Positions 1-64,000 of a stretch of DNA of 64,000 bases are shown here, piece by piece. Each line of letters starts with the position of its first letter. Positions within the stretch are counted from its first letter, which is position 1. The DNA is from Minisyncoccota bacterium. Its GTDB lineage: Bacteria > Patescibacteriota > Minisyncoccia > Phycocordibacterales > DATDWN01. The stretch is from positions 11,262 through 75,261 of the forward strand of contig DATDWN010000016.1 of the NCBI GenBank assembly GCA_036517395.1, written 5' to 3'. A program made the position numbers and the translations under genes. The notes under the pieces were generated by a model. That model had not been told where the DNA came from and ran no database searches. It worked only from the letters and a program-made list of their open reading frames with translations.

Positions 1-653
1 TTTATTGTTTATATGTTATAGTTCAAAGAGACTGTCCAACCATCTCTGCTGAACTGCAGGGGCTTGGGTAAAAACCCAAGTAATCTTCCTGAACTGGAGA
101 GGATCATGTTCAATCGAAAAAAGCGTCCTGTGCTCACTGCGACAACTTGCAACGGAATGGAGAACCTGCGTCTAGCAATTGAGGTTCTCACGAGATAGAT
201 ACAAACATGTTTCTAAGCAACCAGCTTTCCTTCGACGATCCCCAGCAAGTTTTTCAAGGAATAGGTAGACCCTATTATTATCCAGAGTCTGCTTTGAAGA
301 AAGGTTATGCCAAGCCGAAGTCGAAAACTTATAGGATTGGGGTTTATAAAAACTATCCAAAATCTTTCGAGAAAGAAATAAAGTTAGTGGGGATAGAATA
401 ATCCTTAGGTAGTTGCATTTCTTGGTTTCTTTATGTATGCTGTCTCTACTTTTGACTTTATGACTTTATGAATTTTAACTAAATTTTTATGTCACAGGAT
501 AGATTAATACCACTAAGAAACAAGGAATCCGGAGACGTCTTCTGGACTTCGAAAAATAAGAAAAAAGTTGAGCGTAAAATTGAGCTCAAAAAATATAGTA
601 AGACGCTTCGAAAAAGAGTGATTTTTAAAGAGGAGAAGTCACCTCTGAAAGCC

Positions 654-2486
654 TTAAAGAAGTAGAACAAAAAATCGCCAAAAGGGTGTTTTTTTGTTAT
701 ATTGGTGATGTATTGGGGGATTAGTTAAGTGGTATAACAGCGCTCTCCAAAAGCACTGTCGGGAGTTCGATTCTTCCATCCCCCGCATTGTAGCGAATGA
801 AGTCTCAAAAGCTTCTTTTTGCCTTGTAGTATAGCCACGCTTTTTAGGTTCGAGCGAAGCAAAGAGGACTTTCTGAGACCGAAGTTCATTTTCAATGAGC
901 AAATACGGATGTATGCGTTCTATATTGAGCTTTTTATCTTTTAGAGTTAGGTTCGAGCCGATGGTAGAAAATATATTACGCTTCTTTTGAATGTCATCTG
1001 TAACAAAGTGTTTTAACGCAAATCTACAGAAATTAAATGTACGCTCTGTTGTCTCTATGGATTGGTCAAATTTTGTTTTTACTTCATTAAGTTCAGTTTC
1101 AATCGCTCCTCTCTCTTTTAACAACCCTCTTTTCTGTTCAAGATATTCGTCTGGTGTATATAACTCATGATTGATATTTTGAGGTGAAGTATATTCTCGA
1201 TGAAGATTTGCGATACGAGTTTGCACATTATCATAAGTGGCTTGCAGTGAGTCACGAATTCTTTTCTCTCCACTTGTAGAGTCATTTTGTTTTTCAGAAA
1301 GATAATCAAGAGCAACTCTTAGATATTCTTCGTCAATCGTTAGACCAGAAAGAACTTCGTTGAATTGTGTATCGAGGTCTTCAAGTTTTATGGACCTCTG
1401 AGTACAGGTTTTACATGGTCTCTTCGTGCAGTGAAAATAAGTGTAGTGAAGAATGGTGGGATTAATCATCTCTGATATATCTGTTTTACATTTTGCACAA
1501 GCAGTTCTGCCTTCATACGCAAATTTGTATTTACATTTTGTACAAATAATCTGATGTTTTTCTTCTGCTGTGATAGTTCCATTACATTCTCCGCACTTAA
1601 TAAGTCCTGTCGCATAGAAATTTCTAGTTTTTGGTTGAGGCTTACCTTGCCTTCCAAGAAGGACCTGTGCTCGCCAGAATTCTTTTTCCGTAATCATTGG
1701 CTGATGATTACCTTTGTATAATTCTTTTTCTCCGGTCTCATCATTCTTCCATTCAAAAGACCCATAGTAAAAAGGTTCTTTGAACATTTCATAAATCTGT
1801 GTACGACTTAATGGCTTACCACCAAGGCGTTTTCTTATTGTTGTTCTTAGCCCCCATTTGGTATTTGCTGTATCAAGGATTTTGGTCACTGAATATGTGC
1901 CTGTGAGAAACAGGTCCCACATTTTTCGGACAATTTCAAAATTTTTCTCATCGGGTACAATAATTTTTTCTCCTTTGTCGCCTTGATTTTTATAACCTAT
2001 TGGAGCAAGGCTTGGTCGCCAACCCTTTGCGACTCTTGAATTCAAGCCTCGCTTAACATTCTTAGAAAGTCTGACCACATAGTCGGTAGCACGACCACCT
2101 TCAATACTCATAAGAAGACCAGCATCTTCTGGATAGAATGAGCGACTTGGAGTTTTAATTACTTTTATGACAGATTTTTGGAGCATCCATTGTAACCGCC
2201 CATTATCAATCGGATTTCGAGATAAGCGGTCAATATCCCAACACAAAAGACCGTCTGCCTCGCCATTTTGAATACGATCTAGCATTTCATTAAAGACTTT
2301 TCGCCCAGGATCCTTTGCACTCTTTTCTTCAGTGAAAGGTGCTTTTGCTAGAAACAATTCTTCACGGTCTGCAATCTGTTTAAGAGCGTCTGTTTGGTCG
2401 CCAATAGATGCAACTTGCCGTTGAGAGTCTTCAGAACTTTTACGACAGTATACGAAGTATTTTATTTTAGTATTATCTTGGGTCAT
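654..2486 (-). CDS. large serine recombinase (resolvase catalytic domain + recombinase domain + zinc ribbon)
   Basis: N-terminus 'YFVYCRKSSEDSQRQVASIGDQ' is the serine-recombinase catalytic motif; downstream 'CGECNGTI...CTKCKYKF' is a Cys4 zinc ribbon; 610 aa. The ORF reads through tRNA-Trp on the opposite strand. Confidence 0.8.
   Translation of the reverse strand: MTQDNTKIKYFVYCRKSSEDSQRQVASIGDQTDALKQIADREELFLAKAPFTEEKSAKDPGRKVFNEMLDRIQNGEADGLLCWDIDRLSRNPIDNGRLQWMLQKSVIKVIKTPSRSFYPEDAGLLMSIEGGRATDYVVRLSKNVKRGLNSRVAKGWRPSLAPIGYKNQGDKGEKIIVPDEKNFEIVRKMWDLFLTGTYSVTKILDTANTKWGLRTTIRKRLGGKPLSRTQIYEMFKEPFYYGSFEWKNDETGEKELYKGNHQPMITEKEFWRAQVLLGRQGKPQPKTRNFYATGLIKCGECNGTITAEEKHQIICTKCKYKFAYEGRTACAKCKTDISEMINPTILHYTYFHCTKRPCKTCTQRSIKLEDLDTQFNEVLSGLTIDEEYLRVALDYLSEKQNDSTSGEKRIRDSLQATYDNVQTRIANLHREYTSPQNINHELYTPDEYLEQKRGLLKERGAIETELNEVKTKFDQSIETTERTFNFCRFALKHFVTDDIQKKRNIFSTIGSNLTLKDKKLNIERIHPYLLIENELRSQKVLFASLEPKKRGYTTRQKEAFETSFATMRGMEESNSRQCFWRALLYHLTNPPIHHQYNKKTPFWRFFVLLL
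715..785 (+). tRNA. tRNA-Trp (anticodon CCA)
   Basis: Hand-folded cloverleaf: acceptor GGGGGAT/ATCCCCC, D-stem GTTA/TAAC, anticodon loop CTCCAAA (CCA at 747-749), T-arm GGGAG-TTCGATT-CTTCC. One C-A mismatch in the anticodon stem; 3' CCA is not encoded. Confidence 0.75.
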
Positions 2487-2880
2487 AAAATATTTTACCT
2501 ATGTTCAGATTATTATTGTCGTCTTCGTACCCATGAATAATTACTTGTAGACCCGCTGTTTCACCTTTCAGGACTAGTCTCTTTATTTCCATGAGTTGAT
2601 TGAATTTATCCTTCCACATTTCTCCATATTGTTCACGCAAGACCCTTTTAACATTTTTTATATCGTCACTATCAACTACTGGTTTCCGACATTCAAAACA
2701 TTCAATTAATCCGCTTTCATTAATTTTGTAATAATGTGTATGTTTCTGACCCTCACAATTTTTTGAAACATACACATCCACATCTTCAACTGATTTTATT
2801 ATAGCTTTTTTCATATAATTTGTATTTAGTTTACTTGGTAATTTATCAATATAAGCAATATATGCTTGCCGAGTTACCAC
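2473..2880 (-). CDS. hypothetical protein (island)
   Basis: 135-aa ORF overlapping the recombinase start by 14 nt; no recognisable motif. Confidence 0.4.
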   Translation of the reverse strand: MVTRQAYIAYIDKLPSKLNTNYMKKAIIKSVEDVDVYVSKNCEGQKHTHYYKINESGLIECFECRKPVVDSDDIKNVKRVLREQYGEMWKDKFNQLMEIKRLVLKGETAGLQVIIHGYEDDNNNLNIGKIFYDPR

Positions 2881-2941
2881 CCTTTAGCCAAGAAGAAAGA
2901 AAGCCAATTCGGCAAAACGGCAACATATTTATTAACTACTA

Positions 2942-4051
2942 CTAAAATAATCCTTTTTCGTCTTCAACTAAGGGTTTTTCTTCTTCTCTTGGTAGAAAGT
3001 ACAGATTTTGCCTGCCTTGCTTAACACAATCAATCATTCCCTCGTTCACCAACTCTATAAGAGCCATCTGAACATTTTTTGTCCCTGCTGTCTTTTTTAA
3101 CATCTCAACCATCTCTCGTTTGGTTTTACTCCCATCAGGAAGAATGTCCAAAATCTTCTCTTTTGCTTCTTCTTTCTTATTCTCTTGGTCCTCAATCTCT
3201 CCACCATAAGTGAGTTCTGTTTTCACTATTTCGTCTTTAACATGGTCCCGTATAATCGTCTTAAAGGGGTTTATTTCCCTTGTGAGACGGTTTTTTCGCT
3301 GGTATACATCTATCTCTTCTCCTCCTGGTTCGCTCTTCAACATAAGCAGTATTTCCACAGAAGCAGTTTTATCTGTGCTTCCGAAGAGAAATTCTTTTTT
3401 TGGAACCTTGCCCTCAAAGTTGGATGGTTTTCTGAAATGGTCTAAGAAAACTACTGCAACACCCTTATCCTTTAAGATTTTAAGCCTATTAAAGAAGGTT
3501 CTAATTTCATCTGCTTTTTCTTCTTTTATTCCACCTGCAACTGCTCTGAATGTGTCTAGAAATACAACTTTAATATCATAGTAATCAATAACATTTAATA
3601 ACCAGTCAACCCCTCTATCTTCATTGAGGTCTAACTCTGTATCACTATAGACTAAAATCTTTTTGTTAGTTTCACTAAATCCTAATTGTTTTCCTCTTCG
3701 TTGTGCTTCACTTTGCGACATCTCCATGTCGACATAGAGAACATTTCCTGCTTCAGTTTTGAAATCTTTGTTACCAAGAAAATCAATTCCTAATGCGATA
3801 CAACGAGCCATCTCCATCGCAAACCAAGTTTTCTTTTCTCCTGTAACAGAAGCTAGTATGACAAAACCTTCATATGGAATGAGATTTTGGACCAACCATC
3901 TTTGTTTGGAAAATTCTTTATTATCTAGAGTTGTCCAATGCATAGGTTCAAAGAAATGTTTCTCAACTTTTCTTTCTGCTCTTTTATATCCTGCATCCAA
4001 ACCTCTTTCCATAGAAAAATCTTTGAATGTTTGGTTTCTATTTTCCTCCAT
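2942..4051 (-). CDS. RecA-like AAA_25 / RepA-type replication ATPase with C-terminal wHTH
   Basis: Walker-A-like 'SVTGEKKTW', 'YVDMEMSQSEAQRRGKQLGF' and 'VFLDTFR' motifs resemble plasmid/phage RepA-primase-associated ATPases; the C-terminus is wHTH-like. Confidence 0.55.
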   Translation of the reverse strand: MEENRNQTFKDFSMERGLDAGYKRAERKVEKHFFEPMHWTTLDNKEFSKQRWLVQNLIPYEGFVILASVTGEKKTWFAMEMARCIALGIDFLGNKDFKTEAGNVLYVDMEMSQSEAQRRGKQLGFSETNKKILVYSDTELDLNEDRGVDWLLNVIDYYDIKVVFLDTFRAVAGGIKEEKADEIRTFFNRLKILKDKGVAVVFLDHFRKPSNFEGKVPKKEFLFGSTDKTASVEILLMLKSEPGGEEIDVYQRKNRLTREINPFKTIIRDHVKDEIVKTELTYGGEIEDQENKKEEAKEKILDILPDGSKTKREMVEMLKKTAGTKNVQMALIELVNEGMIDCVKQGRQNLYFLPREEEKPLVEDEKGLF

Positions 4052-4220
4052 AATTTTTTGGGATTATTACCTCCTTTGGATTTAAGTGACTTGTTATTGT
4101 ACTAACGAGGCACACTAATTTTTCAAAATACTCAAGAGCCAACTCATCTGATAGAGTCGTTTTGTTTTTAAGCTCGTATAGCTTCCTTACCCTCTGGATG
4201 TACTTCGTTTTATCGACCAA
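4038..4220 (-). CDS. small hypothetical protein (possible excisionase/HTH-like)
   Basis: 60-aa ORF upstream of the ATPase gene. Confidence 0.25.
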   Translation of the reverse strand: MVDKTKYIQRVRKLYELKNKTTLSDELALEYFEKLVCLVSTITSHLNPKEVIIPKNYGGK

Positions 4221-4318
4221 AATAAAAACCCATTCCTAGTTTTGCGGACTACTTGGAGGTTATCCGCAAAACCCGAAATAGGTTAAAGGTTCTCCAAGTA
4301 CAAACACCTACAAAAACA

Positions 4319-4345
4319 ACCGCCTAAAGCGGTGTTTTCTTGCAC
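4319..4345. terminator. bidirectional hairpin (CCGCCTAAAGCGG) followed by a T-run on both strands
   Basis: Stem CCGC/GCGG with TGTTTTCTTG downstream on the + strand and TTGTTTTTG on the - strand. Confidence 0.35.
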
Positions 4346-4791
4346 ATTAATATCAAGTGACAAGAAGACAGTAGCTTTTTAGCTAAACTGAATTTGTCCC
4401 TAGTGAGGTGCCGGTAGCTAGTGCGATGGCGACTGGTATAGTCTTGGAGCCTGTGCTGATGCTGGTGGCTATGAGGGGTGTTTTCTAAACTGAAAATGAA
4501 TTAACCAAAGTATATATCTGTCAAAAAATAAGTCAATCCTATTATCCACCACCTTGAATAAAAGTAATTACTCTGACATGATTAAATTACAACTTAATAA
4601 AAAGTTGACCTAACCCCCATAGTTTTCTGTGGGATATGGTCAAAAACCGGTAAGAGACAAAGAACCCATCATATAGGGCTACTCTTACCGGTCCCTGCGG
4701 GAAACTGCAGGTGGAGGACCTCGGTCCTCACCTATGTGGTGGGCTTTTTGTGTCCAAAATACGAATTATTTTTATTATTAAATAAATTATT

Positions 4792-5013
4792 ATGTATAGT
4801 ATAAAACTACTTCTTGCTATGACTGTTTTTACTTTTTTAAGTTACATGGTTCTTCCTACACTTGTTAAAAAATTACGATTAAAAGACAGTGAAAAAATGA
4901 AGAATAGTTTACCAGTAACCGCAAATGCCAAAGCCGGGTTATTTATTTTAGCAGGAATTATTGGATTATTTTTTATTATTTATATCTTTGGCACAATACT
5001 AGGTTGGGACTAG
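4792..5013 (+). CDS. small membrane protein (2 TM)
   Basis: 73-aa hydrophobic ORF. Confidence 0.35.
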   Translation: MYSIKLLLAMTVFTFLSYMVLPTLVKKLRLKDSEKMKNSLPVTANAKAGLFILAGIIGLFFIIYIFGTILGWD

Positions 5014-5134
5014 TATTTAGTAGATCAAAAAATATTAAAATAATTGCTAGATAAATATTGACTTGTGTTTATATATATTGAGGAGTAACATATGAATACT
5101 TGATTATTAACAAATTACTAATAAAGATACACCT

Positions 5135-5635
5135 ATGTTTTGCGAACATTGTGGAACAAAAATAGAAGGAGGTGCTCAATTCTGCCAAAATTGTGGTAAG
5201 ACAACTTCGGGGACTACCAAAACCACTCCATCAACAAACCCAATTTCTGATCCAGCTGAGGTAAAAACTGAAGCAATAGTTAAATGTGGAAATTGTGATT
5301 ATGTCGGTCCTGGAGAACCAGCGAGATCACCAGGTGCGATTTTTCTAGCTTGGGTTTGTATTGTTATTGCATGGCCAATTACTGTCCTTTATTTTGCAAC
5401 AACTCATAAATATCGATGCCCAAAATGTAAATCAACATTTCTGGGAATTAAGGATAAAGAAGGAAAATTTACGGCTCCAAGTGGTGGTAATAAAAGTCCA
5501 GTAATGATACTTGTTTGGGTTCTTTTAGTAATAGCCATAATCGGCATTCTTTCGTCTGTTGTACTTGCTTCATTGAATACAGCTCGTGAAAAAGGAAGGC
5601 AAGCACAAGAACAAAGTTCAGGACAATATAAGTAA
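5135..5635 (+). CDS. zinc-ribbon domain membrane protein with pilin-like C-terminal helix
   Basis: N-terminal 'CEHCG...FCQNCG' double CxxCG ribbon; a second CxxC pair; C-terminal 'LLVIAIIGILSSVVLASLNTAREKGRQAQ' resembles a pilin/pseudopilin N-helix. Confidence 0.6.
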   Translation: MFCEHCGTKIEGGAQFCQNCGKTTSGTTKTTPSTNPISDPAEVKTEAIVKCGNCDYVGPGEPARSPGAIFLAWVCIVIAWPITVLYFATTHKYRCPKCKSTFLGIKDKEGKFTAPSGGNKSPVMILVWVLLVIAIIGILSSVVLASLNTAREKGRQAQEQSSGQYK

Positions 5636-5641
5636 AAGATT

Positions 5642-6547
5642 ATGTACTGTAAAAACTGTGGCACTAAATCAGATGGTATAAAAAAATTCTGCACTAAATG
5701 CGGTAAAGAATTCTCTAAATCTGACAACGCAAAAGAAAATACAAATTCAGCTCAATCAGCACCAAGCTTTTCACAGACTCCAAGCGAGTCCTCATGGAGT
5801 CCGGGGAGAATAATCGGCATAATTATTGTTCTAGCTTTTATTGGATGGAGTGTATATAGCTCTCAAGATGATGCTGTTGTTGAAAAGAATAACAATGCCA
5901 TAACAGCTTTCGACTCTGGAAATAGTGATCAAGCGATTACCCAATTCCAAGAAGCATCAAAAGATGCAGTGACAAATGATAATAAAATTAATACCTTAAA
6001 AAATCTTGCTTATGTATATTCTTCTAAGGGACAAAATGATTTAGCGATAAGTACATTCAAACAGGCTCTTGCGTTAACTTCAGGAGACTCCTTCGATTAC
6101 TATTTGATTGCTGGAGAAATTGCCATCCTTGAAAATAAGCCGAATTCAGCACAGATATCTTATAATAAAGCATACGAAAAAAACCCTAATGATTTTCAAA
6201 TCAACAATGCTCTCGCTCTTTTCTATCTTGATATAGAGGGTATTGCACCTCAATATGCTGATTATAAAAAAGCTGTTCAATATGCACTAAGAGCGACACA
6301 ACTTACTGATTTACAGTTAGCCAAGCAAAATCTTGGCTTAGCTTATTACTTTAATGAAAACTATCCTCAGGCAATATCGACTTTTAGTAATCTCACTTTG
6401 GACAAAGACTCAACTACTGCATATTGGTTAGGTTTGTCATATGCGAGAAATGGCGATCCGACAAATGCGAAATTTTATCTAAGGAAAGCTATCGCTAATG
6501 GGGTAGATGTACCTCAGGAGGTTTATGATTATATAAATTCAAATTAA
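5642..6547 (+). CDS. zinc-ribbon + TM + TPR-repeat protein
   Basis: N-terminal 'CKNCG...FCTKCG', one TM helix, then TPR-like repeats (LAYVYSSKGQ..., LGLSYARNGD...). Confidence 0.6.
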   Translation: MYCKNCGTKSDGIKKFCTKCGKEFSKSDNAKENTNSAQSAPSFSQTPSESSWSPGRIIGIIIVLAFIGWSVYSSQDDAVVEKNNNAITAFDSGNSDQAITQFQEASKDAVTNDNKINTLKNLAYVYSSKGQNDLAISTFKQALALTSGDSFDYYLIAGEIAILENKPNSAQISYNKAYEKNPNDFQINNALALFYLDIEGIAPQYADYKKAVQYALRATQLTDLQLAKQNLGLAYYFNENYPQAISTFSNLTLDKDSTTAYWLGLSYARNGDPTNAKFYLRKAIANGVDVPQEVYDYINSN

Positions 6548-6548
6548 T

Positions 6549-6941
6549 ATGTACTGCGAACATTGTGGAACAAAAATAGATAAGTCACATAAATTCTGTA
6601 CTAAATGTGGAAATGCAACTGACCCTGCACAAGTAAAGGCCACCGTGACACAACATCCTGTATTAGCACTTAATGACAAGTGGTGGCACCGACTCCTAAA
6701 AGTTTTATATATCATTGTATATTTTCCGTTGTTAGGTATTGTTCCAATGGTTTGGAGTTCAAATGTTCCATATTGCTATGCTTCTTATTCATGCTATGGC
6801 TCATATAGCGAGGCTTTTTGGTACTCAGTTCTCACTTTGGTTATTTATGTAGTGACAATTAGATTAATCAAGATTGCTGTTATATATGTGGCTTTTGGTC
6901 GAAAAGCTGAATGGAAAAAGGAGTTTAAGAAACCTTTCTAA
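6549..6941 (+). CDS. zinc-ribbon domain membrane protein
   Basis: N-terminal 'CEHCG...FCTKCG' followed by TM helices. Confidence 0.55.
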   Translation: MYCEHCGTKIDKSHKFCTKCGNATDPAQVKATVTQHPVLALNDKWWHRLLKVLYIIVYFPLLGIVPMVWSSNVPYCYASYSCYGSYSEAFWYSVLTLVIYVVTIRLIKIAVIYVAFGRKAEWKKEFKKPF

Positions 6942-6945
6942 ATTT

Positions 6946-7410
6946 ATGATCATTTTTGGTTGGGGATTTCAGACAATTAAAAACTTTGGTCCGGCTTTTA
7001 AGAACCTTTGTAGTCATTGTAATAATGAACAGTACTGGGTTCTGACGAGGATCATGACATGGTTTACATTATTTTTTATTCCGATATTTCCATATGAAAT
7101 TACATATCGCCTATCATGTCCTGTATGCAAATATGGACTTACATTAAACCAGAAGCAAGTCAGTGAGATAAAACCGCTTGCTGAGTTAAATCAACTACTT
7201 GTTGAAGGCCAAATCACTCAAGAAGAATATCAAGTTCGGCTAAATCGACTCAATGATGGACCTTCTGAACCAATTGAAGCAGAAATTGTAGAAACTAAGG
7301 CTTTAACTGAAAATGTATCCAGCCTGAGCTACTGTGCAAGCTGTGGGGGCAAGGTTACAGAAGAATTAAGGTTTTGTGGAAATTGTGGAACTCCTACTAC
7401 AACAAAATAA
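6946..7410 (+). CDS. membrane protein with C-terminal zinc ribbon
   Basis: ATG at 6946 directly after the previous stop (the track ORF starting at 6874 overlaps in another frame). C-terminal 'YCASCGG...FCGNCG'. Confidence 0.5.
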   Translation: MIIFGWGFQTIKNFGPAFKNLCSHCNNEQYWVLTRIMTWFTLFFIPIFPYEITYRLSCPVCKYGLTLNQKQVSEIKPLAELNQLLVEGQITQEEYQVRLNRLNDGPSEPIEAEIVETKALTENVSSLSYCASCGGKVTEELRFCGNCGTPTTTK

Positions 7411-7413
7411 TTT

Positions 7414-8361
7414 ATGTTTTGCAAAAATTGTGGCAATGAAATAAAACAAGGAATTAAATTTTGCACTAAATGTGGAAAAGAAAGTTTGCCTATCCAAATC
7501 CCTATTAAAACTAAGTATAAAATACTGTTAAAAAACAAACTGAAGAAATTTCATCAGTTTTTAACAAAGAAAAAATTGATTATTGGGTGGGTCACACTTA
7601 CCATCCTAGTTCTAGGTGCATACTTTATATATACAAAAGGAAAACATAAGATACCGACAGCTGATCAAATACAGAAAGATATTGCGTCTGTTGTTGTAAA
7701 TATCTATTGCGAAGGATCCAATGGGTGGGATGACGAAACTCAAATATCTGGTGGCTCAGGTACTATTATTACTACTGATGGTCTTGTACTTACAAATGCA
7801 CATATAATTCCGCAAGGTAAAGACGAAAGCCTTTACGATAAAAGTTGTTTAGTAAGCCTTCCCGATCCAACAACAGGAGCTTCAAAGGAAATATATTATG
7901 CGAGACCTATTGTGGTCCCAGATATAAGTGAGAAATATGACCTCGCTTTCCTACAAATAGATGATGTTTATTATGATGAAGCAGAAGATAAATTTTATGG
8001 TGAATACCCTAAAGTATTTCCTGCGTATGATGATGAAAAATATTGTAAGGCAGAGGATGTAAAGCTTGGTGAACCAGTTAGAATATATGGTTACCCTGCA
8101 ATAAGTGGTGGATATGCACTCACTATTACTGACGGTATAGTTAGTAGTCTACTCCCAAAATCTGGATACATTATAACTTCTGCAAAAATTAGTCATGGAA
8201 ATTCTGGTGGTCTTGCAGTTGATCAATATGGGTGCAGAATTGGAGTACCATCAATGGTTAGCGGTGATGATTATGAGAGTTTAGGGGTCATCATTTCAAA
8301 CAATCTTATATATGATTTCACGGAGGAAATAAGAACCATATTAAATACTACAGACAACTAA
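7414..8361 (+). CDS. zinc-ribbon + TM + trypsin-like (S1) serine protease domain protein
   Basis: N-terminal 'CKNCG...FCTKCG', TM, 'TDGLVLTNAHI' (His) and 'GNSGG' (Ser) S1 motifs. Confidence 0.65.
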   Translation: MFCKNCGNEIKQGIKFCTKCGKESLPIQIPIKTKYKILLKNKLKKFHQFLTKKKLIIGWVTLTILVLGAYFIYTKGKHKIPTADQIQKDIASVVVNIYCEGSNGWDDETQISGGSGTIITTDGLVLTNAHIIPQGKDESLYDKSCLVSLPDPTTGASKEIYYARPIVVPDISEKYDLAFLQIDDVYYDEAEDKFYGEYPKVFPAYDDEKYCKAEDVKLGEPVRIYGYPAISGGYALTITDGIVSSLLPKSGYIITSAKISHGNSGGLAVDQYGCRIGVPSMVSGDDYESLGVIISNNLIYDFTEEIRTILNTTDN

Positions 8362-9272
8362 TGAATAATTCTAATACTAAAGAACTTGTTATAGGAATAG
8401 TTATTTTAGTCATCTCAGCTTCAAGTCTGCTTATTAAAAGTATTCCTATTATATGGATCGGAGGTTTTATTTGGGGAGGTAGCATGATAGCTAAAGCATT
8501 AAATAACAAAAAACAATATTCTTTTCGGACCACAGAAATTGAAAAAGAAATAATAACATGTGATAACTGTAAACAAAAAATAAGAGTGCCAAAAGACAGA
8601 CAAAGATTTATCAATATTACTTGTCCCCATTGTAAAGAGAGTCCATTTTTGAGTTTATCTGATAGATTTCATAGAAGTCCTAGAAAAACAAAATTGCTTT
8701 GGATTGGAGGTCTAATTTTTGTAATCCTTGTATTTACATATGTGATATTCAAAAGTGGAAATTCTGTTACCACTCCACCTGTAACCCCAGTAGTCGCAAC
8801 CACAATAACACCTCAAAAGACTCAACAACCCTCAATAGTTCCAACCCCAACTAATATAGTTTCTTTTTCAAACGGAGAGTTTCTTACTAAAAATTCTTAC
8901 TATTTACAAGGATCAGGAAACTTAGAAATTAGAAATGGAACCAATAATAACGCAGTAGCGAAACTTGTGAGTACGGTTACAGACAAATCAGTGGCGACTG
9001 TCTATATTGGAGCAAATAACACTTACACCTTAAAAAATATTTCTAATGGAAGTTACAGATTGGTTTTTAACTTAGGTCACGATTGGGATACCATAAGTAA
9101 AAAGTTTACAAGAAATTCTAGCTACTCGGTTTTTGAGGAGAATTTCGACTATACAACAAGATCATCTAGCGATGGCTACTACTACCGAACATTTGAAGTT
9201 ACCCTAAACCCAGTTATTGGTGGGACAGCTGAAACTAATGATATAAACCAAGAAGAGTTTAGTGCTTACTAG
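8361..9272 (+). CDS. membrane protein with internal zinc ribbon (CDNC...CPHC) and Pro/Thr-rich linker
   Basis: TM helices, 'CDNCKQKIRVP...CPHCKE', PT-rich segment, C-terminal beta-rich domain. Confidence 0.5.
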   Translation: MNNSNTKELVIGIVILVISASSLLIKSIPIIWIGGFIWGGSMIAKALNNKKQYSFRTTEIEKEIITCDNCKQKIRVPKDRQRFINITCPHCKESPFLSLSDRFHRSPRKTKLLWIGGLIFVILVFTYVIFKSGNSVTTPPVTPVVATTITPQKTQQPSIVPTPTNIVSFSNGEFLTKNSYYLQGSGNLEIRNGTNNNAVAKLVSTVTDKSVATVYIGANNTYTLKNISNGSYRLVFNLGHDWDTISKKFTRNSSYSVFEENFDYTTRSSSDGYYYRTFEVTLNPVIGGTAETNDINQEEFSAY

Positions 9273-9339
9273 CCACACTCTCGGCCAGGACCATCCATTG
9301 GTCTAGGTAAGTCTTTAATGCTAAACTCAACTTATTACA

Positions 9340-10185
9340 ATGAAAAAATATTTCCTAATTATTATTTTAATAATACTAGTAATTCCATCCGTCACTTTTG
9401 CTTCTTGGTGGAACCCTTTCACTTGGAAAGTCCCTGTTAAAAATAAATCTTCCCAAACAGTACCAGCTCGGCTAGCCACTACGACTCAAGCTAAAAGTGA
9501 GATTGAAGAATTAAAAAATCAACTCAAATTAGAAAGTGAAAAACGCCAAGAATTAGAAAAGAAAATTCAAACTACAAAGGAAAGTCCAAAAACTAAGACC
9601 CAGACAGTTTCTCCGCAACCATCTACATCAGTCCAAAAACCAGTAGAACAAAAAACCTTCACTACACCCAGTGGTAGTGTTATAGACTCCAGTGGAAATG
9701 TAATATCAACACCTAAAATAGACCAGACACAAACAACCGTTCAGCCCACTAGCGACCCAACCATAGGTCCTCGCTATTATGACTCTAAAAAAACTTGTAT
9801 CGGTCTCTCAGGTAGTCAATACTCTGATTGTGTAAACTATGCATTTAGCCCTCAAGTGCAACAAAAAGAAACTCAGCAAAACACGCAACAAAGGACTACT
9901 CAAGGTGAGACGATGTCCTACACTGAGGGAGCTAGGGCGAGAGCACAACAGGATTTAGTTACAGAATATAATAATGCTAAAGCTTATATAGACCAACAAA
10001 TTATTGATATAAAAAATAAGTATTATTTAGACCTAGAACAGAATAACAACCGAGCAGTTCCAATGTCTTTTATAGAAGGAATGGCACAAAAATTACTTAC
10101 AGATGCAAATAATAAAATTAATAAACTTATACTTCAGCAACAACAATTACAGCTTGATTATCAAATAAAACTAAATAATTTATAG
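9340..10185 (+). CDS. secreted coiled-coil / Q-rich protein
   Basis: Signal peptide, 'EIEELKNQLKLESEKRQELEKK' coiled coil, Q/T-rich. Confidence 0.45.
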   Translation: MKKYFLIIILIILVIPSVTFASWWNPFTWKVPVKNKSSQTVPARLATTTQAKSEIEELKNQLKLESEKRQELEKKIQTTKESPKTKTQTVSPQPSTSVQKPVEQKTFTTPSGSVIDSSGNVISTPKIDQTQTTVQPTSDPTIGPRYYDSKKTCIGLSGSQYSDCVNYAFSPQVQQKETQQNTQQRTTQGETMSYTEGARARAQQDLVTEYNNAKAYIDQQIIDIKNKYYLDLEQNNNRAVPMSFIEGMAQKLLTDANNKINKLILQQQQLQLDYQIKLNNL

Positions 10186-10194
10186 ATACTGAAT

Positions 10195-10539
10195 ATGAAA
10201 AAATTAACTTTATTAATAGCATTATTCTGTTTCACTTTCTTTCCCTTAGTTTCTTTTGCTCACCCAGGAAGGACAGACTCATCAGGTTGCCACACCTGCA
10301 AGACTAATTGCCCTAATTGGGGGCTATCATATGGAGAGTATCATTGTCATAACTCCAAAGGCACTACCCAGCCCAAAGAGCCTATAAAGAGCACTTATGG
10401 GGCAAATGGGACCGGTTCCGTTTCTCCAGCTCCTGAGTATAAGACACCAAAGGTGGAGGCAGTTAAAACTAATACTCAAACAAGTGCGAAGACTGCAGAA
10501 AAAAGTAATTGGTTCACTCGATTATTTAGTTGGCTTTAA
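10195..10539 (+). CDS. small secreted Cys/His-rich protein
   Basis: Signal peptide; 'CHTCKTNCPNW...YHCH'. Confidence 0.45.
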   Translation: MKKLTLLIALFCFTFFPLVSFAHPGRTDSSGCHTCKTNCPNWGLSYGEYHCHNSKGTTQPKEPIKSTYGANGTGSVSPAPEYKTPKVEAVKTNTQTSAKTAEKSNWFTRLFSWL

Positions 10540-10796
10540 TAATTAATATGGAAAAGATAAAACAACAAAAATATGTAATTTTAATATCACTAATAATATT
10601 AGGGTTTGTTTTTTATTGGTTTGAATTAAGACCAAATAATATTAGAAAAGAGTGTATAAAAACTTATCCTGATGCTTTTAGAATACCGACTGATGATAAC
10701 GGTATTGGTCGTTTAATAAGTGTCGGTAACTATAAAGGTAGTATTGATAAAGCAGGTTATGAAAAATGTCTACGGGAAAATGGTTTAGATAGATAA
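10530..10796 (+). CDS. small membrane-anchored hypothetical protein
   Basis: 88-aa ORF with an N-terminal TM helix. Confidence 0.35.
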   Translation: MALIINMEKIKQQKYVILISLIILGFVFYWFELRPNNIRKECIKTYPDAFRIPTDDNGIGRLISVGNYKGSIDKAGYEKCLRENGLDR

Positions 10797-10802
10797 AATT
10801 AT

Positions 10803-11114
10803 ATGAGAATTAATAAAATATTATCAATAGTATCTGGAGTAATGCTTCTACTGGCAATTCCATCTATGTGGCCATATGGTTATTATCAATTACTTCGATG
10901 GGTAGTCTCAATAGTCGGAATTTCTAACGCTTATCAGACTTATAAATTAAATTCAAAAGGTTGGGCAATAACAATGGTAGTTATAGCTATTCTTTTTAAT
11001 CCCATAGAACCATTAATTTTCTCAAAAGGAACTTGGATTTTATTTGATTTAGCTACAGCTTTTATTATGTTTACGATGTCGTCTAAATTCAAAAATGAAG
11101 TAATAAAAAATTAA
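10803..11114 (+). CDS. small membrane protein
   Basis: 103 aa, 3 predicted TM helices. Confidence 0.4.
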   Translation: MRINKILSIVSGVMLLLAIPSMWPYGYYQLLRWVVSIVGISNAYQTYKLNSKGWAITMVVIAILFNPIEPLIFSKGTWILFDLATAFIMFTMSSKFKNEVIKN

Positions 11115-11119
11115 TTAAT

Positions 11120-11305
11120 ATGAGAAACTTAATAGCACTTATATCTACAGAAGGAAAGTCTCCGGAACAAATTAAAAAAGAGACAGTTTTGGCATTTCAA
11201 AAATATCAGGAAGTAAAAAGCCAAGTTGAAAAGCAATTAAAAGAAACCCAAAAGGAAGTGAGATCACAGATAGTCTTTATTCCGAAGTTTGTCCCAAAAA
11301 AATAG
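11120..11305 (+). CDS. small charged hypothetical protein
   Basis: 61-aa K/E-rich ORF. Confidence 0.3.
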   Translation: MRNLIALISTEGKSPEQIKKETVLAFQKYQEVKSQVEKQLKETQKEVRSQIVFIPKFVPKK

Positions 11306-11595
11306 GATTTTAGAAAGAGTCGTCATTCATAGATGTCTGTACATCAAAATGAACTTTTACCTCCTAAAAACTCTTCTAAAATGCTGTATTACTTCAAAAA
11401 TGTGGATAACTTGACCTTTTTATGTATGTGGAATAGTATAATGAACCTACACGAATGTACCGTGCTCTATAATTCCTTACGGTACACATACACAAATAAT
11501 TATGTTTTCTTGCCACTTTTTTCTGATAAAGAGAAAAAAGTCTGCGGTCTCCGTGAGGAGCTCTTTTTTATTATATAAAATTTCGGCGTAAGATG

Positions 11596-11698
11596 TGAGC
11601 TGGATAGGACTCGAACCTATATCATGACCTTAGAATGGTCAGCCCTGGGGAGGGTATAGTTTTCAAGACTACTGTTCTATCCATTGAACTACCAGCCC
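11596..11698 (-). tRNA. atypical tRNA, anticodon UGA (Ser-like) with extra hairpin; ~103 nt
   Basis: Reverse complement folds: acceptor GGGCTGG/CCAGCTC, D-arm GTTC-AATGGATA-GAAC, anticodon arm GTAGT-CTTGAAA-ACTAT, variable hairpin CCCT-CCCC-AGGG, an additional TGACC-ATTCTAA-GGTCA hairpin, T-arm ATAGG-TTCGAGT-CCTAT. Confidence 0.55.
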
Positions 11699-12757
11699 AC
11701 ATCCTACTCCAAAATTTGGAGTAGAGAAAAACCAATTAAAGTTTTTTCTTTTTATCAGAAGTGCCTTTCTTCTTTGCGGGAGGGGGCATTTTCTGTTTTT
11801 CCTCGTCAACTTCAAAACAAAACGCTCTCAGACCTTTTTCCCATGCATAAAGTATTTTTCCGTTACGCAAAGTAATAAAAGGTCTACATATGAGTGTAGC
11901 CACTTTATTTTATCTATCTGTATCCTAATAATGCCTTTGCTCTTTAGGCGAGCCGTTACGGCTGACACAATTTTCCGTTGGTATAGTTTAGATTACTTAT
12001 TATATAGCTAATCTTATAAACCCAACTCGGCTTTTTGCTTTAGGAACGATTTAGTGGACAGCACTCTGGGAGTTACCCCTCAAGTTTACACCTGGGAAAG
12101 TTTCCTTCCCCAAAATGCTTTCCACCAAATCTTTCAAAAAACATCTTGTCGAGTGCTGTCCACCAATGACTTATTCATCGGTACCATAATTATACTACAT
12201 ACAGTTTTCATTGCAAATAAAATTTCAATATAAAGTTGTGGACAGCCCAAAAAATCAGAAAAATAAAAAATAGATTTTGACTAATCTGTTTTTATAGAAA
12301 AGCTTGGGTAGGGTATGTACCCCCCCACCCCAAAAACACCCTTTATTGCATGGGATGACCTATTGGCGGTATTTCCTCACCACCCCCTGCCAAAGTCGGG
12401 GGTAGATGCACCTCCACCCCCTGGACCATATACGAAGCTTGGAGCGTGTTATGTTAAGATTGGTACATAAAACATTGTGTTTTGGCTCTCATACCAAGTT
12501 CTAACAGCCTCAACAGTGTTCCGCATATACGACGAACCCCACGCGCTCAGCTTACGCGTGGGGACAGGCTGGTAGCTCTCAGGAGAACAGTGATACTACC
12601 AACCATCGAAGAAGGAACGGGAAACCGAAGACGATCACTATGGTCATGATGACCATGCCAAGCAGTAGGGCTTGGCCGTCATGCTCAGTGCAAGACTCGG
12701 GACTGGTCACAATTACCCTCCACTATTCTTTTTACTACAAAACCAATTTTTAATCAA

Positions 12758-12788
12758 CCCTGTAGTGAGTTTCGCTCTACTACGGGGC
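12758..12788. repeat. family B (CCCTGTAGT...ACTACGGGG) element, short copy upstream of miaA
   Basis: CCCTGTAGTGAGTTTCGCTCTACTACGGGG. Confidence 0.6.
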
Positions 12789-12809
12789 AAGGAATCTCTT
12801 AATTTCTCT

Positions 12810-13694
12810 CTAAATCCTAGTTATTTCACCAGGTTTAAACCATTTTATTCTTTTGTCTCTCTTAAACCAGACCATTTGGCGTTTGGCATAGTGCCAGATT
12901 TCGGTTTCGAGTTTTTTGATAAAGTTTTCTTTCGTAATTTTCTTTTCCATAAAATCGGCGAGATATCTATACTCCAAACCAAGCTCTCTCATACGTTTCC
13001 AAGATAGGCCGTTTTTATGTAGATTTTTTGCCTCGGTTATCATGCCTGCTCTAATTCGCGCGAATAGGCGAACATGTATTCTCTTTTTTAATTCTTTATC
13101 AGGCAACCTCAATCCTATTTGTAAAAATTTGTAAGGATTTTCACCCATTTTTATTTCCGGAGTTCTGCCTAGTGCTGTTGCAATTTCAATGGCTCGTATT
13201 AGTCTCACAGGGTTTTTAATATCAATATTTGAAAATCGTCTTGGGTCTAATTTAACCAAGATTGTTTGTAATTCCGCCAAACCTTTTTTCTCTAATTTTT
13301 TTCGCAATACTTTATTTGGTGGTACTTCTGGTAGGATAACATTTTCAACTATTGATTGAATATAAAATCCAGTGCCCCCACAGATTATGGGCAGTTTGCC
13401 TCGAGAGATTATGTTTTTAATTATTTTTTCCGTTTTTTCCTTCCATTCGCTTACCGTAAAAACTTTTTTTGGCGATACTATGTCTAGCATATGGTGGGGA
13501 ACACCTCGCATCTCTTTTTTCGTAATTTTTCCCGTACCGATATCCAAATCTTTGTAAACCTGTCTCGAATCAGCAGAAATCACCTCGCCCTTATATTTTC
13601 GAGCGAGTTTTACAGCCAAACCGCTCTTGCCCGTGGCTGTTGGGCCAAGAATTACAAGAATTTTAGAACTATTTTTGCTTGATTTTTCTCTCAT
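12810..13694 (-). CDS. miaA: tRNA dimethylallyltransferase
   Basis: P-loop 'GPTATGKSGLAVKLA', 'ISADSRQVYKDLDIGTGK', 'VPHHMLD'. Confidence 0.9.
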   Translation of the reverse strand: MREKSSKNSSKILVILGPTATGKSGLAVKLARKYKGEVISADSRQVYKDLDIGTGKITKKEMRGVPHHMLDIVSPKKVFTVSEWKEKTEKIIKNIISRGKLPIICGGTGFYIQSIVENVILPEVPPNKVLRKKLEKKGLAELQTILVKLDPRRFSNIDIKNPVRLIRAIEIATALGRTPEIKMGENPYKFLQIGLRLPDKELKKRIHVRLFARIRAGMITEAKNLHKNGLSWKRMRELGLEYRYLADFMEKKITKENFIKKLETEIWHYAKRQMVWFKRDKRIKWFKPGEITRI

Positions 13695-13715
13695 TTCCGT
13701 TATTATACATTACAT

Positions 13716-13801
13716 GTCGGAGTGGCGGAACGGTAGACGCGATGGACTCAAAATCCATTGATGGCAACATCATGAGAGTTCAAGTCTCTCCTCCGACACC
13801 A
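13716..13801 (+). tRNA. tRNA-Leu (anticodon CAA), class II
   Basis: Acceptor GTCGGAG/CTCCGAC, anticodon arm ATGGA-CTCAAAA-TCCAT, long variable arm TGATGGCAACATCATGA, T-arm GAGAG-TTCAAGT-CTCTC, CCA encoded. Confidence 0.8.
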
Positions 13802-13807
13802 GTTTAA

Positions 13808-15160
13808 TTAATCCAAGACTTTTATATTTGCTCCAATAGCGTTTAGTCTTTCAGCTATATTTTCATATCCGCGTTTTATGGAATACACATTGCGCAAAGT
13901 GGATTCTCCCTTAGCACCGAGCATCGCAACCAAAATCATCGTTGCTGGGCGTAGAGCGGGGGGACACACAAGATCATTTCCCTTCAGATCTGTTGGCCCC
14001 TGGACAAAAACTCTATGTTGATCAGCTAAAACAATATTTGCGCCAAGGTGATTTAACTCGGTAAAATAAATTGCCCGATTTTCCCACATCCAATCATGAA
14101 TCAGTGTCGTGCCGTTAGTCGCTGTAGCAATAGGCACAAAAAACGGCAAATTATCACTGTTAATTCCAGGATATGCCGAGGCGTGGATTTTTTCGCCTAA
14201 AGCTTGGAGTAGGGAAGGGTGGATCGTGATGTCGCACAAACGAGTTCGGCCGTTTTGAGCGAAATATATTTCTGATTTTTCATAATTTAGTCCCATTTTC
14301 TCAAGTTTCAAAAGTTCAAGGGATAAAAAGTCAATCGGGCATCGTGTTATAGACAACGTGGAGCCTGTGACAATAGCGGCAGAAATAAACATCATTGATT
14401 CTGTCGGGTCTTCGCTGTTGAAATACTCTATGGGTTTGTTTATCTCCTTTATTCCATGGACTACAAGAGTCGATGTGCCAATTCCGTCAATTATTACTCC
14501 GCATTTTTCCAAGAAAAAACAAACCTCTTGGACTTGGTAGTTCGGTGGGGTAAATCGCAAAGTGGTTTGGCTGGGAATCAATGCTGAAGTCAAAAGAAGA
14601 TTTTCTGTAGCGGTGTCTGAGGCTTCGTAGAGGACAATGTCCGCTGGTTTCAATTTATTACAGGAAATTTCGTAATAGGATTCTTTTGTCAAAATTTTTA
14701 CACCCAATGATTCCAAACCATATTTGTGAGCGGCAATAGTTCGCTGTCCCATTTTACATCCGCCGGCGTGTGGTAGGCTAAATTTTTTCTCGAAATGTAT
14801 TAAAGCTCCGATTCCCATTATTATTGAACGGATTCTACTAGATGCCTTACTGTTTATTTTTTCAATATGAAACTTTTTGGGTGGAGTAATTCTAACAGAG
14901 TTTTTTCCAATCCATTCCACTTTTACTCCTATGCTTTCAAATATTTCTATAATACGAAATATTTCCTCTATGCGAGGAATACCATGCAGTATGGTCTCTG
15001 CTTTATTCAGAAGTGATGCACAAAACAGTCCCATGGCACCGTTTTTGGAAGTGTTTGTCTGTATCGTGCCAGAAAGTTTCCTCCCTCCGACTATCTTGAA
15101 ATTGTCAGTTTCGCTTGTTGTTTTTTCCATCAGGCGGATTATAGCATATCGATTATGCAT
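13808..15160 (-). CDS. murA: UDP-N-acetylglucosamine 1-carboxyvinyltransferase
   Basis: Whole-length similarity to MurA, e.g. 'RVFVQGPTDLKGNDLVCPPALRPATMILVAML...', 'IKRGYENIAERLNAIGANI'. Confidence 0.9.
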   Translation of the reverse strand: MHNRYAIIRLMEKTTSETDNFKIVGGRKLSGTIQTNTSKNGAMGLFCASLLNKAETILHGIPRIEEIFRIIEIFESIGVKVEWIGKNSVRITPPKKFHIEKINSKASSRIRSIIMGIGALIHFEKKFSLPHAGGCKMGQRTIAAHKYGLESLGVKILTKESYYEISCNKLKPADIVLYEASDTATENLLLTSALIPSQTTLRFTPPNYQVQEVCFFLEKCGVIIDGIGTSTLVVHGIKEINKPIEYFNSEDPTESMMFISAAIVTGSTLSITRCPIDFLSLELLKLEKMGLNYEKSEIYFAQNGRTRLCDITIHPSLLQALGEKIHASAYPGINSDNLPFFVPIATATNGTTLIHDWMWENRAIYFTELNHLGANIVLADQHRVFVQGPTDLKGNDLVCPPALRPATMILVAMLGAKGESTLRNVYSIKRGYENIAERLNAIGANIKVLD

Positions 15161-15241
15161 TAATCATTTGAGCTCATAGTTGTTCCGTGATATTATTATT
15201 GGACTTTCACACTTTATACTTTCAACTTTTAACTAATCATC

Positions 15242-16276
15242 ATGTCACAATTTTATAACGATTCTATTTTCTGGGTTGATGTGGACAAAATACATCCAAA
15301 CCCCTTTCAGCCAAGGCGGGAGTTTGACCCCGCTCAAATGCAAAGCCTTTCTGACTCCATAAGACAGTACGGTGTGTTGCAGGCCCTTGTCGTAACTCGT
15401 GTAGAAAAGCCAAAAGAGGACGGGGGACTGGCTGTGGAGTATGAACTCATAGCAGGTGAGCGCCGTCTTCGCGCCTCTAAACTGGCTGGACTTTCACAGG
15501 TGCCTGTTCTGATAAAAGTGGGAGATGAAGGCAACGACTTGATGAAACTTGAGCTGGCTATAATAGAAAACATTCAGCGCGAGGATCTCAATCCTGTTGA
15601 TCGTGCTCGTGCTTTCCAGCGTTTGATAGACGAGTTTGGTTTTACACACACGGCAATCGCCAAAAAAGTTGGAAAGAGTCGCGAGTATGTTTCCAACTCT
15701 GTCCGTCTTCTTGCTCTTCCTCCTGAAATTTTGGACGCACTATCTCAAGGTAAAATTTCCGAAGGGCACGCTAGACCTCTCATGATGCTCGGTGACAGAC
15801 CAGAAGAACAGAATACGTTGTTTAAAGAAATAATGTTCAGAAAGCTTACTGTTCGCGAGGCAGAAGCCATAAGTCGTCGTATCGCTTATGACAAAATCAG
15901 GAAGAAGGGTGCAACTCTTGACCCGGAAACACAGGAAATGGAAGAGAAACTAACCGAGACACTTGGTACGCGAGTTTCCATAGAAAAGCGTGAAAACGGT
16001 GGTAAGATTTTGATAGATTTTTTCTCAACTGAAGATCTGAAGGGGATATTGGAACTTTTGAAATCAAATAAAACAAAATCCCCAACAGAACTTCTAGACA
16101 AGCACATAGGAGCCAACCCGATCCCGCCAGTAAACGAATTTGTCCCAAACTATGTTCGCGACGAAAAACTAGCTGATATGACGCTGGCTGACTTGGATGA
16201 CAGAACTCCAGAGCAAAAGAAGCAAGAAGAGAATAGTGAGGATGAGATATACTCGATAAAAAATTTTAGTATATAA
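15242..16276 (+). CDS. parB: ParB/Spo0J-like partition protein
   Basis: 'LIAGERRLRASKLAGL' ParB box and 'IENIQREDLNPVDRA' HTH region; no adjacent parA. Confidence 0.8.
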   Translation: MSQFYNDSIFWVDVDKIHPNPFQPRREFDPAQMQSLSDSIRQYGVLQALVVTRVEKPKEDGGLAVEYELIAGERRLRASKLAGLSQVPVLIKVGDEGNDLMKLELAIIENIQREDLNPVDRARAFQRLIDEFGFTHTAIAKKVGKSREYVSNSVRLLALPPEILDALSQGKISEGHARPLMMLGDRPEEQNTLFKEIMFRKLTVREAEAISRRIAYDKIRKKGATLDPETQEMEEKLTETLGTRVSIEKRENGGKILIDFFSTEDLKGILELLKSNKTKSPTELLDKHIGANPIPPVNEFVPNYVRDEKLADMTLADLDDRTPEQKKQEENSEDEIYSIKNFSI

Positions 16277-16284
16277 ATGTAAAA

Positions 16285-16400
16285 AATAAACCTCGTCGAA
16301 CCAAATCTTTTGGAAGACTCCGCAGACGATTTGGAAATTAAGAAGGTAATCCGACTATAATTTCCTAGATCGTCGAGGCTAAGCAAAATCGTACCAACGA
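16285..16400. repeat. family E-related palindromic element between parB and relA
   Basis: AACCTCGTCGAACC...GATCGTCGAGGC arms; core GGAAATTAAGAAGGTAATCCGACTATAATTTCC resembles the 39750 core. Confidence 0.45.
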
Positions 16401-16438
16401 TTTATGCGGTCTGGAAAAAGGGTTGGTGAGTAAGAGAT

Positions 16439-17899
16439 TTATTTTTTACTGTCCAAGGCGTTATTGATTCGCCTCTTTGCCATTGTTGTCTTGCAAAACG
16501 GCAACCATTTTTGATTTGGTTTGGCACTTTTTTTGGTTTCTATCTCCACCCGATCACCACTAACCAGTGTGCTTGTTATGGCTACCATCTTTCCATTGAC
16601 CTTTGCTCCTGACATATGGTCACCGACGTCGGTGTGTATTGCATAGGCAAAGTCTATGGTCGAAGAACCCTTTGGCAGATCAATAACATCGCCGATGGGC
16701 GTGAAGACAAAAATACGTTCTTCAAAAAAGTCATGTTTGATTCCTTCTACGAATTCATCCCCAGCCTCTTTTTGATATTCGATCAGCTCTTTAATCCATC
16801 CCGCCACACCTTCTTCTTTATATGATAGATGCGAGGCTATTCCATGCTCGGCTTCTTTATGCATATCTTCCGTTCGTATCTGAACTTCGATAATACCTCC
16901 GTCACCGGTAAATATAGTGGTGTGGATAGATTTGTAACCATTTAACTTTGGTGAGGCAATATAGTCCTTGATCCTTCCCGGAAGAGGTCTCCATGAACCA
17001 TGTATTATGCCTAGTATTTTATAGCAATCAGAAAGTTTCGAAACAATTATTCTCAAAGCCGAGATATCATAAATGTTTTCTACATTTTCCTTGTACTTCT
17101 GCATTTTCTTGTAGAGGGAATATATGCTTTTGACACGGTGGTCCATGCTGAAATCGGTGATACCGTTTTTGGCCAACTCTTTCTTTAAGGATTTTTGAAA
17201 TTTGTCCAGATGCTTTTCCACTTCTCCTCTTTTCTCTTTCATTATTTTTTTTATCTCTTTTGATTTTTCCGGATAAAGATAAGCAAAAGACAAATCCTCC
17301 AACTCTCTTTGCAGTTTTTTGATTCCTAATCGGTATGCTAAAGGGGCGTATATTTCCAGAGTCTCTTGGGCGATGCTAAGTTGTTTCTCTTTTGGAAGAA
17401 ACTCCAAGGTTTGCATATTGTGTAAGCGATCACAGAGCTTTATGATTAATACTCTCAAGTCTTTTGAGACCGCTAAGAAAAATTTACGTAAACTTTCATT
17501 GTATCGGTTTGTACCCCCGTATTTTATTTTTCCAAGTTTTGTCACACCCTCCACAAGAAATAAAATCTCATCACCAAACTCCTTTTTTATATCCTCTGCT
17601 GTAGTTTTCCTATCTTCTATGCAGTCATGCAAAAAGCCAGCAGCAATAGTTGAGACTCCCATACCCAGTTCGGCGATATTTTTTGCTACTGCAAAGAGGT
17701 GATCAAAATATGGCCCACCGCTTTTTCGGAGATGACCCTCATGAGCTTTTTGGCTAAAAGCATAGGCTTTTTGGATTAAATCAAGATCTTTTGGGCTTGG
17801 ATTATCCAAAAAAGATGTAATTTCTTTTACATTGTTCATTCCCCAATTGTAGTCAAAATAGGATAGATTACAATTACTTTGATTTCTTTTTGAAACCAC
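16439..17899 (-). CDS. (p)ppGpp synthetase/hydrolase, short RelA/SpoT form (HD + synthetase + TGS)
   Basis: HD 'FLHDCIEDRKTTAEDI', synthetase 'YDISALRIIV', TGS 'GDVIDLPKGSSTIDFAYAIH'. No C-terminal ACT. Overlaps topA by 26 nt. Confidence 0.8.
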   Translation of the reverse strand: MVSKRNQSNCNLSYFDYNWGMNNVKEITSFLDNPSPKDLDLIQKAYAFSQKAHEGHLRKSGGPYFDHLFAVAKNIAELGMGVSTIAAGFLHDCIEDRKTTAEDIKKEFGDEILFLVEGVTKLGKIKYGGTNRYNESLRKFFLAVSKDLRVLIIKLCDRLHNMQTLEFLPKEKQLSIAQETLEIYAPLAYRLGIKKLQRELEDLSFAYLYPEKSKEIKKIMKEKRGEVEKHLDKFQKSLKKELAKNGITDFSMDHRVKSIYSLYKKMQKYKENVENIYDISALRIIVSKLSDCYKILGIIHGSWRPLPGRIKDYIASPKLNGYKSIHTTIFTGDGGIIEVQIRTEDMHKEAEHGIASHLSYKEEGVAGWIKELIEYQKEAGDEFVEGIKHDFFEERIFVFTPIGDVIDLPKGSSTIDFAYAIHTDVGDHMSGAKVNGKMVAITSTLVSGDRVEIETKKSAKPNQKWLPFCKTTMAKRRINNALDSKK

Positions 17900-20159
17900 G
17901 CCTTTTTTTCTCTTCCTGCAAAATTTCTAGTGCGCGGGGAAGTTCTATTGTGTACACATCATCTTCTTTCAGAGAGCGAAAATCTTTTTGATGTACTATG
18001 TATGGCCCGAAACGTCCAATGTTTGCCGTTATCTTTTCACCGGTATCAGGATGAACCCCCAAGACTTTCGGAAGCGACAAATATTTTAGTGCATCAGCCA
18101 ATGTCACCGTGCTCAAATCTTTCTCTCTCGGTATTGATGCCATTTTTGGCTTAATTGCTTTTTTCGAACCCTTGCCCTTCACCCTCTCTCCAACCTGAAC
18201 ATATGGCCCGTACTTTCCAATATTTACAAAAATCGGCAAACCAGATTCCGGATCAACTCCTACGGGTTCATCCTTTTTAATCTCCTCTCCCGCCATAGTC
18301 AAAGCACCTTCACAGTCAGGATAGTTAGAACAGGAAAGAAACTTGCCGTTTCGAGAAAGTTTTATAATCATATCTTTGCCACATTTTGGACATCGGAATT
18401 CGAGACCGGCGTCACCCAGGTTTGTGATCTTATCAATTTTTTCCTTGGCTTTTACATCGGCCAAAAATGGCTTATAAAAAGTAGCCAATGTTTTTACATA
18501 TTCTTCCTTACCCTCGGCTATGAGGTCGAGTTTATCTTCCATGTCAGCCGTGAAGCTGTCGCTTATGTACTCGGCAAAATTTGCTTCCAAAAAACTAGAT
18601 ACAACATCGCCCGTGTCAGTGGGTACCAGTGCCTTGCTCACTTTCTCCACGTAACCTCTATCCTCCAAAGTTTTTATGGTTGAAGCGTATGTACTAGGCC
18701 TTCCTATGCCTCTTTTCTCAAGTTCCTTAATCAATCCTGCTTCAGAGTATCTTCCTGGTGGTTCGGTCTGCTTTTCTTCTGTATTAATTTTTTTCAAATT
18801 AAGAGCCTCACCGATTTTGACTTTTGGCAATTCAACATCATCTCCTCGCGAAGCCGGATCTCCGAGGAGCCATCCAGCAAATTTAATTTGCGAACCAGTT
18901 ATAGAAAAATCCGGAATATGTGTGTCAAGGACAGTCCTTGACATTGACACATTTGCTGATATTTTGGTTCGAAGTGTCAGAGCATCTTTCATTTGCGATG
19001 ACACAGTTCGTCGCCATATGAGCTTATAAAGTTTTTTCTGTTCATCATTAAAACCGACATGCTCGGCTTCAAAATGTGTTGGGCGTATAGCCTCGTGCGC
19101 CTCCTGTGCGTTTTTGGATTTAGTTGCAAATTTTCGTATTTGTAAATATTCTTTACCAAACTTTTTCTCCACCACTGCCGCAATCTGTGCTATAGCAACA
19201 CCACTCAAGTTTGTCGAGTCCGTGCGCATGTATGTAATATGTCCACACTCATATAATTTCTGTGCAATACCCATTGTTCTTGATGGAGAAAATCCTAGCC
19301 GTGATGATGCTGTCTGTTGAAGTGTGGAGGTTATGAAAGGCGCACGAGGGGATTTTTTCACATCCGTCTCTTTTACATCTTTCACAAACCAGCTGTTTTC
19401 CTTTCCTCCCTTTTCTGCAATTTCCACAATCCGCTCCATTTCTTTTTTATCTGTTGGTTCTTCTTCGCAGACAACAGTAAAAATCTGTTTTCCCCTAGGC
19501 AACGCCTCGGGAGATTTATCTGAGGTATCCGAGGCGTTGCCTAGGGAAGAGATCTCTGCTGAAATAATCCAGAAAGCATGAGACTTAAAAGCCCGGATTT
19601 CTCTCTCGCACTCCATGATAATGCGCAGAGCGGGGGATTGGACGCGTCCGGCAGAGAGGCCATATCGTACTTTTTTCCATATCAAACCCGACAAGTCGTA
19701 TCCCACGAGCCTATCGAGGACTCGCCTTGCTTCCTGCGCTTGTCGCAAATTCTGATCGATATCCCGTGGATTTTTCAAAGCTTCCTCTATCGCTTCCTTA
19801 GTAATTTCCTGATATGAAACCCTCTTCACTTTTTTGTTATGTACTATATGTTCTGTGCCCTTATCATTAATAAGTTCTGCCAAGTGCCATGCTATCGCCT
19901 CACCCTCGCGGTCGGGGTCAGTTGCAAGCAGAACTTCACTGGACTTTTTGGCCAAAGCTTTTATACCATTGACCACTTTCTCCTTGCCTTTGGAAATTTC
20001 ATAGTGCGGCACGAAACCACCCTCGATGTCGATGGCCACTTTGTTCGACTTTGGCAAATCACGAACATGGCCGACAGAAGCAACCACTTCATATCCACTT
20101 CCAAGATATTTTGAAATAGTCTTGGCTTTGGCGGGGGACTCAACGATAAGTAACTTCAT
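17874..20159 (-). CDS. topA: DNA topoisomerase I
   Basis: Toprim 'LLIVESPAKAKTISKYLG', active-site region, C-terminal Zn ribbons 'CPKCGKDM', 'CSNYPDC'. Confidence 0.9.
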   Translation of the reverse strand: MKLLIVESPAKAKTISKYLGSGYEVVASVGHVRDLPKSNKVAIDIEGGFVPHYEISKGKEKVVNGIKALAKKSSEVLLATDPDREGEAIAWHLAELINDKGTEHIVHNKKVKRVSYQEITKEAIEEALKNPRDIDQNLRQAQEARRVLDRLVGYDLSGLIWKKVRYGLSAGRVQSPALRIIMECEREIRAFKSHAFWIISAEISSLGNASDTSDKSPEALPRGKQIFTVVCEEEPTDKKEMERIVEIAEKGGKENSWFVKDVKETDVKKSPRAPFITSTLQQTASSRLGFSPSRTMGIAQKLYECGHITYMRTDSTNLSGVAIAQIAAVVEKKFGKEYLQIRKFATKSKNAQEAHEAIRPTHFEAEHVGFNDEQKKLYKLIWRRTVSSQMKDALTLRTKISANVSMSRTVLDTHIPDFSITGSQIKFAGWLLGDPASRGDDVELPKVKIGEALNLKKINTEEKQTEPPGRYSEAGLIKELEKRGIGRPSTYASTIKTLEDRGYVEKVSKALVPTDTGDVVSSFLEANFAEYISDSFTADMEDKLDLIAEGKEEYVKTLATFYKPFLADVKAKEKIDKITNLGDAGLEFRCPKCGKDMIIKLSRNGKFLSCSNYPDCEGALTMAGEEIKKDEPVGVDPESGLPIFVNIGKYGPYVQVGERVKGKGSKKAIKPKMASIPREKDLSTVTLADALKYLSLPKVLGVHPDTGEKITANIGRFGPYIVHQKDFRSLKEDDVYTIELPRALEILQEEKKRRGFKKKSK

Positions 20160-20198
20160 AGCTATTGATTATTACCTCAAAAAAAATATTTGTCCAAT

Positions 20199-20350
20199 TT
20201 TATCTGCGACGAGAGAGGAGCGCGTGAATGTGTAATCACATTCACAGCGTCCGAACGAGGAGTAGCAATGGTAAAAACCCCGCCCCTCTGGGGCGGAACA
20301 GGGGTCCAGGGCTTGCCCTGGGGTTTCATACCATTGATTAAAAACAATTG
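20199..20350. repeat. 140-bp structured repeat (family C), copy 1, between topA and dprA
   Basis: Near-identical to 42403-42540; hairpins GTGAATGTG-TAAT-CACATTCAC, GCCCC-TCTG-GGGGC, CCAGGGC-TT-GCCCTGG; carries the SD and mini-ORF. Confidence 0.8.
20267..20350 (+). CDS. 27-aa mini-ORF (MVKTPPLWGGTGVQGLPWGFIPLIKNN) inside the 140-bp repeat, perfect SD
   Basis: GAGGAG 5 nt upstream of the ATG. A second copy at 42471 differs by a synonymous CCC/CCA change. Confidence 0.4.
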
Positions 20351-20570
20351 AGCCTCGTGATGGAATCACGAGGCTCTCAAGAACGACGGAGTGTCTTACG
20401 GAGTTGTCTCAACTCCAGTGGCCATTTGCCCGAGCGGACGAGGTGGTCTTCCTACCCACGAATCCTCGACTCGTTTCGACCAACATCTTTCACAGAATGC
20501 TGCTCTTGTTCCTGGTGGGACGAGTGGTCCCCAGTGGTGAATGCACACATTCCCCACTTGAACACAAATT

Positions 20571-21425
20571 CTATTTCAAATGTATCTCACCCATCATTTC
20601 CTCAATCAGTCCCTTTATCTCCATCGTAGCAATTATAGTCTGAGCCGCGTAAACTGGTTTCCCTAGGCGGCGGATTATTTCATCTCGGGAAAGCGGCTCG
20701 TGCAAAAGCTCAATCAGCTCGCGTTCGTCCGTCGAGCAGTCGGAGTAGTCACGCATTTGGACCAGCTCGTCGCGCGGGCGCAGGCCGAGAGCTGTGACTA
20801 TGTCACTTGACTGTGTTATGGGTGTTGCCCCAAGTCGCAGAAGCATGTGTGGCCCCTCGGAAGTTTTGGAAAAAATAGAGTTCGGTACGGTGAAAACATC
20901 ACGGTTGTATTCGGTGGCGTATTTTGAAGTGATGAGTGTGCCTGATTTCAATTCCGCTTCGACAACTAGTGTTGCCTGACTTATTCCCGCAATGATTCGA
21001 TTGCGTTGTGGAAAATTATATGGAAACGAGGGGTAGCTATCTTCAAATTCAGAAATGAGTGCGCCTCCACTTTCTACAATTTCTTCAGCAAGTTTTCTAT
21101 GGCTGTGAGGATATAAAACTTTTTCCGAAAGCCCAGATCCGGGAACCGCCACAGTTGGTAAACCAGTTTTCAGAGCCGCACGATGTCCGATTGAATCAAT
21201 ACCCAAAGCCAGACCGGACACTATGGTAATAGAATATCCACGCAAGCCTTCAATTAATTTCTCACAAACATTTCTCCCATACTCGCTATATTTTCTTGAA
21301 CCAACCACAGATAAATATTTCTCCGTCTTCGGCAACTCGCCCACGATTCGCATTTTTTCCGGCGGGTCGTGTATTTGAAGCAGGAGTGGAGGAAAATCTT
21401 TTTTCAATAAATCTCTAATTTCCAT
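20571..21425 (-). CDS. dprA: DNA processing protein DprA/Smf
   Basis: 'VVGSRKYSEYG...IVSGLALGIDSIGHRAAL' Rossmann-like DprA core. Confidence 0.85.
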   Translation of the reverse strand: MEIRDLLKKDFPPLLLQIHDPPEKMRIVGELPKTEKYLSVVGSRKYSEYGRNVCEKLIEGLRGYSITIVSGLALGIDSIGHRAALKTGLPTVAVPGSGLSEKVLYPHSHRKLAEEIVESGGALISEFEDSYPSFPYNFPQRNRIIAGISQATLVVEAELKSGTLITSKYATEYNRDVFTVPNSIFSKTSEGPHMLLRLGATPITQSSDIVTALGLRPRDELVQMRDYSDCSTDERELIELLHEPLSRDEIIRRLGKPVYAAQTIIATMEIKGLIEEMMGEIHLK

Positions 21426-21520
21426 AGCTTTATTATATTGGAAATTATAAATTAAGTCATTGAAAATTGACTGAAAATTGGAAATTGTAAATTGAAAATT
21501 CCAATAGTGTTTGGTACACT

Positions 21521-22810
21521 ATGGCTATGCTAGATATAAAATTCATAAGGGAAAACAAAGATCTTATTTCTGCTGGAGCTCTAAAAAAGCACATCCAGTT
21601 TGATGTGGAAGCACTTCTCAAACTTGATGACAAGCGTCGTGAGCTTATGACTTCTATCGAGCAGAAGAGGGCCGAACAAAATGAAGTTAGTGAGAAAATA
21701 GTCAAAATCTCTGACAAGGCTGAAAAAGAGCAAATGATAGCCGAGATGAAGTTGGTCAAGGACGAGTTGCAAAAAGAAGAAGAGGAGCTGAAAACGGTTA
21801 TGCACGACTGGCAGGTACTGATGGTAGCTGTGCCAAACATACCCGATATATCCGTGCCTGATGGTGTGGACGACAAAGACAATAAAGAGCTTAAACGATG
21901 GTCTCTTTTTGGGGGCGATATTCCAAAGTTCGATTTCACACCGAAAGACCATATCGAGCTTATGCAAAATCTCGGCATACTCGACATCGAGCGTGGGGTA
22001 AAAGTGGCGGGCTTTCGAGGGTACTTTCTCAGAGGCGATGGCGCAAGACTGCAGTTTGCCTTGTGGAGATTTGTCGAGGATTTCTTTTCCAAAAAGGAAG
22101 GCTTTGTGCCGATGATTGCTCCTACGCTTTTAAAAAGAGAAACTTTTATGGGTACTGGCTATATTCCGCAGGGCGAGGAGGATTTGTATAAAACTCAAGA
22201 TGGCGAATATCTGGCGGGTACGGCCGAAGTCGGAATGATGGGCTACTACATGGATGAAGTTTTGCAAAAAAAAGATTTGCCAATAAAAATGCTTGGATTC
22301 TCTTCTTCTTTTCGTCGTGAGGCCGGAAGTCATGGCAAGGACACTCGGGGTATTTTGCGTGTGCACGAGTTTTATAAATTTGAACAAGTTGTTTTGTGCG
22401 AAGCTTCACACGCCGAGTCAGTAAAATATCATGAGGAAATACAGCGCAATACAGAGGAGATTACGGAGGCTTTGGGTTTGCCATATCACGTCGTAGCGAA
22501 TTGTGGAGGGGATCTCGGGTTGGGACAGGTCAAAAAATATGATATCGAAGTCTGGCTTCCATCGGAAAATACGTATCGCGAGACAGGCTCGGCTTCTTAC
22601 TTTCACGATTTTCAGACTCGTCGCTTAAACATCCGCTACAAAGATGACGACGGCAAAATGAAGTTTGCTCACTCGCTAAACAATACCGCTCTTTCTGGTA
22701 GGCCACTTATTATGATTGTAGAAAACGGACAGCAGGCTGATGGTTCGATAAAAATTCCAAAAGTGCTTCAGCCGTACATGAACGGTCAAACAACTATTTC
22801 AAGGAAATAG
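21521..22810 (+). CDS. serS: seryl-tRNA synthetase
   Basis: N-terminal coiled coil and class II motifs ('FRREAGSHGKDTRGILRVHEF', 'GRPLIMIVENGQ'). Confidence 0.9.
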   Translation: MAMLDIKFIRENKDLISAGALKKHIQFDVEALLKLDDKRRELMTSIEQKRAEQNEVSEKIVKISDKAEKEQMIAEMKLVKDELQKEEEELKTVMHDWQVLMVAVPNIPDISVPDGVDDKDNKELKRWSLFGGDIPKFDFTPKDHIELMQNLGILDIERGVKVAGFRGYFLRGDGARLQFALWRFVEDFFSKKEGFVPMIAPTLLKRETFMGTGYIPQGEEDLYKTQDGEYLAGTAEVGMMGYYMDEVLQKKDLPIKMLGFSSSFRREAGSHGKDTRGILRVHEFYKFEQVVLCEASHAESVKYHEEIQRNTEEITEALGLPYHVVANCGGDLGLGQVKKYDIEVWLPSENTYRETGSASYFHDFQTRRLNIRYKDDDGKMKFAHSLNNTALSGRPLIMIVENGQQADGSIKIPKVLQPYMNGQTTISRK

Positions 22811-22888
22811 TTGTAATTTAGACTTTTTAATTTAGAATTTAAAAATTAAGTCTAAATTCTAAATTTTAAATTAAAAATTTACTACCTT
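22811..22888. repeat. AT-rich palindromic repeat (family D) 5' of the ftsQ-like gene
   Basis: AATTTAGACTTTTTAATTTAGAATTTAAAAATTAAGTCTAAATTCTAAATTTTAAATT; a similar copy lies at 23792-23875. Confidence 0.65.
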
Positions 22889-23791
22889 ATGATTTCCTCA
22901 ACTTCGTCATCACTCTCTCACGAGGTATACCTGAGAAAAAAGAGAAACAAAAAACTTTTTCGGTATGGGTTAATTATTTTTATCATCGTAGCTCTCGTCG
23001 CTCTTGTTTCTTATGTTTCTCACAGACCACAGATTCGTATATCAAAGGTTGAACTTTCTGGAGGTGTTTTGGTTACAGAGACCGATGTCGATGCCAAATC
23101 CCGAGAGTATTTGTCCGGCTCGTATCTCTGGCTTTTCCCAAAGAACAACACTTTTTGGTATTCCGAGGGAGGCCTAGCGGACTATCTCAAGGAAAGTTTT
23201 AAAAGAATTGACACCATAAGTATTCACAGAAAAGATCTGAAAACTTTGGTGGTGGAAATAAAAGAACGCAAACCAGTAGCCATGTGGTGCGAAGGTAATC
23301 CAGGAGAAGTGCGACCAAGCTTGAATGCTGGGTCAGAAGTGCAACCGAGCGGGAGCGAGGGCGTACTGAGCTCAGCAGAGCGAACGTGCTATTTCCTAGA
23401 CCAGAATTCAACCATTTTTGCCAAAGCCCCAAACTTCTCGGGTGATGCCTATTTCAAATTTTATGGTTCGATTTCCGGAAACAATCCAATCGGCACGGAA
23501 TATATAGCAAGTAGCACAGAGTTCGCCGAGCTTTCTGATTTTATAATAAAGACAAAACAACTTTCACTTCGGCCTCAATATATGATTGCAAAAGATGGCG
23601 GGGAATTTAGTCTAGTTATTGCCGGTGGCGGACAGATTATGTTTGATATGCGCTTGCCCTTAGCAACTGTTGCTCAAAATCTTGAAGCGCTTTTGCGTAC
23701 ACAAGTATTGGCTACTAGCACAAGCGGAGTTCTCCCTGTCGAGTATATTGATCTGAGATATGGAAATAAGCTATTTTACAAAATAAAATAG
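22889..23791 (+). CDS. FtsQ/DivIB-like cell division protein (TM + POTRA)
   Basis: N-terminal TM, POTRA-like 'IRISKVELSGGVLVTETDV', beta domain. Confidence 0.55.
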   Translation: MISSTSSSLSHEVYLRKKRNKKLFRYGLIIFIIVALVALVSYVSHRPQIRISKVELSGGVLVTETDVDAKSREYLSGSYLWLFPKNNTFWYSEGGLADYLKESFKRIDTISIHRKDLKTLVVEIKERKPVAMWCEGNPGEVRPSLNAGSEVQPSGSEGVLSSAERTCYFLDQNSTIFAKAPNFSGDAYFKFYGSISGNNPIGTEYIASSTEFAELSDFIIKTKQLSLRPQYMIAKDGGEFSLVIAGGGQIMFDMRLPLATVAQNLEALLRTQVLATSTSGVLPVEYIDLRYGNKLFYKIK

Positions 23792-23875
23792 CAATTTAAA
23801 ATTTAGACTTTAAAATTTAAAAATTAACTATAAATTCTAAAGTCTAAATTTTAAATTTATAATGTTGAACTTCTC
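23792..23875. repeat. AT-rich palindromic repeat (family D) 3' of the ftsQ-like gene / 5' of dus
   Basis: Direct near-repeat of 22811-22888. Confidence 0.65.
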
Positions 23876-23900
23876 GTCTAAGTTAAGATAATTTATAAAT

Positions 23901-24962
23901 ATGAACTTCTGGCATCAACTCAAACGCCCTATCATGGTTCTCGCGCCCATGGCTGACGTAACGGATGCGGCTTTTCGTCGCATCATTGCAAAATATGGTA
24001 AGCCGGACGTCATGTGGACAGAATTTGTTTCGGCTGACGGTCTGTTTATGGGAGGATATGAACATCTAATAAAAGATCTGGCTTTCACAGAAGCCGAGAG
24101 ACCTATCGTGGCCCAATTTTTCACAAGTAAACCGGAGATGATGGAGAAAGCGGCGGAGCTGGCGTGTGATCTAGGTTTTGATGGGATAGATATAAACATG
24201 GGATGTCCCGACAAATCAGTGGAAAAGCAGGGAAGTGGTTCAGCTCATATAAAAGATTATAAAAATGCTCAAAAAATTATTCGCGCGGCCATGAGAGGTG
24301 CGGAGAAAGCATTCCAAAGGTCCGACCTTAAAAACCCAAACTCCCAAGGTCGGACCTTGGGTCCCATACCCGTTAGTGTCAAAACGCGTATTGGTTACAA
24401 TAAAAATGAACTTGATACATGGCTACCGGCACTTCTTGAGACCAATCCCGCGGTGATAACAATCCATGCACGAACCAGAAAAGAAATGTCCTCTGTTCCT
24501 GCTCGTTGGGAGCATGTGAAGGAAGCTGTGGAGATAAGAAATAAATTTTTTGATTCTAGTGGCAAGAAAAGTCAGACGCTGATTTTTGGCAATGGAGATG
24601 TCGTAGGCACTGATGACGCTAGGAGAAAGTGTGAAGAAACCGGATGTGACGGTGTCATGCTCGGTCGCGCGATTTTCGGAAACCCGTGGCTTTTTAACAA
24701 ACCACTCCAGATGTCAAGGACAGTCCTTGACACGAAAGATAAGGAGGTCTCGATTCCAGAAAGGTTGAGAATAATGGTTGAGCACACGAAACTTTTTGAA
24801 GAAATATTGCCATACAAAAGTTTTGCAATAATGAAAAAACACTACAAAGCCTACGTGACGGGTTGGCCTGATGCAAAAGAACTAAGATTGAAACTGATGG
24901 AAGCCAAAGATGCTGGGGAAGTGGAGGCTGTTGTGGGAGAGTATCTAGCTAGTCTGACTTGA
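23901..24962 (+). CDS. dus: tRNA-dihydrouridine synthase
   Basis: 'MVLAPMADVTDAAFRRI', 'GFDGIDINMGCP', TIM-barrel Dus motifs; contains two palindromic in-frame segments. Confidence 0.85.
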   Translation: MNFWHQLKRPIMVLAPMADVTDAAFRRIIAKYGKPDVMWTEFVSADGLFMGGYEHLIKDLAFTEAERPIVAQFFTSKPEMMEKAAELACDLGFDGIDINMGCPDKSVEKQGSGSAHIKDYKNAQKIIRAAMRGAEKAFQRSDLKNPNSQGRTLGPIPVSVKTRIGYNKNELDTWLPALLETNPAVITIHARTRKEMSSVPARWEHVKEAVEIRNKFFDSSGKKSQTLIFGNGDVVGTDDARRKCEETGCDGVMLGRAIFGNPWLFNKPLQMSRTVLDTKDKEVSIPERLRIMVEHTKLFEEILPYKSFAIMKKHYKAYVTGWPDAKELRLKLMEAKDAGEVEAVVGEYLASLT

Positions 24963-25299
24963 CTTATTTTTCATATAAGCAGATTCTATAAGTAGAAATC
25001 ACAGGTATGGGGTAGCGGGATACTGCGGGATGTTTCCCGGCGACCCATAACTGGGTCTTAATGGCTCTCGCGTTTCTTACTGTGATTTTTAGGGCTTGAC
25101 GTGCTGGGGCGTCTTGGGGGCGTCGGTATGTGCATGAAGTGCACGCCGATTTACATAGCTCCGAGACGCAGCTGGTGTCTCCCCGCATTCTCTGAAAGGA
25201 GATTGCAATCGCTAGATCAGACTTTATACCTCGGGGTCGGGACGAGACCCCGAGGTATCCAACGCCGACTCGCATACGAGCGGTGTTTTTTGTTATACT

Positions 25300-25440
25300 A
25301 TATCCGCACACTAACTTTGCTCTCGTTGCATTCAGTCTCAAAATATAGATGTATATCTTAGATTTAGATATAATTTCTAACTTTTGCTTGATTGTTAATG
25401 TGGCAACAGGGAGACAAGAGCAAAGTTAGTGTGCGGATAA
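25300..25440. repeat. family A MITE-like element, copy 1 (TIR TATCCGCACACTAACTTTGCTCT), abuts dnaX ATG
   Basis: Terminal inverted repeats; right end GTGTGCGGATAAATATG includes the dnaX start codon. Confidence 0.8.
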
Positions 25441-25442
25441 AT

Positions 25443-26462
25443 ATGTCAGAAGCTCTCTATCGAAAATACAGGCCGAAAAAGTTTGGCGATGTCATCGGTC
25501 AGGATCACATCGTCAAGGTCCTAGAAGCCGAGGTCAAGTCGGGAGACATCTCTCATGCTTATCTTTTTTCTGGTACTCGAGGAACGGGCAAGACCTCTGT
25601 AGCTAGGATTTTTGCAAGCGGAATCGGAACATCACCAAACGATATTTATGAAATCGACGCGGCTTCAAATACTTCGGTTGAGGATGTTCGGGCGTTGAAC
25701 GAGTCAGTTTTCACGTTACCCTTTGAATCAAAATACAAAGTCTATATATTGGACGAGGTCCATATGCTTTCCAAGTCGGCTTCAAACGCTTTGCTTAAAA
25801 CTCTGGAGGAGCCACCAACTCATGTGGTTTTTATTCTTGCCACCACGGAAACCCACAAGATTTTGGAAACTATTTTTTCTCGATGTGAGGTTTACGCTTT
25901 CAAAAAGCCTTCTCAAGAAATTTTGAAGAAAGTTGCAATGGCAACGGCCAAAAAAGAAGGATATGGAATCGACGAGCCTTCAGCCGAGATCATCGCACTT
26001 CTCGGTGACGGCTCTTTCAGGGATACACTGGGGATTGTTCAGAAGATTTTAGCATACTCCCAAAGTAAGAAAATATCCGAAGAAGAGGTTCGTCTGGTTA
26101 CTGGTGCTCCGGCAATCGAACTGGTCCATGGCGTGGTCTCTGCCATTGCCGAAAAAGATTTACTCAGCGGTTTAACTGTTGTAAAAAAAGCAGTTAGTCA
26201 AAATATAGATATGTCCGTATTTCTAAAACTCATACTCCATACAACTCGCGCGGTTATGTTGGTGCGATTTGGCGCAGGAAACTCTGTCAAAGATGATTTG
26301 TCTGAAAAAGAGTTTGAGTTTGTTTCGGGTCTAGCCAAGACGGGCGATAATTTCTCGTCCCAAACCCTGGTCGAACTTTTGACGGCGTATGAACGCACGA
26401 CAGGTGCGTATATTTCACAACTTCCTCTTGAACTGGCGTTAGTAACCATTTGTTCTAAATAA
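25443..26462 (+). CDS. dnaX: DNA polymerase III gamma/tau subunit (short form)
   Basis: 'YRPKKFGDVIGQDHIV', 'GTRGTGKTSVARIFA', 'ILDEVHMLS', 'FILATTE'. The ATG is fused to the MITE terminal repeat. Confidence 0.85.
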   Translation: MSEALYRKYRPKKFGDVIGQDHIVKVLEAEVKSGDISHAYLFSGTRGTGKTSVARIFASGIGTSPNDIYEIDAASNTSVEDVRALNESVFTLPFESKYKVYILDEVHMLSKSASNALLKTLEEPPTHVVFILATTETHKILETIFSRCEVYAFKKPSQEILKKVAMATAKKEGYGIDEPSAEIIALLGDGSFRDTLGIVQKILAYSQSKKISEEEVRLVTGAPAIELVHGVVSAIAEKDLLSGLTVVKKAVSQNIDMSVFLKLILHTTRAVMLVRFGAGNSVKDDLSEKEFEFVSGLAKTGDNFSSQTLVELLTAYERTTGAYISQLPLELALVTICSK

Positions 26463-27629
26463 ATGAAACAACGGCAAAAGTTTAACAAATACAGACCATC
26501 CATATCATTTATTTTTGTTATGTGTGTTTTTATTGTCTCTATTATTTTATATAAAGTTGTTAAAGTTCCAAGGCAACTAGAATTTGTTAGTTTTGCAACA
26601 ACTCCATATCCAGTTCAATACTCGGATGAGCATATTACAGAAAACGCCATAGCTACGGCGCCAAAGTTTCGACAGATAACATTTGCTAATAACGTAAATC
26701 AGTTTGCAAATATCATAAGTTCCATAAATAAAAACAGTGATGTCATAAAATCCGAAGGTCCAGAAAACGGCACATGGTTGTGGACTCCGATTCTTTCTAT
26801 TACTCCACAATACAGAAAAACGATAATATCTAACGCAAAAAACAGGGGAATAAAAAACATTTATATTTCTATTGATTCTTATTTGGATATATATGTTATG
26901 CCTGATGGTTCAGAGAAAATTGCTAAGAAAAAAGCTTTTGATGCTGTGCTTGCGGCGTTTATACAACTTGCAAATAAAAACGGCATAAGTGTTGACGCCG
27001 AGGCTGGTTGGCGAAACTGGGCCGAGGATGGTAATACATACAAAGCTTTTGCTACCGTTAACTATGCTATTGAGTTCAATAAAAACCACCAAACCAAACT
27101 GCGAGGTTTTCAGTATGATGTCGAGCCGTATCTGCTAGATAGGTACAAAAAAGAAAAGGCAGATGTCCTTGTAAGTTTTATAAAACTTGTTGACCAGACG
27201 GTCTCTCAGCTTTCGGATAGCGATTTGCAGTTCATGGTAGTTATTCCAGAGTTTTATGATAAATCAAGTGGCTCACCAAAATTTGTCTACAAAAATGTCT
27301 CAGGGTTTGCCATTGATCACTTGCTTTCAGTGCTAGATCAGAGAGAGGGAAGTAAAATAATTATCATGTCGTATCGCAATTGGAGTCTTGGCGAGGACAG
27401 CTCGGTGGAAATTTCTCAAGACGAGATTAGGACGGCTGATTCTCACCAGACTAAAATAGTAGTGGCTCAGGAAACGGGCGATGTTATGCCATCATACGTC
27501 ACATTTCACAACACTTCTCGAGCTTATCTCAAAAGCCAGACCACCAATATCCAAAAAGCATTTGCAAAAAATAAAAGTTTTGGCGGCTTGGCTGTGCACT
27601 ACATAAATGCGTTCATGGAGCTGAAATGA
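26463..27629 (+). CDS. membrane-anchored hypothetical protein
   Basis: 388-aa ORF with an N-terminal TM helix; no motif recognised. Confidence 0.45.
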   Translation: MKQRQKFNKYRPSISFIFVMCVFIVSIILYKVVKVPRQLEFVSFATTPYPVQYSDEHITENAIATAPKFRQITFANNVNQFANIISSINKNSDVIKSEGPENGTWLWTPILSITPQYRKTIISNAKNRGIKNIYISIDSYLDIYVMPDGSEKIAKKKAFDAVLAAFIQLANKNGISVDAEAGWRNWAEDGNTYKAFATVNYAIEFNKNHQTKLRGFQYDVEPYLLDRYKKEKADVLVSFIKLVDQTVSQLSDSDLQFMVVIPEFYDKSSGSPKFVYKNVSGFAIDHLLSVLDQREGSKIIIMSYRNWSLGEDSSVEISQDEIRTADSHQTKIVVAQETGDVMPSYVTFHNTSRAYLKSQTTNIQKAFAKNKSFGGLAVHYINAFMELK

Positions 27630-27682
27630 TTAATGGAATTGAGTCAGGTGGAATTTACAAATAGGCAGATAGGGCGGTTCCT

Positions 27683-27714
27683 CTTGATACCCACTTAACT
27701 TACGCGGTCGCGAG
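27683..27714. repeat. 32-bp hairpin, left partner of inverted pair flanking the PaaX-like gene
   Basis: CACTTAA-CTTACGCGGTCGCGAGAT-TTAAGTG is the reverse complement of 28329-28360 (1-2 mismatches). Confidence 0.7.
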
Positions 27715-27743
27715 ATTTAAGTGGAGGTGATAATATTTCATAT

Positions 27744-28319
27744 ATGGGGAATATCGAAATTAAATCTCGCAAAAGAAAGTCAAGAAAGGATATTCAGAAA
27801 GCTATTCTCACTTCTGTCAAAATGGCGGGATTGTTAAGTATTGCGCTTGTCGCTCCAAATGCTGTTCAATGCTTAAAATCATTTGGTCTGCTTTCAGGAA
27901 GGAGACAAGAAGAAATCATGAATAGATCTAGAGAAAATCTTATTAGAGATGGTCTTTTGAAATATGAAAAAGGATTTCTCGAATTGACCAATAAAGGCCA
28001 AACTCGTCTAGACTTTTTGGAAATGAATGATTGGAAAATGAATAGACCTCGCAAATGGGATGGTAGGTGGCGGATGCTTATATTTGATATACCGGAAAGA
28101 AGAAAAGGCCTCAGGGATAAAATTCGAAACACTCTTTTAAGTATGGGATTTCTCAAACTTCAAAATAGTGCTTGGATATACCCTTATGATTGCGAAGATT
28201 TGATCAATTTACTGAAAGCGGATTTCAAAGTCGGCAAAGACCTTCTGTATCTTATTGTTGATTCCATAGAGAACGACAAGAGTTTTCGAAAATCGTTTGC
28301 TCTACCATTAGAAAAATAA
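27744..28319 (+). CDS. PaaX-like protein: N-terminal wHTH + C-terminal Cas2-like domain
   Basis: C-terminal 'WRMLIFDIPERRKGLRDKIRNTLLSMGFLKLQNSAWIY' resembles the Cas2 / PaaX central-domain fold (compare Cas2 'LVLVTYDV...RVQNSVF'); the N-terminus is wHTH-like. Confidence 0.55.
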   Translation: MGNIEIKSRKRKSRKDIQKAILTSVKMAGLLSIALVAPNAVQCLKSFGLLSGRRQEEIMNRSRENLIRDGLLKYEKGFLELTNKGQTRLDFLEMNDWKMNRPRKWDGRWRMLIFDIPERRKGLRDKIRNTLLSMGFLKLQNSAWIYPYDCEDLINLLKADFKVGKDLLYLIVDSIENDKSFRKSFALPLEK

Positions 28320-28328
28320 ATTCCAATT

Positions 28329-28360
28329 ACACTTAAATCTCGCGACCGCTAAAGTTAAGT
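28329..28360. repeat. 32-bp hairpin, right partner of the inverted pair
   Basis: CACTTAA-ATCTCGCGACCGCTAAAG-TTAAGTG; embedded in a longer palindrome CCAATTACACTTAA...TTAAGTGTAATTGG. Confidence 0.7.
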
Positions 28361-28452
28361 GTAATTGGTTATATTGATTATATACTTTATTTAAGAAAAT
28401 AAATGGAAAATAAAGTCTAAATGTGTTATAAATTAGAGCGTTGATCGAATAT

Positions 28453-28526
28453 TGCCCGATCGTCTAATGGTAGGACACTAGGTTTTGGTCCTAGGTATCG
28501 TGGTTCGAGTCCATGTCGGGCAGCCA
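28453..28526 (+). tRNA. tRNA-Gln (anticodon UUG)
   Basis: U1-A72 acceptor TGCCCGA/TCGGGCA, D-arm GTCT-AATGGTA-GGAC, anticodon arm CTAGG-TTTTGGT-CCTAG, T-arm CGTGG-TTCGAGT-CCATG, CCA encoded. Confidence 0.75.
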
Positions 28527-28636
28527 AAGTTTAGAGAGTTCACAACTCAGACATAATACAAATTATAAGTGATATACTTTAGGTATTATTCACTAACATA
28601 ATTACTACTATAGATGTATAGATATAGTAGAATGAT

Positions 28637-29029
28637 ATGAAAACATACGAGTGGTACCAAACTCTATCAAAGCCGATGTGGGCTCCGCCAACGTGGCTGT
28701 TTGCTCCAGTATGGACAGCTCTTTATACAATAATCGCAATATCATATGGATATGTCGGTTATCTATTTTTTGCCAAGAAGATTTCTTTTATCATAGTTTT
28801 GCCATTTGTTCTCAATCTAATATTCAACTTCGCTTTTACTCCGATACAATTTGGTTTGCAAAATAATTTTCTTGCGGCGCTTGATATTCTTCTAGTTCTT
28901 GGAACTTTGGTGTGGGCGCTGGTTGCTGTCTATCCACATGTAAAATGGGTTACATATGTAAACATTCCATATTTAGTTTGGGTTTTGTTTGCTACTGTAC
29001 TTCAGCTCACCATAACTTTTACCAATTAA
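28637..29029 (+). CDS. TspO/MBR-like tryptophan-rich membrane protein
   Basis: 'WYQTLSKPMWAPPTWLFAPVWTALY' matches the TspO signature; 4-5 TM. Confidence 0.6.
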   Translation: MKTYEWYQTLSKPMWAPPTWLFAPVWTALYTIIAISYGYVGYLFFAKKISFIIVLPFVLNLIFNFAFTPIQFGLQNNFLAALDILLVLGTLVWALVAVYPHVKWVTYVNIPYLVWVLFATVLQLTITFTN

Positions 29030-29317
29030 CTCACACAATATGAAAGGATATATTGCAAATATTGAAAAACTAATATGGCAAAACACTTAATTCAAAAGAG
29101 TTTTTAGAAAGTTGGTCAAATAGAAAATAAAATAATTGATTACTTGACTGTTTAAGGCTTTACTCATACCTCTTGCCGTGCCCCAGCCATGGCAAATGTT
29201 CTGTAAGTACGAATGAAGAAGCCCCGTCCGTTGCCTAGCGCGTCGTCCAGAGGCTTTTTTCATATAAAAGCCCAACTGATTTGAAAAAGGTTTTATAAAA
29301 TGTTAGATTAGTTTTAT

Positions 29318-29854
29318 ATGGGACTTGATGCTCCAAAAAGTAATGAAATGTTTGCTGGTAATAACTGGGAGTTGCCTACTGATATACATTTAGTTGATTC
29401 AGCCGCTGATGCATTTGTTGACAGGCTTGTTGAAGCAGGATGGGACAGAGAGTCTGACAATGTTTTTTATTTGCAAATTGCATTTCGAGAAGCTCTTGCA
29501 AATGCTATTGCTCATGGAAATTTAGGAGTTGCAATGCCCGAGAACAGTGATCAAACCATTAGCCAAATAGCAGAAGCGGAACAAGAAAGAAACCCTAGTG
29601 AAAAAAAAGTTCACGTTGATATTGAAGTTGATGATAGAAAGGTTTCTGTGACTATTACTGATGAGGGTACAGGGTTTGACTTTGAAAACCCACCAAATGT
29701 GGCGGAGGGAGAGAAAGCGCTACAGGCCAGTGGTAGAGGGATTATGGTCATGAAAGGATCATTTGATTCTGTTGCCTATAGTAAGGAGGCTGGAGGAGGA
29801 ACAAGAGTGACAATGACTAAAGAGAGACAGGAGGAATCAGCAATTTCTGCATAA
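29318..29854 (+). CDS. anti-sigma regulatory factor-like HATPase_c (RsbW/SpoIIAB family)
   Basis: 'EALANAIAHGN', 'DEGTGFD', 'GRGIMVMKGSFDSVAY' GHKL-ATPase motifs in a 178-aa protein. Confidence 0.6.
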   Translation: MGLDAPKSNEMFAGNNWELPTDIHLVDSAADAFVDRLVEAGWDRESDNVFYLQIAFREALANAIAHGNLGVAMPENSDQTISQIAEAEQERNPSEKKVHVDIEVDDRKVSVTITDEGTGFDFENPPNVAEGEKALQASGRGIMVMKGSFDSVAYSKEAGGGTRVTMTKERQEESAISA

Positions 29855-29858
29855 TGAC

Positions 29859-30311
29859 ATGAAGAAAAATATTATATATGTATTAACAGCCTGTGCTCTT
29901 CTTGTCCTGTTTTTGTTCGGTATGTATTCTATATTCTTAAATGGATTTTTTACTCCTCCTAAACACCCTATCACTTACACCAACGCAACGGCTGACAATA
30001 TAAAAGTCACATTTCCTATTCCGGATGCCGTCGTCGGTAAAGAATTTTTGGTAACAGGATCAGCTCGTGGAACATGGTTTTTCGAGGCATCTTTTCCAGT
30101 GGAGGTTTTGGATAAAGACGGAAAAGTACTGGTGGCAACTCCGGCTCAGGCAGAAGGCGAGTGGATGACTCCTGACTTTGTTCCTTTCAAAGCAGATATT
30201 AAAATACCGGACTCATACACAGGTCCAGCTACTCTGGTTTTGAATAGAGACAATCCATCTGATTTACCACAAAACGCCGCGTCTATTTCATTCCCTATAA
30301 CCATCAAATAA
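29859..30311 (+). CDS. secreted/membrane-anchored hypothetical protein
   Basis: Signal or TM helix plus a beta-rich domain. Confidence 0.4.
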   Translation: MKKNIIYVLTACALLVLFLFGMYSIFLNGFFTPPKHPITYTNATADNIKVTFPIPDAVVGKEFLVTGSARGTWFFEASFPVEVLDKDGKVLVATPAQAEGEWMTPDFVPFKADIKIPDSYTGPATLVLNRDNPSDLPQNAASISFPITIK

Positions 30312-30312
30312 T

Positions 30313-31440
30313 ATGAATGAGACCCGTACATATTATCGAAACAAAGTTGTTTCCAATTTGTACAGAAATCTTCTCAAACCAGTTTTTTTTCACAATGACC
30401 CGGAGTTTGTTCATGATTGCATGACAGGATTTGGTGCTTTTTTGGGTCGCTATACTTTGGGGCAGAGAATGACAAAAAGTTTTTTTGATTATGAAAATTC
30501 GGCTTTAATACAGGATGTGCTAGGTATTAGTTTCAGAAATCCCATTGGTCTCTCGGCGGGTTTTGATAAAAATGCAGAGCTTGTAGATATTTTGCCGTCT
30601 GTTGGGTTTGGTTTTGCTGAAATCGGCTCTATCACCGGAAACCCGTGTTTAGGAAATGCTAAACCTCGACTGTGGCGTTTGCCAAAATCCAAAAGTCTCC
30701 TCGTTTATTATGGTTTAAAAAATGACGGCTGTGTGGCTATCGCAGAAAAACTGCATGATAAGTTTTTTACCATCCCGATGGGCATGAGTATTGCCATGAC
30801 GAATTGCGAGGAGAATTTGGTTCTAGAAAATGCCATAAAAGATTACGCAAAAGCTTTTGCCACTATGGAGCCTTTTGGTAACTACATAACTATAAATATT
30901 AGTTGTCCGAATGCTCTCGGTGGTCAGCCCTTTATTGCTCCAGACAAACTTGAACACTTATTGGACACTTTAGACAAGATTCCTAGTCAAAAACCAATTT
31001 TTATTAAACTCTCCCCTGATCTCAGTAATGCAGAGTTAGACGCTCTTCTTGATGTTGCTCGTCGTCACAGGGTTCACGGTATTATTTGCACAAACTTGAG
31101 CAAAAAAAGAGACAATCCAAAAATCATCGACGCTGGTATACCTTCAAAGGGTGGTTTCAGTGGCAAAGTAGTTCAACAGCTTTCTGATGACATGCTCTCT
31201 TATATTTACAAAAAAGAGGGACAGAGATTTATTCTTGTTGGCTGTGGCGGAGTTTTCACGGCGGAAGATGCTTACAAAAAAATCCGGCTTGGAGCATCTC
31301 TTGTCCAGTTGATTACCGGAATGATTTTTGAAGGCCCACAGGTCATAAGCCAGATTAATCAAGGCCTTGCGGAACTGTTAAAACGAGATGGTTTTGCCAA
31401 TATTAAAGAGGCTGTTGGTGTGGATTCATCCACACACTAA
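30313..31440 (+). CDS. pyrD: dihydroorotate dehydrogenase (quinone, class 2)
   Basis: 'GLSAGFDKNAE', 'GFAEIGSIT', 'ITINISCPN', 'GCGGVFTAEDAYKKIRLGASLVQL'. The last 4 codons and stop lie in the MITE repeat. Confidence 0.9.
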   Translation: MNETRTYYRNKVVSNLYRNLLKPVFFHNDPEFVHDCMTGFGAFLGRYTLGQRMTKSFFDYENSALIQDVLGISFRNPIGLSAGFDKNAELVDILPSVGFGFAEIGSITGNPCLGNAKPRLWRLPKSKSLLVYYGLKNDGCVAIAEKLHDKFFTIPMGMSIAMTNCEENLVLENAIKDYAKAFATMEPFGNYITINISCPNALGGQPFIAPDKLEHLLDTLDKIPSQKPIFIKLSPDLSNAELDALLDVARRHRVHGIICTNLSKKRDNPKIIDAGIPSKGGFSGKVVQQLSDDMLSYIYKKEGQRFILVGCGGVFTAEDAYKKIRLGASLVQLITGMIFEGPQVISQINQGLAELLKRDGFANIKEAVGVDSSTH

Positions 31441-31500
31441 CTTTGGTATTGTGTATTTTCAAAACGTGGTGAAGTAATGTAAAAGTTAGTGTGTGGATAA
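31428..31500. repeat. family A element, copy 2 (short, ~73 bp)
   Basis: ATCCACACACTAA...TTAGTGTGTGGATAA; the left TIR provides the pyrD stop codon. Confidence 0.75.
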
Positions 31501-31553
31501 GTATGTCTAGACTCAGGTATATAATATAGCGGTTATTATCTAACTAAAATATT

Positions 31554-32348
31554 ATGAAACAAAAATCTCTTGCAGATTTGTTTAATCTCGTGGGCAAAAC
31601 AGCTATTGTCACGGGTGGGGCAATGGGTATAGGTTTGGGGATTGTCAGACGACTTGCAGAAGCTGGGGCAAATGTAGTAATCGCTGATATAAATGAAGAG
31701 GCGGGGAATGCCGCTGTCAAAGAAATCGAGAGTTCCGGTTTTAAGGCTGTGTTTGTAAAAACCGATGTTTCGGATGAAAAAAGTGTTGGTGATGCTACTG
31801 ATTTTGCTATGAAAACTCATGGTGGAGTTGACGTGCTGGTAAACAATGCCGGAATTTATCCGACTATTCCGGTTATGCAAATGAAGACCGCTGATTTTGA
31901 GAAAATAATTGCGGTTAATTTGAAAAGCGTCTTCCTCTTCACAAAAGCGGTGTCGGAGGTGATGATAAAACAGGGGCGAGGTGGCAAGATTATAAACATT
32001 ACTTCCATCGACGCTCTGCATCCGTCATCCGTTGGGCTTGCAGTTTATGATGCTTCTAAACACGGTCTGTGGGGATTTACAAAAAACACAGCTTTGGAAC
32101 TGGCGCCACACAACATATCTGTCAATGCTATTGCCCCAGGGGGAATTACCACTCCTGGAACTGGGGCGGATGGTCCGGTAAGCGCTGAGATGGAGGAGAT
32201 TTTGAAAAAATTTATGCTTAAAATCCCAATGAAGCGCATGGGTGAGCCGGATGATATAGGTATGGTGGCCTTGTTTCTGGCTTCTGGTCTCTCGAGCTAC
32301 ATGACCGGCTCACAAGTTGTTGTAGATGGTGGTGTGCTTCTGTCTTAA
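31554..32348 (+). CDS. SDR family oxidoreductase (FabG-like)
   Basis: 'TGGAMGIGLGI' Rossmann motif, 'NNAG', 'YDASKHG' catalytic YxxxK. Confidence 0.85.
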   Translation: MKQKSLADLFNLVGKTAIVTGGAMGIGLGIVRRLAEAGANVVIADINEEAGNAAVKEIESSGFKAVFVKTDVSDEKSVGDATDFAMKTHGGVDVLVNNAGIYPTIPVMQMKTADFEKIIAVNLKSVFLFTKAVSEVMIKQGRGGKIINITSIDALHPSSVGLAVYDASKHGLWGFTKNTALELAPHNISVNAIAPGGITTPGTGADGPVSAEMEEILKKFMLKIPMKRMGEPDDIGMVALFLASGLSSYMTGSQVVVDGGVLLS

Positions 32349-32379
32349 ATCCAAGTTTTTTGTTATACTCGTTTCTATT

Positions 32380-33246
32380 ATGAAGACATCAAATAAAGTC
32401 CTTGGGTTTTTTCTTTGTCTGGCTTTTTTCGTCCCGACTCTAATTTTTGCCGCTTCGGAGGTTCATATAACAAGCGACGGCAAAGCTACAGTCTCGCAGT
32501 TAAAAGTTATGCAAATATTTGGCAGTACTCTGGCCACTCGGATGTATTGGGGTAGTGCCTACGTCAGGCTGACTGTGAAAACTGGTGATAAAACCAAGTT
32601 TTACAGAGGTACAGGAGAGGTGACTACTCTCTCTGAAATAACCGAGGGGAATATTCTTGATATAACTGGAGAGTTGGAGTCGGGAAGTGACAGTCTTTCT
32701 CTGGTTGCCTCAACGGTTAAAAACTCTTCTGTTCAAAAACAACAGACAGTCATCTCTGGTGTGGTAACTGGCGTTGATTTAGGAAACAAAAGGTTTAGTA
32801 TGAAGAGTTCAAAATATGGCGTGGTGACTATAAATGCAAGCGGAGGGACGGTTTTTACAAAAGGCACACGAAGCCTCGATATCGAGCATGTTAAAGTAGG
32901 AGATATGGTGACAAAAGCCTCTGGTGATTATGACTTGAGCACAAAAACCATGACTGCTACATCTGTCACAACATTCATTGATCCAAAAACTTTTGTGGCC
33001 AAAAACTATGAGGGCTCTCTCGTCGAAGTGGGCTCTGCTACATTACCGACAACCCTGAAAGTAAAAATAGGCTCTCTCACATACATAGTAAACTTGAGTG
33101 CCAAAGCGTCAGTTTTGAGAAAAAACCGAAATGCTGTCGGACTGAATCGATTTGTTGCTGGTGACTCTGTGCGTTTGTATGGTGCCATCCGCGAAGTTGA
33201 TGACCCTATAATAGATGCGGAGATAATAAGGAATCTTAGTTTATAA
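32380..33246 (+). CDS. secreted hypothetical protein
   Basis: Signal peptide 'MKTSNKVLGFFLCLAFFVPTLIFA'. The track start at 32326 overlaps the SDR gene; the internal ATG at 32380 is preferred. Confidence 0.45.
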   Translation: MKTSNKVLGFFLCLAFFVPTLIFAASEVHITSDGKATVSQLKVMQIFGSTLATRMYWGSAYVRLTVKTGDKTKFYRGTGEVTTLSEITEGNILDITGELESGSDSLSLVASTVKNSSVQKQQTVISGVVTGVDLGNKRFSMKSSKYGVVTINASGGTVFTKGTRSLDIEHVKVGDMVTKASGDYDLSTKTMTATSVTTFIDPKTFVAKNYEGSLVEVGSATLPTTLKVKIGSLTYIVNLSAKASVLRKNRNAVGLNRFVAGDSVRLYGAIREVDDPIIDAEIIRNLSL

Positions 33247-33731
33247 TGGACAAAATGAATAATTATGCTTTTATAGACAGTAACAATGTGTATCTCTCAA
33301 TAAGATCGCAAGGATGGAGTATTGAATGGGAGAGATTTAGAGTTTATCTTAGAGAGCATTATCGTGTCGCTATTGCCTATCTCTTCATTGGCTATATTGA
33401 AGGTAATAATGATGTTTATGTTCGACTACAAAAAGCAGGATTTATTTGCATTTGGAAACCAGTTCTTACATACAAAGACGGAACAGTAAAAGGAAATGTG
33501 GATGCGGAACTAGTTCTTCATACGATGATACAACTACCTAATTTTGACAAAGCGGTGATTGTAACAGGAGATGGCGATTTTTATTGCCTTGTTCAATATT
33601 TGTTGGAGCAAAATAAATTACAAACCGTCCTTGTACCAAATCAACATAAATACTCAGCACTTTTGAAGAAATTTGCTAAAAAGAATATCGCTTTTATGAA
33701 TGACTTGAAAAATAAAATAGGCTTAAAATAG
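33246..33731 (+). CDS. NYN/LabA-like PIN-fold domain protein
   Basis: 'AFIDSNNVY', 'VDAELVLHTM', 'AVIVTGDGDF' acidic PIN-like residues. Confidence 0.55.
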   Translation: MDKMNNYAFIDSNNVYLSIRSQGWSIEWERFRVYLREHYRVAIAYLFIGYIEGNNDVYVRLQKAGFICIWKPVLTYKDGTVKGNVDAELVLHTMIQLPNFDKAVIVTGDGDFYCLVQYLLEQNKLQTVLVPNQHKYSALLKKFAKKNIAFMNDLKNKIGLK

Positions 33732-33862
33732 AATAGAAATAAAAAGGACCCTTGCGGGACGAACCTGCAAGGGGACTTTTCGTGGTGATGAGTATATCCT
33801 AGCAAATCACATATAAATGTCAAGTAAAGAATGAAAGTTAAGTTTTAGGTTATAATATATAG

Positions 33863-34426
33863 ATGAAAAGAGTAATTGTTGTGCATAAGTGGTCTGGTAG
33901 TCCGAGGGATGATTGGCGGCCATGGTTGAAATCTGAGTTGGAAAAACTGGGATACGAAGTCTCAGTTCCAGAAATGCCAGAGGCGGACGCTCCTGTTATA
34001 GAAAAATGGACTGCAAAGTTGGCAGAAGTTGTTGGTACTCCAGACTCCGAGACGTATTTTGTCGGTCATAGTATTGGATGTCAGACAATTCTTCGATACT
34101 TGGAAACCATAAATACACCAGTTGGAGGTGCTGTTTTTGTGGCTGGCTGGTTTAATTTAGAAAATCTTGAAGACGAAGAAACAAAAGAAATAGCGAAACC
34201 ATGGATTGAAACTCCTATCGATTTAAAAAAAGTAAGAGCAGTTCTTCCCAAATCAACCCTGATTATTTCGGACAATGATCCTTATGATTGTTTTGAAGAA
34301 AATAAAAAGAAGTTTGCTGAAGTAGGATCTAAAATAATTGTTCTGCCAAACGCAGGGCATATTACAAGCGAGGATGGATTTTTAGAGTTTCCGGAAGTAT
34401 TATTTGCCTTAAATACCATATCATGA
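33863..34426 (+). CDS. alpha/beta serine hydrolase, YdeN/RBBP9 family
   Basis: 'VVHKWSGSPRDDW...FVGHSIGC' nucleophile elbow; ~190-aa single domain. Confidence 0.6.
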   Translation: MKRVIVVHKWSGSPRDDWRPWLKSELEKLGYEVSVPEMPEADAPVIEKWTAKLAEVVGTPDSETYFVGHSIGCQTILRYLETINTPVGGAVFVAGWFNLENLEDEETKEIAKPWIETPIDLKKVRAVLPKSTLIISDNDPYDCFEENKKKFAEVGSKIIVLPNAGHITSEDGFLEFPEVLFALNTIS

Positions 34427-34764
34427 GTACTCGCATTCTTAGATTTAGAAAAGTTAATAAAGCAGACTTTGAAAGATTACGAAATGGAATTAAATCCGTG
34501 GAAACTCGTGCTGCTAGTCTCAAGTATAGATCACTTGAAGAAGGCGACATTCTGATTTTTGTTTGTGGCAAGGACAAGTTTTCTAAAATCATAAAAAAGA
34601 AATATCATTTCAAAAGTATTGACGCTATGTTCAAAAAAATACCATTTAAAAAAATCTGGCCTGAAGTAAAATCAGCAAAAGAGCCCGAGAAAATATACTA
34701 CTCCTACCCAAACTATGAGGAGAAAATAAAGAATTTTGGTATACTGGCTTTTAAGTTGAAATAA
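34423..34764 (+). CDS. ASCH/PUA-like domain protein
   Basis: 'KSVETRAASLKY...GDILIFV'. Confidence 0.45.
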   Translation: MSTRILRFRKVNKADFERLRNGIKSVETRAASLKYRSLEEGDILIFVCGKDKFSKIIKKKYHFKSIDAMFKKIPFKKIWPEVKSAKEPEKIYYSYPNYEEKIKNFGILAFKLK

Positions 34765-34805
34765 AACATCAAGACCGGCGGCTTATATTTTGAGTATAGG
34801 TAAAA

Positions 34806-35348
34806 ATGAAATATCTTTTAGTTACATTAGGAATAGTCCTCGTCGTGGGTGGAGGGGTTGCTCTGGCCTATCATTATAGGAGTCCAGCTCCGGACAACGG
34901 TGGAGTTGCCTGTACCATGGAGGCCAAGATTTGTCCTGATGGCAGTGTTGTTGGACGTACTGGGCCTAAATGTGAGTTTGCTGAGTGTCCTGCCTACTCT
35001 CCTCCAGCTTCCACAACTCCTCCAGTTTCAAAAAGCGAAGAGGGTAGCGTTTTGGGTAGAATCACTTTAGGTCCGACGTGTCCCATAGAACGCAATCCGC
35101 CCGACCCAAACTGTGCTCCAAGGCCGTACCAGACATATGTCAACATAATAAATCTTTCAAACAGTAAAGTCGTAAAAACCATCAAATCAGATTCAAACGG
35201 TCAATTTAGTACAAATCTTTCGGTTGGTTCGTACAGACTGGACGCCTTGGGAGCACAGGTCTACCCAAGGTGTAGCCCTGTGGAGGTAAAAATAATCGCC
35301 AATAAAAATACTGTGTCTGACATATCATGTGACACTGGTATTCGGTAA
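34806..35348 (+). CDS. secreted Cys-containing hypothetical protein
   Basis: Signal peptide; paired Cys residues; beta-sandwich-like C-terminus. Confidence 0.4.
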   Translation: MKYLLVTLGIVLVVGGGVALAYHYRSPAPDNGGVACTMEAKICPDGSVVGRTGPKCEFAECPAYSPPASTTPPVSKSEEGSVLGRITLGPTCPIERNPPDPNCAPRPYQTYVNIINLSNSKVVKTIKSDSNGQFSTNLSVGSYRLDALGAQVYPRCSPVEVKIIANKNTVSDISCDTGIR

Positions 35349-35378
35349 TAAAATCCATAGACCTACGGCTTCCATAGT

Positions 35379-35744
35379 ATGATTATACTTCTTATTCTCG
35401 GTATACTCTTGGGTGGAGCGGCTGTTGTATTTGCACTACAGAACACTACAGCTATAACGGTGACCTTTTTCGCTTGGCAACTCGGTGGGTCGCTCTCCAC
35501 CATAATCATATTGGCGATTCTCTCAGGAGTTGTTGCCTCGCTTCTTATTGTCTTACCTGAAAGTGTAAGTAATTATTTCAGATATCGTAAATTGAAAAAA
35601 GAAAATGTAAAGCTTGAAGAACTATTGCGCAAACAAAAGGAACTGACAGTTTTCGCTAAAGACACCCCGCCTGATATTAAAACTATAGAAAAAATCGAAA
35701 ATGGGGCAATACATCATGAGTTGTTAGACGATCGTTCTCTATAA
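35379..35744 (+). CDS. small membrane protein (LapA/DUF1049-like, TM + coiled coil)
   Basis: Two TM helices, then 'KLKKENVKLEELLRKQKE'. Confidence 0.4.
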   Translation: MIILLILGILLGGAAVVFALQNTTAITVTFFAWQLGGSLSTIIILAILSGVVASLLIVLPESVSNYFRYRKLKKENVKLEELLRKQKELTVFAKDTPPDIKTIEKIENGAIHHELLDDRSL

Positions 35745-35766
35745 CTGTCTGTGTTATTATGGGTGA

Positions 35767-36312
35767 ATGACATTACTAGCAAAAATCGAGGTGCAAAAAC
35801 TTTTGGAAGAACACGTACAGGACCAGTACCAGCGTTATCATGCCCTGATGGTGGCTACAGCTATGGAAGGCTACGCAAAGACGCTGGGTGAGGACGAGGG
35901 TCTCTGGTATATCACAGGGCTTTTACATGATATTGATTTTGAAAAATACCCAGAGGCTCATCCTCGGGAGTCTCTGGGCTGGTTTAAGGAGTGGGGATAT
36001 CCGGAAGACTTGTCACACGCTATTGAGGCGCACGCCTATGGTTTCAATGGATTTACGACCTTACCTCAAAGCAAACTGGCGGCGGGTTTGATGGCTTGTG
36101 ACGAAATCAGCGGAATTTTTTACGCATACAAAAAACTCAATCCTATTTCATATGGCGAAATGAAGGTTAGTTCCATAAAAAAGCGTCTCGCCGAAAAATC
36201 CTTTGCCGCCAAAATAGACCGCCAAACCGTCTATCGTGGTTGTGAATCTTTGGGTGTTTCTGTCGACGAACACATTGCTAACCTCATCAAATTTTTCGCT
36301 GTTTTAGTTTGA
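35767..36312 (+). CDS. HD-domain phosphohydrolase
   Basis: 'HALMVATAM...LLHDIDF' HD motif. Confidence 0.6.
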   Translation: MTLLAKIEVQKLLEEHVQDQYQRYHALMVATAMEGYAKTLGEDEGLWYITGLLHDIDFEKYPEAHPRESLGWFKEWGYPEDLSHAIEAHAYGFNGFTTLPQSKLAAGLMACDEISGIFYAYKKLNPISYGEMKVSSIKKRLAEKSFAAKIDRQTVYRGCESLGVSVDEHIANLIKFFAVLV

Positions 36313-36396
36313 AATTAAACTCTTTTTAATGAGAAAGAGATTTGGATCCCTGAAATATCTCCTAGCGAAAAGTTGTATTAGTTGTATAGTAGATAA

Positions 36397-36969
36397 ATGA
36401 ACATTCATGGCTCAGATTTTTCTGACGAAGAGTTGGCACAAAAAGTCCAAGGAGGGGACTCTGAGCTTTTTGGTATTCTAATGGAACGTTACCAAGCAAA
36501 AATATTTCGTTACGGCAAAAAATTTCTTTCCAGCGAAGAAAATATAGAAGATGTTGTCCAAGAAGTTTTTATAAAAACATATCAAAATATTCAAAGTTTT
36601 GATGTTTCTCAAAAGTTTTCCCCGTGGATTTATCGGATTGCCCACAACACATTTATAAACACCCTTAAAAAATATTCACGAGGCCCGCTTTATCTTTTTG
36701 ACTTTGACACATTCCTCTCCTATACCGTCACCGATGACCCGATAGCAAAAGAGCGTGAAAATGAAGAAATGAAAGCTGTAGTGGACAAGGGTCTTAAAGA
36801 ACTAGAACCGAAATACAGAGAAATATTGGTTCTATATTATCTCGAGGAACTGAGCTATAAAGAAATTGCCGATGTCTTGCATATTCCTATAGGTACTGTG
36901 GGAATACGCATCTTGCGGGCCAAAGAGGCATTGAGGAAGACATATAAAAAATTAGGAATTGAAATATAA
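36397..36969 (+). CDS. RNA polymerase sigma-70 ECF-type sigma factor
   Basis: Region 2 'VQEVFIKTYQNI...WIYRIAHNTFIN', region 4 'LSYKEIADVLHIPIGTVGIRILRAKEALRK'. Confidence 0.85.
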   Translation: MNIHGSDFSDEELAQKVQGGDSELFGILMERYQAKIFRYGKKFLSSEENIEDVVQEVFIKTYQNIQSFDVSQKFSPWIYRIAHNTFINTLKKYSRGPLYLFDFDTFLSYTVTDDPIAKERENEEMKAVVDKGLKELEPKYREILVLYYLEELSYKEIADVLHIPIGTVGIRILRAKEALRKTYKKLGIEI

Positions 36970-37702
36970 AAGTATGGACAACAACACACAACAAAATAAT
37001 ATTAAGCAGGATGTTCTAGAAAAAATAAAAACCGGACAAATCCAGATGAAGTCGCGGGCTCGCTTCATTTCCGGTGTGACCGTATTAGTTTGCGTTACGA
37101 TATTGGTTTTTATAATCTCAGCTTTACTCATAAGTTATATTTTCTTTAGTATTTATACGAGTGGTCATTTATTTCTTCTTGGTTTTGGGACAAGAGGTTT
37201 TTACCAGTTTATCTTATATTTTCCATGGCTTCTTCTTGCTTTAGATGCTCTCCTTCTTTTACTTCTTGATTTCTTGTTAAAGCGGTTCAAGTTTGTTTAT
37301 CACCGCCCCGTTCTCATCATATTTTTAGGAACATTATTTCTAATTGCCTTCATAGGTTTTCTAGTTGACTTAACCTCTCTTCATAGAGCTATGATGTATC
37401 GTGCCGAAGAAAGAAATCTTCCGGTTTTTGGAGGTTTTTATGATGGTTTAAGAAAATCACACAGAGAAAGGGGAATTGTTCACGGGGAAGTTATTTCTAT
37501 AAATGGCAGTGAGCTTGTTCTGAGGCGTGACGATTATGATGACTATGGTTTTGCCACTGCCAGTTCTACACTGAGAGTGGTCGCCCCCATTAGCCTAAAA
37601 GTCGGTACATTTTTACAGGTGGGAGATGAAGTCTTTGTGGCTGGAGATATAATAAATGGCGAGATTCATGCTTATGGAATAAGAAAAATAAATACTAACT
37701 GA
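36959..37702 (+). CDS. membrane protein, putative anti-sigma factor partner
   Basis: Overlaps the sigma gene stop; multi-TM. Confidence 0.4.
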   Translation: MKYKSMDNNTQQNNIKQDVLEKIKTGQIQMKSRARFISGVTVLVCVTILVFIISALLISYIFFSIYTSGHLFLLGFGTRGFYQFILYFPWLLLALDALLLLLLDFLLKRFKFVYHRPVLIIFLGTLFLIAFIGFLVDLTSLHRAMMYRAEERNLPVFGGFYDGLRKSHRERGIVHGEVISINGSELVLRRDDYDDYGFATASSTLRVVAPISLKVGTFLQVGDEVFVAGDIINGEIHAYGIRKINTN

Positions 37703-37741
37703 TAAACGAAATAAACTTCTATCCTCTATTGTATATAAGGT

Positions 37742-38119
37742 ATGGCAAACAAAAAATATAGAAAAATGAAGAAGGTTTTATTGGCTAGTGCTAGTACGGG
37801 TATAGTGGCGGGTATGTTTCTACTCGGTTCTGCGCCGGTTTTGGCCGAGAATGTGGATTCTTTTGTGCCAGCTTACACCCAGAATACGCTCAACACGGGT
37901 ATGCATATGATGCATCGTTGGAATTCCACCACAAAAGTAAACGCCTTGGCAAATCGCCTAGGTCTTGATCCGGTAGCTGTAAATTCGGAGCTTAAATCCG
38001 GTAAAACATTGAAGCAGATCTTGCAGGAAAACGGTATAGTGCCAGATCAGTTGCATAAAGTTATCACTACTAAAAAAGCTAGTAATAAAATGTGGAAGAA
38101 TCACAGAAGCTCCTTGTAA
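37742..38119 (+). CDS. small secreted protein
   Basis: Signal peptide. Confidence 0.4.
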   Translation: MANKKYRKMKKVLLASASTGIVAGMFLLGSAPVLAENVDSFVPAYTQNTLNTGMHMMHRWNSTTKVNALANRLGLDPVAVNSELKSGKTLKQILQENGIVPDQLHKVITTKKASNKMWKNHRSSL

Positions 38120-38173
38120 ACCAATTTCAAATCAAATATAATCATCTGGATTAATACTAATTAAATAATATTC

Positions 38174-38713
38174 ATGGATGGAAAAAGAGGGAGCAGTTCT
38201 GTTCTCGTGTGGTCGGTTGTTGTGATTGTTGTAGTTGCAGGTGTTTATGGGATTTTTCGATATACACAAAAAAGCTCTAAAAGCGTAGCTCAAGTGCCAA
38301 TCGATACTTCCCTAGATACTGCTACACAGACTCCACCGATAGAAAATACAGCGACCCAAACTCTGCCAGTAGTTCCGCCTGTCACACCGCCAAAACCAAA
38401 ACCAACTACATTTGTATACAAAAATGCTACATACTCTGCCGACGGAAACTATTTCTCACCAGGAGGTTCAGAGCAGATTGCTGTTAGTGTTACTATAAAA
38501 GACGATGTTGTAACAGCTGCATCTGTAAATGCCAATGCTCCGTCTGGACCAACAGCAGCTAAATATCAAAGTATATTTGTAGATAATTTCAAGCAATATG
38601 TCGTTGGCAAGAAAATAGATGAGATAAATCTGACAAAAGTTTCCGGATCATCTCTCACTCCAAAGGGTTTTAATGATGCTTTAGCCAAAATAAAAGTTGA
38701 GGCCAAAGCCTAG
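38174..38713 (+). CDS. membrane-anchored FMN-binding domain protein
   Basis: 'YKNATYSADGNYFSPGGSEQIAVSVTIKDDVVTAASV' FMN_bind-like (Thr flavinylation context); N-terminal TM. Confidence 0.5.
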   Translation: MDGKRGSSSVLVWSVVVIVVVAGVYGIFRYTQKSSKSVAQVPIDTSLDTATQTPPIENTATQTLPVVPPVTPPKPKPTTFVYKNATYSADGNYFSPGGSEQIAVSVTIKDDVVTAASVNANAPSGPTAAKYQSIFVDNFKQYVVGKKIDEINLTKVSGSSLTPKGFNDALAKIKVEAKA

Positions 38714-38716
38714 GGT

Positions 38717-38804
38717 AATTTACAATTATCAATTTACAATTTCCAATCAATTCTCAATGTTCCAATGATTCAATTTGAAAATTGAGAACTGAAAATTGAA
38801 AATT
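38717..38804. repeat. ~88-bp AT-rich repeat (family D) abutting the apbE ATG
   Basis: ...CAATTCTCAATGTTCCAATGATTCAATTTGAAAATTGAGAACTGAAAATTGAAAATT-ATG; ~95% identical to 41342-41430. Confidence 0.75.
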
Positions 38805-39671
38805 ATGCAATTCGATGCTATTGGTACTCACTGGCAGATAGATATAAATGAAGAGGTGGAGGAGTCAAAAGTCCATAAAGTCAGAAAGTCTATAAAGGAG
38901 AGAATAGATATTTTTGACAAAGACTACTCGCGTTTTCGTGATGACTCGCTGGTGACGAAGATGTCACATGAGTCCGGTGGTTTTGTCTTGCCAAGTGATG
39001 CGGATAAAATGGTTTCTCTTTATAAAAAAATGTACGATATCACGGGTGGGCTTGTCACGCCTCTCATAGGTCAAGCCATATCAGACGCTGGATATGATGC
39101 AAAATATTCTCTCTCACCAAAACCTATGACCAAAGCACCCAAGTGGGAGGATGTTTTAATTTGGCATAACCCCAAACTTATGCTTTCAAAACCTGTCCTT
39201 CTTGATTTTGGTGCTTGTGGCAAGGGTTATCTAGTAGATATAGTTTCTGAAATATTAGAAGGTATTGGAATCAAATCCTACTGCGTTGATGCTGGGGGTG
39301 ACATGAGATGTAGAAGCGCAAAAGTTAAAAGTGAAAAGTTAAAAGTAGGGTTGGAGAATCCAAATAATAAAGAAGAGGTGATTGGTGTCATAAATCTAGG
39401 GAATCAAAGCTTATGTGGTTCCAGCGGCAACAGGAGGACGTGGGCAAATTTTCACCACATCATAAACCCAGAAACACTTACTTCACCTCGTGAAATTTCA
39501 GCTGTCTGGGTAGTGGCAGACGAAACTATCAAAGCCGACATCCTAACCACAGGACTTTTCTTTGTTTCTCCCGAAACTCTCTTAAAACATTTTGATTTTC
39601 AGTATCTTATTCTATATCCCGACTTTTCCATCAAAAAATCCGATGGATTTGATGCGAAAATATTTACGTAA
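38805..39671 (+). CDS. apbE: FAD:protein FMN transferase (ApbE family)
   Basis: 'FDKDYSRFRDDS', 'LDFGACGKGYLVD', 'DAGGDM' ApbE motifs; ATG at 38805 (the track start at 38796 is TTG). Confidence 0.75.
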   Translation: MQFDAIGTHWQIDINEEVEESKVHKVRKSIKERIDIFDKDYSRFRDDSLVTKMSHESGGFVLPSDADKMVSLYKKMYDITGGLVTPLIGQAISDAGYDAKYSLSPKPMTKAPKWEDVLIWHNPKLMLSKPVLLDFGACGKGYLVDIVSEILEGIGIKSYCVDAGGDMRCRSAKVKSEKLKVGLENPNNKEEVIGVINLGNQSLCGSSGNRRTWANFHHIINPETLTSPREISAVWVVADETIKADILTTGLFFVSPETLLKHFDFQYLILYPDFSIKKSDGFDAKIFT

Positions 39672-39715
39672 AAACAAACTGAAAGTGATACCAACAAAAT
39701 CTCCCCTCCTCATGT

Positions 39716-39850
39716 TTCGAGAAAGGCCTTTCGCAGGAGCTTAGAAAATAACGAGGTAATCCGAGATTATTTTCTTGAGCGACGAGAAGTTCGCTGGGCG
39801 AGCTCGCCCAGACAGATTGCCTTTCGAGGAATATGAGGAGGGGAGATTTT
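39716..39850. repeat. long palindromic element (family E): 19-bp perfect arms CAAAATCTCCCCTCCTCAT / ATGAGGAGGGGAGATTTTG around a ~100-bp structured core
   Basis: Seen directly; the core shares GAAAATAACGAGGTAATCCGAGATTATTTTC with 16330-16380. Confidence 0.6.
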
Positions 39851-39871
39851 GTACTGTGATATAATTTTCAT

Positions 39872-41341
39872 ATGAAATTCATGGATAACTTTCTCAATAA
39901 GATAACAATGTACAGGCTGGTTTTGTACGGTCTTTTTGTGCTAGCTGGATTGGCAATTATTTTCGGATTTACGGGAATACTCTCATACTCGGGCCTTAGC
40001 CTTATTTATTCTCTGCTCGTTATTATCGCAGTTTGTGGTGTGGCAAACTATATCTTGGCAAAACTCTTCAAAGTTCAAACAAACGTCGAGTCGGTCTGGA
40101 TTACATCTCTTATTTTATTTCTTATACTTTTTCCCATAGCATCTTGGACCGACTTCGGAACCTTTATTCTCGCCGGTGTCTTGGCAATGGGGTCAAAATA
40201 TATTCTGGCTATAAATAAAAAGCACATATTTAACCCCACAGCTATATCAGTTTTCATACTCGGGCTTTTTGGTTTCGGAATATCTTGGTGGGTAGGGAGC
40301 TCGGTTATGTTTATTCCGGTCGCTGTTCTCGGTTTGCTAGTCCTTCGTAAGATTCGCCGGTTTAGTTTATTTTTCTCATTTCTTTTGGCCAGTGTGGCAA
40401 GTATTTTTGCCGTAGGTTTTTCTCAAGGGATTGGATTTTATGAAATTCTCGGCTCGACACTTATATCAGGCCCAATTATTTTTTTCGGTACGATAATGCT
40501 GACCGAGCCATCGACTACTCCGCCAACAAGAAAGTTACAGATTGTGTACGGTTTGATAGTCGGCGGAATTTTCGGATTACAGTTCCATTTTGGACCAATA
40601 TACTCGTCGCCAGAGCTTGCTTTGATTCTCGGTAACTTGTTCTCATACTTTGTAAGTCCGAAAATTCGCTCGGTGTTGACACTAGTCAGAAAAGATAAAT
40701 TAACGGCAGATGTTTATGACTATGTTTGGCAACCAGACAGAAAGGTATCATTTAATGCGGGACAATATTTGGAGTGGACATTGGGACACTGGCCATCCGA
40801 CAGCAGGGGAAACAGGAGGTATTTTACTATTGCTTCATCTCCAACAGAGGAAAATATTCATCTAGGTGTAAAGTTTTATCCAAACGGGAGTAGTTTCAAA
40901 AATAAATTATCGCAACTTAACGCAGGGGATACTATCGTCGCCTCACAACTCTCTGGCGACTTTGTCCTGCCAGAAAACAAAAACCAAAAACTTGTTTTTA
41001 TTGCTGGGGGTATTGGTGTCACGCCTTTCCGAAGCATGGTCAAATATCTTGTTGATGCCAACGAAAAAAGAGATGTCGTACTTTTTTACTCAAACAGAAC
41101 TCCGGAAGATGTTGCCTACAAAGACCTGTTTGACTCGGCAGGGCAGAGTATAGGATTCAAAGTGATTTACGCTGGGCTGATAGATAAGAATATGATTATA
41201 AAAGAAGTGCCGGATTATACGCAAAGAAAGTTTTATATTTCCGGACCGCATGGCATGGTTGATGTTTTTGAAGGCGTTTTGAAGGATATTGGGGTGAAAA
41301 ATAGCAATATAAAAGTGGATTTCTTCCCGGGATATGTTTAG
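39872..41341 (+). CDS. membrane oxidoreductase: polytopic N-domain + C-terminal FNR-like FAD/NAD(P)-binding domain
   Basis: 8+ TM helices; 'RRYFTIASSP' (RxYS FAD motif) and 'GGIGVTPFRSM' (NAD-binding) motifs. Confidence 0.6.
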   Translation: MKFMDNFLNKITMYRLVLYGLFVLAGLAIIFGFTGILSYSGLSLIYSLLVIIAVCGVANYILAKLFKVQTNVESVWITSLILFLILFPIASWTDFGTFILAGVLAMGSKYILAINKKHIFNPTAISVFILGLFGFGISWWVGSSVMFIPVAVLGLLVLRKIRRFSLFFSFLLASVASIFAVGFSQGIGFYEILGSTLISGPIIFFGTIMLTEPSTTPPTRKLQIVYGLIVGGIFGLQFHFGPIYSSPELALILGNLFSYFVSPKIRSVLTLVRKDKLTADVYDYVWQPDRKVSFNAGQYLEWTLGHWPSDSRGNRRYFTIASSPTEENIHLGVKFYPNGSSFKNKLSQLNAGDTIVASQLSGDFVLPENKNQKLVFIAGGIGVTPFRSMVKYLVDANEKRDVVLFYSNRTPEDVAYKDLFDSAGQSIGFKVIYAGLIDKNMIIKEVPDYTQRKFYISGPHGMVDVFEGVLKDIGVKNSNIKVDFFPGYV

Positions 41342-41430
41342 GAATTTTCAATTATCAATTTACAATTTTCAATCAATTCTCAATGTTCCAATGATTCAAT
41401 TTGAAAATTGAGAACTGAAAATTGAAAATT
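41342..41430. repeat. ~88-bp AT-rich repeat (family D) abutting the msrA ATG
   Basis: Near-identical to 38717-38804. Confidence 0.75.
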
Positions 41431-41433
41431 ATC

Positions 41434-41982
41434 ATGCATACTAAAATAGAAACAGCAATCTTGGGTGGAGGTTGCTTCTGGTGTACGGAGGCAGTTTTTC
41501 AGATGTTGAAGAGCGTGAAATCTGTCGAGCCGGGTTATGCAGGTGGAAATGTATCAAACCCAATATATGAACAAGTTTGCGGGGGAAACACTGGTCATGT
41601 TGAGTGCATAAAAATAGAGTTTAACCCAGAAGAAATTTCATATCGAGATTTATTGACCGTCTTTTTTGGAAGCCATGATCCAACAACACTAAATATGCAG
41701 GGAAATGATATTGGCACTCAATACCGCTCTGTTATTTTTTATACAACGCCAAAGCAGAAAGAAACAGCCGAAAGTTTTATACAAGAATTAAATGACTCCA
41801 GCCCAGACGGTCGACCTATTGTCACAGCGGTTGAACCGCTGGAGAGTTTTTACGTTGCTGAAAACTATCACAAGGATTATTATGAGAGAAATAAAGAAGC
41901 CCCCTATTGCCAGGTCATTATCAATCCAAAATTAGAAAAAGTACAAAAACAATTTGCAAGTCTTTTAAAAACTAATAAATAG
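41434..41982 (+). CDS. msrA: peptide methionine sulfoxide reductase A
   Basis: 'GGGCFWCTEAVF' active site; ATG at 41434. Confidence 0.9.
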   Translation: MHTKIETAILGGGCFWCTEAVFQMLKSVKSVEPGYAGGNVSNPIYEQVCGGNTGHVECIKIEFNPEEISYRDLLTVFFGSHDPTTLNMQGNDIGTQYRSVIFYTTPKQKETAESFIQELNDSSPDGRPIVTAVEPLESFYVAENYHKDYYERNKEAPYCQVIINPKLEKVQKQFASLLKTNK

Positions 41983-42030
41983 AATAAAATCATTCCGACA
42001 TTCTCAAGAATGTCGGAATGATTTACTAAA

Positions 42031-42438
42031 ATGGATATGGATATAGACGAGGAAGAATTAAAAAATAAACTTACGCCAGAGGAGTATGCGGTTTTGAGAG
42101 AAAAGGGAACAGAAACTCCATTTAGCGGAAAGCTTTTACACGATGATAGAAATGGAATGTATAAATGCAAAGTCTGCGGCGCTTCACTTTTTTCATCCGA
42201 TGCCAAGTTTGATTCTGGTACCGGTTGGCCAAGTTTTGATCAGGCCATTCCCGGAAGTGTCAAAGAAGTGAAGGATGACACCCTCGGAATGAGTCGTATA
42301 GAAGTGGTTTGCGCAAAATGTAACTCTCATCTCGGTCACTTATTTGATGACGGTCCAACTAAAACTGGAAAAAGATATTGCTTGAACTCCGTCTGCCTTG
42401 ATTTATCTGCGACGAGAGAGGAGCGCGTGAATGTGTAA
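42031..42438 (+). CDS. msrB: peptide methionine sulfoxide reductase B
   Basis: 'CKVCGASLF', 'CAKCNSHLGHLFDDGP', 'RYCLNS'. The last ~10 codons extend into the 140-bp repeat. Confidence 0.9.
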   Translation: MDMDIDEEELKNKLTPEEYAVLREKGTETPFSGKLLHDDRNGMYKCKVCGASLFSSDAKFDSGTGWPSFDQAIPGSVKEVKDDTLGMSRIEVVCAKCNSHLGHLFDDGPTKTGKRYCLNSVCLDLSATREERVNV

Positions 42439-42590
42439 TCACATTCACAGCGTCCGAACGAGGAGTAACAATGGTAAAAACCCCGCCCCTCTGGGGCGGA
42501 ACAGGGGTCCAGGGCTTGCCATGGGGTTTCATACCATTGATCCGCACACTAATTCTGCCATGGTCCTGTTTTGAAATAATCCTAAAATAA
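42403..42590. repeat. 140-bp structured repeat (family C), copy 2, after msrB; mini-ORF 42471-42590
   Basis: Two substitutions versus copy 1; the one inside the mini-ORF is synonymous (CCC to CCA). Confidence 0.8.
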
Positions 42591-42677
42591 ATATCCATAA
42601 AATTTATTACAGTATATTGTTACAAATTCTGAAATTTAGTCAGGACAAAAAACAATGGCAGATTTAGTGTGCGGATG
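42541..42677. repeat. family A element, copy 3
   Basis: TCCGCACACTAATTCTGCCATGGTCCTG ... CAGGACAAAAAACAATGGCAGATTTAGTGTGCGGATG. Confidence 0.8.
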
Positions 42678-42766
42678 TAGGAGAGTAAATAATTCTTTGT
42701 GCATAACTCCTACCAGTCTCTCGCTTGTTTGATATAATTAAGGATATAAACTAACCCTTAATTATT

Positions 42767-43261
42767 ATGCAATCAATAAACAATTTTCTTTTTTCAAACC
42801 CAAAACTTTCTTGGTTCTGGCTTATTGTTAGAGTTTATGTAGGATATGAATGGATTATGGCTGGATATGAAAAAATAATAAATCCGGCATGGGTAGGGAG
42901 TTCCGCTGGGGGAGCGATAACCGGTTTTGTAAATGGGGCTTTGGCAAAAACTGCGGGAGCTCATCCGGACGTCTCAGAGTGGTATGCTTGGTTTCTAACT
43001 CACGCTGTTTTGCCCAATGCAAACCTCTGGTCTCATGCTGTTGCATACGGCGAGCTCGCGGTTGGTTTGGGTTTGATTTTTGGAGTGCTCACATTCTGGG
43101 CCGCTTTCTTTGGTTTCTTTATGAACTTAAATTACCTTCTGGCCGGAACCGTAAGCACGAATCCAGTTTTGCTCGTTCTCGCTCTTCTCATAATGCTGGC
43201 ACATCGCGTAGCTGGACGTATTGGATTTGATTACTATATATTTAAAAATAGATTTAGTTAG
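42767..43261 (+). CDS. DoxX-family membrane protein
   Basis: 'WLIVRVYVGYEWIMAGYEKI' DoxX-like; 4 TM; flanked by two direct MITE copies. Confidence 0.5.
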   Translation: MQSINNFLFSNPKLSWFWLIVRVYVGYEWIMAGYEKIINPAWVGSSAGGAITGFVNGALAKTAGAHPDVSEWYAWFLTHAVLPNANLWSHAVAYGELAVGLGLIFGVLTFWAAFFGFFMNLNYLLAGTVSTNPVLLVLALLIMLAHRVAGRIGFDYYIFKNRFS

Positions 43262-43262
43262 T

Positions 43263-43401
43263 TTATCCGCACACTAAATATGCCATCGTCCTGTTTTTAA
43301 ATAATATAAAAATAAATATCTTCTAATTTATCACAGTATATTGTTACAAATTATAAAACTAAGTCAGGACAAAAAACAATGGCAGAATTAGTGTTCGGAT
43401 G
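43263..43401. repeat. family A element, copy 4 (same orientation as copy 3, ~85% identical)
   Basis: TTATCCGCACACTAAATATGCCATCGTCCTG ... GGCAGAATTAGTGTTCGGATG. Confidence 0.8.
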
Positions 43402-43483
43402 AATACGAAGAATGGCAGGTCGCGTTGACCTGCCATCTAGGGGATTGACCCTATCTCGGTTTTGTCCCGCCGAGTTGCGGGTG

Positions 43484-44710
43484 TTACTTGTCGGTGCCGG
43501 TCCGAGCCGTCAGCGCCTTGGAACGGCGCTGACGCTTCGGAGTGACCGACATGTTGAACGAGGAGCCCGTCATCGTGATCATACCGGTCGCTTCGTCCAC
43601 CGTGAAGTGGGCGCCGCGATCGAACGTGATGACCCGATCGCCGATGGTGACCGTGGACCGACCCTCCGTCTCCGCTCCCGCACGAATGCGGGCGACGGCG
43701 ATTGAGGGGTGGGGAAGCGCCTGAGGTGCGGGTTGAACCGGTTCCGGTGCGGGCACCGCGACGGCGCGGGCCGTGAACGTGAATCCACTGAGACCCCCGC
43801 CGTAGAAGACGGGGTTCATGCATCCCTGAAGCGACATGAGCTCAGGCTCGCTGCCGTCGGGGAAGTGGAATCGTGCCCTGTACCCGGGTTGCGGTGGGTT
43901 GATCCGGCGCGGACGGGCGCGGTCGGCGTAACCGACCATGCCCTCCCCCGAGATCATACCTTCCTCGACTGGTCCGATGCGTCGGATGTTCTGGCGAACC
44001 GTGGCGGCTTCTGCACCGGGTGTCGCGCGAATGTACTGCGCGACCGCCTGGTCCTGGAAGTGGTTCGTCAAACGCTCCGTCTCCGTCGGCGTGATGCCGC
44101 CGACAACGATTGGAGGACCAGACGTGACCGGATTCTGCTCCAGCTCACGACCCCAGTGTTCACGGGCGTTCTCCTCGCGCTCCCTCGCCATCGCCGCATC
44201 ATGTCGTCTTGCGATGTAATCGCGAAGGAACCAGAGTGCGATGAATGTGACGGCGCCCAGCAGAAGCAGTAGGGAGAACCACAGATAGTTATCGTACCTG
44301 CTCGCCGATGCAGTCGCCGTGGTGCTTTCGGGCTTCTTCTCCTCGGCCGCCTTGACCACGTGGGTCTCGGGCGGGGGAGGTGTCGCCGCCTCGTTCGTGA
44401 TGAACTCGTTCACCGCCATGCCGGCGGGAACACACAACACGTCACCACGCGAATCGTACAGCCATGCGATGGTGTCCTTGCCCTTGCCTGACACCCGGGC
44501 TTGAAGCCCCGGGTTCGTGGCGAGTAGCATATTCCACTTGGGTCCGTATTTCTGGTACAACACGTCGCCGTGCTGGACCGTATAGACGGTTCCGTTGTAG
44601 ATCGCTTTGCAGTTGGTCGCGGTGAGCGGCGTGATGCGGTTGATCGTCTGCGCCGCGGCCGTGACGGCCGAGAGCGCGAGAACGATCGCGAGAGACGTGA
44701 TACGTTTCAT
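43484..44710 (-). CDS. high-GC LysM domain protein with signal peptide and central TM (foreign origin)
   Basis: ~65% GC versus an AT-rich flank; LysM 'YTVQHGDVLYQKYGPKWNMLLATNPGL'; signal 'MKRITSLAIVLALSAVTAAAQ'; TM 'LWFSLLLLLGAVTFIALWF'. Confidence 0.7.
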   Translation of the reverse strand: MKRITSLAIVLALSAVTAAAQTINRITPLTATNCKAIYNGTVYTVQHGDVLYQKYGPKWNMLLATNPGLQARVSGKGKDTIAWLYDSRGDVLCVPAGMAVNEFITNEAATPPPPETHVVKAAEEKKPESTTATASASRYDNYLWFSLLLLLGAVTFIALWFLRDYIARRHDAAMAREREENAREHWGRELEQNPVTSGPPIVVGGITPTETERLTNHFQDQAVAQYIRATPGAEAATVRQNIRRIGPVEEGMISGEGMVGYADRARPRRINPPQPGYRARFHFPDGSEPELMSLQGCMNPVFYGGGLSGFTFTARAVAVPAPEPVQPAPQALPHPSIAVARIRAGAETEGRSTVTIGDRVITFDRGAHFTVDEATGMITMTGSSFNMSVTPKRQRRSKALTARTGTDK

Positions 44711-44824
44711 CGACTGGTCCTTTCAAGTAACATCGCAGGTATCTAGTCCCTAGGGGACGAGCTATACCGCGATTCTGGCGAGTACCATAGCATAGTCTAT
44801 ATATACTGTCAAGCACTTTATTGA

Positions 44825-44893
44825 CCCCAGTAGTAAAGTACCCCGTAGTACAGCAGAGCTGACTACGGGGCAAAGAAGCTCACTACGGGGTAG
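44825..44893. repeat. family B element copy between the LysM island and the DEAD-box gene
   Basis: CCCCAGTAGTAAAGTACCCCGTAGTACAGCAGAGCTGACTACGGGGCAAAGAAGCTCACTACGGGGTAG. Confidence 0.65.
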
Positions 44894-44948
44894 ACATCAA
44901 AGTAGATTTACTGTATAGTGGCCTTATTGAGCCTTCTCATTAAAACAT

Positions 44949-45081
44949 GCATCCCGTTAGAAATCATTCAGTTTGTTAATGAGAATAATGTATTTTAATA
45001 AGGGTCATATTTACTAACACAATATAAATAATAACTACGGAAAGGCTTTAGCAAAAGGCTTTCCTATTTCTAACGGGATGC
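44949..45081 (+). promoter_or_regulatory. 16-bp inverted repeat pair (GCATCCCGTTAGAAAT / ATTTCTAACGGGATGC) whose downstream arm contains the DEAD-box helicase start codon
   Basis: Arms at 44949-44964 and 45066-45081; the ATG is at 45078-45080. Confidence 0.4.
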
Positions 45082-46301
45082 AAACAAGAACATTTAGAAA
45101 ACCTAGCTTTGGGGGTGGGCGGAATCGACCACGATTTTCTGGAGGAGGAAGACCTGTCCGCCGTAGCTTTAGCGGAGGTGGAGGCCATGGACCTAGCAAA
45201 TACATAGACCCCAACAAGTTTATAAACAAAGCGGTCATAACAGAGCAGGCGTCGCATTTTGTGCCCGAGCACAATTTTATTGATTTTGAGGTTGACGCAA
45301 AACTGAAAGCAAATATTATTTCAAAAGGATATTCAACACCGACGCCGATTCAGGATAAAGCAATTCCACATGTTTTAAAAGGACAGGATGTGGTAGGTAT
45401 CGCAAACACAGGTACTGGCAAGACCGCGGCATTTCTCATACCCCTCATACACAAAGTTCTAACTGAGCACAAAGAAAATATTTTGATTGTCGTACCAACC
45501 CGAGAGCTTGCTCTACAGATCGAGGAGGAGCTGACAGGTTTTATCATGGGCATGAAATTGTATTCTACGGTTTGTGTTGGTGGTACTCCTATCGGTTCGC
45601 AAATTCGCGCTCTACGATATAGAAACGAGTTTGTCATTGGAACTCCGGGAAGGATCAAAGATTTGGTTGAAAGAAAGTGCCTTCACCTGGGGCACTTTAA
45701 AACAGTGGTTCTAGATGAAGCGGACAGAATGCTGGACATGGGTTTCATAAACGACATGCGATTTTTTATGAACCTGATGTCGAAAAATCGTCACACACTT
45801 TTCTTTTCAGCTACATGGTCACCAGAAATTGAAAAATTAGTCAAAGAGTTTCTGAAGGATCCGGTTATGATTTCAGTTAAAACACAGGACACGGCCAAAA
45901 ATGTTGACCAAGATGTTGTGCGTGTGGGCAGGGGCGACAACAAGCTTGATATTCTCCACAGCATGCTTATAAAACCCGACTTCAACAAAGTTCTGATTTT
46001 CGGAAGGACAAAACATGGGGTGGAGAAACTAACCTCCCTACTAGTTGCTCGCGGTTTCAAAGCCGAATCGATTCACGGAAATAAAAATCAGTCCGGCCGA
46101 CAGCGCTCTCTCAAACTTTTCAAAGAAGGCAAGGTTCAAGTGCTTGTGGCGACAGATGTAGCTGCAAGGGGTCTCGACATAAGCGATGTCTCGCATGTAA
46201 TAAATTTTGATATTCCCGCAACGTACGAGGACTATGTACACAGAATAGGCCGAACGGGTCGGGCAGGTAAAAAGGGGAAGGCACTGACTTTTGTTGAATA
46301 A
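45078..46301 (+). CDS. DEAD-box ATP-dependent RNA helicase with N-terminal RGG-rich tail
   Basis: Q-motif, 'ANTGTGKT', 'PTRELA', 'DEAD', 'SAT', 'HRIGRTGRAG'; N-terminal 'GGGRNRPRFSGGGRPVRR'. Confidence 0.9.
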   Translation: MQTRTFRKPSFGGGRNRPRFSGGGRPVRRSFSGGGGHGPSKYIDPNKFINKAVITEQASHFVPEHNFIDFEVDAKLKANIISKGYSTPTPIQDKAIPHVLKGQDVVGIANTGTGKTAAFLIPLIHKVLTEHKENILIVVPTRELALQIEEELTGFIMGMKLYSTVCVGGTPIGSQIRALRYRNEFVIGTPGRIKDLVERKCLHLGHFKTVVLDEADRMLDMGFINDMRFFMNLMSKNRHTLFFSATWSPEIEKLVKEFLKDPVMISVKTQDTAKNVDQDVVRVGRGDNKLDILHSMLIKPDFNKVLIFGRTKHGVEKLTSLLVARGFKAESIHGNKNQSGRQRSLKLFKEGKVQVLVATDVAARGLDISDVSHVINFDIPATYEDYVHRIGRTGRAGKKGKALTFVE

Positions 46302-46317
46302 GAACTCAGACTCTTCG

Positions 46318-46472
46318 AATAATACTTTTCAAAACATTCGCAGACCCCGAGCTTGGCGTTGTCAACGACCCTGAGCGAAGCGAAGGGCTCTTGACAACGA
46401 GGGGTCGAGGACCCGAACGAGGCTTCCGCAGGAAGAAGCCGAGTGTTTTTGAAAAGTATTATTCGAAGAGTC
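46318..46472. repeat. long palindromic element (family E-like): 27-bp perfect arms ACTCTTCGAATAATACTTTTCAAAACA / complement around a GC-rich palindromic core
   Basis: Seen directly; located 3' of the DEAD-box helicase gene. Confidence 0.6.
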
Positions 46473-46493
46473 TTGTGATACAATAGTCGGATG

Positions 46494-46640
46494 CCCTAGT
46501 AGTAGAGCAGAGCTCACTACAGGGCTATCCCGTAGTGAAAATGAAATTATGCACAAAAACACAAACTGGTCGGCATTATTAACATATAATCTTGAAATGA
46601 TACTAGGATCATAAGGCAATTTCATTTTCTACTACTGGGA
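46494..46640. repeat. family B element copy with TIRs (CCCGTAGTGAAAATGAAATT / AATTTCATTTTCTACTACTGGG), abuts dedA ATG
   Basis: Left CCCTAGTAGTAGAGCAGAGCTCACTACAGGG; right end ...CTACTACTGGG-ATG. Confidence 0.65.
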
Positions 46641-47254
46641 TGCACTATCTGATTGATCTAATTACTACTGTCGGGTATTTCGGCTACGCAATTGTTTTTG
46701 TCATTATTTTACTTGAATCTTTTCCACCGACATTTTTTCTACCCGGAGACAGTCTGCTTTTCACGACGGGGTTTTTGGCTTCACAGGGTTATTTTAATTT
46801 TGCTTTGCTGGTGGGTGTTTTGTATATCGGCAGTGTCTTGGGTTATATGTTCAGTTATGCTATGGGTCAAAAAATTCGCGACGTCATTTTGCGAAATCCA
46901 GATAAATATTGGTTCAAGAAAAAGCATTTAGACTATACAGAGGAGTTTTTTGGCAAGTATGGTGATAAAACAGTAGTTATAGGACGGTTTATTCCCATAG
47001 TCAGGTCTTTTGCACCAACTCTGGCTGGTTCTGTCAGGATGCCATATCGTAAATTTATTCGTGATGTGCTTATCGGCGGATTTTTGTGGACAGGAGGTTT
47101 AACCAGCATAGGATTTTATCTTGGACGCATAATTCCTCACGCTGATAGATTTCTGACACCGATTATTATATGTATAATATTTGTTTCACTTTTGCCAGCT
47201 ATAATTGAATACATTAATAGGTTGAGGAAGAGAAATAAAATTTCCAATGACTAA
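46640..47254 (+). CDS. DedA/TVP38 family membrane protein
   Basis: 'LLESFPPTFFLPGDSLLFTTGFLASQG' DedA signature. Confidence 0.7.
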   Translation: MHYLIDLITTVGYFGYAIVFVIILLESFPPTFFLPGDSLLFTTGFLASQGYFNFALLVGVLYIGSVLGYMFSYAMGQKIRDVILRNPDKYWFKKKHLDYTEEFFGKYGDKTVVIGRFIPIVRSFAPTLAGSVRMPYRKFIRDVLIGGFLWTGGLTSIGFYLGRIIPHADRFLTPIIICIIFVSLLPAIIEYINRLRKRNKISND

Positions 47255-48350
47255 TAAAGTTGTCTCTATCAGTGATTATCTCAATAAGCTAAATAGTACT
47301 CTGAGAGGGGAGAAAGCTAAAATCGTCGGTGAAGTTTCTGAGCTGAAAATGTATGAGGGCAAGAGCTATTTGTTTTTCTCTCTTCGTGATAAAAAAGATC
47401 AGAGTGTCATAAACTGTATAATGTGGAAGAGAGATTTTGTTATTTCTGGTGTGGAATTGCGAGACGGTTTGGAAGTTATCATCAGCGCCTATCCTGAGGT
47501 GTACAAACCGAGCGGTCGCATGACTTTCAAGGTGGAGGCAGTTGAGCTTGTGGGCGAAGGAGCTCTGCAGATCGCATATGAGAAACTAAAAAAGAAACTG
47601 GAAATAGAGGGACTTTTTGCTGAGGAGAGAAAAAGATTACTGCCACAATACCCGCATAAGATAGGAGTGATAACATCGAAAAGCGGAGCGGTCATAAACG
47701 ATTTTCTCTCAAACATAGGCAAATTTGGCTACGAGATTTTATTTGTGGATTCTCGTGTAGAAGGCGTTGAGGCAATAAAAGATTTGTTGTCGGCGGTTGA
47801 AACTCTGAAAAAAAGTGATATAGATGTTCTGGTTATAATGCGGGGAGGCGGCTCTCTGGAATCTTTTCTTTCTTTCAACAACGAGACTCTAGTGCGGGCC
47901 GTGGCGGATTTCCCCGTACCAGTTTTAACAGGCATTGGCCATGACAAAGACATACCGCTAGTCTCTCTGGTTTCAGATAAAAATGTTTCTACGCCCACGG
48001 CCGTAGCCAATCTTTTGAACTCTAGCTGGATTGAAGCCGTGGTTGAGGTCAGGATCTCAGAAGAAAAGATCATGAGACATTTTAGTGCGCTATTGGATGT
48101 GTTCCATCGCGCCGAAGAGACCATGCTCCGGGCGATGGACAGAATAGAGTCAGGAATAAAAGGAGTTTCTGATCTTTTAAAACATTCAGAAAGAGTTATC
48201 CTCTTAGGCAGTCCAGAGCGGATTATCTCCAGTGGTTATAGTATTGTGCGTCTGGGTGGAAAAATATTGAGGAGCATAAAAAAAGTGAGAGAGGGGGACA
48301 ATCTTGATATTCTGGTTTCAGACGGTATAATCAAATCACAAGTAACATGA
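47247..48350 (+). CDS. xseA: exodeoxyribonuclease VII large subunit (short form)
   Basis: N-terminal OB fold 'ISDYLNKLNSTL...KIVGEVSE', catalytic 'VITSKSGAVINDF', 'RGGGSLE'. Confidence 0.8.
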   Translation: MTNKVVSISDYLNKLNSTLRGEKAKIVGEVSELKMYEGKSYLFFSLRDKKDQSVINCIMWKRDFVISGVELRDGLEVIISAYPEVYKPSGRMTFKVEAVELVGEGALQIAYEKLKKKLEIEGLFAEERKRLLPQYPHKIGVITSKSGAVINDFLSNIGKFGYEILFVDSRVEGVEAIKDLLSAVETLKKSDIDVLVIMRGGGSLESFLSFNNETLVRAVADFPVPVLTGIGHDKDIPLVSLVSDKNVSTPTAVANLLNSSWIEAVVEVRISEEKIMRHFSALLDVFHRAEETMLRAMDRIESGIKGVSDLLKHSERVILLGSPERIISSGYSIVRLGGKILRSIKKVREGDNLDILVSDGIIKSQVT

Positions 48351-48373
48351 CTAAATCAAAGCCATCTCAAACA

Positions 48374-48450
48374 AACCCGCACACTAAAATTGGCATCGTC
48401 GGGATTACCGACAGTACAAAACATAATGCCAATATTAGTGTGCGGGTAAA
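48374..48450. repeat. family A element, copy 5 (short) in the xseA-xseB junction
   Basis: AACCCGCACACTAAAATTGGCAT...ATGCCAATATTAGTGTGCGGGTAAAC. Confidence 0.75.
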
Positions 48451-48628
48451 CATAAACGACACTTTAAAGAAACTAGCTAAAATAGTGGACTGGTTTGAAT
48501 CCCAAAACGAACTGGATGTGGAAAAAGGTTTGGAATATGTAAAAGAAGGAGCCACTCTCATAAAAGCCTCACGCCAAAGACTTTCCGAAATAGAAAACGA
48601 ATTCAAGGAGATAAAGAAAACGATTTAG
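48440..48628 (+). CDS. xseB: exodeoxyribonuclease VII small subunit
   Basis: 'LKKLAKIVDWFESQNELDVEKGLEYVKEGATLIKASRQRLSEIENE' XseB helix pair. The preferred start is GTG at 48440 inside the MITE repeat (the track ORF from 48347 includes the repeat). Confidence 0.65.
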   Translation: MRVNINDTLKKLAKIVDWFESQNELDVEKGLEYVKEGATLIKASRQRLSEIENEFKEIKKTI

Positions 48629-48634
48629 CCTTTT

Positions 48635-49426
48635 TTAGTCGTACTTGATTATTCTGCCGTCTCCTGGTTCTATTACGATGCCGTGTTTTTCTAGGTCGTT
48701 ATGTGAGTATGAAAACCCGATTCCGTTTCGCACAGGCGTGTTGCGGATTATTTTTAAAATTTCATCTTCATCATCTATTATTGTGTAAAGGGTTAAGTCT
48801 TCGGCGTCTATCATTCCACGGCTGAGCATCTCTTTTCTCATTAGTTCGTCTAGATGCTTCCAAAATTCCTTACCCACCAGTATGATTGGCACTTTTTCTA
48901 TTTTACCGGTTTGGACTAGTGTGATAATCTCAAAAAATTCGTCAAATGTTCCAAAACCTCCTGGAAAAAATATATATGATTCGGCCGAGAAACCCAGACA
49001 GACTTTCCGGCTAAAAAAATAGTGAAAGTTCAAGTATCGGTTTATATATGGATTTTGGACTTGATGATGGGGCAGTTCAACATTGAGACCGACAGATTCT
49101 CCACCAGCCTCGAAGGCTCCACGATTTGCCGCTTCCATAATTCCCGGACCTCCACCTGTAAATATGGCATATTTTAGTTCTGTTGCTATTCGGTGCCCAA
49201 GGTTGCGGGCTTTTATATAGTAGGGATTATCTTCTTTTATTAAGTTTCCGCCAAAAATAGTAACCGATTTTGGATAATTTCGTAAAAAATTAAAACCATC
49301 CGTGAACTCTTTAGATATGAGGTGTACTCTCTCCACGGCCGTGTCGTGAATCTCCTGTTTTGTAAGAGGTTGTATTCCAAGGTCTTTTGTCGGTAGATTT
49401 ATTTTTGGTTTTTCTGATTCTAGCAT
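48635..49426 (-). CDS. LOG family protein (Rossmann-fold nucleotide-binding / cytokinin riboside 5'-monophosphate phosphoribohydrolase-like)
   Basis: 'IFTGGGPGIMEAANRGA', 'PGGFGTFDE' LOG motifs. The ATG abuts the MITE repeat. Confidence 0.8.
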   Translation of the reverse strand: MLESEKPKINLPTKDLGIQPLTKQEIHDTAVERVHLISKEFTDGFNFLRNYPKSVTIFGGNLIKEDNPYYIKARNLGHRIATELKYAIFTGGGPGIMEAANRGAFEAGGESVGLNVELPHHQVQNPYINRYLNFHYFFSRKVCLGFSAESYIFFPGGFGTFDEFFEIITLVQTGKIEKVPIILVGKEFWKHLDELMRKEMLSRGMIDAEDLTLYTIIDDEDEILKIIRNTPVRNGIGFSYSHNDLEKHGIVIEPGDGRIIKYD

Positions 49427-49428
49427 AA

Positions 49429-49571
49429 TTTATCCGCACACTAACTTCTGTCTCGTTACCTGTGCAATGTATTAAAAGTTTATATAATTCTATTCCGCTA
49501 ATAATTATTATACCATGACAAATCTATAACAGGTAACAAAATGCACAAGATAGAAGTTAGTGTGCGGACAG
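49429..49571. repeat. family A element, copy 6, abuts LOG start (minus strand)
   Basis: Reverse complement of the left end reads GTGTGCGGATAAATTATG, which is the LOG start. Confidence 0.8.
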
Positions 49572-49603
49572 GTTATACTTTTTTGACCGAGTGTTTGCAA
49601 TTT

Positions 49604-50353
49604 TTACAACCCAACACTTTTCAAAAATACATTCAACTCCTCTCCAACTATTTCTCGGTAAGTGTTTTGAGCGATTTTTCCCAGTTCTATATTTTGAACA
49701 CGAACTCTTCGAAGATCTCGAACAGTGTACCCAAGCTTCTCGGTCATTCTTCTCAACTGGCGATTCTTGCCTTCAGTTAGCACAATGCTGAAAAAATTTT
49801 CCGACAGCTTTTTCACTATTGCCGGTTTAGTCACCCCATCTCCAATGTTCACCCCATCTTGCATGTGTTTCAGAAATGCCGGTGTAAATTTTCTATCAAC
49901 TTCTACAATATATTCTTTCTCATGATCATGCGCGGGGTTGAGAAGTCGGTCGGTTATCCTACCGTCGTTTGTCATAATCAATAGCCCGTAAGACTCCTTG
50001 TCCAGTCTCCCAACAGGGAACACCCCTGCGGGGAACTTTGCGCTCTGCATTATTCCTTTCTCTTTTTCTTGAGGGTTTGTACTGACTACCCCTCTCGGTT
50101 TGTTGTAGGCCAGATAAATGAGCTTCTTTTTTGTATGCACTCCTCTGATTTCCACATTGTCGCTTTCCATAACTTTATCACCGAGGATTGCCACTCGTCC
50201 GTTTATTAGAACCTTCTTACTTTTTATAAGCTCATCCACTCCCGTGCGAGTGGCTACGCCTTTGTGGGCGAGGTATTTATTTATCCGCACACCAACTCTG
50301 GCATCGCTTTTTGTGTTCTGGCTTAGTTTTGTAGCGTATTTTTTATTTTTCAT
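49604..50353 (-). CDS. rluB: rRNA pseudouridine synthase (RsuA/RluB family, S4 + catalytic domain)
   Basis: S4 'RINKYLAHKGVATRTGVDELI', catalytic 'PVGRLDKESYGLLIMTNDG'. The N-terminal ~24 codons lie inside a MITE copy, so the true start is uncertain. Confidence 0.8.
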   Translation of the reverse strand: MKNKKYATKLSQNTKSDARVGVRINKYLAHKGVATRTGVDELIKSKKVLINGRVAILGDKVMESDNVEIRGVHTKKKLIYLAYNKPRGVVSTNPQEKEKGIMQSAKFPAGVFPVGRLDKESYGLLIMTNDGRITDRLLNPAHDHEKEYIVEVDRKFTPAFLKHMQDGVNIGDGVTKPAIVKKLSENFFSIVLTEGKNRQLRRMTEKLGYTVRDLRRVRVQNIELGKIAQNTYREIVGEELNVFLKSVGL

Positions 50354-50424
50354 AAATTGATTTCAAGGGATAATTTTAGTTAAAAAGCAGAACAATGCTA
50401 GAGTTGGTGTGCGGGTTTATCCTC
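50281..50424. repeat. family A element, copy 7, contains the rluB 5' end
   Basis: TTATCCGCACACCAACTCTGGCATCGC ... GCTAGAGTTGGTGTGCGGGTTTATCC. Confidence 0.75.
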
Positions 50425-50443
50425 ATGGGATATGCATCCATAT

Positions 50444-50577
50444 TTACCCACACACTAAATCTGCCATTGTTTTGTCCTGGTTCTGTCTATAATCTGCTAT
50501 TATACATTATAGTAGATTTGTAAGTGTTGTATAATATTATAAAAAAAGGACGATGGCAGAATTAGTGTGTGGGTTTA
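50444..50577. repeat. family A element, copy 8 (tandem with copy 7, upstream of the FKBP gene)
   Basis: TTTACCCACACACTAAATCTGCCATTGTTTTGTCCTGG ... GACGATGGCAGAATTAGTGTGTGGGTTTAC. Confidence 0.75.
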
Positions 50578-50608
50578 CAATATATATTACCCATAATATA
50601 ATACAAGG

Positions 50609-51067
50609 ATGAAAACACTAAAAAAAGAAGAGTGGGTGGCGGTTATTATCGCTGTTTTTGTCGTCGGTTTTGTATTTATATTTGGTCAGGGTTTAATGTC
50701 GATATTTAATAATAAAAAATTAGGAACTAGCATGACCCAAGCACCAAAAGTTTTGATACAAGATGAGGTATTTGGCACAGGGGAAATGGCGGCAGTGGGT
50801 GATCGTGTCATTGTGAACTATGTTGGACATTTTGTTGATGGTAGAGTTTTCGATAGCTCCCTCGCTCGTAACGAGCCATTCCAGTTTGTTCTGGGTGTAG
50901 GTCAGGTCATAAAGGGATGGGATGAGGGTATAGTCGGTATGCGAGTTGGTGGAAAGAGGCTTCTCCAAATACCTTCGAGCCTTGGTTATGGGGTTAATGA
51001 TTACGGTCCGATTCCGGGCGGCTCGACATTGATTTTTGAAGTGGAGCTTTTGAAAGTGGAGAAGTAA
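50609..51067 (+). CDS. FKBP-type peptidyl-prolyl cis-trans isomerase (membrane-anchored)
   Basis: 'VNYVGHFVDGRVFDSS...FVLGVGQVIKGWDEGIVGM...GSTLIFEVELLKV'. Confidence 0.85.
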   Translation: MKTLKKEEWVAVIIAVFVVGFVFIFGQGLMSIFNNKKLGTSMTQAPKVLIQDEVFGTGEMAAVGDRVIVNYVGHFVDGRVFDSSLARNEPFQFVLGVGQVIKGWDEGIVGMRVGGKRLLQIPSSLGYGVNDYGPIPGGSTLIFEVELLKVEK

Positions 51068-51134
51068 ACTCTACCTGACTCTTTAAACAAAAAAGTCTTA
51101 AAATAAGGGCTTTTTTGTTGTCCACAAAATCTGC

Positions 51135-51163
51135 TTGACAGCATAGACATAGTATGCTAAGCT
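51135..51163 (+). promoter_or_regulatory. near-consensus sigma-70 promoter (TTGACA-17-TGcTAAGCT, extended -10)
   Basis: TTGACA at 51135-51140, 17-nt spacer, TG at -15/-14, TAAGCT at 51158-51163. Confidence 0.55.
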
Positions 51164-51169
51164 ATACAT

Positions 51170-51576
51170 CAGGAAGGGTGCCTGATCAATAGAGCATCCG
51201 AGGGGACAACGTTGCAGGGGCGAAAAAAAAGAAAGGTCCATTTTTTCAGCGTCAGTCCCGAGGAGGCCAGATTGGCTTGATGTTTCTAGGGCATCAAACG
51301 GGTGAGAAGAGCTAGACTTCTGCCCGGAGCCAGTCTGATGGTTGTGTGGCCGCCTCAATGTTTCACACTCGGCGGGGGGTTATCCCGCTTAAATACATCC
51401 AGGCAGTTACGTTCATGTTGCCTAAGTGCCATGTATGTAACACCCGTCAGAGCGGAAGCGTTTATTGCTTTCGCCGAGGACAACCTGTTTAGTTAGAGGG
51501 GTAGAGGGCCGACGAAAAACTAGCCGCCGACTCTCTCACCCAATCACGCGCCGATCCCTCTGGGCTCGGCGTTTTG
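51170..51576 (+). ncRNA. candidate structured RNA (~400 nt) or long cis-regulatory leader of tgt; class undetermined
   Basis: GC-enriched relative to flanks; starts downstream of the promoter; ends in hairpin GCCGATCCCTCTGGGCTCGGC plus a T-run, 47 nt before the tgt ATG; no convincing ORF. Confidence 0.4.
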
Positions 51577-51622
51577 CATTATAAAAATTTCTTTTTTTAT
51601 GCATAAATGCTAATCTGGTTTA

Positions 51623-52909
51623 GTGAAATCTTTTTCTTTTGATATACATTCTGAACTTCCAAATTCTCTCGGACGAGTTGGTACAATACACACTCCACAT
51701 GGTGACATACAAACACCGGCATTTGTCGCAGTTGGAACAAAAGGCACGGTAAAAAGTTTGACGCCGGAACAGGTCGCAGATACTGGCACACAAGTCATAA
51801 TCGCAAATACATATCATTTATATTTAGAGCCCGGAGACGAAAAGATAAAAAATATTGGAGGGTTGCACAAAGCGATGAACTGGTCTGATCCTCTTATGAC
51901 CGACTCTGGCGGCTTCCAAGTTTTTTCTCTAGGTGTCGCATATGGCAAAAAGATTAGCAAAGTTTCAAAAAAAGATGAACTAATACTATCCAAGCCTCTC
52001 CCTATGTCCGACATAGGGAGATTTGCGGAAACAAGACTTCAACAAGATGAGGCAGTACCAAAGATTGCTCGAATTGATTCCAATGGGGTAATGTTCCGCG
52101 ATCATATATCGGGCAGCGCTCACTATTTTACTCCGGAAAAATCGATAGAGATTCAGCACAATCTCGGCGCAGATATTATTTTTGCCTTTGACGAATGCAC
52201 CTCACCTCATGAGTCGCTTCATTATCAGAAAGAAGCGCTTGAGAGAACTCACCGCTGGGCTCGACGTTCTCTTGAACATCATTCCGACATTCTCAAGAAT
52301 GTCGGAATGAATGGCCCTGCGATTTTTGGCATTGTGCAGGGCGGGCGAGATGAAACCTTGCGTAAAGAAAGTGCAAAATATATGGCAGATTTAAGGGCCG
52401 GAGGTCCTGAACGAAGCGAAGGATTCGACGGTTTCGGAATAGGCGGATCATTTGAAAAAGAAGATATGAGCAAGGCAGTAGAATGGTGCAATCAGATTTT
52501 GCCAAGAGAGAAGCCAAGGCATCTGCTTGGTATCGGCGAGCCAACCGATTTATTTATGGCGGTTGAGTTCGGGTGTGATTTGTTTGACTGTGTTTCACCC
52601 ACTCGTATCGCTCGAAACGGCGGAGTTTATACAAAAGAAGGAAGAGTCAATTTACTGAATCAAGAATTTCGAGAAGATTCAAAACCTCTCGACCAAGGTT
52701 GTCTCTGCTACACATGCAAAAACTTTTCGTGCGCTTATGTTGCACATCTCTTTCATGCAAAAGAAATTTTGGCTTATACGCTGGCATCAATACACAACCT
52801 TTATTTTATAACTCACATGGTGGATGGTATGCGCGAGACTATGCAAAGCGGGGATTTTGAAAGCTACAAAAAAGATTTTTTAAGTAAATACTACAGGACT
52901 AATTTGTGA
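51623..52909 (+). CDS. tgt: queuine tRNA-ribosyltransferase
   Basis: 'LMTDSGGFQVFSL', 'DCVSPTRIARNGG', Zn site 'CLCYTCKNF...H'; carries a 30-bp palindromic segment at 52290-52319. Confidence 0.9.
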   Translation: MKSFSFDIHSELPNSLGRVGTIHTPHGDIQTPAFVAVGTKGTVKSLTPEQVADTGTQVIIANTYHLYLEPGDEKIKNIGGLHKAMNWSDPLMTDSGGFQVFSLGVAYGKKISKVSKKDELILSKPLPMSDIGRFAETRLQQDEAVPKIARIDSNGVMFRDHISGSAHYFTPEKSIEIQHNLGADIIFAFDECTSPHESLHYQKEALERTHRWARRSLEHHSDILKNVGMNGPAIFGIVQGGRDETLRKESAKYMADLRAGGPERSEGFDGFGIGGSFEKEDMSKAVEWCNQILPREKPRHLLGIGEPTDLFMAVEFGCDLFDCVSPTRIARNGGVYTKEGRVNLLNQEFREDSKPLDQGCLCYTCKNFSCAYVAHLFHAKEILAYTLASIHNLYFITHMVDGMRETMQSGDFESYKKDFLSKYYRTNL

Positions 52910-52921
52910 TATATTAGGCGA

Positions 52922-55021
52922 ATGCAGTTTAAAATACACAGGGAGTTCGAGCCCGCGGGGGATCAGCCCAAAGCTATTGAAGCATTAGTTGATGGAGTAA
53001 AAAAAGGTCTGAAACATCAGACACTTTTTGGTGTGACTGGATCCGGTAAAACTTTCACGGTAGCAAACGTCATACAAGAAATCCAAAAACCAACTCTGGT
53101 CATCGCCCACAACAAAACTCTAGCCGCTCAGCTGGCTCAGGAATATCGCGAATTTTTCCCGAACAACGCCGTGCATTATTTTGTTTCTTATTACGACTAC
53201 TACCAACCCGAGGCCTACATGCCCGTCTCTGACACATATATAGAGAAGGAAGCAATGATAAATGAGGAGATTGAGAGACTTCGTCACGCTTCGACGCAGG
53301 CTCTTCTCACACGAAAGGATGTTATCATCGTCGCCTCAGTTTCTTGCATCTATGGCCTCGGTTCTCCCGTCGAATATGAAAAAGTAAATATGAAAATAGC
53401 CGTGGGACAGGAAATTTCTCGGGCGGAATTTATCAGAAGTTTAGTTGATGTCCATTTTGAGAGGACTAGCGCAGATCTTTCGTCGGGACAATTTCGAGCC
53501 ATAGGGAACATGTTAGAAATTATGCCGATTTCAGAAAAAAATATTTACCGTATTGAAATCGAGGCCGGCAACCACAGTACCAGAGCAAAGCTCGGTACGG
53601 GGCATAGAATAAAACAAATATTGGAAATTGACTCGATTACTCGAAGTATAGTAAGAGAAGTCAGCGCATTTTTTCTTTTTCCCGCCAAACATTTCATTTC
53701 CACGAAAGAGCAAAACGAAAGAGCCTTCAAATCTATCAAAGCGGAACTGACCGAGCGACTAAAAGAATTAGAAAAAGAAGGCAAGTTGCTCGAAGCGGAA
53801 AGGCTGAAGAGACGCACGACTTATGACTTGGCTCTTATCCGCGAGATGGGATATTGCAACGGCATAGAAAACTACTCTCGGCATTTTTCTGGGAAGATGG
53901 CGGGAGAAGCGCCTGACACTTTGCTTTCATATTTTCCCCACAAGGCCGACGGTTCGGCAGATTTTTTGACGATTATCGATGAGTCTCACGTTACGGTTCC
54001 GCAAATAGGTGCTATGTATGGAGGGGATTCATCTCGAAAACAGTCGCTTGTTGATTTCGGATTTCGATTACCAAGCGCAAAAGACAACAGGCCTTTGAAA
54101 TTTAAAGAGTTTGAAGAGAGGATGGGACAGTGTATATATACGAGCGCCACCCCGAATGATTATGAAAGAGAACACTCACAGCAGACCGTGGAGCAGGTTA
54201 TACGACCGACGGGTCTTATTGATCCAGTTGTTGAGGTTCGACCAATAGTATCCTCCCCGAGGTCTGACCTTGGGAAATTAGATGTTAAAGGTCAGACCTC
54301 TGGAATTCCGTATCCGGGTCAAATAAAAGATTTCATACAAGAATCCGAGAAAGCCATAAAAAAAGGTGGGAGGGTTATAGCCACAACTCTAACTAAAAAG
54401 ATGGCAGAAGATTTAAGCGAATATTTGAAAGAGGGGAATATTAAAGCGGAATATTTGCACAGTGATATAAAAACAATACAGCGCATTGAGATACTGACAG
54501 CTTTTCGTCGCGGTGAATTTGATATTTTAGTCGGAGTGAATTTGCTTCGAGAAGGTTTGGATTTGCCGGAGGTGACGCTTATTGGTATTTTGGAAGCGGA
54601 TAAAGAAGGATTTCTACGAAGCGAAACTTCTCTTATACAAATTATAGGTCGTGCGGCGCGAAATGTAGATGGAAAAGTCATTTTGTACGCCGATCACATG
54701 ACCGGTTCGATGGAGTATGCCATAAACGAGACAAACCGCAGACGCGCTCTGCAAGTGGACTACAACACAAAACACGGTATCACTCCGAAAACTATAATAA
54801 AAAAGATTCAGGACATAACCGACCAGATGAAGACAGAACATGCGAAAACTGTGAGCGATTTACTCGAAATTGATAAAAAACTATTTGAAAAAGATCCACA
54901 GAAATTGATAAAGCAAAAAGAAAAACAAATGGAGGGAGCTGTGAAAATCTTGGACTTTGAGACGGCCGCTATCTTGCGTGACGAGGTTTTGGAATTACAG
55001 AGGTTACTTGGAAAAAAATGA
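52922..55021 (+). CDS. uvrB: excinuclease ABC subunit B
   Basis: 'GDQPKAI', 'GVTGSGKTFT', helicase motifs, C-terminal UvrB/C interaction 'AAILRDEVLELQ'. Confidence 0.95.
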   Translation: MQFKIHREFEPAGDQPKAIEALVDGVKKGLKHQTLFGVTGSGKTFTVANVIQEIQKPTLVIAHNKTLAAQLAQEYREFFPNNAVHYFVSYYDYYQPEAYMPVSDTYIEKEAMINEEIERLRHASTQALLTRKDVIIVASVSCIYGLGSPVEYEKVNMKIAVGQEISRAEFIRSLVDVHFERTSADLSSGQFRAIGNMLEIMPISEKNIYRIEIEAGNHSTRAKLGTGHRIKQILEIDSITRSIVREVSAFFLFPAKHFISTKEQNERAFKSIKAELTERLKELEKEGKLLEAERLKRRTTYDLALIREMGYCNGIENYSRHFSGKMAGEAPDTLLSYFPHKADGSADFLTIIDESHVTVPQIGAMYGGDSSRKQSLVDFGFRLPSAKDNRPLKFKEFEERMGQCIYTSATPNDYEREHSQQTVEQVIRPTGLIDPVVEVRPIVSSPRSDLGKLDVKGQTSGIPYPGQIKDFIQESEKAIKKGGRVIATTLTKKMAEDLSEYLKEGNIKAEYLHSDIKTIQRIEILTAFRRGEFDILVGVNLLREGLDLPEVTLIGILEADKEGFLRSETSLIQIIGRAARNVDGKVILYADHMTGSMEYAINETNRRRALQVDYNTKHGITPKTIIKKIQDITDQMKTEHAKTVSDLLEIDKKLFEKDPQKLIKQKEKQMEGAVKILDFETAAILRDEVLELQRLLGKK

Positions 55022-55050
55022 TTTTATGATATTCTGTGTGAGGAGGGGTT

Positions 55051-55152
55051 ATGATGCACATTCTCGCCTGGGCATTTGTGCCGGTGCTTGTGATTCTGGT
55101 TTTCGGGTCTGTGCTGAATCTCAGCACAACCAAGATCACCAAGCGCTGAATA
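55051..55152 (+). CDS. 33-aa GC-rich hydrophobic mini-ORF with strong SD (MMHILAWAFVPVLVILVFGSVLNLSTTKITSAE)
   Basis: AGGAGG 4-5 nt upstream; single TM helix; followed by hairpin GGCGGGTC-GACCA-GACCCGCC and a T-rich tail. Confidence 0.4.
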
Positions 55153-55162
55153 GGTTTTGAGG

Positions 55163-55200
55163 CGGCGGGTCGACCAGACCCGCCGTTCGTCGTATTTGTG
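55163..55200 (+). terminator. intrinsic terminator-like hairpin after the mini-ORF
   Basis: 8-bp GC stem followed by TTCGTCGTATTTGTGTG. Confidence 0.45.
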
Positions 55201-55252
55201 TGTTTGTGGTAAGATATTGTCCTCACCCAATAGGCAGTCGGGGAGTTTATTT

Positions 55253-55394
55253 GCATGTCCGCACACCAACTTTGGCATTGTCTCTTTGTTGCTAGGTTAG
55301 GAATTACATCAAATTTTAGATGTATATCTATATATGGATGTATGTATAAACTCTGAGACAGGGCAATGATGCCAAAGTTGGTGTGCGGATAAAT
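55253..55394. repeat. family A element, copy 9, abuts uvrA ATG
   Basis: CATGTCCGCACACCAACTTTGGCATTGTCTC ... GATGCCAAAGTTGGTGTGCGGATAAATATG. Confidence 0.8.
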
Positions 55395-58013
55395 ATGAAA
55401 AATGAAGGTTTAATCATCGTTAAAGGGGCGCGGACCCATAACTTGAAAAATATCACAGTCGAAATGCCACGGAACAAAATGATGGTTTTTACCGGTTTGT
55501 CTGGCTCGGGCAAATCCTCTCTGGCTTTTGATACTATATTTGCCGAGGGACAGAGACGATACGTTGAGTCTTTGTCCTCATACGCTCGACAATTTTTGCG
55601 TCAGATGCAAAAGCCGGATGTGGACGAAATATCCGGCCTCTCCCCTGCCATTTCCATTGATCAGAAATCTCGTTCAAACAACCCACGATCGACCGTGGCC
55701 ACTATCACAGAAATTTACGACTACTTGCGTATTTTGTATTCACGCATCGGCCATCCGCATTGTTTGGTTTGTGGCGATGAAATCACAAAGCTCTCGAACG
55801 AAGAAATTAAGAATTTTGTCTTGGAGAAAATTTCTAATTATCTTACACCAACACGAAGTGTTGGCACAGAAAGGTATAAGGCGTCAGCTACGACAGAAAT
55901 ATACGCTCCGGTGGTTAAGGGTCGCAAGGGTGAATATTATCAAATGCTTTATGACTTGCTAGGCAAAGGCTACTCGCATGTCCTTATAGACGGTGAGAAA
56001 AAATCACTTCGAGAGAAAATTGAACTTTCGAAAACAAAAAGACATGTTATAGATGTGCTTGTGGATAGTATTTCTCTATTAGATTTTAGGATAGATAAAA
56101 AAAGCGCAGAAGAGAGGCTGTCGGAAGATTTGGAAAAGGCGCTTGGTGAGTCGGATGGTCAGGTCAAAGTGGTTTTCCGAGATATGGCCCTTGAAAAAAA
56201 CAAGGACTATAAGCCCGAAAAAGTTTTCATGTCCTCCAAGCTGTCGTGTCCCAAAGATGGCTACTCCTATCCTGAAGTCGAACCACGGCTTTTTTCTTTC
56301 AACTCTCCTTATGGTGCCTGTCAAGAATGTAATGGTTTGGGCACACGACATTTTTTCGGCAAGGAAGCTTGTCCCAAGTGTAAGGGCGCTCGTCTGCGCG
56401 AGGAAGCGCTTCACGTTTTGATTGGAAAGCGCAATATCGTCGAGCTGACTGCGATGTCCATAAAAGATGCTTATGATTTCGTAACAAATTTAAAACTGAC
56501 AGAACGAGAGAAAAATATTTCCAAAGTTGTTATGCGAGAAATCGAGTCACGACTTCTTTTTATGATTAATGTCGGTATTGAATATCTTTCTCTGGACAGG
56601 CGTGCTCACACTCTTTCTGGCGGAGAAGCTCAGAGAATTCGCCTAGCATCCCAACTTGGTTCCGGACTTGTTGGCGCTCTGTATGTTCTTGACGAGCCCA
56701 CTATCGGACTACACTCTCGCGATAACGATCGGCTAGTTAAAACACTTCTTAACCTGCGAGATCTAGGAAACACTATTATTGTGGTCGAGCACGATGAAGA
56801 CACTATTTTCGCCTCGGATTATATTGTTGATATCGGGCCTCGTGCCGGAGTTCACGGTGGCCATGTTGTTGTGGCGGATTATCTAGACAAACTAATCACG
56901 GCAAAAACTAATCCTTCTGGATCTCTGACGCTCGACTATTTGCGCGGAGATAAAGTTCTGGAAGTGCCAGAAGAGAGACGAACATATCCAAAAGGCGATC
57001 TACAAATCCGTGGTGGAAAGATTTTTAATATAAAAAATATGAACGTCGATATTCCGCTCGGCAGATTTATTGCCGTCACAGGCGTTTCTGGCTCGGGCAA
57101 GTCTTCTTTTGTTTACGAAATTCTGCACAAAAACCTCCAAGCGCGTTTTGAGAGAAAATATCGCTCGGCAGAAATTTTTAACTGCAAATCTTTCACTGGC
57201 ACAGAATATCTAGGCAGGGCGATTTTGATAGATCAATCCCCAATAGGTCGAACGCCTCGATCGAACCCAGCGACATACACAGGTTCGTGGACATTTATTC
57301 GGGATTTATTCGCCGAATCAGCCGAAGCTCGAGCTCGTGGTTGGAAAGCCAATAGATTTTCTTTCAATGTGAAGGGTGGTCGATGCGAAACATGTCAGGG
57401 TAACGGTATGATAGAAGTGGAGATGCATTTCTTGCCGACTGTTTATGTGCCGTGCGATGTCTGCAAAGGTAAAAGATTTATGAAAGAGACCTTGGAAGTG
57501 CATTATAAGAAAAAAAATATTTATGATGTGTTGAAAATGACCGTGGAGGAGGCGTTAAAGTTTTTTGAAGATATCCCGTCGATATACGATCGTCTGAAAT
57601 CAATGGATGATGTTGGTCTTGGCTATCTCGAGCTCGGGCAGAGCGCCACAACTCTTTCTGGTGGCGAAGCTCAGAGAGTGAAAATATCCTCAGAGCTTTA
57701 TCGTCCGCATTTACAAAAAACTATTTATCTTTTGGACGAGCCAACTATCGGTTTGCACTATGAAGATGTCAAAAAATTAATCGAGATTTTGCAAAAGCTT
57801 GTGAACAAAGGAAACACCGTTCTTGTCATCGAGCACAATATGGATATTATAAAGTCGTGTGACTATGTTTTGGACATAGGCCCAGAGGGTGGAGATGGTG
57901 GGGGGCAACTGGTGGCCAAAGGTACACCTGAGGAAGTAGCGGAGAATGAGAAGTCGTACACTGGTAAGTATTTAAAGAAAGCACTTAAACAATATAAGGC
58001 GTATAGGAAATAA
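55395..58013 (+). CDS. uvrA: excinuclease ABC subunit A
   Basis: '[10 protein letters not shown]', two ABC modules '[14 protein letters not shown]' / 'GVSGSGKSS', 'LSGGEAQR' x2, Zn fingers. ATG at 55395 is fused to the MITE repeat (alternative GTG at 55383). Confidence 0.95.
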
Positions 58014-58020
58014 ACAAAAC

Positions 58021-58044
58021 GGCGCCGAGGTTGTCCTCGGCGCC
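58021..58044 (+). terminator. perfect 10-bp GC hairpin after uvrA (GGCGCCGAGG-TTGT-CCTCGGCGCC)
   Basis: Seen directly; lacks a U-tract. Confidence 0.4.
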
Positions 58045-58062
58045 TACCAGACTCATCCAGGC

Positions 58063-58236
58063 TTATCGTCGCCGAAGCCGAATCGTGTCACAGATCTCGT
58101 CGATGATGCAACCAAGCATGGTCAGCCCTGCTCCCAAAGCGAGAGTATGACGAATCGTCATCATGTCCGCTGTGAGCAACACTATCGCCATCTCGAGAAG
58201 TGCAAACCACAGGTTGTTTCGTTGCCTCTCAGTCAT
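58063..58236 (-). CDS. 57-aa GC-rich small membrane protein with strong SD (MTERQRNNLWFALLEMAIVLLTADMM...)
   Basis: AGGAGGG 4 nt upstream of the ATG on the minus strand; two hydrophobic helices; GC-rich versus flanks. Confidence 0.4.
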   Translation of the reverse strand: MTERQRNNLWFALLEMAIVLLTADMMTIRHTLALGAGLTMLGCIIDEICDTIRLRRR

Positions 58237-58270
58237 GAGCCCTCCTACTTCGTATAATATCATATTTATA

Positions 58271-59668
58271 ATGAATAATCGAAATATTAAAAAAGTAATA
58301 TCTAAATTCCCGGATTCTCCTGGGGTGTATATTTTCCTTGGCTCGCCGAAACGTAGTGGAGGCGGCAAGTCCAAAAGTGAAATTCTTTACATAGGCAAAG
58401 CCACATCCCTCCGTGACCGAGTTAGAACTTACATGTCAAGGACAGTCCTTGACACTCGAAGTCCACTCATAGCTAAGATGCTGGAGGAGTTTGAAGATAT
58501 CGAATACATAAAAACAGATTCTGTTTTGGAAGCACTTGTTTTGGAAGCCAATCTCATAAAAAAACACCAGCCGGAAGCAAATATAAAAGAAAAAGATAAT
58601 AAAAGTTTTAACTTTGTTGTGATTACCAAAGAAGATTTTCCTCGTGTTTTAGTTATCCGCGGTCGTGAACTGCTGCAATCGCGCATTATGTCAAGGACGC
58701 CCCTTGCCAAAAATTCAAAAATGGCAAAGGGCGTCTTTGACATTAAAAATCAGTTCGGTCCATTTCCAAACGGCGGACAGCTGAAGGAAGCACTGAAAAT
58801 AATTCGCAAGATGTTTCCGTATCGGGATAAGTGTAATTCTGCGGAAGTCCGACTTCCGCAGAAAACGTATTCAGGGAAGCGACCGAGCGGGAACGATGGG
58901 AGTACTGAGGCCAACAGGCCGAATGTAGCCTGTTTTAATCGTCAGATAGGTTTGTGTCCAGGAGTTTGTACAGGAGAAATTACAAAAGAGGATTATCAGA
59001 AACAAATCCAAAATATTATTTTGTTTTTTCGGGGTAATAAAAAGCGATTGCTGAAAAACCTTGAGAAACAAATGCGAGGTTTCGCAAAAAATCGAGAGTT
59101 TGAGAAAGCCGGCGAAGCTAAAAAAACAATTTTTCTTCTAAAACATATTCAGGATATATCGCTTATAAAAGAAGATTGCAAAGGTTCGACCTTAAAGAAT
59201 GGTGCCCAAGGTCGAACCTTGGATTCAGAGACATTCCGAATCGAATCTTATGATGTCGCACACATGTCTGGACAAAATGTTGTTGGGGTTATGATTGTTG
59301 TCGAGGATGGTGAAGTGAAGAAGTCTGATTATAGGAAGTTCAAAATAAAAAACAATCCAAGTGTAAACGATACTAAAGCCTTGACAGAAGTACTGTCGAG
59401 AAGGTTGGCACATATAGAATGGCGATTTCCTGATTTGATTGTTGTCGATGGAGGGACGGCGCAAAAGAGAGTGATGGAAAAGATTTTGCGGGAGAATAAA
59501 GTGAATATTCCCGTTGTTTCTGTTGTCAAAGATGAGAGACATAAACCGAAGAATATACTAGGTGACAGACAGTGGTTAAAATATGAGAGAGAAATAATTC
59601 TAGCAAACAGCGAATCACATAGATTTGCTATTGGATATCATAGAAAGCTCAGAGGGAAGTTTGGATAA
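58271..59668 (+). CDS. uvrC: excinuclease ABC subunit C (short form, lacks C-terminal HhH)
   Basis: GIY-YIG 'GVYIF...ILYIGKATSLRDRV', UvrBC-binding 'LLKNLEKQMRGFAKNREFEKAGEAKK', RNaseH-like endonuclease domain. ATG at 58271 preferred over the track start. Confidence 0.85.
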   Translation: MNNRNIKKVISKFPDSPGVYIFLGSPKRSGGGKSKSEILYIGKATSLRDRVRTYMSRTVLDTRSPLIAKMLEEFEDIEYIKTDSVLEALVLEANLIKKHQPEANIKEKDNKSFNFVVITKEDFPRVLVIRGRELLQSRIMSRTPLAKNSKMAKGVFDIKNQFGPFPNGGQLKEALKIIRKMFPYRDKCNSAEVRLPQKTYSGKRPSGNDGSTEANRPNVACFNRQIGLCPGVCTGEITKEDYQKQIQNIILFFRGNKKRLLKNLEKQMRGFAKNREFEKAGEAKKTIFLLKHIQDISLIKEDCKGSTLKNGAQGRTLDSETFRIESYDVAHMSGQNVVGVMIVVEDGEVKKSDYRKFKIKNNPSVNDTKALTEVLSRRLAHIEWRFPDLIVVDGGTAQKRVMEKILRENKVNIPVVSVVKDERHKPKNILGDRQWLKYEREIILANSESHRFAIGYHRKLRGKFG

Positions 59669-59771
59669 TTTCAAATTTCAAAATCCAAATTTCCAATCAG
59701 TATCAAAGAATCAAATGTCAAAGTTTTGGATTTCGATATTTGGATTTGGTTTGACATTGGAAGTTTAGGTT

Positions 59772-60770
59772 TTGATATTATACAATATATCTATGCCAAC
59801 TCTTTCTCCATCACTTCACATAGGCGTACTTCGTGGGGGACCGTCGTCGGAGTATGATGTCTCACTAAAAAGTGGTGCTAATGTCCTACGGCATCTTTCG
59901 GAAACTCACAGGCCGCTGGATATTTTTATTTCTCGTGATGGCAAATGGCATATAGCGGGTGTGGAGAGATCACCGGAAAGAATTTTGCAAAATGTCGATG
60001 TTGTTTTCAATGCTTTGCACGGTGCCTATGGTGAGGATGGTGGAGTACAGGAAGTTCTCGGCTACCTCGGCGTTCCGTATACCGGCTCCGGGCGGTATGA
60101 GTCCGCTATCGCCATGAATAAATGGATGACAAAGGAAAGGGCGACGGCGGCCGGAATAAAAACACCAGTTTTTGCCATTGTGAGAGAGACTGACAATTTG
60201 GCGCAAAAAGCCAAAGAGATTTTCAACTCCATACCGCATCCGCTCATAGTTAAACCAGCATGTGGAGGCTCGTCCCTAGGGCTTTATAAAGTGTCCTCCT
60301 ATAGCGAACTCTTGTCCGCTCTGGAAAGTGTCTTGTCTGAGCATGGTTCGGCGATCGTGGAGGAGTGTATTATTGGTAAAGAAGCTACATGTGGTGTTAT
60401 AAATAATTTTCGTGAGCGAGATGTGTATGCACTACCTCCTATCGAGATTATTCCGCCAAAAGGCAAACTGTTTGACTATGATTCAAAATATAATGGAGAG
60501 AGTAGGGAAATCTGCCCTGGGAATTTTAGTCAATTGGAGAAAAAAGAAATAGAAAGATTATCGGCTCTCATTCACCAAACTCTGGGCTTATCGCATTATT
60601 CTCGATCAGATTTTATTGTTTCACCACGTCGTGGGATTTATTTTCTGGAGGTCAATACTCTTCCCAGATTAACTCCAGAGTCTCTTCTACCAAAGTCTCT
60701 CAAAGCTATTGGTTCTAGTGTTCAGGAGTTTTTGCATCATGTTATCGGCCTTGCATTAAATAAAAAATAG
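59772..60770 (+). CDS. ddl: D-alanine--D-alanine ligase
   Basis: 'GVLRGGPSSEYDVSLKSG', ATP-grasp 'VKPACGGSSLGL', 'EVNTLP'. Confidence 0.85.
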   Translation: MILYNISMPTLSPSLHIGVLRGGPSSEYDVSLKSGANVLRHLSETHRPLDIFISRDGKWHIAGVERSPERILQNVDVVFNALHGAYGEDGGVQEVLGYLGVPYTGSGRYESAIAMNKWMTKERATAAGIKTPVFAIVRETDNLAQKAKEIFNSIPHPLIVKPACGGSSLGLYKVSSYSELLSALESVLSEHGSAIVEECIIGKEATCGVINNFRERDVYALPPIEIIPPKGKLFDYDSKYNGESREICPGNFSQLEKKEIERLSALIHQTLGLSHYSRSDFIVSPRRGIYFLEVNTLPRLTPESLLPKSLKAIGSSVQEFLHHVIGLALNKK

Positions 60771-60782
60771 AAGGATAGGTTA

Positions 60783-60937
60783 CCCCAGTAGTAGAGCGTA
60801 GCTCACTACAGGGTAAACCCCGTAGTGAAAATGACATAAAATTTTATGCAAAGTTATTACTTTGCCATGTCATTTTCTACTACGGGGTTATCCACAGCGC
60901 ACTTGACTTGTGATACCCCGTAGGGGTATAGTGAGTT
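60783..60937. repeat. family B element copy containing the csoR promoter/operator
   Basis: CCCCAGTAGTAGAGCGTAGCTCACTACAGGG...CCCCGTAGTGAAAATGACAT...ATGTCATTTTCTACTACGGGG...ATACCCCGTAGGGGTAT. Confidence 0.65.
60903..60932 (+). promoter_or_regulatory. csoR-copA promoter (TTGACT-18-TATAGT) with embedded CsoR-type operator palindrome ATACCCCGTAGGGGTAT
   Basis: Perfect 7-3-7 palindrome at 60913-60929, like known CsoR operators (B. subtilis copZA type). The -10 box ends 6 nt before the csoR ATG, implying a leaderless mRNA. Confidence 0.55.
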
Positions 60938-60938
60938 T

Positions 60939-61202
60939 ATGAATACAAACAAGCAAAAACTTATTCGTCGGTTGAAGATAGTGGAAGGTCAGGTTCGTGG
61001 ATTGCAGGACATGCTTTCCAAAGACGCATACTGTATTGATGTTATTACTCAAACATCCGCTGTAAAACAGGCGCTCTCTGGTATTGAAGACGCTATAATG
61101 GAAAGTCACTTGAGTACATGTGTTGTGCCTCAAATAAAAAAAGGCAAAGGCGAGGCATCAGTCAAGGAAATATTAAAAGTTTATCGGCTAAAACGAAAAT
61201 AG
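60939..61202 (+). CDS. csoR: CsoR/RcnR-family copper-sensing transcriptional repressor
   Basis: '[16 protein letters not shown]...[16 protein letters not shown]' with Cys/His ligands. Confidence 0.85.
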
Positions 61203-61203
61203 T

Positions 61204-63489
61204 ATGGCATTCACTTCAGTATATAAAATAAATGGCATGCACTGCGCTTCGTGCGCTGGTATCATAGAAAAGATTTTTAGAAAAACAGATGGTGTCGTGT
61301 CAGTAGATGTGAATTATGGAACTGAGAGCGCCAGACTGTCATTTGATAACACAAAAACTAATCCGGCAGAACTTTCAAGGCAAATCGAAAAACTTGGCTA
61401 CTCCTTGGTTTTGCCCAACAAAGAATCAAAACGGGAAAAATTATCTGAATTGAAATCTATGCGAAACAAGGTTTTTTCCGCTATGCCTCTGGCTGTTATA
61501 AGCGTTGTTATCATGGGTTGGGATATTTTTTCTAGGTTTGGTCTTGTTCCAGAGATGTCATATTTTTGGCAAAACATTTTTCAATATCTGCTTCCACTGA
61601 TGGCCATCGCTACATTTGTTATCCTCGGTAAACCATATTTGCTCGGAGTATATCGTTTTCTACGTTATGGCAGGGCGAACATGGACACGCTCATAGGCAT
61701 AGGCACATCCGTCGCTTTTCTCTACAGTTCTGTCGTCACGGTTTTTGGAGAAAGTCTAAAAGCATTTATAAATACTCAAAGCACATATTTTGATGTTACC
61801 ATTATCGTTATTACTTTCATTGCTCTTGGAAAGTATCTTGAGGCACGGTCAAAATTGAAAACAGGAGATGCTATAGAAAAACTTTTGAACCTTCAAGCCA
61901 AAACAGCGCTAGTGGTCCGTGATGGCAAAGAAATTGAAATCTCAGTTGACCAAGTGGTGCATGGTGATTTGATTGTGGTAAAACCTGGGAGCGCTATTCC
62001 TGTTGATGGTATTTTGACCAAAGGGTCTTCGTATATAGATGAATCAATGATTACAGGTGAGCCGATGCCAGTGGCTAAAAAAGTTGGTGATGCTGTGGTT
62101 TCTGGCACGATAAATACGACGGGTTCATTTATTTTTGAAGCTACAAAAATCGGTTCGGAAACTATACTGTCTCGAATTATAAAAATGGTAGAAGAGGCGC
62201 AAGGGAGCAAGGCGCCTATCCAAGCACTGGCTGATAAAATCTCTAGTATTTTTGTGCCGGTGGTTTTAGTTTTGTCTTTTGTGGCTCTGGGATTGTGGCT
62301 TGTTATTGGCACGCAGTATCTCGGTTTTTCTCAAGCACTCTCTTTCGGTCTGGTTTCTTTTGTCGGTATTCTCGTCATCGCCTGTCCATGCGCATTGGGA
62401 CTTGCAACTCCCACGGCTATTATTGTCGGTGTTGGTAAGGGAGCAAGAGAAGGTATACTAATAAAAGATGCGGGGACTCTAGAAAAACTTGGCAAAGTAA
62501 ATGTGGTTGTGGTGGACAAGACGGGAACGCTAACACGAGGAAAACCCGAACTTGTCTCTATTAAAAATTTTTCTAACAAAAAAGACGCAGAATTAATTTC
62601 AATCCTTGCTTCACTTGAAAATAAATCAGAACACCCCATCGCTCACGCAGTTGTCTCTTATGCAATTGAAAATAAAATCGGTTTAACTGCTCTGGATACT
62701 TTTGAGGCGATTAAAGGCAAGGGTGTCAAAGGGGTTGTTGAAAATACGGAATATTATGCGGGCAACACTAAACTTGTAAAAGATCTCAGACTTCATTTTG
62801 ATAGCACGGGGAATGAGAAAGAAACGCTAGAAGGGAAAACTCCTGTTATTTTGACAACAAAAGAAAAAGTTCTCGGGGTTTTTATGATAGCAGATAGCAT
62901 TAAACCGGAGGCTGTAGAAGCGGTAAAAAATCTGCATAAACTGGGCATAAAAGTTGTCATGCTTACTGGGGATGATAGAAATACTGCCACATTTATTGCA
63001 AGGCAGGTTGATATAGACGAAGTTGTTGCGGAGGTCATGCCAGAGGACAAACTTAGGATAATAAAGGAATTACAGGAAGGAAGATTTGAAAATTGGAAAT
63101 TGGAAATTGGAAATTCCAACCGAAGGTTGGTGGTGGCCATGGCTGGGGATGGAGTGAACGATGCACCAGCTCTGGCACAGGCCGATGTCGGTATTGCTAT
63201 GGCTACGGGGACAGATGTGGCTATTGAGAGCGCCGGCATTACTCTGCTTCATGGTGATATTTCTAAACTAGTCAAGGCTATAAATCTGTCAAAAATAACA
63301 ATGCGAGGCATAAGACAAAATCTGTTCTGGGCTTTCTTTTACAATATTATTGGTATCCCACTTGCTGGTGGCTTGTTTTATCCAATTTTTGGCTGGATGC
63401 TCTCACCCGTGTTTGCTGGGTTTGCCATGGCCATGTCTAGCGTCTCGGTGGTTAGCAATTCATTAAGGTTAAAAACTAAAAAATTATAA
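61204..63489 (+). CDS. copA: copper-translocating P-type ATPase
   Basis: N-terminal HMA 'GMHCASCAG', 'CPC' ([11 protein letters not shown]), 'DKTGTLT', '[10 protein letters not shown]'. Contains an in-frame (GAAATTG)n insertion at 63088-63117. Confidence 0.9.
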
Positions 63490-63493
63490 AACT

Positions 63494-64000
63494 ATGAAAA
63501 CATATACATTTCATGTCCAAGGTATGCATTGTCACGCTTGTATTTTATTGACGGAAAGTGAACTCGAGGAAGTATCCTATGTCACAAAGGCAAAATCTAG
63601 TTTGAGTAATCACACTGTCGAGATTCTGGGTGAGTTTGGTGACAAATCACAAGATATGATTGCAGAGGAACTGTCGCAAGTCCTTATTAAGCATGGATAT
63701 TCTCTGTCGGTTGAGCGGGAGGAGAAAATAAAAAATTGGTCTGATTTTAAAATCGCTATACCTATAGCACTAGGCTTTGCGGTTTTGTTTGTAGTTTTGC
63801 AGAAAATCGGTTTAGTTAATCTGGTTGGCACAAACAGCGTCTCGTACGGCACAGCATTTGTTATTGGTATCATCGCATCGCTTTCTACATGTATGGCTGT
63901 GGTGGGAGGACTTTTGCTTTCTATGTCGGCAACATTTGCCAGAGAAGGGGATAAAGTTAAACCACAAATTCTTTTTCATGTTGGTCGTATCATTTCTTTC
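63494..64000 (+). CDS. HMA-domain membrane protein (partial, runs off window); CcdA/DsbD-like permease core likely
   Basis: 'GMHCHAC' HMA motif, then TM helices with 'SLSTCMAVVGG'. Confidence 0.45.
   Translation, partial: MKTYTFHVQGMHCHACILLTESELEEVSYVTKAKSSLSNHTVEILGEFGDKSQDMIAEELSQVLIKHGYSLSVEREEKIKNWSDFKIAIPIALGFAVLFVVLQKIGLVNLVGTNSVSYGTAFVIGIIASLSTCMAVVGGLLLSMSATFAREGDKVKPQILFHVGRIISF

Follow-up and report, generated by a model that had tools for sequence, protein, structure and literature searches.

A perfect palindrome recurs within three genes

The 64-kb window, by which we mean the whole stretch of DNA analyzed, carries three exact copies of TGTCAAGGACAGTCCTTGACA, a palindrome composed of two 10-nt arms on either side of a single unpaired central base, which is A on the plus strand in all three copies. 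Each copy resides within a long open reading frame (ORF), where it is read as M-S-R-T-V-L-D-T in the sense of its own gene. An initial sequence-only reading had correctly reported the three copies and their common peptide but had misplaced two of them, assigning the dus copy to 24732-24752 (off by 20 nt) and the uvrC copy to 58444-58464 (off by 10 nt). None would be expected by chance, as 100 dinucleotide shuffles yielded zero matches to TGTCAAGGACAGTCCTTGACA even with up to three mismatches allowed. The identities of the host genes (topA, dus, and uvrC) were checked against solved structures. The relevant features are as follows.

17874-20159, minus strand: topA, host gene of copy 1, supported by a long ORF and solved structures
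18923-18943, in a minus-strand gene: palindrome copy 1, inside topA, reading MSRTVLDT in the gene's sense
23901-24962, plus strand: dus (PF01207), host gene of copy 2
24316-24359: doublet of a second palindrome family in dus, AAAGGTCCGACCTTA + CAAGGTCGGACCTTG, folding as a REPIN-like long hairpin
24712-24732, in a plus-strand gene: palindrome copy 2, inside dus, in the linker following GNPWLF
54258-54272: single variant of the second family, CGAGGTCTGACCTTG, inside uvrB
58268-59668, plus strand: uvrC, host gene of copy 3
58434-58454: palindrome copy 3, inside the GIY-YIG domain of uvrC, replacing the native YFNKDIVNT segment at the same length
58689-58742: nested hairpin in uvrC, with REP-type outer arms TGTCAAGGAC / GTCTTTGACA and inner palindrome GCCCCTTGCCA...TGGCAAAGGGC
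58837-58863: third palindrome type in uvrC, TTCTGCGGAAGTCCGACTTCCGCAGAA, similar to REPs found on either side of RAYT genes from other lineages
59180-59221: second-family doublet in a uvrC linker, CKGSTLKNGAQGRTLDS

Both topA and dus are lengthened at the palindrome. TopA of the window has a net gain of 5 residues over TopA of a relative (L056, 64% identical) and of 6 to 11 residues over solved TopA structures, and the Dus protein exceeds the consensus of 119 orthologues (68-77% identity) by 9 residues at this position. The dus doublet likewise sits in an insertion of ~13-20 residues relative to orthologues. The assertion that the uvrC copy replaces coding sequence rather than lengthening it was upheld against 119 orthologues. 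The window UvrC exceeds its shortest orthologues by ~55 residues, and its Pfam record no longer includes a GIY-YIG domain. A partial copy that had been remarked upon at 58689 does exist, and proves to be the left arm of the 54-nt nested hairpin, which encodes MSRTPLAKNSKMAKGVFD and lies in a length-variable region among uvrC orthologues. The predicted folding energy of this element is -20.6 kcal/mol as DNA and -34.7 kcal/mol as RNA, and that of the topA copy plus flanks is -10.6 kcal/mol as DNA. Hairpins are predicted for the 21-mer (DNA folding z from -3.2 to -4.2), with a core that is perfect rather than imperfect.

The palindrome defines a repeat family with a fixed architecture

In its full form the motif is R-TGTCAAGGAC-N-GTCCTTGACA-Y. 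A search of species-representative genomes gave 101 exact copies, distributed over 93 stretches in 55 assemblies that are almost all Patescibacteria/Parcubacteria, where 20 specified bases in 596 Gb predict ~1 chance match. Assemblies hold one to five exact copies each (two to five in 25 of the 55), and in multi-copy MAGs these lie on separate large contigs. The arms are 1 nt apart in 117 of 118 arm pairs, and the purine and pyrimidine flanks have A at just 7 of 190 positions. Half-sites with no more than one mismatch number 13 in the 64 kb (3.2 by chance), and 7 of these belong to the palindromes as their arms; half-sites standing alone are no more frequent than chance predicts. Tandem pairs with a period of 25-39 nt are common, although the 21-mer usually occurs singly, and several palindrome families can occupy one genome. 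The second-family doublets and the nested uvrC element are predicted to fold as long hairpins; the orientation of the 21-mer itself is unreadable because the palindrome is perfect.

Derivation as a MITE from a DDE insertion sequence was considered and rejected. The 1-nt spacing leaves no internal sequence, no direct repeats flank the copies, and neither distant arm pairs nor solo arms were found in 750 kb.

The class of the central base (A/T versus G/C) is concordant in 60 of 69 within-genome pairs, compared with 38 expected (p<5e-5), and this concordance does not follow GC content. Agreement within genomes therefore points to copying rather than to a separate origin at each site.

Conservation acts on the DNA rather than on the peptide

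Because the DNA is palindromic, either orientation yields the same peptide, (M/V/L)SRTVLD(T/I/M). The uvrC orthologues that carry MSRTVLD, which were retrieved by protein search, use the exact palindrome, in contrast to a codon agreement of 39-51% at identical residues elsewhere. The core is perfectly kept among uvrC orthologues that are only 66-70% identical in protein, and synonymous sites flanking identical cores are saturated. Moreover, the compensatory double variant G7A+C15T was observed 11 times and either single change not once, such that the encoded R>K and L>F substitutions always covary, as base pairing demands. We conclude that the fixed MSRTVLDT peptide is a consequence of the fixed DNA sequence and not of selection on the peptide itself.

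Outside of the copies that flank a transposase gene (see below), 60 of 82 are placed well within ORFs of 150 codons or more, and ~21 copies are outside long ORFs. Some intergenic copies resemble terminators. The reading frame xSRTVLDx is used by 52 copies and CQGxSLT by 8, and the TGA-containing frame serves only to end the transposase gene itself. Host proteins include aminoacyl-tRNA synthetases, UvrA/UvrC, SMC, RecG, RNase R, TopA, and Dus, among others.

These data bear directly on whether MSRTVLDT might be a selected short linear motif whose palindromy is incidental. Its presence in three unrelated proteins and the strong bias toward one frame (52 versus 8) would fit such a motif. However, every degenerate codon is fixed, eight copies have the alternative CQGxSLT reading and the third frame acts as a stop, ~21 copies are outside long ORFs, and residues change jointly as pairing dictates, so that we give this explanation almost no credence.

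An uptake-like signal had also been proposed. A DNA-uptake signal of the kind found in Neisseria and Pasteurellaceae, built up through biased uptake and recombination, would account for the same-length replacement in uvrC, which is recurrent and patchy among lineages; the dprA gene in the window, the lineage "dialects" of the sequence, and the terminator-like look of some intergenic copies can be read in the same way. Yet one to five exact copies per assembly is far from about one per kb, and half-sites almost never stand alone. Central-base agreement within genomes is unexpected for sites that arise independently by point mutation, the saturated synonymous sites beside identical cores bear no trace of recently transferred patches, and the transposase association described below is left unaccounted for. 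This origin is thus very unlikely. Identification as a DNA uptake sequence was rejected given the half-site count and the few copies per genome.

A REP-associated tyrosine transposase is bracketed by the palindrome in related genomes

The gene found most often beside the motif, at 14 loci, encodes a Y1_Tnp protein, with most members scoring above the PF01797 cutoff. These ~205-230-aa Y1 HUH proteins have invariant HUH (NHFH) and Y-x-H-x-N motifs. Their best NCBIfam match is NF047646, "REP-associated tyrosine transposase," with E values of 4e-20 to 2e-9 for motif-flanked genes compared with 2e-5 to 2.5e-3 for two nonflanked Y1_Tnp genes, and JGI annotates members as "REP element-mobilizing transposase RayT." In 11 assemblies the RAYT gene is bracketed: the upstream copy of the palindrome ends 15-32 nt 5' of the start codon, and the second copy overlaps or abuts the stop codon. 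At five loci, the third frame (GTC AAG GAC NGT CCT TGA) provides the last residues and stop codon of the RAYT.

Note that these 11 are drawn from ~52 CPR assemblies for which 8-kb blocks around motif matches were inspected; within such blocks there is at most one motif-flanked RAYT per assembly. No RAYT was found in the 64-kb window or in contigs 99.98% identical to it, and therefore the REP-RAYT link for this genome rests on its relatives.

As an independent test set, we used 69 RAYT homologues from metagenomes that had been fetched by protein pattern alone, blind to the motif. At 59 of the 69 loci, a word of at least 12 nt from the locus's own palindrome is shared by both flanks, compared with 1.45 for mismatched controls. 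One locus (L106) has the exact 21-mer on both sides of the RAYT gene, and at three others (L109, L110, and L134) loop asymmetry reveals that the flanking copies are inverted. RAYT and repeat covary: arms of the TGTCAAGG or TGTCAAAG type accompany close RAYT relatives, and the palindromes of distant ones are unrelated. The third palindrome type in the window uvrC, TTCTGCGGAAGTCCGACTTCCGCAGAA, can be compared with the RAYT-flanking REPs CGAAGTCCGACTTCG (L136) and CGAAGTGGGACTTCGCAGGA (L181). At E<=1e-10, a search with one RAYT matches 5,322 proteins in the database.

The bracketing of RAYT genes, together with the lineage-specific flanking palindromes, points to a REP/RAYT system. The search for a partner protein that the sequence-only reading had recommended thus succeeded in related genomes, and of the roles it had listed, the intragenic mobile palindrome is the one that these findings support. 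We consider it highly probable that the 21-mer is the REP, the short hairpin repeat that a RAYT recognizes, of a Parcubacteria (CPR) REP/RAYT system whose RAYT is a Y1 HUH enzyme related to IS200/IS605 TnpA.

Host-selected roles for the palindrome

A nucleoid-site-like role had been suggested as well. More broadly, the palindrome could be a host-beneficial duplex-binding site tolerated in coding sequence, such as a parS-like centromere, a nucleoid-occlusion or NAP site, or the operator of a dimeric regulator. The 10-1-10 layout is similar to operators of some dimeric regulators, and the outer arms are retained where inner parts decay. The three copies are near a switch in GC skew and gene orientation at ~21 kb, and the window encodes ParB (15242-16276) yet has no canonical parS within three mismatches. 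Set against this, a ParB homologue is encoded at 0 of 93 motif loci, near-canonical parS is present in a relative (L080), and copies occur at low density and on different large contigs of multi-copy MAGs. The occurrence of several palindrome families in one genome also counts against such a site, tandem doublets and central-base agreement fit copying instead, and RAYT bracketing is not predicted. We therefore view a duplex-binding site as unlikely. Specifically, the parS/ParB site, a 16-bp TGTTNCACGTGAAACA-like palindrome that clusters near parB and oriC, was rejected as an identity for the repeat, which has no sequence similarity to it, lacks ParB at its loci, and is dispersed.

Alternatively, former REPs might now be kept as regulatory RNA or DNA hairpins in repair, tRNA, and translation genes, where they would serve as targets of RAYT binding or of RNases. 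This possibility draws on the perfect core in diverged uvrC orthologues, on the recurrence of the same sites in orthologues of LeuRS, RT, a holB-like gene, PurH, cysteine desulfurase, and uvrC, and on stable predicted mRNA hairpins (z from -2.8 to -8.3). However, the host genes share no single function, G.U-type asymmetric variants exhibit no sense-strand preference, Rfam returned no match for the element, and the element is absent from most orthologues in the dus and uvrC comparisons. In addition, the dus copy is broken within one population by a T>C SNP at 24724, carried by a contig 99.98% identical to the window. We consider such domestication improbable.

A model for spread and retention

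For the REP/RAYT system favored here, we propose that copies multiply within each genome through copy-and-paste events, by which the arms and the central base would stay alike. The RAYT would be the mobilizing enzyme, probably acting on the hairpin in single-stranded DNA, by analogy with IS200/IS605 elements and with E. coli TnpA-REP. Because CPR genomes have almost no intergenic space, most surviving copies are inside genes. The biases in frame and site would then be an outcome of purifying selection, which would retain only copies that preserve the frame (21 nt is 7 codons), avoid the TGA-containing frame, and sit in those loops or linkers of large enzymes that tolerate them.

One observation is not predicted by a simple insertion model. 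At the N-terminal uvrC site, 18 of 120 orthologues, from scattered positions in the tree, have the 21-nt palindrome in place of 21 native nt, always in one register. The idea of a gene-conversion hotspot may apply here, confined to this site and its several lineages. It is also conceivable, though doubtful, that the REP/RAYT machinery, besides inserting hairpins, writes the 21-mer over an equal length of coding sequence without shifting the register, favoring sites such as the GIY-YIG helix-loop of uvrC and doing so repeatedly in independent lineages. We know of no HUH transposase for which this mode of action has been described. If true, it would represent transposase-driven templated rewriting of protein loops, with possible co-option to equip repair and translation genes with RAYT-binding hairpins in their mRNA or DNA.

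Comparison with known palindromic elements

Proteobacterial REPs are extragenic by definition. REP/REPIN-RAYT systems are known from Pseudomonas and E. coli (Bertels & Rainey, PMC3116915, PMC3337134), and the CPR system shares with them a dispersed short hairpin repeat, an IS200-related Y1 HUH transposase bracketed by repeats, a separate repeat for each RAYT lineage, inverted flanking copies where orientation is readable, and doublets predicted to form long hairpins. Classical REPs, in contrast, are imperfect palindromes with hundreds of copies that are mostly extragenic, whereas the CPR repeat is a perfect 10+1+10 palindrome with few copies, about three quarters of the nonflanking ones being in-frame within protein-coding genes. 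Unlike in classical systems, the downstream repeat often supplies the RAYT stop codon. Our literature search found no paper linking RAYT or REPIN with CPR/Parcubacteria.

Rickettsia palindromic elements (RPEs; reviewed in PMC10969869) are similarly palindromic repeats located in-frame in unrelated housekeeping genes, to which they add a constant peptide tolerated by the fold. They differ in being ~100-150 bp, restricted to Rickettsia, and without an identified transposase, compared with 21-23 bp and a candidate enzyme here. Membership among RPEs was rejected on size, host clade, and sequence; the in-frame intragenic location fits, and the element works like an RPE. IS200/IS605 elements also have a Y1 HUH transposase gene tightly between two hairpins, and a single-stranded hairpin mechanism is expected of both, but their two ends are different imperfect hairpins and the whole element moves, whereas the CPR gene has an identical palindrome at both ends and the 21-mer alone is dispersed. 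PARCELs share coding DNA with dyad symmetry, a peptide little affected by orientation, and a patchy distribution that suggests horizontal spread; however, they are 25-residue tandem domains in surface proteins rather than single 7-codon units in enzymes, and no RAYT link has been described for them. DUS/USS are likewise DNA-level motifs in coding sequence that use preferred frames and tolerant positions and leave length unchanged, but they are asymmetric, 9-12 nt long, and recur about once per kb, whereas the CPR motif is obligatorily palindromic, of low density, and linked to a transposase.

Implications

To our knowledge, work on REP/RAYT systems has been confined almost entirely to Proteobacteria, and a system of this type is now seen in the vast uncultivated CPR radiation. 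In these near-spacer-free genomes the repeats have moved into genes, where they form 7-residue additions or replacements in topoisomerase I, UvrA/UvrC, aminoacyl-tRNA synthetases, SMC, and other essential enzymes. They are thus a source of protein length variation and odd insertions in CPR bacteria, and domain detection can fail as a result, as for GIY-YIG in the window uvrC. For the in-frame palindromic elements known from Rickettsia, a long-standing puzzle, the RAYT provides a concrete candidate enzyme, and a 21-nt hairpin with a 205-aa enzyme makes a tractable test case.

An in-frame palindrome shared by topA, dus, and uvrC

Exact matches to the 21-mer TGTCAAGGACAGTCCTTGACA, a 10+1+10 palindrome, number three in the window, and all reside inside long ORFs:

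18923-18943, in topA (topoisomerase I), exact match
24712-24732, in dus (Dus-family tRNA-dihydrouridine synthase), exact match
58434-58454, in uvrC, exact match

Each copy is translated M-S-R-T-V-L-D-T in the sense of its host gene, and the peptide is constant and independent of orientation because the DNA is a palindrome. The sequence-only reading had reported this 21-mer and peptide in the same three genes, as the exact matches and ORFs bear out; it placed the first copy correctly and the second and third 20 and 10 nt away from their true positions. By comparison, 100 dinucleotide-preserving shuffles yielded zero matches even when 3 mismatches were allowed. Gene identities were checked against solved structures. 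TopA is 6-11 aa longer than its solved homologues and has a net gain of 5 aa over a 64%-identical relative, and Dus carries 9 additional aa at the site relative to 119 orthologues.

Counting only perfect palindromes whose stems span 9 bp or more, the window contains 18, versus 1.9 expected. A second family, CAAGGTCNGACCTTG, forms doublets in dus and uvrC, the genes that also host the 21-mer, and has one copy in uvrB. What had been noticed as a partial copy of the 21-mer at 58689 is indeed present: it forms the left arm of a nested hairpin 54 nt long (58689-58742). Further perfect palindromes are located at 51997-52021, 52279-52310, 41987-42024, 20224-20245, and 42427-42448; two of these lie within tgt, and one of the tgt pair, a 32-mer, recurs between msrA and msrB. 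The 22-mer GTGAATGTGTAATCACATTCAC has two copies, one upstream of topA and the other at the end of msrB. These further palindromes may be terminators, or else REPs belonging to other families.

Close strains from the source population are 99.98-100% identical, and are too alike to reveal presence/absence polymorphism of the palindrome. Six distinct SNPs were found over all near-identical contigs. One such contig from another sample (L094; 99.98% over 12.4 kb) has two, one of which (T>C at window position 24724, L094 position 2185) breaks the dus palindrome and changes V to A. Mutability associated with the hairpin could account for this SNP, as could decay of the copy or a sequencing error at the hairpin.

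Distribution and architecture of the palindrome

A scan with the pattern TGTCAAGGACNGTCCTTGACA of one genome per bacterial or archaeal species, for which approximately one chance hit is expected, recovered 101 copies on 93 stretches from 55 assemblies. Nearly all hits are in Patescibacteria/Parcubacteria (Nomura-, Zambryski-, Kaiser-, and Taylorbacteria, Paceibacterota), and the nearest homologues of the window proteins are from Zambryskibacteria/Paceibacterota. No exact copy was found in a viral/phage collection.

Five copies come from high-GC MAGs labelled Acidobacteria or Actinomycetota, in an intergenic palindrome of ~50 nt at gene 3′ ends. The loci of 67-70% GC (L003, L005, L011, L039, and L090), together with L053 and L054, carry the identical 21-mer core, the MAG labels across this set being Acidobacteria (G2_35), Actinomycetota, and Omnitrophota. 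In these MAGs a palindrome of ~50 nt surrounds the core (GGT-core-ACC plus further arms), lying at the 3′ ends of genes or between convergent ones, as in classical extragenic REPs, and in L054 the core gives the upstream gene its TGA stop.

The two arms are separated by 1 base in 117 of 118 arm pairs, the single exception being 34 nt, and solo arms occur at chance level. This spacing and the near lack of solo arms speak against the abutted ends of a larger transposon, and a DDE-type MITE was rejected because there is no internal sequence, target duplication, or parent element. The central base is free (C30, G26, T21, A21), and the flanks are purine...pyrimidine, which extends the actual unit to 23 bp. 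In copies that deviate from the exact sequence, G7A and C15T are found together 11 times and never one without the other. Copies often come in pairs with a period of 25-39 nt. The class of the central base pair (A/T or G/C) is the same in 60 of 69 within-genome pairs versus 38 expected (p<5e-5), with no tracking of GC content. Copies in a genome are thus related by copying rather than independently arisen.

Density, the solo half-sites, and the central-base agreement all argue against the proposal that the 21-mer is uptake-signal-like. Its companion proposal of a nucleoid-like site, such as parS, is not supported either: there is no ParB at other loci, the copies are dispersed, several families coexist per genome, and canonical parS is absent from the whole 64 kb even with up to 3 mismatches. 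The window does carry a ParB gene (15242-16276; N-terminal, HTH, and dimerisation domains), and a relative (L080) has a near-canonical parS, AGTTTCACATGAAACA, at position 424.

Coding context and the uvrC site

The hosts are unrelated housekeeping enzymes, including Leu/Ile/Val/Arg/Thr/Ala-tRNA synthetases, a pol III delta′-like protein, PurH, cysteine desulfurase, SMC, UvrA, UvrC, RecG, RNase R, TruB, TypA, ThyX, reverse transcriptase, TopA, and Dus.

Table. Locations of the low-GC copies (96 in all).
Long ORF interior, xSRTVLDx frame: 52 copies
Long ORF interior, CQGxSLT frame: 8 copies
Close to the end of a long ORF: 1 copy
Outside long ORFs: 21 copies
Flanking a transposase gene: 14 copies

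Usage of the two open frames is biased (52 versus 8; p = 5e-9), and the third frame contains TGA.

In uvrC, the palindrome replaces rather than lengthens the native segment, as the sequence-only reading had perceived: Y-FNKDIVN-TR becomes Y-MSRTVLD-TR, 21 nt for 21 nt, and host length at this N-terminal site is unchanged. A palindrome-type peptide in the same register is present in 18 of 120 uvrC orthologues, interspersed with native forms on a rough NJ tree, and the replacement recurs in lineages where the synonymous sites immediately flanking it are saturated. Such units also frequently make up the linker ahead of the endonuclease domain. The replacement could have occurred by insertion followed by a compensating deletion under a strict length constraint, and two proteins (P0160 and P0208) look like untidy intermediates of such a route; a templated replacement could instead be responsible. 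The precomputed Pfam record for the window UvrC (P0121, 58268-59668) lacks the GIY-YIG domain present in most orthologues, and the palindrome replacement (residues 55-61) together with a nearby insertion may have pushed this domain below threshold.

Conservation lies in the DNA rather than in the peptide. Two uvrC orthologues bearing MSRTVLD that were recovered by protein similarity (L103 and L104) carry the identical 21-mer, and their codons agree at just 39-51% of identical residues elsewhere in the gene. Diverged forms (L101, L102, and L105) keep the outer arms TGTCAAG...CTTGACA, with the inner part drifting. A peptide motif was rejected because codon choice is fixed, copies are also read in other frames, and changes are compensatory. 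A sense-strand RNA element was likewise set aside, given no strand bias and no Rfam family match at the palindromes, as was an mRNA-specific hairpin, given that variants with G.U on one strand only show no sense-strand bias. By eye, no consistent −10 element lies 16-18 nt from the TTGACA arms, which argues against an internal promoter.

A reverse transcriptase of ~360 aa (RVT_1 only), probably DGR- or retron-like, has the palindrome at the same position (ILKEILSRTVLDTDILWLL) in L008, L026, L075, and L081, which span three assemblies, L008 and L081 being from one. In the LeuRS gene of L035 (5330-5400), more unrelated short in-frame palindromes (TCTCCTGAAAGGAGA; CCTTCCCCTTTCAGGGGAAGG) lie past the 21-mer palindrome. 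In CPR proteins, hairpin units may be a frequent building material of variable linkers.

A RAYT gene is associated with the palindrome

Clustering all ORFs of the 88 low-GC motif loci revealed that the most frequent neighbour, at 14 loci, is a 205-233 aa protein matching Pfam Y1_Tnp (IS200-like), with most members scoring above the gathering cutoff. RAYT genes surfaced solely through this clustering; tblastn with an IS200 TnpA query gave no match. The best NCBIfam match is NF047646, REP-associated tyrosine transposase, with E values of 4e-20 to 2e-9 for motif-flanked genes and 2e-5 to 2.5e-3 for two non-flanked genes. Every score is under the equivalog cutoff, and these proteins are therefore distant members. 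All members share the HUH triad (NHFH) and the Y-x-H-x-N motif without variation, and the JGI annotation of relatives reads 'REP element-mobilizing transposase RayT'.

This Y1 HUH transposase is the candidate for the partner protein that the sequence-only reading proposed looking for: in 11 assemblies, one 21-mer ends 15-32 nt upstream of the RAYT start and another overlaps or abuts the stop. At 5 of the 11 bracketed loci, the third frame (GTC AAG GAC NGT CCT TGA) supplies the last residues and stop codon. Some RAYT genes (L018 at 1476, L024 at 2024, L028 at 4740, and L065) hold a diverged in-frame copy of their own palindrome, encoding YQGPSLT, HQGRSLT, or WQGPSLE.

The pairing was also evident among 80 homologous loci fetched from metagenomes by RAYT protein alignment, with the motif not consulted. 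A word of at least 12 nt, usually a 15-30-nt palindrome, is shared across the gene at 59 of the 69 loci with both flanks present, versus 1.45 for pairings of flanks taken from different loci. The exact 21-mer is on both sides in L106. Close RAYT relatives have TGTCAAGG- or TGTCAAAG-type palindromes with differing inner parts, and distant ones have unrelated palindromes, some resembling the second and third families of the window (AAGGTCTGACCTT; CGAAGTCCGACTTCG). At loci with asymmetric loops (L109, L110, and L134), the flanking copies are inverted. Such features define the REP/RAYT systems of Pseudomonas and E. coli (PMC3337134, PMC3116915).

No RAYT gene is present in the window or its near-identical contigs, and Pfam searches of window ORFs found no transposase, the sole exception being a large serine recombinase (654-2486, −) in an unrelated low-GC island (1-12000; 29-37% versus about 41%). 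The island, which is probably an integrated mobile element, also encodes an AAA_25 protein (2942-4051, −) and zinc-ribbon, TPR, and trypsin-like ORFs; its two boundaries are tRNA-Trp (715-786) and a 103-nt tRNA hit (11596-11698, −) seen by Rfam and missed by ARAGORN. It contains a full-length LOOT RNA match (RF03000; 4607-4729, +; 71.8 bits versus a gathering score of 46.4).

Discussion

The palindromes constitute a repeat family with a fixed hairpin architecture, conserved at the DNA level and with copies related within a genome, and they are tied tightly and in a lineage-specific manner to a Y1 HUH transposase. The system is REP/RAYT. Unlike classical REPs, the repeats are chiefly intragenic and in frame, and thus lack the feature behind the REP name; they are also perfect 21-23-bp palindromes in CPR hosts. 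Being intragenic and in frame, they work like Rickettsia palindromic elements. Our literature search found no paper connecting RAYT or REPIN with Patescibacteria/CPR, and searches for the 10-mers returned unrelated primers alone.

By analogy with IS200/IS605 TnpA and TnpA-REP, RAYT would recognise the hairpin in single-stranded DNA and spread copies. Most landing sites in gene-dense CPR genomes would be coding, and selection would purge copies that cause frameshifts, use the TGA frame, or fall at structurally intolerant sites. The survivors would be seven-codon units within loops and linkers, with better tolerance of one frame; some copies may possibly also serve a secondary, domesticated role.

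What the first reader, a model, noticed from the sequence alone, without database searches (positions are those of the whole stretch)
20199..20350. 140-bp structured repeat in two copies carrying a perfect SD and a 27-codon ORF, differing only by a synonymous change
Copies at 20199-20350 and 42403-42590 are ~98% identical. Each has three hairpins, GAGGAG 5 nt before an ATG, and an ORF MVKTPPLWGGTGVQGLPWGFIPLI... The only difference inside the ORF is CCC to CCA (both Pro), hinting at purifying selection on a tiny protein. Alternatively the hairpins act as a mobile terminator or structured-RNA module. In copy 2 the upstream part extends msrB by 10 codons.
Basis: seen in the sequence. Interest (0 to 1): 0.7.

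Follow-up and report, generated by a model that had tools for sequence, protein, structure and literature searches.

The report
Small hairpin-rich mobile DNA repeat
The two 140-bp copies belong to a multi-copy, hairpin-rich mobile DNA repeat that has spread through the genomes of some tiny uncultured (CPR/Paceibacterota) bacteria; it is not a gene for a small protein.

Summary
The repeat is real: window 20199-20338 and 42402-42541 are 138/140 identical, in the same orientation, 55% GC in a 40% GC window, and strongly folded (z about -5.5). It is not a two-copy feature. I found at least 9 distinct insertion sites, 97.9-100% identical, in metagenome contigs of this organism and in a distant Ca. 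Zambryskibacteria MAG. That MAG's orthologous proteins are only 38-82% identical to the window's. The two genomes give reciprocal empty sites, so the element inserts and moves between lineages. The mini-ORF is not conserved: 2 synonymous and 3 non-synonymous changes, a frameshift in one copy, ATG-TAA in another, and a different C-terminus at every site. Copies lie in both orientations relative to genes, usually at gene ends. There are no terminal inverted repeats, no target duplication and no Rfam match. Most substitutions break predicted pairs, as expected for young decaying copies. Copy 2 abuts an unrelated inverted-repeat MITE; together they replaced the tail of msrB. Verdict: a new family of small non-autonomous structured repeat (like RPE or BOX), with an unknown mobilising enzyme. 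Modest interest.

The parts
20199..20338 (+). Element copy 1 (140 bp). It lies between the dprA terminator hairpin and the topA promoter-like site, antisense to both genes.
   Evidence: CM 178.4 bits; context
20217..20252 (+). 5' hairpin domain core: GGAGCGC-[GUGAAUGUG UAAU CACAUUCAC]-AGCGUCC. This is the only part with a diverged relative, in the 16S leader of L008.
   Evidence: 3 compensatory pairs in this helix
20266..20336 (+). Y-shaped 3' domain: closing stem P1 (20266-20273 with 20329-20336), P2 hairpin 20280-20296, P3 hairpin 20306-20321. On the minus strand P2 is followed by TTTTT and looks like a terminator.
20268..20351 (+). Mini-ORF of copy 1 (27 codons plus stop), preceded by GAGGAG at 20257-20262. 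Judged not to be a gene.
42402..42541 (+). Element copy 2 (140 bp). Its first base completes the Asp codon of msrB, and it supplies the last 11 codons and the stop of msrB.
42031..42438 (+). msrB, with its C-terminal tail replaced by element sequence (…CLD-LSATREERVNV*). The L001 orthologue ends …CLDLDVKD* with no element.
42541..42675 (.). Unrelated MITE with terminal inverted repeats (TCCGCACACTAA…TTAGTGTGCGGA), abutting copy 2 and sharing one T with it. Removing the element and this MITE gives an msrB end of CLDVGE*.
   Evidence: reconstruction read directly
20350..20376 (-). Native terminator-like hairpin of dprA (12-bp stem plus T-run), 11 nt from the right end of copy 1. It is flank, not part of the repeat.
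20168..20196 (-). Promoter-like site for topA (TGGACA-17-AATAAT), starting 3 nt outside the left end of copy 1. It is flank.

Best explanation
The 140-bp unit is a copy of a small, non-autonomous, horizontally spreading mobile DNA repeat of CPR (Paceibacterota/Zambryskibacteria) genomes. It is selfish DNA that survives at gene ends and in spacers. Shown: it is multi-copy, nearly identical between copies, inserted at unrelated sites in both orientations, absent from orthologous sites in another genome, and far more conserved than the genes around it. Its mini-ORF decays. Inferred: it carries no transposase, so it must be moved in trans. It has no terminal inverted repeats and no target duplication, but it has strong hairpins at both ends that fold equally as ssDNA or RNA. 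My preferred mechanism is therefore recognition of the folded ends by a structure-specific enzyme, for example an HUH/Y1-type single-strand transposase, with insertion into AT-rich DNA next to a T. I put about 0.3 on that step. Effects on the host look incidental: new C- or N-terminal protein tails, and a one-directional terminator-like hairpin.
For: There are at least 9 distinct insertion sites at 97.9-100% identity. Contigs break inside the element (L013, L014; L021 and L022 consistent). The element is seen in independent JGI, ENA and NCBI assemblies. The L001 genome shares gene order here, but its genes are 65-69% identical in DNA and its proteins 38-82% identical, while the element is 97.9% identical. 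Empty sites are reciprocal. L001 msrB has no element. The window gene at 37742 has none, whereas its L001 orthologue carries the element after codon 3, with the frame kept open by 141 nt. Both orientations relative to transcription occur, about 5 versus 4. Flanks are AT-rich at 24-39% GC. Eight of 11 substitutions fall in paired positions, all 8 break the pair, and none is compensated. The ORF is not conserved. The ssDNA fold has z -6.4 on both strands. The genome is full of other MITE-like repeats, one abutting copy 2. Clustering and nesting of such elements is described for BOX, RUP and SPRITE (PMC10969869).
Against: No autonomous partner or mobilising enzyme was identified. The one Y1_Tnp gene seen (L008 10305-10937) is flanked by its own, unrelated hairpins. 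No conserved 4-5-nt target was found beyond a flanking T. No excision or insertion polymorphism was found within the species: every strain-level assembly examined has the window's copies. Only one diverged relative exists, so selection on the fold itself is barely testable. Near-identity of copies could in principle also reflect selection on every base.
Confidence: 0.8

Rival explanations
1. The element is a gene for a conserved 24-27-residue peptide (or a type I toxin-like small hydrophobic peptide) with its own Shine-Dalgarno site, duplicated in the genome.
For: A perfect GAGGAG lies 5 nt before the ATG. The two window copies differ in the ORF only by a synonymous change. Multi-copy, highly structured mRNAs with an occluded SD are typical of type I toxins (established knowledge).
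Against: L008 has a frameshift and L019 reads ATG-TAA. There are 3 non-synonymous versus 2 synonymous changes (p = 0.36). The C-terminus differs at every site. The start codon is buried in an 8-bp stem. No promoter lies upstream within the unit. Three of six frames are stop-free, so an open frame is not special. An exhaustive HMMER search of the other fully open frame (minus strand) found no relatives beyond the copies themselves; for the mini-ORF frame only the word-indexed search was run, and it too found only copies.
Confidence: 0.03
2. The element is a functional structured RNA module (sRNA, processing or stability element, or portable terminator) kept nearly identical by selection, and its spread is secondary.
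For: The fold is very stable. The minus strand has a G+C hairpin followed by T5. The 5' hairpin domain has a 76%-identical relative in the 16S rRNA leader of L008, with 3 compensatory pairs and an identical UAAU loop and flanks. That relative is almost certainly transcribed.
Against: There is no orientation bias relative to genes. Insertions sit inside coding sequence (L001, msrB, the DHH gene). Mutations in copies break pairs without compensation. There is no Rfam match at E<=10. The plus strand has no U-tract after the closing stem.
Confidence: 0.12
3. The two copies are the attL/attR ends of a 22-kb integrated island, or the template and variable repeats of a diversity-generating retroelement.
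For: They are direct repeats 22.2 kb apart. One copy lies at the 3' end of a gene. Copy 2 has A at both positions that differ from copy 1. DGRs are common in CPR (established knowledge).
Against: The interval holds core genes (dprA, serS and others). At least 7 more copies lie elsewhere. Variation across copies is not adenine-specific. No reverse transcriptase or integrase was seen next to any copy.
Confidence: 0.02
4. The repeat is an assembly or chimera artefact.
For: The repeat length (140) is close to the final k-mer (141) of some assemblies. One assembly (L019) shows an oddly divergent copy.
Against: The same copies with the same flanks appear in independent JGI, ENA and NCBI assemblies and in a separate Lake Baikal MAG.
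Confidence: 0.01

Closest known systems
Rickettsia palindromic elements (RPE)
   Same: About 100-150 bp and strongly folded. Dispersed in a small genome, in spacers and also inside genes with the reading frame kept. An open frame runs through the element. No known transposase. (RPE properties from PMC10969869.) Here the L001 copy adds 47 in-frame codons after codon 3 of a gene, and 3 of 6 frames are stop-free.
   Different: No sequence relationship was tested or is expected. Most copies here are at gene ends or in spacers rather than inside genes. The host phylum differs. The copies are near-identical, which suggests recent activity, and the element crosses genera.
Pneumococcal BOX / RUP / SPRITE repeats
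   Same: Modular, hairpin-rich, non-coding repeats of 100-200 bp at gene ends. They cluster and abut or insert into one another, and SPRITE has a terminator-like hairpin (PMC10969869). Here copy 2 abuts another MITE, and the minus strand carries a terminator-like hairpin.
   Different: RUP has inverted-repeat ends and is linked to IS630-Spn1 (established knowledge). This element has no inverted ends, and no partner IS is known.
Classical MITEs (e.g. Correia, ERIC, QMITE; also the TCCGCACAC family in this same window)
   Same: Small, non-autonomous, multi-copy, AT-rich targets, stable folded transcripts.
   Different: The defining terminal inverted repeats and target-site duplications are absent. 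The element is G+C-rich relative to its host, 55% versus 40%.
IS200/IS605-derived palindrome-associated elements (PATE) and REP/REPIN-RAYT systems
   Same: No inverted ends and no duplication. Hairpins near both ends. A Y1 (HUH) transposase gene exists in the same genome.
   Different: The left and right hairpins are unlike each other. No conserved 4-5-nt target lies next to the left end. The Y1 gene's own flanking hairpins (CACTTGGCGG…CCGCCAAGTG) are unrelated to the element.

Membership tests
Classical MITE | Small (<~500 bp), non-coding, multi-copy | tested here: met
   140 bp, at least 9 sites, ORF not conserved
Classical MITE | Terminal inverted repeats | tested here: not met
   The left end TTTATCTGCGACG… and the reverse complement of the right end ATCAATGGTATGA… show no similarity (read). 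All pairing is internal to each domain.
Classical MITE | Target-site duplication | tested here: not met
   Flanks of 9 sites share only a T on each side (7/8 left, 7/9 right). At most a 1-nt duplication is possible.
Classical MITE | A parent IS with the same ends | not testable with these tools
   Only about 0.2 Mb of the genome was held. None was seen in the window or loci.
IS200/IS605-type PATE | No inverted ends or duplication; subterminal hairpins | tested here: met
   The 5' hairpin domain (helix 19-54) starts 18 nt from the left end. The closing stem ends 2 nt from the right end. The ssDNA fold has z -6.4.
IS200/IS605-type PATE | Similar left and right hairpins and a conserved 4-5-nt target 5' of the left end | tested here: not met
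   The hairpins are dissimilar. Left flanks are CCAAT, CTTGA, AGAGAT, TCGGTT, GGGTTT, AATATT, TAACTT, TACTGT.
IS200/IS605-type PATE | Cognate Y1 transposase and strand bias relative to replication | tested here: inconclusive
   Y1_Tnp is present (26.1 bits) but with unrelated flanking hairpins. Copies on the same contig share orientation (2/2), but the GC-skew analysis is ambiguous.
REP/REPIN | 20-40-nt palindromes, or inverted REP doublets forming one long hairpin, flanking a RAYT gene | tested here: not met
   The architecture is a hairpin plus a three-way junction. The RAYT-like gene is flanked by a different palindrome.
Rickettsia palindromic element-like | In-frame insertion in genes with an open frame through the element | tested here: inconclusive
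   There is one in-frame intragenic case (L001) and two C-terminal replacements (msrB, DHH gene). Three of 6 frames are open, which occurs in 4.5% of shuffles.
Small-protein / type I toxin gene | Conserved intact ORF with excess synonymous change | tested here: not met
   Frameshift, immediate stop, 3 non-synonymous versus 2 synonymous changes
DGR template/variable repeat | Adenine-specific differences; adjacent reverse transcriptase | tested here: not met
   Changes are G>A, A>C, C>T, G>T, C>A. No RT was seen next to any copy, though neighbouring genes were only partly annotated.
Any Rfam 15 RNA family (ribozymes, omega/HEARO RNAs, riboswitches and others) | Covariance-model match | tested here: not met
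   Nothing at gathering score or at E<=10 inside the element
Portable intrinsic terminator (SPRITE-like) | G+C hairpin plus U-tract, oriented with the upstream gene | tested here: inconclusive
   The hairpin plus T5 exists on the minus strand only. Roughly half of the copies face the wrong way.

The most novel reading that the evidence does not exclude
The element is a new type of bacterial transposable unit without inverted ends or target duplication. It would be moved as a folded single strand (or through an RNA copy) by an as yet unidentified enzyme. Its 5' hairpin, shared with the 16S rRNA leader, would be a host- or enzyme-binding signal co-opted for mobility. It would currently be spreading horizontally between distantly related CPR genera. 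The cluster of 9 changes in one orthologous copy (L019) would then reflect real element-specific turnover or gene conversion rather than assembly noise.
Probability: 0.15. Interest if true: 0.6.

Novelty: new member of a known kind. Interest (0 to 1): 0.3.

Why it matters
CPR bacteria have tiny genomes, and I found no published description of their small mobile repeats in four full-text searches. This window shows one such genome carrying several families of 135-160-bp repeats. One family lacks the usual transposon hallmarks yet is 98% identical in two genera whose proteins are about 60% identical. In practice the element rewrites gene ends (msrB, a DHH phosphoesterase gene, a small secreted protein). 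It also breaks assemblies and has seeded spurious 'hypothetical proteins' in public databases (P0001-P0006). None of this opens a long-standing question, and the peptide idea that made the finding attractive is refuted.

Tried and rejected
Rfam at gathering score and at E<=10 found nothing in the element. Phage and plasmid collections gave no match. Four IMG/VR pattern scans gave no real match: three returned nothing, and the 20 hits to a gapped hairpin pattern were chance, with no CM support. I translated two of the three stop-free frames and searched the 5.8-billion protein index, and ran an exhaustive HMMER search for one of them. These returned only the copies themselves plus unrelated repetitive proteins. 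I looked for a species-level empty site through the msrB and dprA clusters, but every strain carries the insertions. I tested whether the element targets the inverted-repeat end of the neighbouring MITE family. Only copy 2 is truly adjacent; two other flanks are weakly similar (p about 0.05 each). No common hairpin or motif exists at the reconstructed targets. The GC-skew orientation test was ambiguous, and there is no DnaA-box cluster at the skew minimum. The attL/attR, DGR, type I toxin, riboswitch and self-splicing intron readings were considered and rejected, as set out under the rivals. Five of the 14 metagenome hits were chance 20-mers.

Full report
**Observation.** The window holds two direct copies of a 140-bp sequence, at 20199-20338 and 42402-42541. 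They are 138/140 identical. No further copy is in the window by blastn, nhmmer or covariance-model search. The unit is 55% G+C in a 40% G+C window. It folds into a 5' hairpin domain (core GGAGCGC-[9-bp stem, UAAU loop]-AGCGUCC) and a Y-shaped 3' domain, which is a closing stem carrying two G+C hairpins. As RNA the MFE is -65.6 kcal/mol with z = -5.5. The reverse strand folds as well, and so do both strands as DNA. GAGGAG (20257-20262), a 5-nt spacer and ATG (20268) are present. Copy 2 ends at 42541, not 42590. What follows it is a different repeat.

**Context in the window.** Copy 1 lies in the 411-nt spacer between dprA (20571-21425, minus strand) and topA (17874-20159, minus strand), so it is antisense to both. 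It sits between a strong dprA terminator-like hairpin (20376-20350) and a promoter-like site for topA (20196-20168). Copy 2 begins at the third base of the Asp codon near the end of msrB (42031-42438, plus strand). It supplies that gene's last 11 codons and its stop. The right end of copy 2 shares one T with a 135-bp MITE that has 20-nt inverted ends (TCCGCACACTAA…, 42541-42675). That family has at least seven copies in the window. Joining the sequence left of copy 2 to the sequence right of that MITE gives …TGC CTT GAT GTA GGA GAG TAA, i.e. CLDVGE*. This is a plausible original msrB end, read directly. The orthologue in L001 ends CLDLDVKD*.

**Copies elsewhere.**
- One scan of reference genomes with a 24-mer found one copy, in a Ca. 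Zambryskibacteria MAG from Lake Baikal (L001).
- One metagenome scan with a 20-mer found nine loci with full or contig-end-truncated copies, plus five chance 20-mers.
- Protein-index look-ups of ORFs that gene callers had placed on the element added independent ENA assemblies.
- Together these give at least nine distinct insertion sites: window ×2, L004/L015, L005/L009, L002/L013/L016, L008/L017/L018/L019, L007, L014 and L001. Identity is 97.9-100%.
- Several contigs start or stop inside the element, as expected for a multi-copy repeat.
- The window's organism is annotated in NCBI as a Ca. Paceibacterota MAG.

**Evidence for mobility and horizontal spread.** L001 shares gene order with window 37.7-42.4 kb, apart from an inverted three-gene block. 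Its genes are only 65-69% identical in DNA and its proteins 38-82% identical, yet its element copy is 97.9% identical. The insertion sites are not shared. L001 msrB has no element. The window's gene at 37742 has none, whereas its L001 orthologue carries the element just after codon 3. There the element plus one base (141 nt, 47 codons) keeps the frame open. These reciprocal empty sites, together with the contrast in divergence, show that the unit inserts into new places and has recently entered at least one of the two lineages.

**The mini-ORF is not a gene.**
- Over the 23 codons inside the element, the copies show 2 synonymous and 3 non-synonymous substitution events. The neutral expectation for synonymous sites is 25%, and the binomial p is 0.36.
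- The L008 copy has a 1-nt deletion that frameshifts the ORF.
- The L019 copy reads ATG TAA.
- The C-terminus continues into unrelated flank, so ORF length ranges from 22 to 39 codons.
- The start codon lies in the 8-bp closing stem.
- Three of the six frames are stop-free across the unit. This occurs in 4.5% of shuffles, so an open frame is unremarkable.

**There is little sign of a selected RNA role.** Relative to neighbouring genes, about five copies would be transcribed on the minus strand and four on the plus strand. They lie after stops, before starts, between convergent genes and inside coding sequence. The minus strand has a terminator-like hairpin plus T5 and the plus strand has none. 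Eight of the 11 substitutions among copies fall in paired positions, all 8 break the pair, and none is compensated. This is what young, neutrally decaying copies would show. Rfam gives nothing, even at E<=10.

**One observation points the other way.** A 76%-identical relative of the first ~60 nt sits about 120-220 nt upstream of the 16S rRNA in L008 (9367-9466). It has the same UAAU loop and flanks and three compensatory pairs in the hairpin. Its 3' part pairs with a 27-nt inverted copy downstream of the 16S gene, like an rRNA processing stem. So the 5' hairpin is a conserved structure in at least one transcribed setting. Three further compensatory pairs in the closing stem come from the same single sequence. 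They rest on a model-fitted alignment, so I give them little weight.

**Mechanism.** The ends are not inverted repeats. The flanks show no duplication beyond a possible single T, and the targets are AT-rich with no common motif or hairpin. That excludes classical MITE membership. It leaves the classes that move without these marks, chiefly hairpin-recognising single-strand (HUH/Y1) systems. A Y1_Tnp gene does exist in this genome (L008 10305-10937). However, it is flanked by its own, unrelated palindromes, which are not repeated elsewhere. The element also lacks the matching left and right hairpins and the conserved target of IS200/IS605 elements. Copies on the same contig share orientation in both cases available, but the skew-based test is ambiguous. 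I therefore commit to 'non-autonomous mobile repeat' at 0.8. I treat 'moved as a folded single strand by a structure-specific enzyme' as the most likely but unproven step, at about 0.3.

**Comparison with known elements.** The closest analogues are:
- Rickettsia palindromic elements, for size, fold, in-frame presence in genes and the lack of a known enzyme;
- the pneumococcal BOX/RUP/SPRITE repeats, for modular hairpins, a terminator-like module and clustering with other repeats (PMC10969869).

The element fails the defining tests for classical MITEs, REP/REPIN, IS200/IS605 PATEs, DGR repeats, small-protein genes and all Rfam families. I found no description of such repeats in CPR bacteria in the searchable literature.

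**Unexplained.** L019 and L017 are the same locus from two assemblies and are 99.93% identical over 13.8 kb. Nine of their ten differences fall inside the 139-nt element copy, are of mixed types, and mostly break pairs. This could be assembly noise at a repeat whose length matches the assembler's k-mer. It could also be gene conversion from an unseen subfamily, or local hypermutation. Reads are needed to decide.

**Verdict.** The peptide reading is refuted and the 'mobile structured module' alternative is essentially right. The element is a new family of a known kind of selfish repeat. Its points of interest are the missing transposon hallmarks and the near-identity across CPR genera. Interest is 0.3.

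Noticed in passing
window 25303-25437, 42541-42675, 43266-43401, 49433-49568, 50284-50295 (one end only), 50441-50572, 55258-55389; also L004, L007, L008, L009, L015: An abundant MITE family of about 135 bp with 20-30-nt inverted ends (A)TCCGCACACYAA…; one copy (25301) is flanked by TA/TA. Two direct copies bracket the DoxX gene (42767-43261), like a small composite transposon. None was seen in the Baikal MAG locus.
   Followed up: partly
window 43400-44900: An island of markedly higher G+C (2-kb windows at 47-49% against about 40%), starting right after the second MITE that flanks DoxX. It holds a 408-aa ORF (43484-44710, minus strand) with no Pfam match. It could be foreign DNA or a chimeric join.
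   Followed up: partly
window 39695-39851: A 155-nt unit with a 24-bp perfect closing stem (CAAAATCTCCCCTCCTCATGTTTC…), MFE -85 kcal/mol, z -10, no Rfam match, single copy in the window. It looks like another inverted-repeat MITE. It lies at the spot where gene order is inverted relative to L001.
   Followed up: partly
window 4607-4729 (+): A full-length match to Rfam LOOT RNA (RF03000), 71.8 bits against a gathering score of 46.4. This RNA class has no known function.
   Followed up: no
window 11596-11698 (-): The tRNA covariance model matches end to end over 103 nt (61.2 bits), but ARAGORN does not call it. It is probably a tRNA gene with an intron or a long insertion.
   Followed up: no
window 20380-20560: About 180 nt of G+C-rich, strongly folded sequence between dprA and copy 1. 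It is not repeated elsewhere and has no Rfam match at E<=10. It could be an unannotated RNA on the minus strand.
   Followed up: partly
window 38717-38806 and 41343-41432 (97.8% identical); partial copies 21449-21502 and 63087-63119; also L007, L008, L009: An AT-rich (about 24% G+C) 90-bp intergenic repeat made of AATTGAAAATTG-like sub-repeats. It is a further dispersed family.
   Followed up: no
window 22815-22881 and 23793-23863; 41986-42021 and 52275-52310; 46494-46547 and 60783-60837: Three more short repeat families: an AT-only palindrome pair bracketing the 300-aa ORF (product not identified) at 22889-23791, a 36-bp perfect hairpin (one copy between msrA and msrB), and a 55-bp hairpin unit.
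   Followed up: no
window about 18000-21500: Cumulative GC skew reaches its minimum near 20 kb, and gene orientation diverges at 21.4-21.5 kb (dprA/topA on the minus strand, serS on the plus strand), as at a replication origin. No DnaA-box cluster is there.
   Followed up: partly
L008 6562-9249 (-), 7806-8456 (-), 10305-10937 (-): The 16S rRNA gene is interrupted by an intron that encodes a LAGLIDADG endonuclease. Upstream lies a Y1_Tnp (RAYT-like) gene with the palindrome CACTTGGCGGCTTAGCCGCCAAGTG just before its start, again inside its coding sequence, and a variant after its stop. About 230 nt of G+C-rich folded sequence (about 9900-10130) has no Rfam match.
   Followed up: partly
L019 3750-3888 versus L017 10037-10175: Two assemblies of the same locus are 99.93% identical over 13.8 kb, but 9 of the 10 differences lie inside the element copy. 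This is unexplained: assembly noise, gene conversion or local hypermutation.
   Followed up: partly
P0018 (msrB variant, 147 aa, ENA contig of 1844 bp) and P0004 (nr, labelled 'uncultured archaeon'): These are deletion variants of the element. One lacks about 65 nt from the 5' hairpin to P2, which fuses msrB to a different frame. The other lacks 12 nt of the junction between P2 and P3. They show that public 'hypothetical proteins' are being called on this repeat.
   Followed up: no

What the first reader, a model, noticed from the sequence alone, without database searches (positions are those of the whole stretch)
24317..24358. In-frame palindromic element in dus (AAGGTCCGACCTT-16 nt-AAGGTCGGACCTT), same family as one in uvrC
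The 42-bp hairpin-capable element encodes RSDLKNPNSQGRTL within the Dus TIM-barrel region. A sister copy in uvrC (59181-59220) has AAGGTTCGACCTT-14 nt-AAGGTCGAACCTT and encodes GSTLKNGAQGRTL. The right arms are in the same frame (both QGRTL). This is the Rickettsia-palindromic-element style of in-frame insertion into essential genes.
Basis: seen in the sequence. Interest (0 to 1): 0.7.

Follow-up and report, generated by a model that had tools for sequence, protein, structure and literature searches.

The report
In-frame palindromic repeat in Parcubacteria genes
A roughly 45-base hairpin-forming DNA repeat sits in frame inside three housekeeping genes (dus, uvrB, uvrC) of this candidate-phyla-radiation bacterium and recurs in many related genomes, so it appears to be a small selfish repeat that adds surface loops to essential proteins, as Rickettsia palindromic elements do.

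Summary
I found a third copy in uvrB (54256-54303).

A covariance model built only from copies in other genomes recovers exactly these three sites, at 47-51 bits; the next best site scores 13 bits.

All three are insertions relative to close orthologs: +45 nt in dus, +48 nt in uvrB and about +33 nt in uvrC. They lie in a low-confidence loop or in inter-domain linkers.

The pattern is abundant in Patescibacteria genomes, chiefly Parcubacteria.
- 89% of copies have perfectly complementary arms.
- 58% lie inside long ORFs of unrelated housekeeping genes, in all three frames and both orientations.
- None was found breaking a reading frame.
- Identical or near-identical copies occur in unrelated genes.
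- Orthologous copies differ by compensated arm changes.

Best explanation: a short, non-autonomous, hairpin-dependent mobile repeat, retained in genes only where it stays in frame in a permissive loop. It works like Rickettsia palindromic elements but is unrelated in sequence, size and host.

The transposition mechanism is unknown: no target-site duplication and no transposase were found. I found no description of it in the literature library.

The parts
23901..24962 (+). dus (tRNA-dihydrouridine synthase) gene, host of copy 1
   Evidence: ORF. Pfam Dus (PF01207). Matches PDB 1vhn and other Dus structures.
24314..24361 (.). Family-1 palindromic element, copy 1. Arms are 24317-24329 and 24346-24358, the loop is 24330-24345, and the stem extends by 2 further pairs after one mismatch.
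   Evidence: Sequence. Inverted repeat I18. Covariance-model hit of 50.9 bits, E 1.7e-14. DNA fold -13.9 kcal/mol with z -5.2.
24309..24368 (+). 60-nt segment of dus (residues 137-156, AFQRSDLKNPNSQGRTLGPI) that replaces the 5-residue turn DGKNL found in most orthologs
   Evidence: Ortholog alignment and nucleotide comparison. In the AlphaFold model the segment lies between helix 120-140 and strand 158-163, and residues 141-150 have a mean pLDDT of 55.
52922..55021 (+). uvrB gene, host of copy 2
   Evidence: ORF. Matches UvrB structures at E of about 1e-228. Pfam UvrB domains.
54256..54303 (.). Arms are 54259-54271 (GAGGTCTGACCTT) and 54288-54300 (AAGGTCAGACCTC), and the loop is 54272-54287.
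   Evidence: Covariance-model hit of 46.7 bits. DNA fold z -6.4. It forms a 22-residue gap against Bacillus UvrB 2fdc_A and is +16 aa (48 nt) against close orthologs.
58271..59668 (+). uvrC gene (465-aa product as called in public records), host of copy 3
   Evidence: ORF. P0121 is 100% identical. GIY-YIG and UvrC RNase H-like domain matches.
59178..59223 (.). Family-1 palindromic element, copy 3. Arms are 59181-59193 and 59208-59220, and the loop is 59194-59207.
   Evidence: Sequence. Covariance-model hit of 50.7 bits. It lies in the variable linker just before the endonuclease domain. An orthologous copy with two compensated arm changes is in L050.

Best explanation
The three sites are copies of a short (about 40-54 nt), non-autonomous, hairpin-forming repeat family that is dispersed through Patescibacteria genomes, chiefly Parcubacteria.

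**Anatomy.** The unit is an inverted repeat of a 13-nt arm, RAGGT-YNR-ACCTY, around a 10-16 nt spacer. The stem often extends a few more pairs outward.

**How it most likely works.**
- Copies are made at the DNA level and land both between and within genes, in either orientation. This step is inferred.
- Inside genes, only copies that keep the reading frame, contain no stop codon and fall in a permissive surface loop or inter-domain linker survive selection. There they are transcribed and translated as an extra 11-20 residue loop, read as RSDL..., (Q/K)GxT(L/F)... or (K/E)VxP... depending on the frame.
- The two arms stay complementary over time. This happens either because the hairpin is what the unknown mobilising enzyme recognises, or because the arms correct each other when the hairpin forms. 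This step is inferred.

**Shown here:** family membership, insertion status, loop and linker location, wide distribution, arm covariation, and near-identical copies in unrelated genes.

**Not shown:** the transposition chemistry, the enzyme, and any benefit to the host.
For: 1. **Family.** A model built only from other genomes finds exactly the three window copies.

2. **Distribution.** About 107 of the 119 are labelled Patescibacteria lineages. Several genomes hold many copies: at least 13 in one Lloydbacteria genome, sharing a genome-specific outer stem ATACA...TGTAT.

3. **Hairpin.**
   - 120 of 135 copies are perfectly complementary at the three unconstrained arm positions, where chance would give 1 in 16.
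   - The unconstrained flanking pair is complementary in 98% of copies, and complementarity decays to background over about 10 nt.

4. **Copy-and-paste spread.** 43 element pairs differ by at most 3 nt with the loop included. Of these, 32 lie in non-homologous host ORFs. Two pairs are exact 37-mers, one within a single genome and one between genomes.

5. **Insertions.**
   - dus gains 15 aa, uvrB 16 aa and uvrC about 11 aa against close orthologs.
   - A copy in another genome's UvrA fills an 11-aa gap against the solved structure.
   - Filled orthologs are scattered on the Dus tree.

6. **Tolerated positions.** The dus insert lies in a low-confidence loop, the uvrB insert in a domain linker, and the uvrC insert in a linker.

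7. **DNA-level identity.**
   - 78 of 135 copies lie in long ORFs and the rest are intergenic.
   - All three frames are used: 39, 28 and 11 copies.
   - Both loop orientations occur: 34 the same as the host ORF and 21 opposite.
   - Host proteins span 135 Pfam families, including aminoacyl-tRNA synthetases, GatA/B, LigA, SMC, IF-2, RNase H and UvrA/B.

8. **Compensated divergence of orthologous copies.**
   - dus: TCC/CGG against TCT/CAG. The right-arm change alters R to Q.
   - uvrC: TCG/CGA against CTG/CAG.

9. **No copy breaks a gene.** No frame-breaking or stop-containing copy was found inside a gene.
Against: - No target-site duplication is present: 118 of 134 copies have none and the rest share only 2 nt.
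- No parent insertion sequence with the same ends was seen.
- No transposase of any hairpin-using type lies in the 64-kb window.
- No filled-versus-empty polymorphism exists within the population. The strain is essentially identical (at least 99.9% over shared DNA) across samples.
- An all-against-all search for indels among fetched loci found nothing.
- The dus and uvrB events are not clean insertions. About 60 nt replaces 12-15 nt of a short turn.
- The Dus tree is poorly resolved, so a single old insertion followed by many losses is not excluded.
- The outer 5+5 bp of each arm are invariant across lineages with very different GC content. This could equally indicate a host function.
Confidence: 0.6

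Rival explanations
1. The element is a host cis-acting signal rather than selfish DNA. In this reading the dyad-symmetric stem (AAGGT-nnn-ACCTT) is a binding site for a conserved Parcubacterial protein, or a functional RNA hairpin, and it is kept in place by selection even inside coding sequence.
For: - The outer 5+5 bp of every arm are invariant while the central 3 bp vary, as in operators read by dimeric proteins.
- Arm pairing is preserved by compensated changes in orthologous copies.
- The dus insert is 92% identical between two orthologs whose genes are 72% identical. No other 60-nt window in the gene is that conserved.
- Two genomes have a copy at the same place just upstream of the leuS start codon.
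Against: - Copies occur in either orientation, in three frames, in more than 100 unrelated protein families and between genes, with no consistent position relative to promoters or gene ends.
- Most orthologs of dus, uvrB and uvrC lack it.
- Density is low, at 3 copies in 64 kb.
- No Rfam family matches it.
Confidence: 0.15
2. The elements are not mobile. Palindromes arise locally by template switching or fold-back synthesis at mutational hot spots and are then homogenised arm-to-arm. Similarity between sites would reflect a mutational bias.
For: - The window holds 38 perfect palindromes with stems of at least 9 bp, against 4-7 in shuffles, and they belong to several unrelated sequence types.
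- The same loops in Dus, UvrB and UvrC carry different inserts in different lineages.
- No target-site duplication is present.
- Compact single-arm hairpins coexist with double-arm forms.
Against: - A local origin cannot explain the same 13-nt arms plus similar loops at hundreds of unrelated sites and genomes.
- It cannot explain exact 37-nt identity in unrelated genes.
- The empty dus site contains no arm to copy from.
Confidence: 0.08
3. The copies are intrinsic transcription terminators or attenuators.
For: Some intergenic copies in other genomes are flanked by A-runs and T-runs, for example aaaatacaAGG...CCTtgtatttt.
Against: - Only 18% of non-coding copies and 13% of coding copies have a T-run or an A-run next to the stem.
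- The three window copies lie in the middle of essential genes with no U-tract.
Confidence: 0.04
4. The peptide, not the DNA, is the selected unit. In this reading RSDL...G(R/Q)TL is a protein module with its own function.
For: The same peptide types recur: RSDLKNS..., QGxTL.
Against: - The same DNA is read in three frames, giving three unrelated peptides, and in both orientations.
- About 40% of copies are not in long ORFs.
- The compensated change in dus alters the residue from R to Q.
- The segment is modelled with low confidence.
Confidence: 0.03
5. The segments are removed or skipped, either by RNA processing or by translational bypass as with the mitochondrial 'byp' elements, and so never appear in the protein.
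For: They are strong hairpins in mRNA, at -19 to -25 kcal/mol. They are short inserts in coding genes, as byp elements are (my own knowledge of Lang et al. 2014).
Against: - Every intragenic copy examined keeps the frame and lacks stop codons, and net length changes are multiples of 3: +45 and +48 nt.
- The copies first flagged as non-coding that I examined turned out to lie between genes or at gene ends, not to split genes.
- If the segments were skipped, frame and stop codons would be unconstrained.
Confidence: 0.02

Closest known systems
Rickettsia palindromic elements (RPE-1 to RPE-10; Ogata et al. 2000, 2002, as summarised in PMC10969869)
   Same: - Both are repeated, hairpin-capable DNA found both between genes and in frame inside many unrelated housekeeping genes of a reduced genome.
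- In both, the encoded peptide sits where the protein fold tolerates it.
- Both lack a target-site duplication, a known transposase and a known mechanism.
- Both coexist as several families in one genome. The window also holds other in-frame palindromes.
   Different: - Size is about 40-54 nt here against about 100-150 bp.
- The host is Patescibacteria, spread across many class-level lineages with 33-58% GC, rather than one alphaproteobacterial genus.
- Here the arms themselves are dyad-symmetric, with an invariant AAGGT/ACCTT and a covarying 3-bp centre.
- Sequence relatedness to RPEs was not tested and is not expected.
Mobile GC clusters of yeast mitochondrial DNA, including the optional in-frame clusters in var1 (own knowledge)
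   Same: Both are short (30-60 bp) palindromic, hairpin-forming mobile repeats. Both can sit in frame in a protein gene and add residues, and both are mostly intergenic otherwise.
   Different: - The GC clusters are organellar.
- They stand out by GC content in a very AT-rich genome. Here the element is 50-54% GC in a genome of about 40%, and it also occurs in genomes of about 55% GC.
- The sequences are different.
REP/BIME elements and their RAYT transposases (PMC3733652 in the list; own knowledge)
   Same: Both are short imperfect palindromes of similar size, present in multiple copies, with genome-specific subfamilies. A hairpin recognised on single-stranded DNA is a plausible route of mobilisation for both.
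   Different: - REPs are extragenic by definition and carry a GTAG or CGTC tag at one end. Here 58% of copies are intragenic, and the ends read (C)AAGGT.
- No RAYT or IS200-type gene is present in the window.
Bacterial MITEs (ERIC, Correia, Nezha and others; review PMC10969869)
   Same: Both are non-autonomous, have inverted-repeat ends, are multi-copy, and occasionally make in-frame fusions with host ORFs.
   Different: MITEs are usually 100-400 bp, have target-site duplications, and match the ends of a parent insertion sequence. None of these three features was found here.

Membership tests
Rickettsia palindromic elements (RPE) | Repeated sequence able to fold into a stable hairpin | tested here: met
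   There are three window copies and 135 elsewhere. Fold z-scores are -5 to -6.4, and 120 of 135 copies have fully complementary arms.
Rickettsia palindromic elements (RPE) | Inserted in frame in unrelated protein-coding genes, at positions compatible with the fold | tested here: met
Rickettsia palindromic elements (RPE) | Length about 100-150 bp, encoding a conserved peptide of about 30-50 aa | tested here: not met
   The element is 40-54 nt and the peptide gain is 11-20 aa. The RPE size is taken from PMC10969869.
Rickettsia palindromic elements (RPE) | Sequence homology to RPE consensus sequences; host genus Rickettsia | not tested
   No RPE consensus was available in the tools. The host here is a Parcubacterium.
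MITE | Terminal inverted repeats | tested here: met
   The 13-nt arms are inverted repeats, and the stem often extends further.
MITE | Target-site duplication flanking the element | tested here: not met
   118 of 134 copies have no direct repeat and 16 have only 2 nt. The flanks tend to be complementary instead.
MITE | Parent autonomous insertion sequence with the same ends | tested here: inconclusive
   None was seen in the window gene content or among single arms in 790 kb of loci. Whole genomes were not searched.
REP / BIME | Extragenic location | tested here: not met
   78 of 135 copies lie inside long ORFs. All 3 window copies are intragenic.
REP / BIME | GTAG or CGTC tetranucleotide tag at one end; cognate RAYT gene | tested here: not met
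   The ends read (C)AAGGT...ACCTT(G). No Y1-transposase family appears among the window genes. The genome-wide absence of a RAYT gene cannot be tested here.
DNA uptake sequences (Neisseria DUS, Pasteurellaceae USS) | A single short motif at about 1 per kb, mostly unpaired, using existing coding capacity | tested here: not met
   The window has 6 exact arms in 64 kb, all in pairs. The sites are insertions, not recoded sequence.
Intrinsic terminators | GC-rich stem followed by a U-tract at a gene end | tested here: not met
   The window copies are mid-gene with no T-run. Only 18% of intergenic copies elsewhere have a T-run or an A-run.
Any Rfam RNA family | Score at or above the family's gathering threshold | tested here: not met
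   Only chance-level microRNA-like hairpin matches were found, at 12-21 bits against thresholds of 32-90. Nothing appeared at the sites in the gathering-threshold scan.

The most novel reading that the evidence does not exclude
The invariant AAGGT/ACCTT half-sites on a stem whose centre covaries freely may mark recognition by a dedicated, still unidentified Parcubacterial hairpin-binding enzyme, such as a single-strand transposase, nuclease or recombinase. In that case family 1 would form one superfamily with the sister palindrome CAAGGAC-N-GTCCTTG (family 2, read MSRTVLDT) and the nested forms seen in uvrC. That superfamily would be a phylum-wide system that writes new loops into essential proteins and accounts for much of the length variation of candidate-phyla-radiation proteins.
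Probability: 0.2. Interest if true: 0.8.

Novelty: new variant of a known kind. Interest (0 to 1): 0.65.

Why it matters
**Why it would be surprising.** In-frame 'protein-coding palindromes' have been treated as a peculiarity of Rickettsia. The title of Ogata et al. 2002, cited in PMC10969869, calls them unique to that genus. Here an analogous but much smaller element is spread across Patescibacteria, chiefly Parcubacteria, one of the largest and least understood bacterial radiations. It sits inside core genes: uvrA, uvrB, uvrC, topA, ligA, aminoacyl-tRNA synthetases, gatA/B and infB.

**What follows if it holds.**
1. Selfish hairpin repeats colonising essential genes would be a recurrent outcome of genome reduction rather than a one-off.
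2. It would give a concrete source for the many lineage-specific insertions that complicate alignment, annotation and structure prediction of candidate-phyla-radiation proteins.
3. The sharply defined arm (invariant outer 5 bp, covarying centre) would offer a handle for finding the mobilising or binding protein, which has never been identified for RPEs.
4. The copies could serve as presence/absence markers for strain tracking in groundwater metagenomes.

Tried and rejected
- **Target-site duplications.** None were found.
- **Terminator role.** T-runs and A-runs are rare next to the stems.
- **Rfam match.** None.
- **Phage carriage.** Only 2 loci in 2.9 million viral contigs match the pattern.
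- **Filled-versus-empty alleles in the same species.** The six contigs carrying the exact Dus protein match the window at 99.9-100% over their whole length and are identical in dus. Members of the 90% identity clusters differ only in start calls and single residues.
- **All-against-all BLAST of about 1.5 Mb of fetched loci**, looking for indels that coincide with palindromes. Only two unrelated 15-nt indels turned up.
- **Transposase or nuclease candidates in the window.** The gene content holds only a large serine recombinase next to a tRNA, plus ordinary housekeeping genes.
- **Frame-breaking intragenic copies** (translational bypass or pseudogenes). The five candidates with the longest flanking ORFs that I examined turned out to lie between genes, at gene ends, or in frame near a C-terminus.
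- **Orientation bias relative to transcription.** The split is 34 to 21, with 23 ambiguous, so it is not decisive.
- **DNA-uptake-sequence idea**, prompted by the uvr gene hosts. Rejected because density is low, arms are always paired, and the sites are insertions.
- **tRNA T-arm resemblance** of the GGTTCGA centre. Rejected because most copies have other centres.
- **Literature.** Searches combining palindromic, MITE or in-frame terms with Parcubacteria, Patescibacteria or candidate phyla radiation found nothing relevant. Every 'palindromic' hit listed was a paper on CRISPR or an unrelated topic. One search failed on syntax.
Full report
**1. Observation**

- In the 353-aa Dus ORF (23901-24962), the arms AAGGTCCGACCTT (24317-24329) and AAGGTCGGACCTT (24346-24358) flank a 16-nt spacer and are read RSDLKNPNSQGRTL.
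- In uvrC, AAGGTTCGACCTT (59181-59193) and AAGGTCGAACCTT (59208-59220) flank a 14-nt spacer and are read GSTLKNGAQGRTL.
- The arm pattern gives 5 matches in the window against 0.35 expected.
- The hairpins are far more stable than shuffled controls, with DNA z-scores of -5.0 to -6.4 and RNA z-scores of -3.7 to -5.6.

It lies in uvrB at 54256-54303: GAGGTCTGACCTT-16 nt-AAGGTCAGACCTC, read SPRSDLGKLDVKGQTSG.

**2. One family, three copies in the window**

I built a covariance model from 116 copies found in other genomes, so the model owes nothing to the window. With filters off it finds 24314-24361 (50.9 bits), 59178-59223 (50.7 bits) and 54256-54303 (46.7 bits). The next best site scores 13 bits.

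**3. The organism**

Dus, UvrC and UvrB have their best matches in Candidatus Zambryskibacteria, Paceibacterota and Parcubacteria genomes assembled from metagenomes. The exact proteins are annotated 'Candidatus Paceibacterota bacterium'. The same strain occurs in several samples, at 99.9-100% nucleotide identity to the window.

**4. The copies are insertions in permissive places**

*Dus.* Most of 120 close orthologs read RGAxK-(D/N)GKN-LPVSVKTR. The window reads RGAEK-AFQRSDLKNPNSQGRTLGPI-PVSVKTR, a net gain of 15 aa. Against the solved Thermotoga protein 1vhn, the segment falls in the gap before strand SVKTR. In an AlphaFold model (mean pLDDT 82.7) it lies between helix 120-140 and strand 158-163, and residues 141-150 average pLDDT 55.

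*UvrB.* Against Bacillus UvrB 2fdc_A there is a clean 22-residue gap right after the conserved RPTGLxDPxxxVRP, which I place, from general knowledge of UvrB, at the junction between the two helicase domains. About 85% of 121 close orthologs read PIV-EK-GxYK-GQI. The window has 16 more residues, or 48 nt, which is exactly the length of the model hit.

*UvrC.* The element lies in the variable linker between HIQDISLIKED and FRIESYD, just before the RNase H-like endonuclease domain. It is about 11 residues longer than the usual linker.

*Elsewhere.* A copy in another genome's UvrA fills an 11-residue gap against solved UvrA.

**5. Distribution**

I scanned one genome per species (185,579 species) for AGGTYNRACCTT-N10-20-AAGGTYNRACCT. 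By my own arithmetic, about 6 matches would be expected by chance in 596 Gb.
- About 107 of the 119 loci carry Patescibacteria-lineage names: Zambryski-, Kaiser-, Lloyd-, Taylor-, Nomura-, Adler-, Lipton-, Yanofsky-, Vogel- and Moranbacteria, Paceibacterota, Minisyncoccia, and 'Saccharibacteria'-labelled bins. The rest are unclassified or carry doubtful labels.
- The GC values embedded in some genome names (my reading of the naming convention) run from about 33% to 58%.
- Only 2 viral contigs match.
- One Lloydbacteria genome has at least 13 copies with its own outer stem, AATACA-...-TGTATT. Another genome (H43-bin105_1) has at least 6.

**6. Anatomy**

Measured over 135 copies:
- The arm is 13 nt, RAGGT-YNR-ACCTY.
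- The flanking pair, which the search pattern did not constrain, is complementary in 98% of copies: A:T in 119 and G:C in 14.
- The next pair outward is C:G in about half of copies. Complementarity decays to background over about 10 nt.
- The three central arm positions vary (TCG, CCG, CGG, CAG, CGA, TAA and others) but are perfectly complementary between arms in 120 of 135 copies. Chance would give 1 in 16.
- Spacers are 10-16 nt, with modes at 11 (42 copies), 14 (28) and 10 (24). They share a loose consensus, GGGAATTCAAA / GGATCNGAAGA / AAGAAT..., seen in both orientations.
- There is no target-site duplication.
- Single arms also occur as compact hairpins, xxxxAGGT-YNR-ACCTxxxx.

**7. Coding and non-coding copies**

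- 78 of 135 copies lie in ORFs of at least 150 aa with at least 30 aa on each side.
- The arms are read in all three frames: RSDL/RFDL/RLNL in 39 copies, (Q/K)GxT(L/F) in 28, and (K/E)VxP in 11.
- The loop points the same way as the host ORF in 34 copies and the opposite way in 21, with 23 ambiguous.
- The 75 host ORFs match 135 Pfam families. These include class I aminoacyl-tRNA synthetases, GatA/GatB, NAD-dependent DNA ligase, SMC/RecN, IF-2 and EF GTPases, RNase H, PheT, Mur ligase, Toprim proteins and UvrB.
- Of the copies not in long ORFs, I examined the five with the longest flanking ORFs. They lie between genes, at gene ends or just upstream of start codons, and one is an in-frame copy near a UvrC C-terminus.
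- I found no copy that splits a gene by a frameshift or a stop codon. That is what is expected if the segments are translated and disruptive insertions are purged.

**8. Evidence for copy-and-paste spread**

- Among all copies, 43 pairs differ by at most 3 nt over the whole element, loop included. My rough expectation is fewer than one pair by chance.
- 32 of the 43 pairs sit in host ORFs with no detectable homology to each other. Two of these are exact 37-mers: L064 and L070 in one genome, and L098 and L111 in different genomes.
- Genomes have their own subfamilies.
- At the dus site, the filled orthologs (P0005, P0011, P0046 and the window) are scattered on a neighbour-joining tree, and their nearest neighbours are empty. 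That tree is weakly resolved.
- Between the window and P0005, the 60-nt insert is 92% identical while the rest of the gene is 72% identical (50% at third codon positions). No other 60-nt window in the gene reaches 92%.

**9. Pairing is maintained through time**

- The orthologous dus copies differ by a compensated change: TCC/CGG in the window and P0005, against TCT/CAG in P0011 and P0046. The right-arm change alters R to Q, so the peptide is not what is being conserved.
- The orthologous uvrC copy in Parcubacteria GW2011_GWA2_40_14 (L050; protein 66% identical, same site, same right flank) has CTG/CAG where the window has TCG/CGA. That is two compensated pairs.

**10. Best explanation**

The element is a short, non-autonomous, hairpin-dependent mobile repeat. 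It lands anywhere, and inside genes it persists only where it is in frame, free of stop codons, and located in a loop or linker. There it is translated as an extra 11-20 residues.

*Shown:* family membership, insertion status, loop and linker location, distribution, arm covariation, near-identical copies in unrelated genes, and the absence of frame-breaking copies.

*Inferred:* that spread is by transposition rather than recombination; that the hairpin, probably on single-stranded DNA, is the recognised form; and that arm identity is kept either by selection for mobility or by arm-to-arm correction.

*Unknown:* the enzyme.

*Points against a simple picture:*
- No target-site duplication, no parent element and no nearby transposase were found.
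- No polymorphism exists within the species.
- The dus and uvrB events replace 4-5 residues of a short turn (DGKNL, EKGN) rather than being clean insertions.

**11. Rivals**

1. *A host cis-signal*, either a dimeric protein site on the stem or an RNA hairpin. It is favoured by the invariant AAGGT/ACCTT half-sites around a free centre and by the strong conservation of the dus insert. It is disfavoured by random orientation, frame and host gene, and by the element's absence from most orthologs.
2. *Local palindrome genesis.* It is favoured by the general excess of palindromes in the window: 38 with stems of at least 9 bp, against 4-7 in shuffles. It cannot explain identical elements in unrelated genes.
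3. *Terminators.* T-runs or A-runs flank only 13-18% of copies.
4. *A peptide module.* Excluded by the three frames, the intergenic copies and the R to Q change.
5. *Bypass or excision.* Disfavoured, because frame and stop-codon constraints hold everywhere.

**12. Comparison with what is known**

The element works like Rickettsia palindromic elements. The review PMC10969869 describes these as about 150 bp, in ten families, with 44 insertions in R. conorii, nearly half of them in frame in unrelated genes and compatible with the protein fold. It fails the size criterion, lives in another phylum, and was not tested for sequence homology. So it is an analogue, not a member.

It also resembles the mobile GC clusters of yeast mitochondria, including their optional in-frame insertions in var1 (my own knowledge).

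It is not a REP, because it is intragenic and has no GTAG or CGTC tag. It is not a classical MITE, because it has no target-site duplication, no parent insertion sequence, and is too short.

No paper in the searchable library links in-frame palindromic elements to Parcubacteria, Patescibacteria or the candidate phyla radiation.

**13. Wider context seen on the way**

The window carries other in-frame palindromes.
- *Family 2.* A 21-bp perfect palindrome, TGTCAAGGAC-A-GTCCTTGACA, occurs in topA, dus and uvrC and is always read MSRTVLDT. In the Dus model that peptide (residues 269-280) has pLDDT below 50.
- *Possible relationship to family 1.* The family-2 core CAAGGAC-N-GTCCTTG differs from the family-1 arm CAAGGTC-N-GACCTTG by one compensated T:A to A:T swap. 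A nested form in uvrC (58690-58741) has family-2 ends and a family-1-like loop. This hints at one superfamily, which is inference only.
- *A third type.* A 32-nt palindrome occurs both in frame in tgt (52279-52310) and intergenically (41987-42024).

**14. Verdict**

The element is a new, widespread variant of the 'protein-coding palindrome' kind, and its mobilisation mechanism is unresolved.

Noticed in passing
window 18923-18943 (topA, minus-strand gene), 24712-24732 (dus), 58434-58454 (uvrC): A second in-frame palindrome family: the perfect 21-bp palindrome TGTCAAGGAC-A-GTCCTTGACA, read MSRTVLDT in all three genes. In the Dus model the peptide has pLDDT below 50. Its core differs from the family-1 arm by one compensated T:A to A:T swap.
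   Followed up: partly
window 58690-58741 (uvrC): A nested palindrome, GTCAAGGACGCCCCTTGCC-AAAAATTCAAAAA-TGGCAAAGGGCGTCTTTGAC, read SRTPLAKNSKMAKGVFD. Its outer ends match family 2 and its loop resembles family-1 loops. It lies in low-occupancy columns of the UvrC ortholog alignment. Similar peptides sit at the other UvrC and UvrB hot spots in other lineages.
   Followed up: partly
window 52279-52310 (tgt) and 41987-42024 (intergenic, after msrA): The same 32-36 nt palindrome, TCATTCCGACATTCT-ca-AGAATGTCGGAATGA, occurs once in frame in the queuine tRNA-ribosyltransferase gene (read HHSDILKNVGMN) and once between genes. This is a third palindromic repeat type with both coding and non-coding copies.
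   Followed up: partly
window 19493-19546 (topA), 58837-58863 (uvrC), 51997-52021 (tgt): Further in-frame perfect palindromes with no second copy in the window: an 18-bp stem with an 18-nt loop in topA, TTCTGCGGAAGTC-c-GACTTCCGCAGAA in uvrC, and TCTCCCTATGTC-c-GACATAGGGAGA in tgt. Overall the window has 38 perfect palindromes with stems of at least 9 bp, against 4-7 in shuffles.
   Followed up: partly
window 20199-20338 and 42402-42541: A 140-nt GC-rich, visibly structured repeat present twice with 2 mismatches, containing the hairpin GTGAATGTG-taat-CACATTCAC and G/C-rich stems. It has no Rfam match at gathering threshold and may be an undescribed non-coding RNA.
   Followed up: partly
window 4607-4729: A LOOT RNA (Rfam RF03000) match at 71.8 bits, well above its gathering score of 46.4.
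   Followed up: no
window 11596-11698 (minus strand): Rfam calls a tRNA spanning 103 nt that ARAGORN does not report. It may be an intron-containing or otherwise unusual tRNA. A 10-bp palindrome (11704-11724) lies next to it.
   Followed up: no
window 654-2486 (minus strand) with tRNA-Trp at 715-786, and genes up to about 11 kb: A large serine recombinase gene (Resolvase plus Recombinase domains) overlaps or abuts a tRNA-Trp gene. It is followed by an AAA_25 protein and many small zinc-ribbon or unknown ORFs, which looks like an integrated mobile element or prophage.
   Followed up: no
window 24963-25391: A gene-free gap of about 430 nt between dus and dnaX, with a GC-rich 13-bp hairpin (25226-25258). 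No Rfam family matches, even at E 0.1.
   Followed up: partly
window 58271-59668 (uvrC): UvrC in this clade is only about 410-465 aa and ends right after the RNase H-like endonuclease domain, so the C-terminal helix-hairpin-helix domain of classical UvrC appears to be missing.
   Followed up: no
window 23306-23350 (ORF 22889-23791, no Pfam match): A direct repeat, GAAGTGCGACCAAGC ... GAAGTGCAACCGAGC, read EVRPS...EVQPS. It resembles the frame-1 reading (EVRP/KVxP) of family-1 arms and could be a decayed copy, but the covariance model does not detect it.
   Followed up: partly
L108 3696-3732 and L078 2591-2628: Two different Parcubacteria genomes each have a family-1 copy at the same place, ending 8-9 nt upstream of the leuS start codon.
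   Followed up: no
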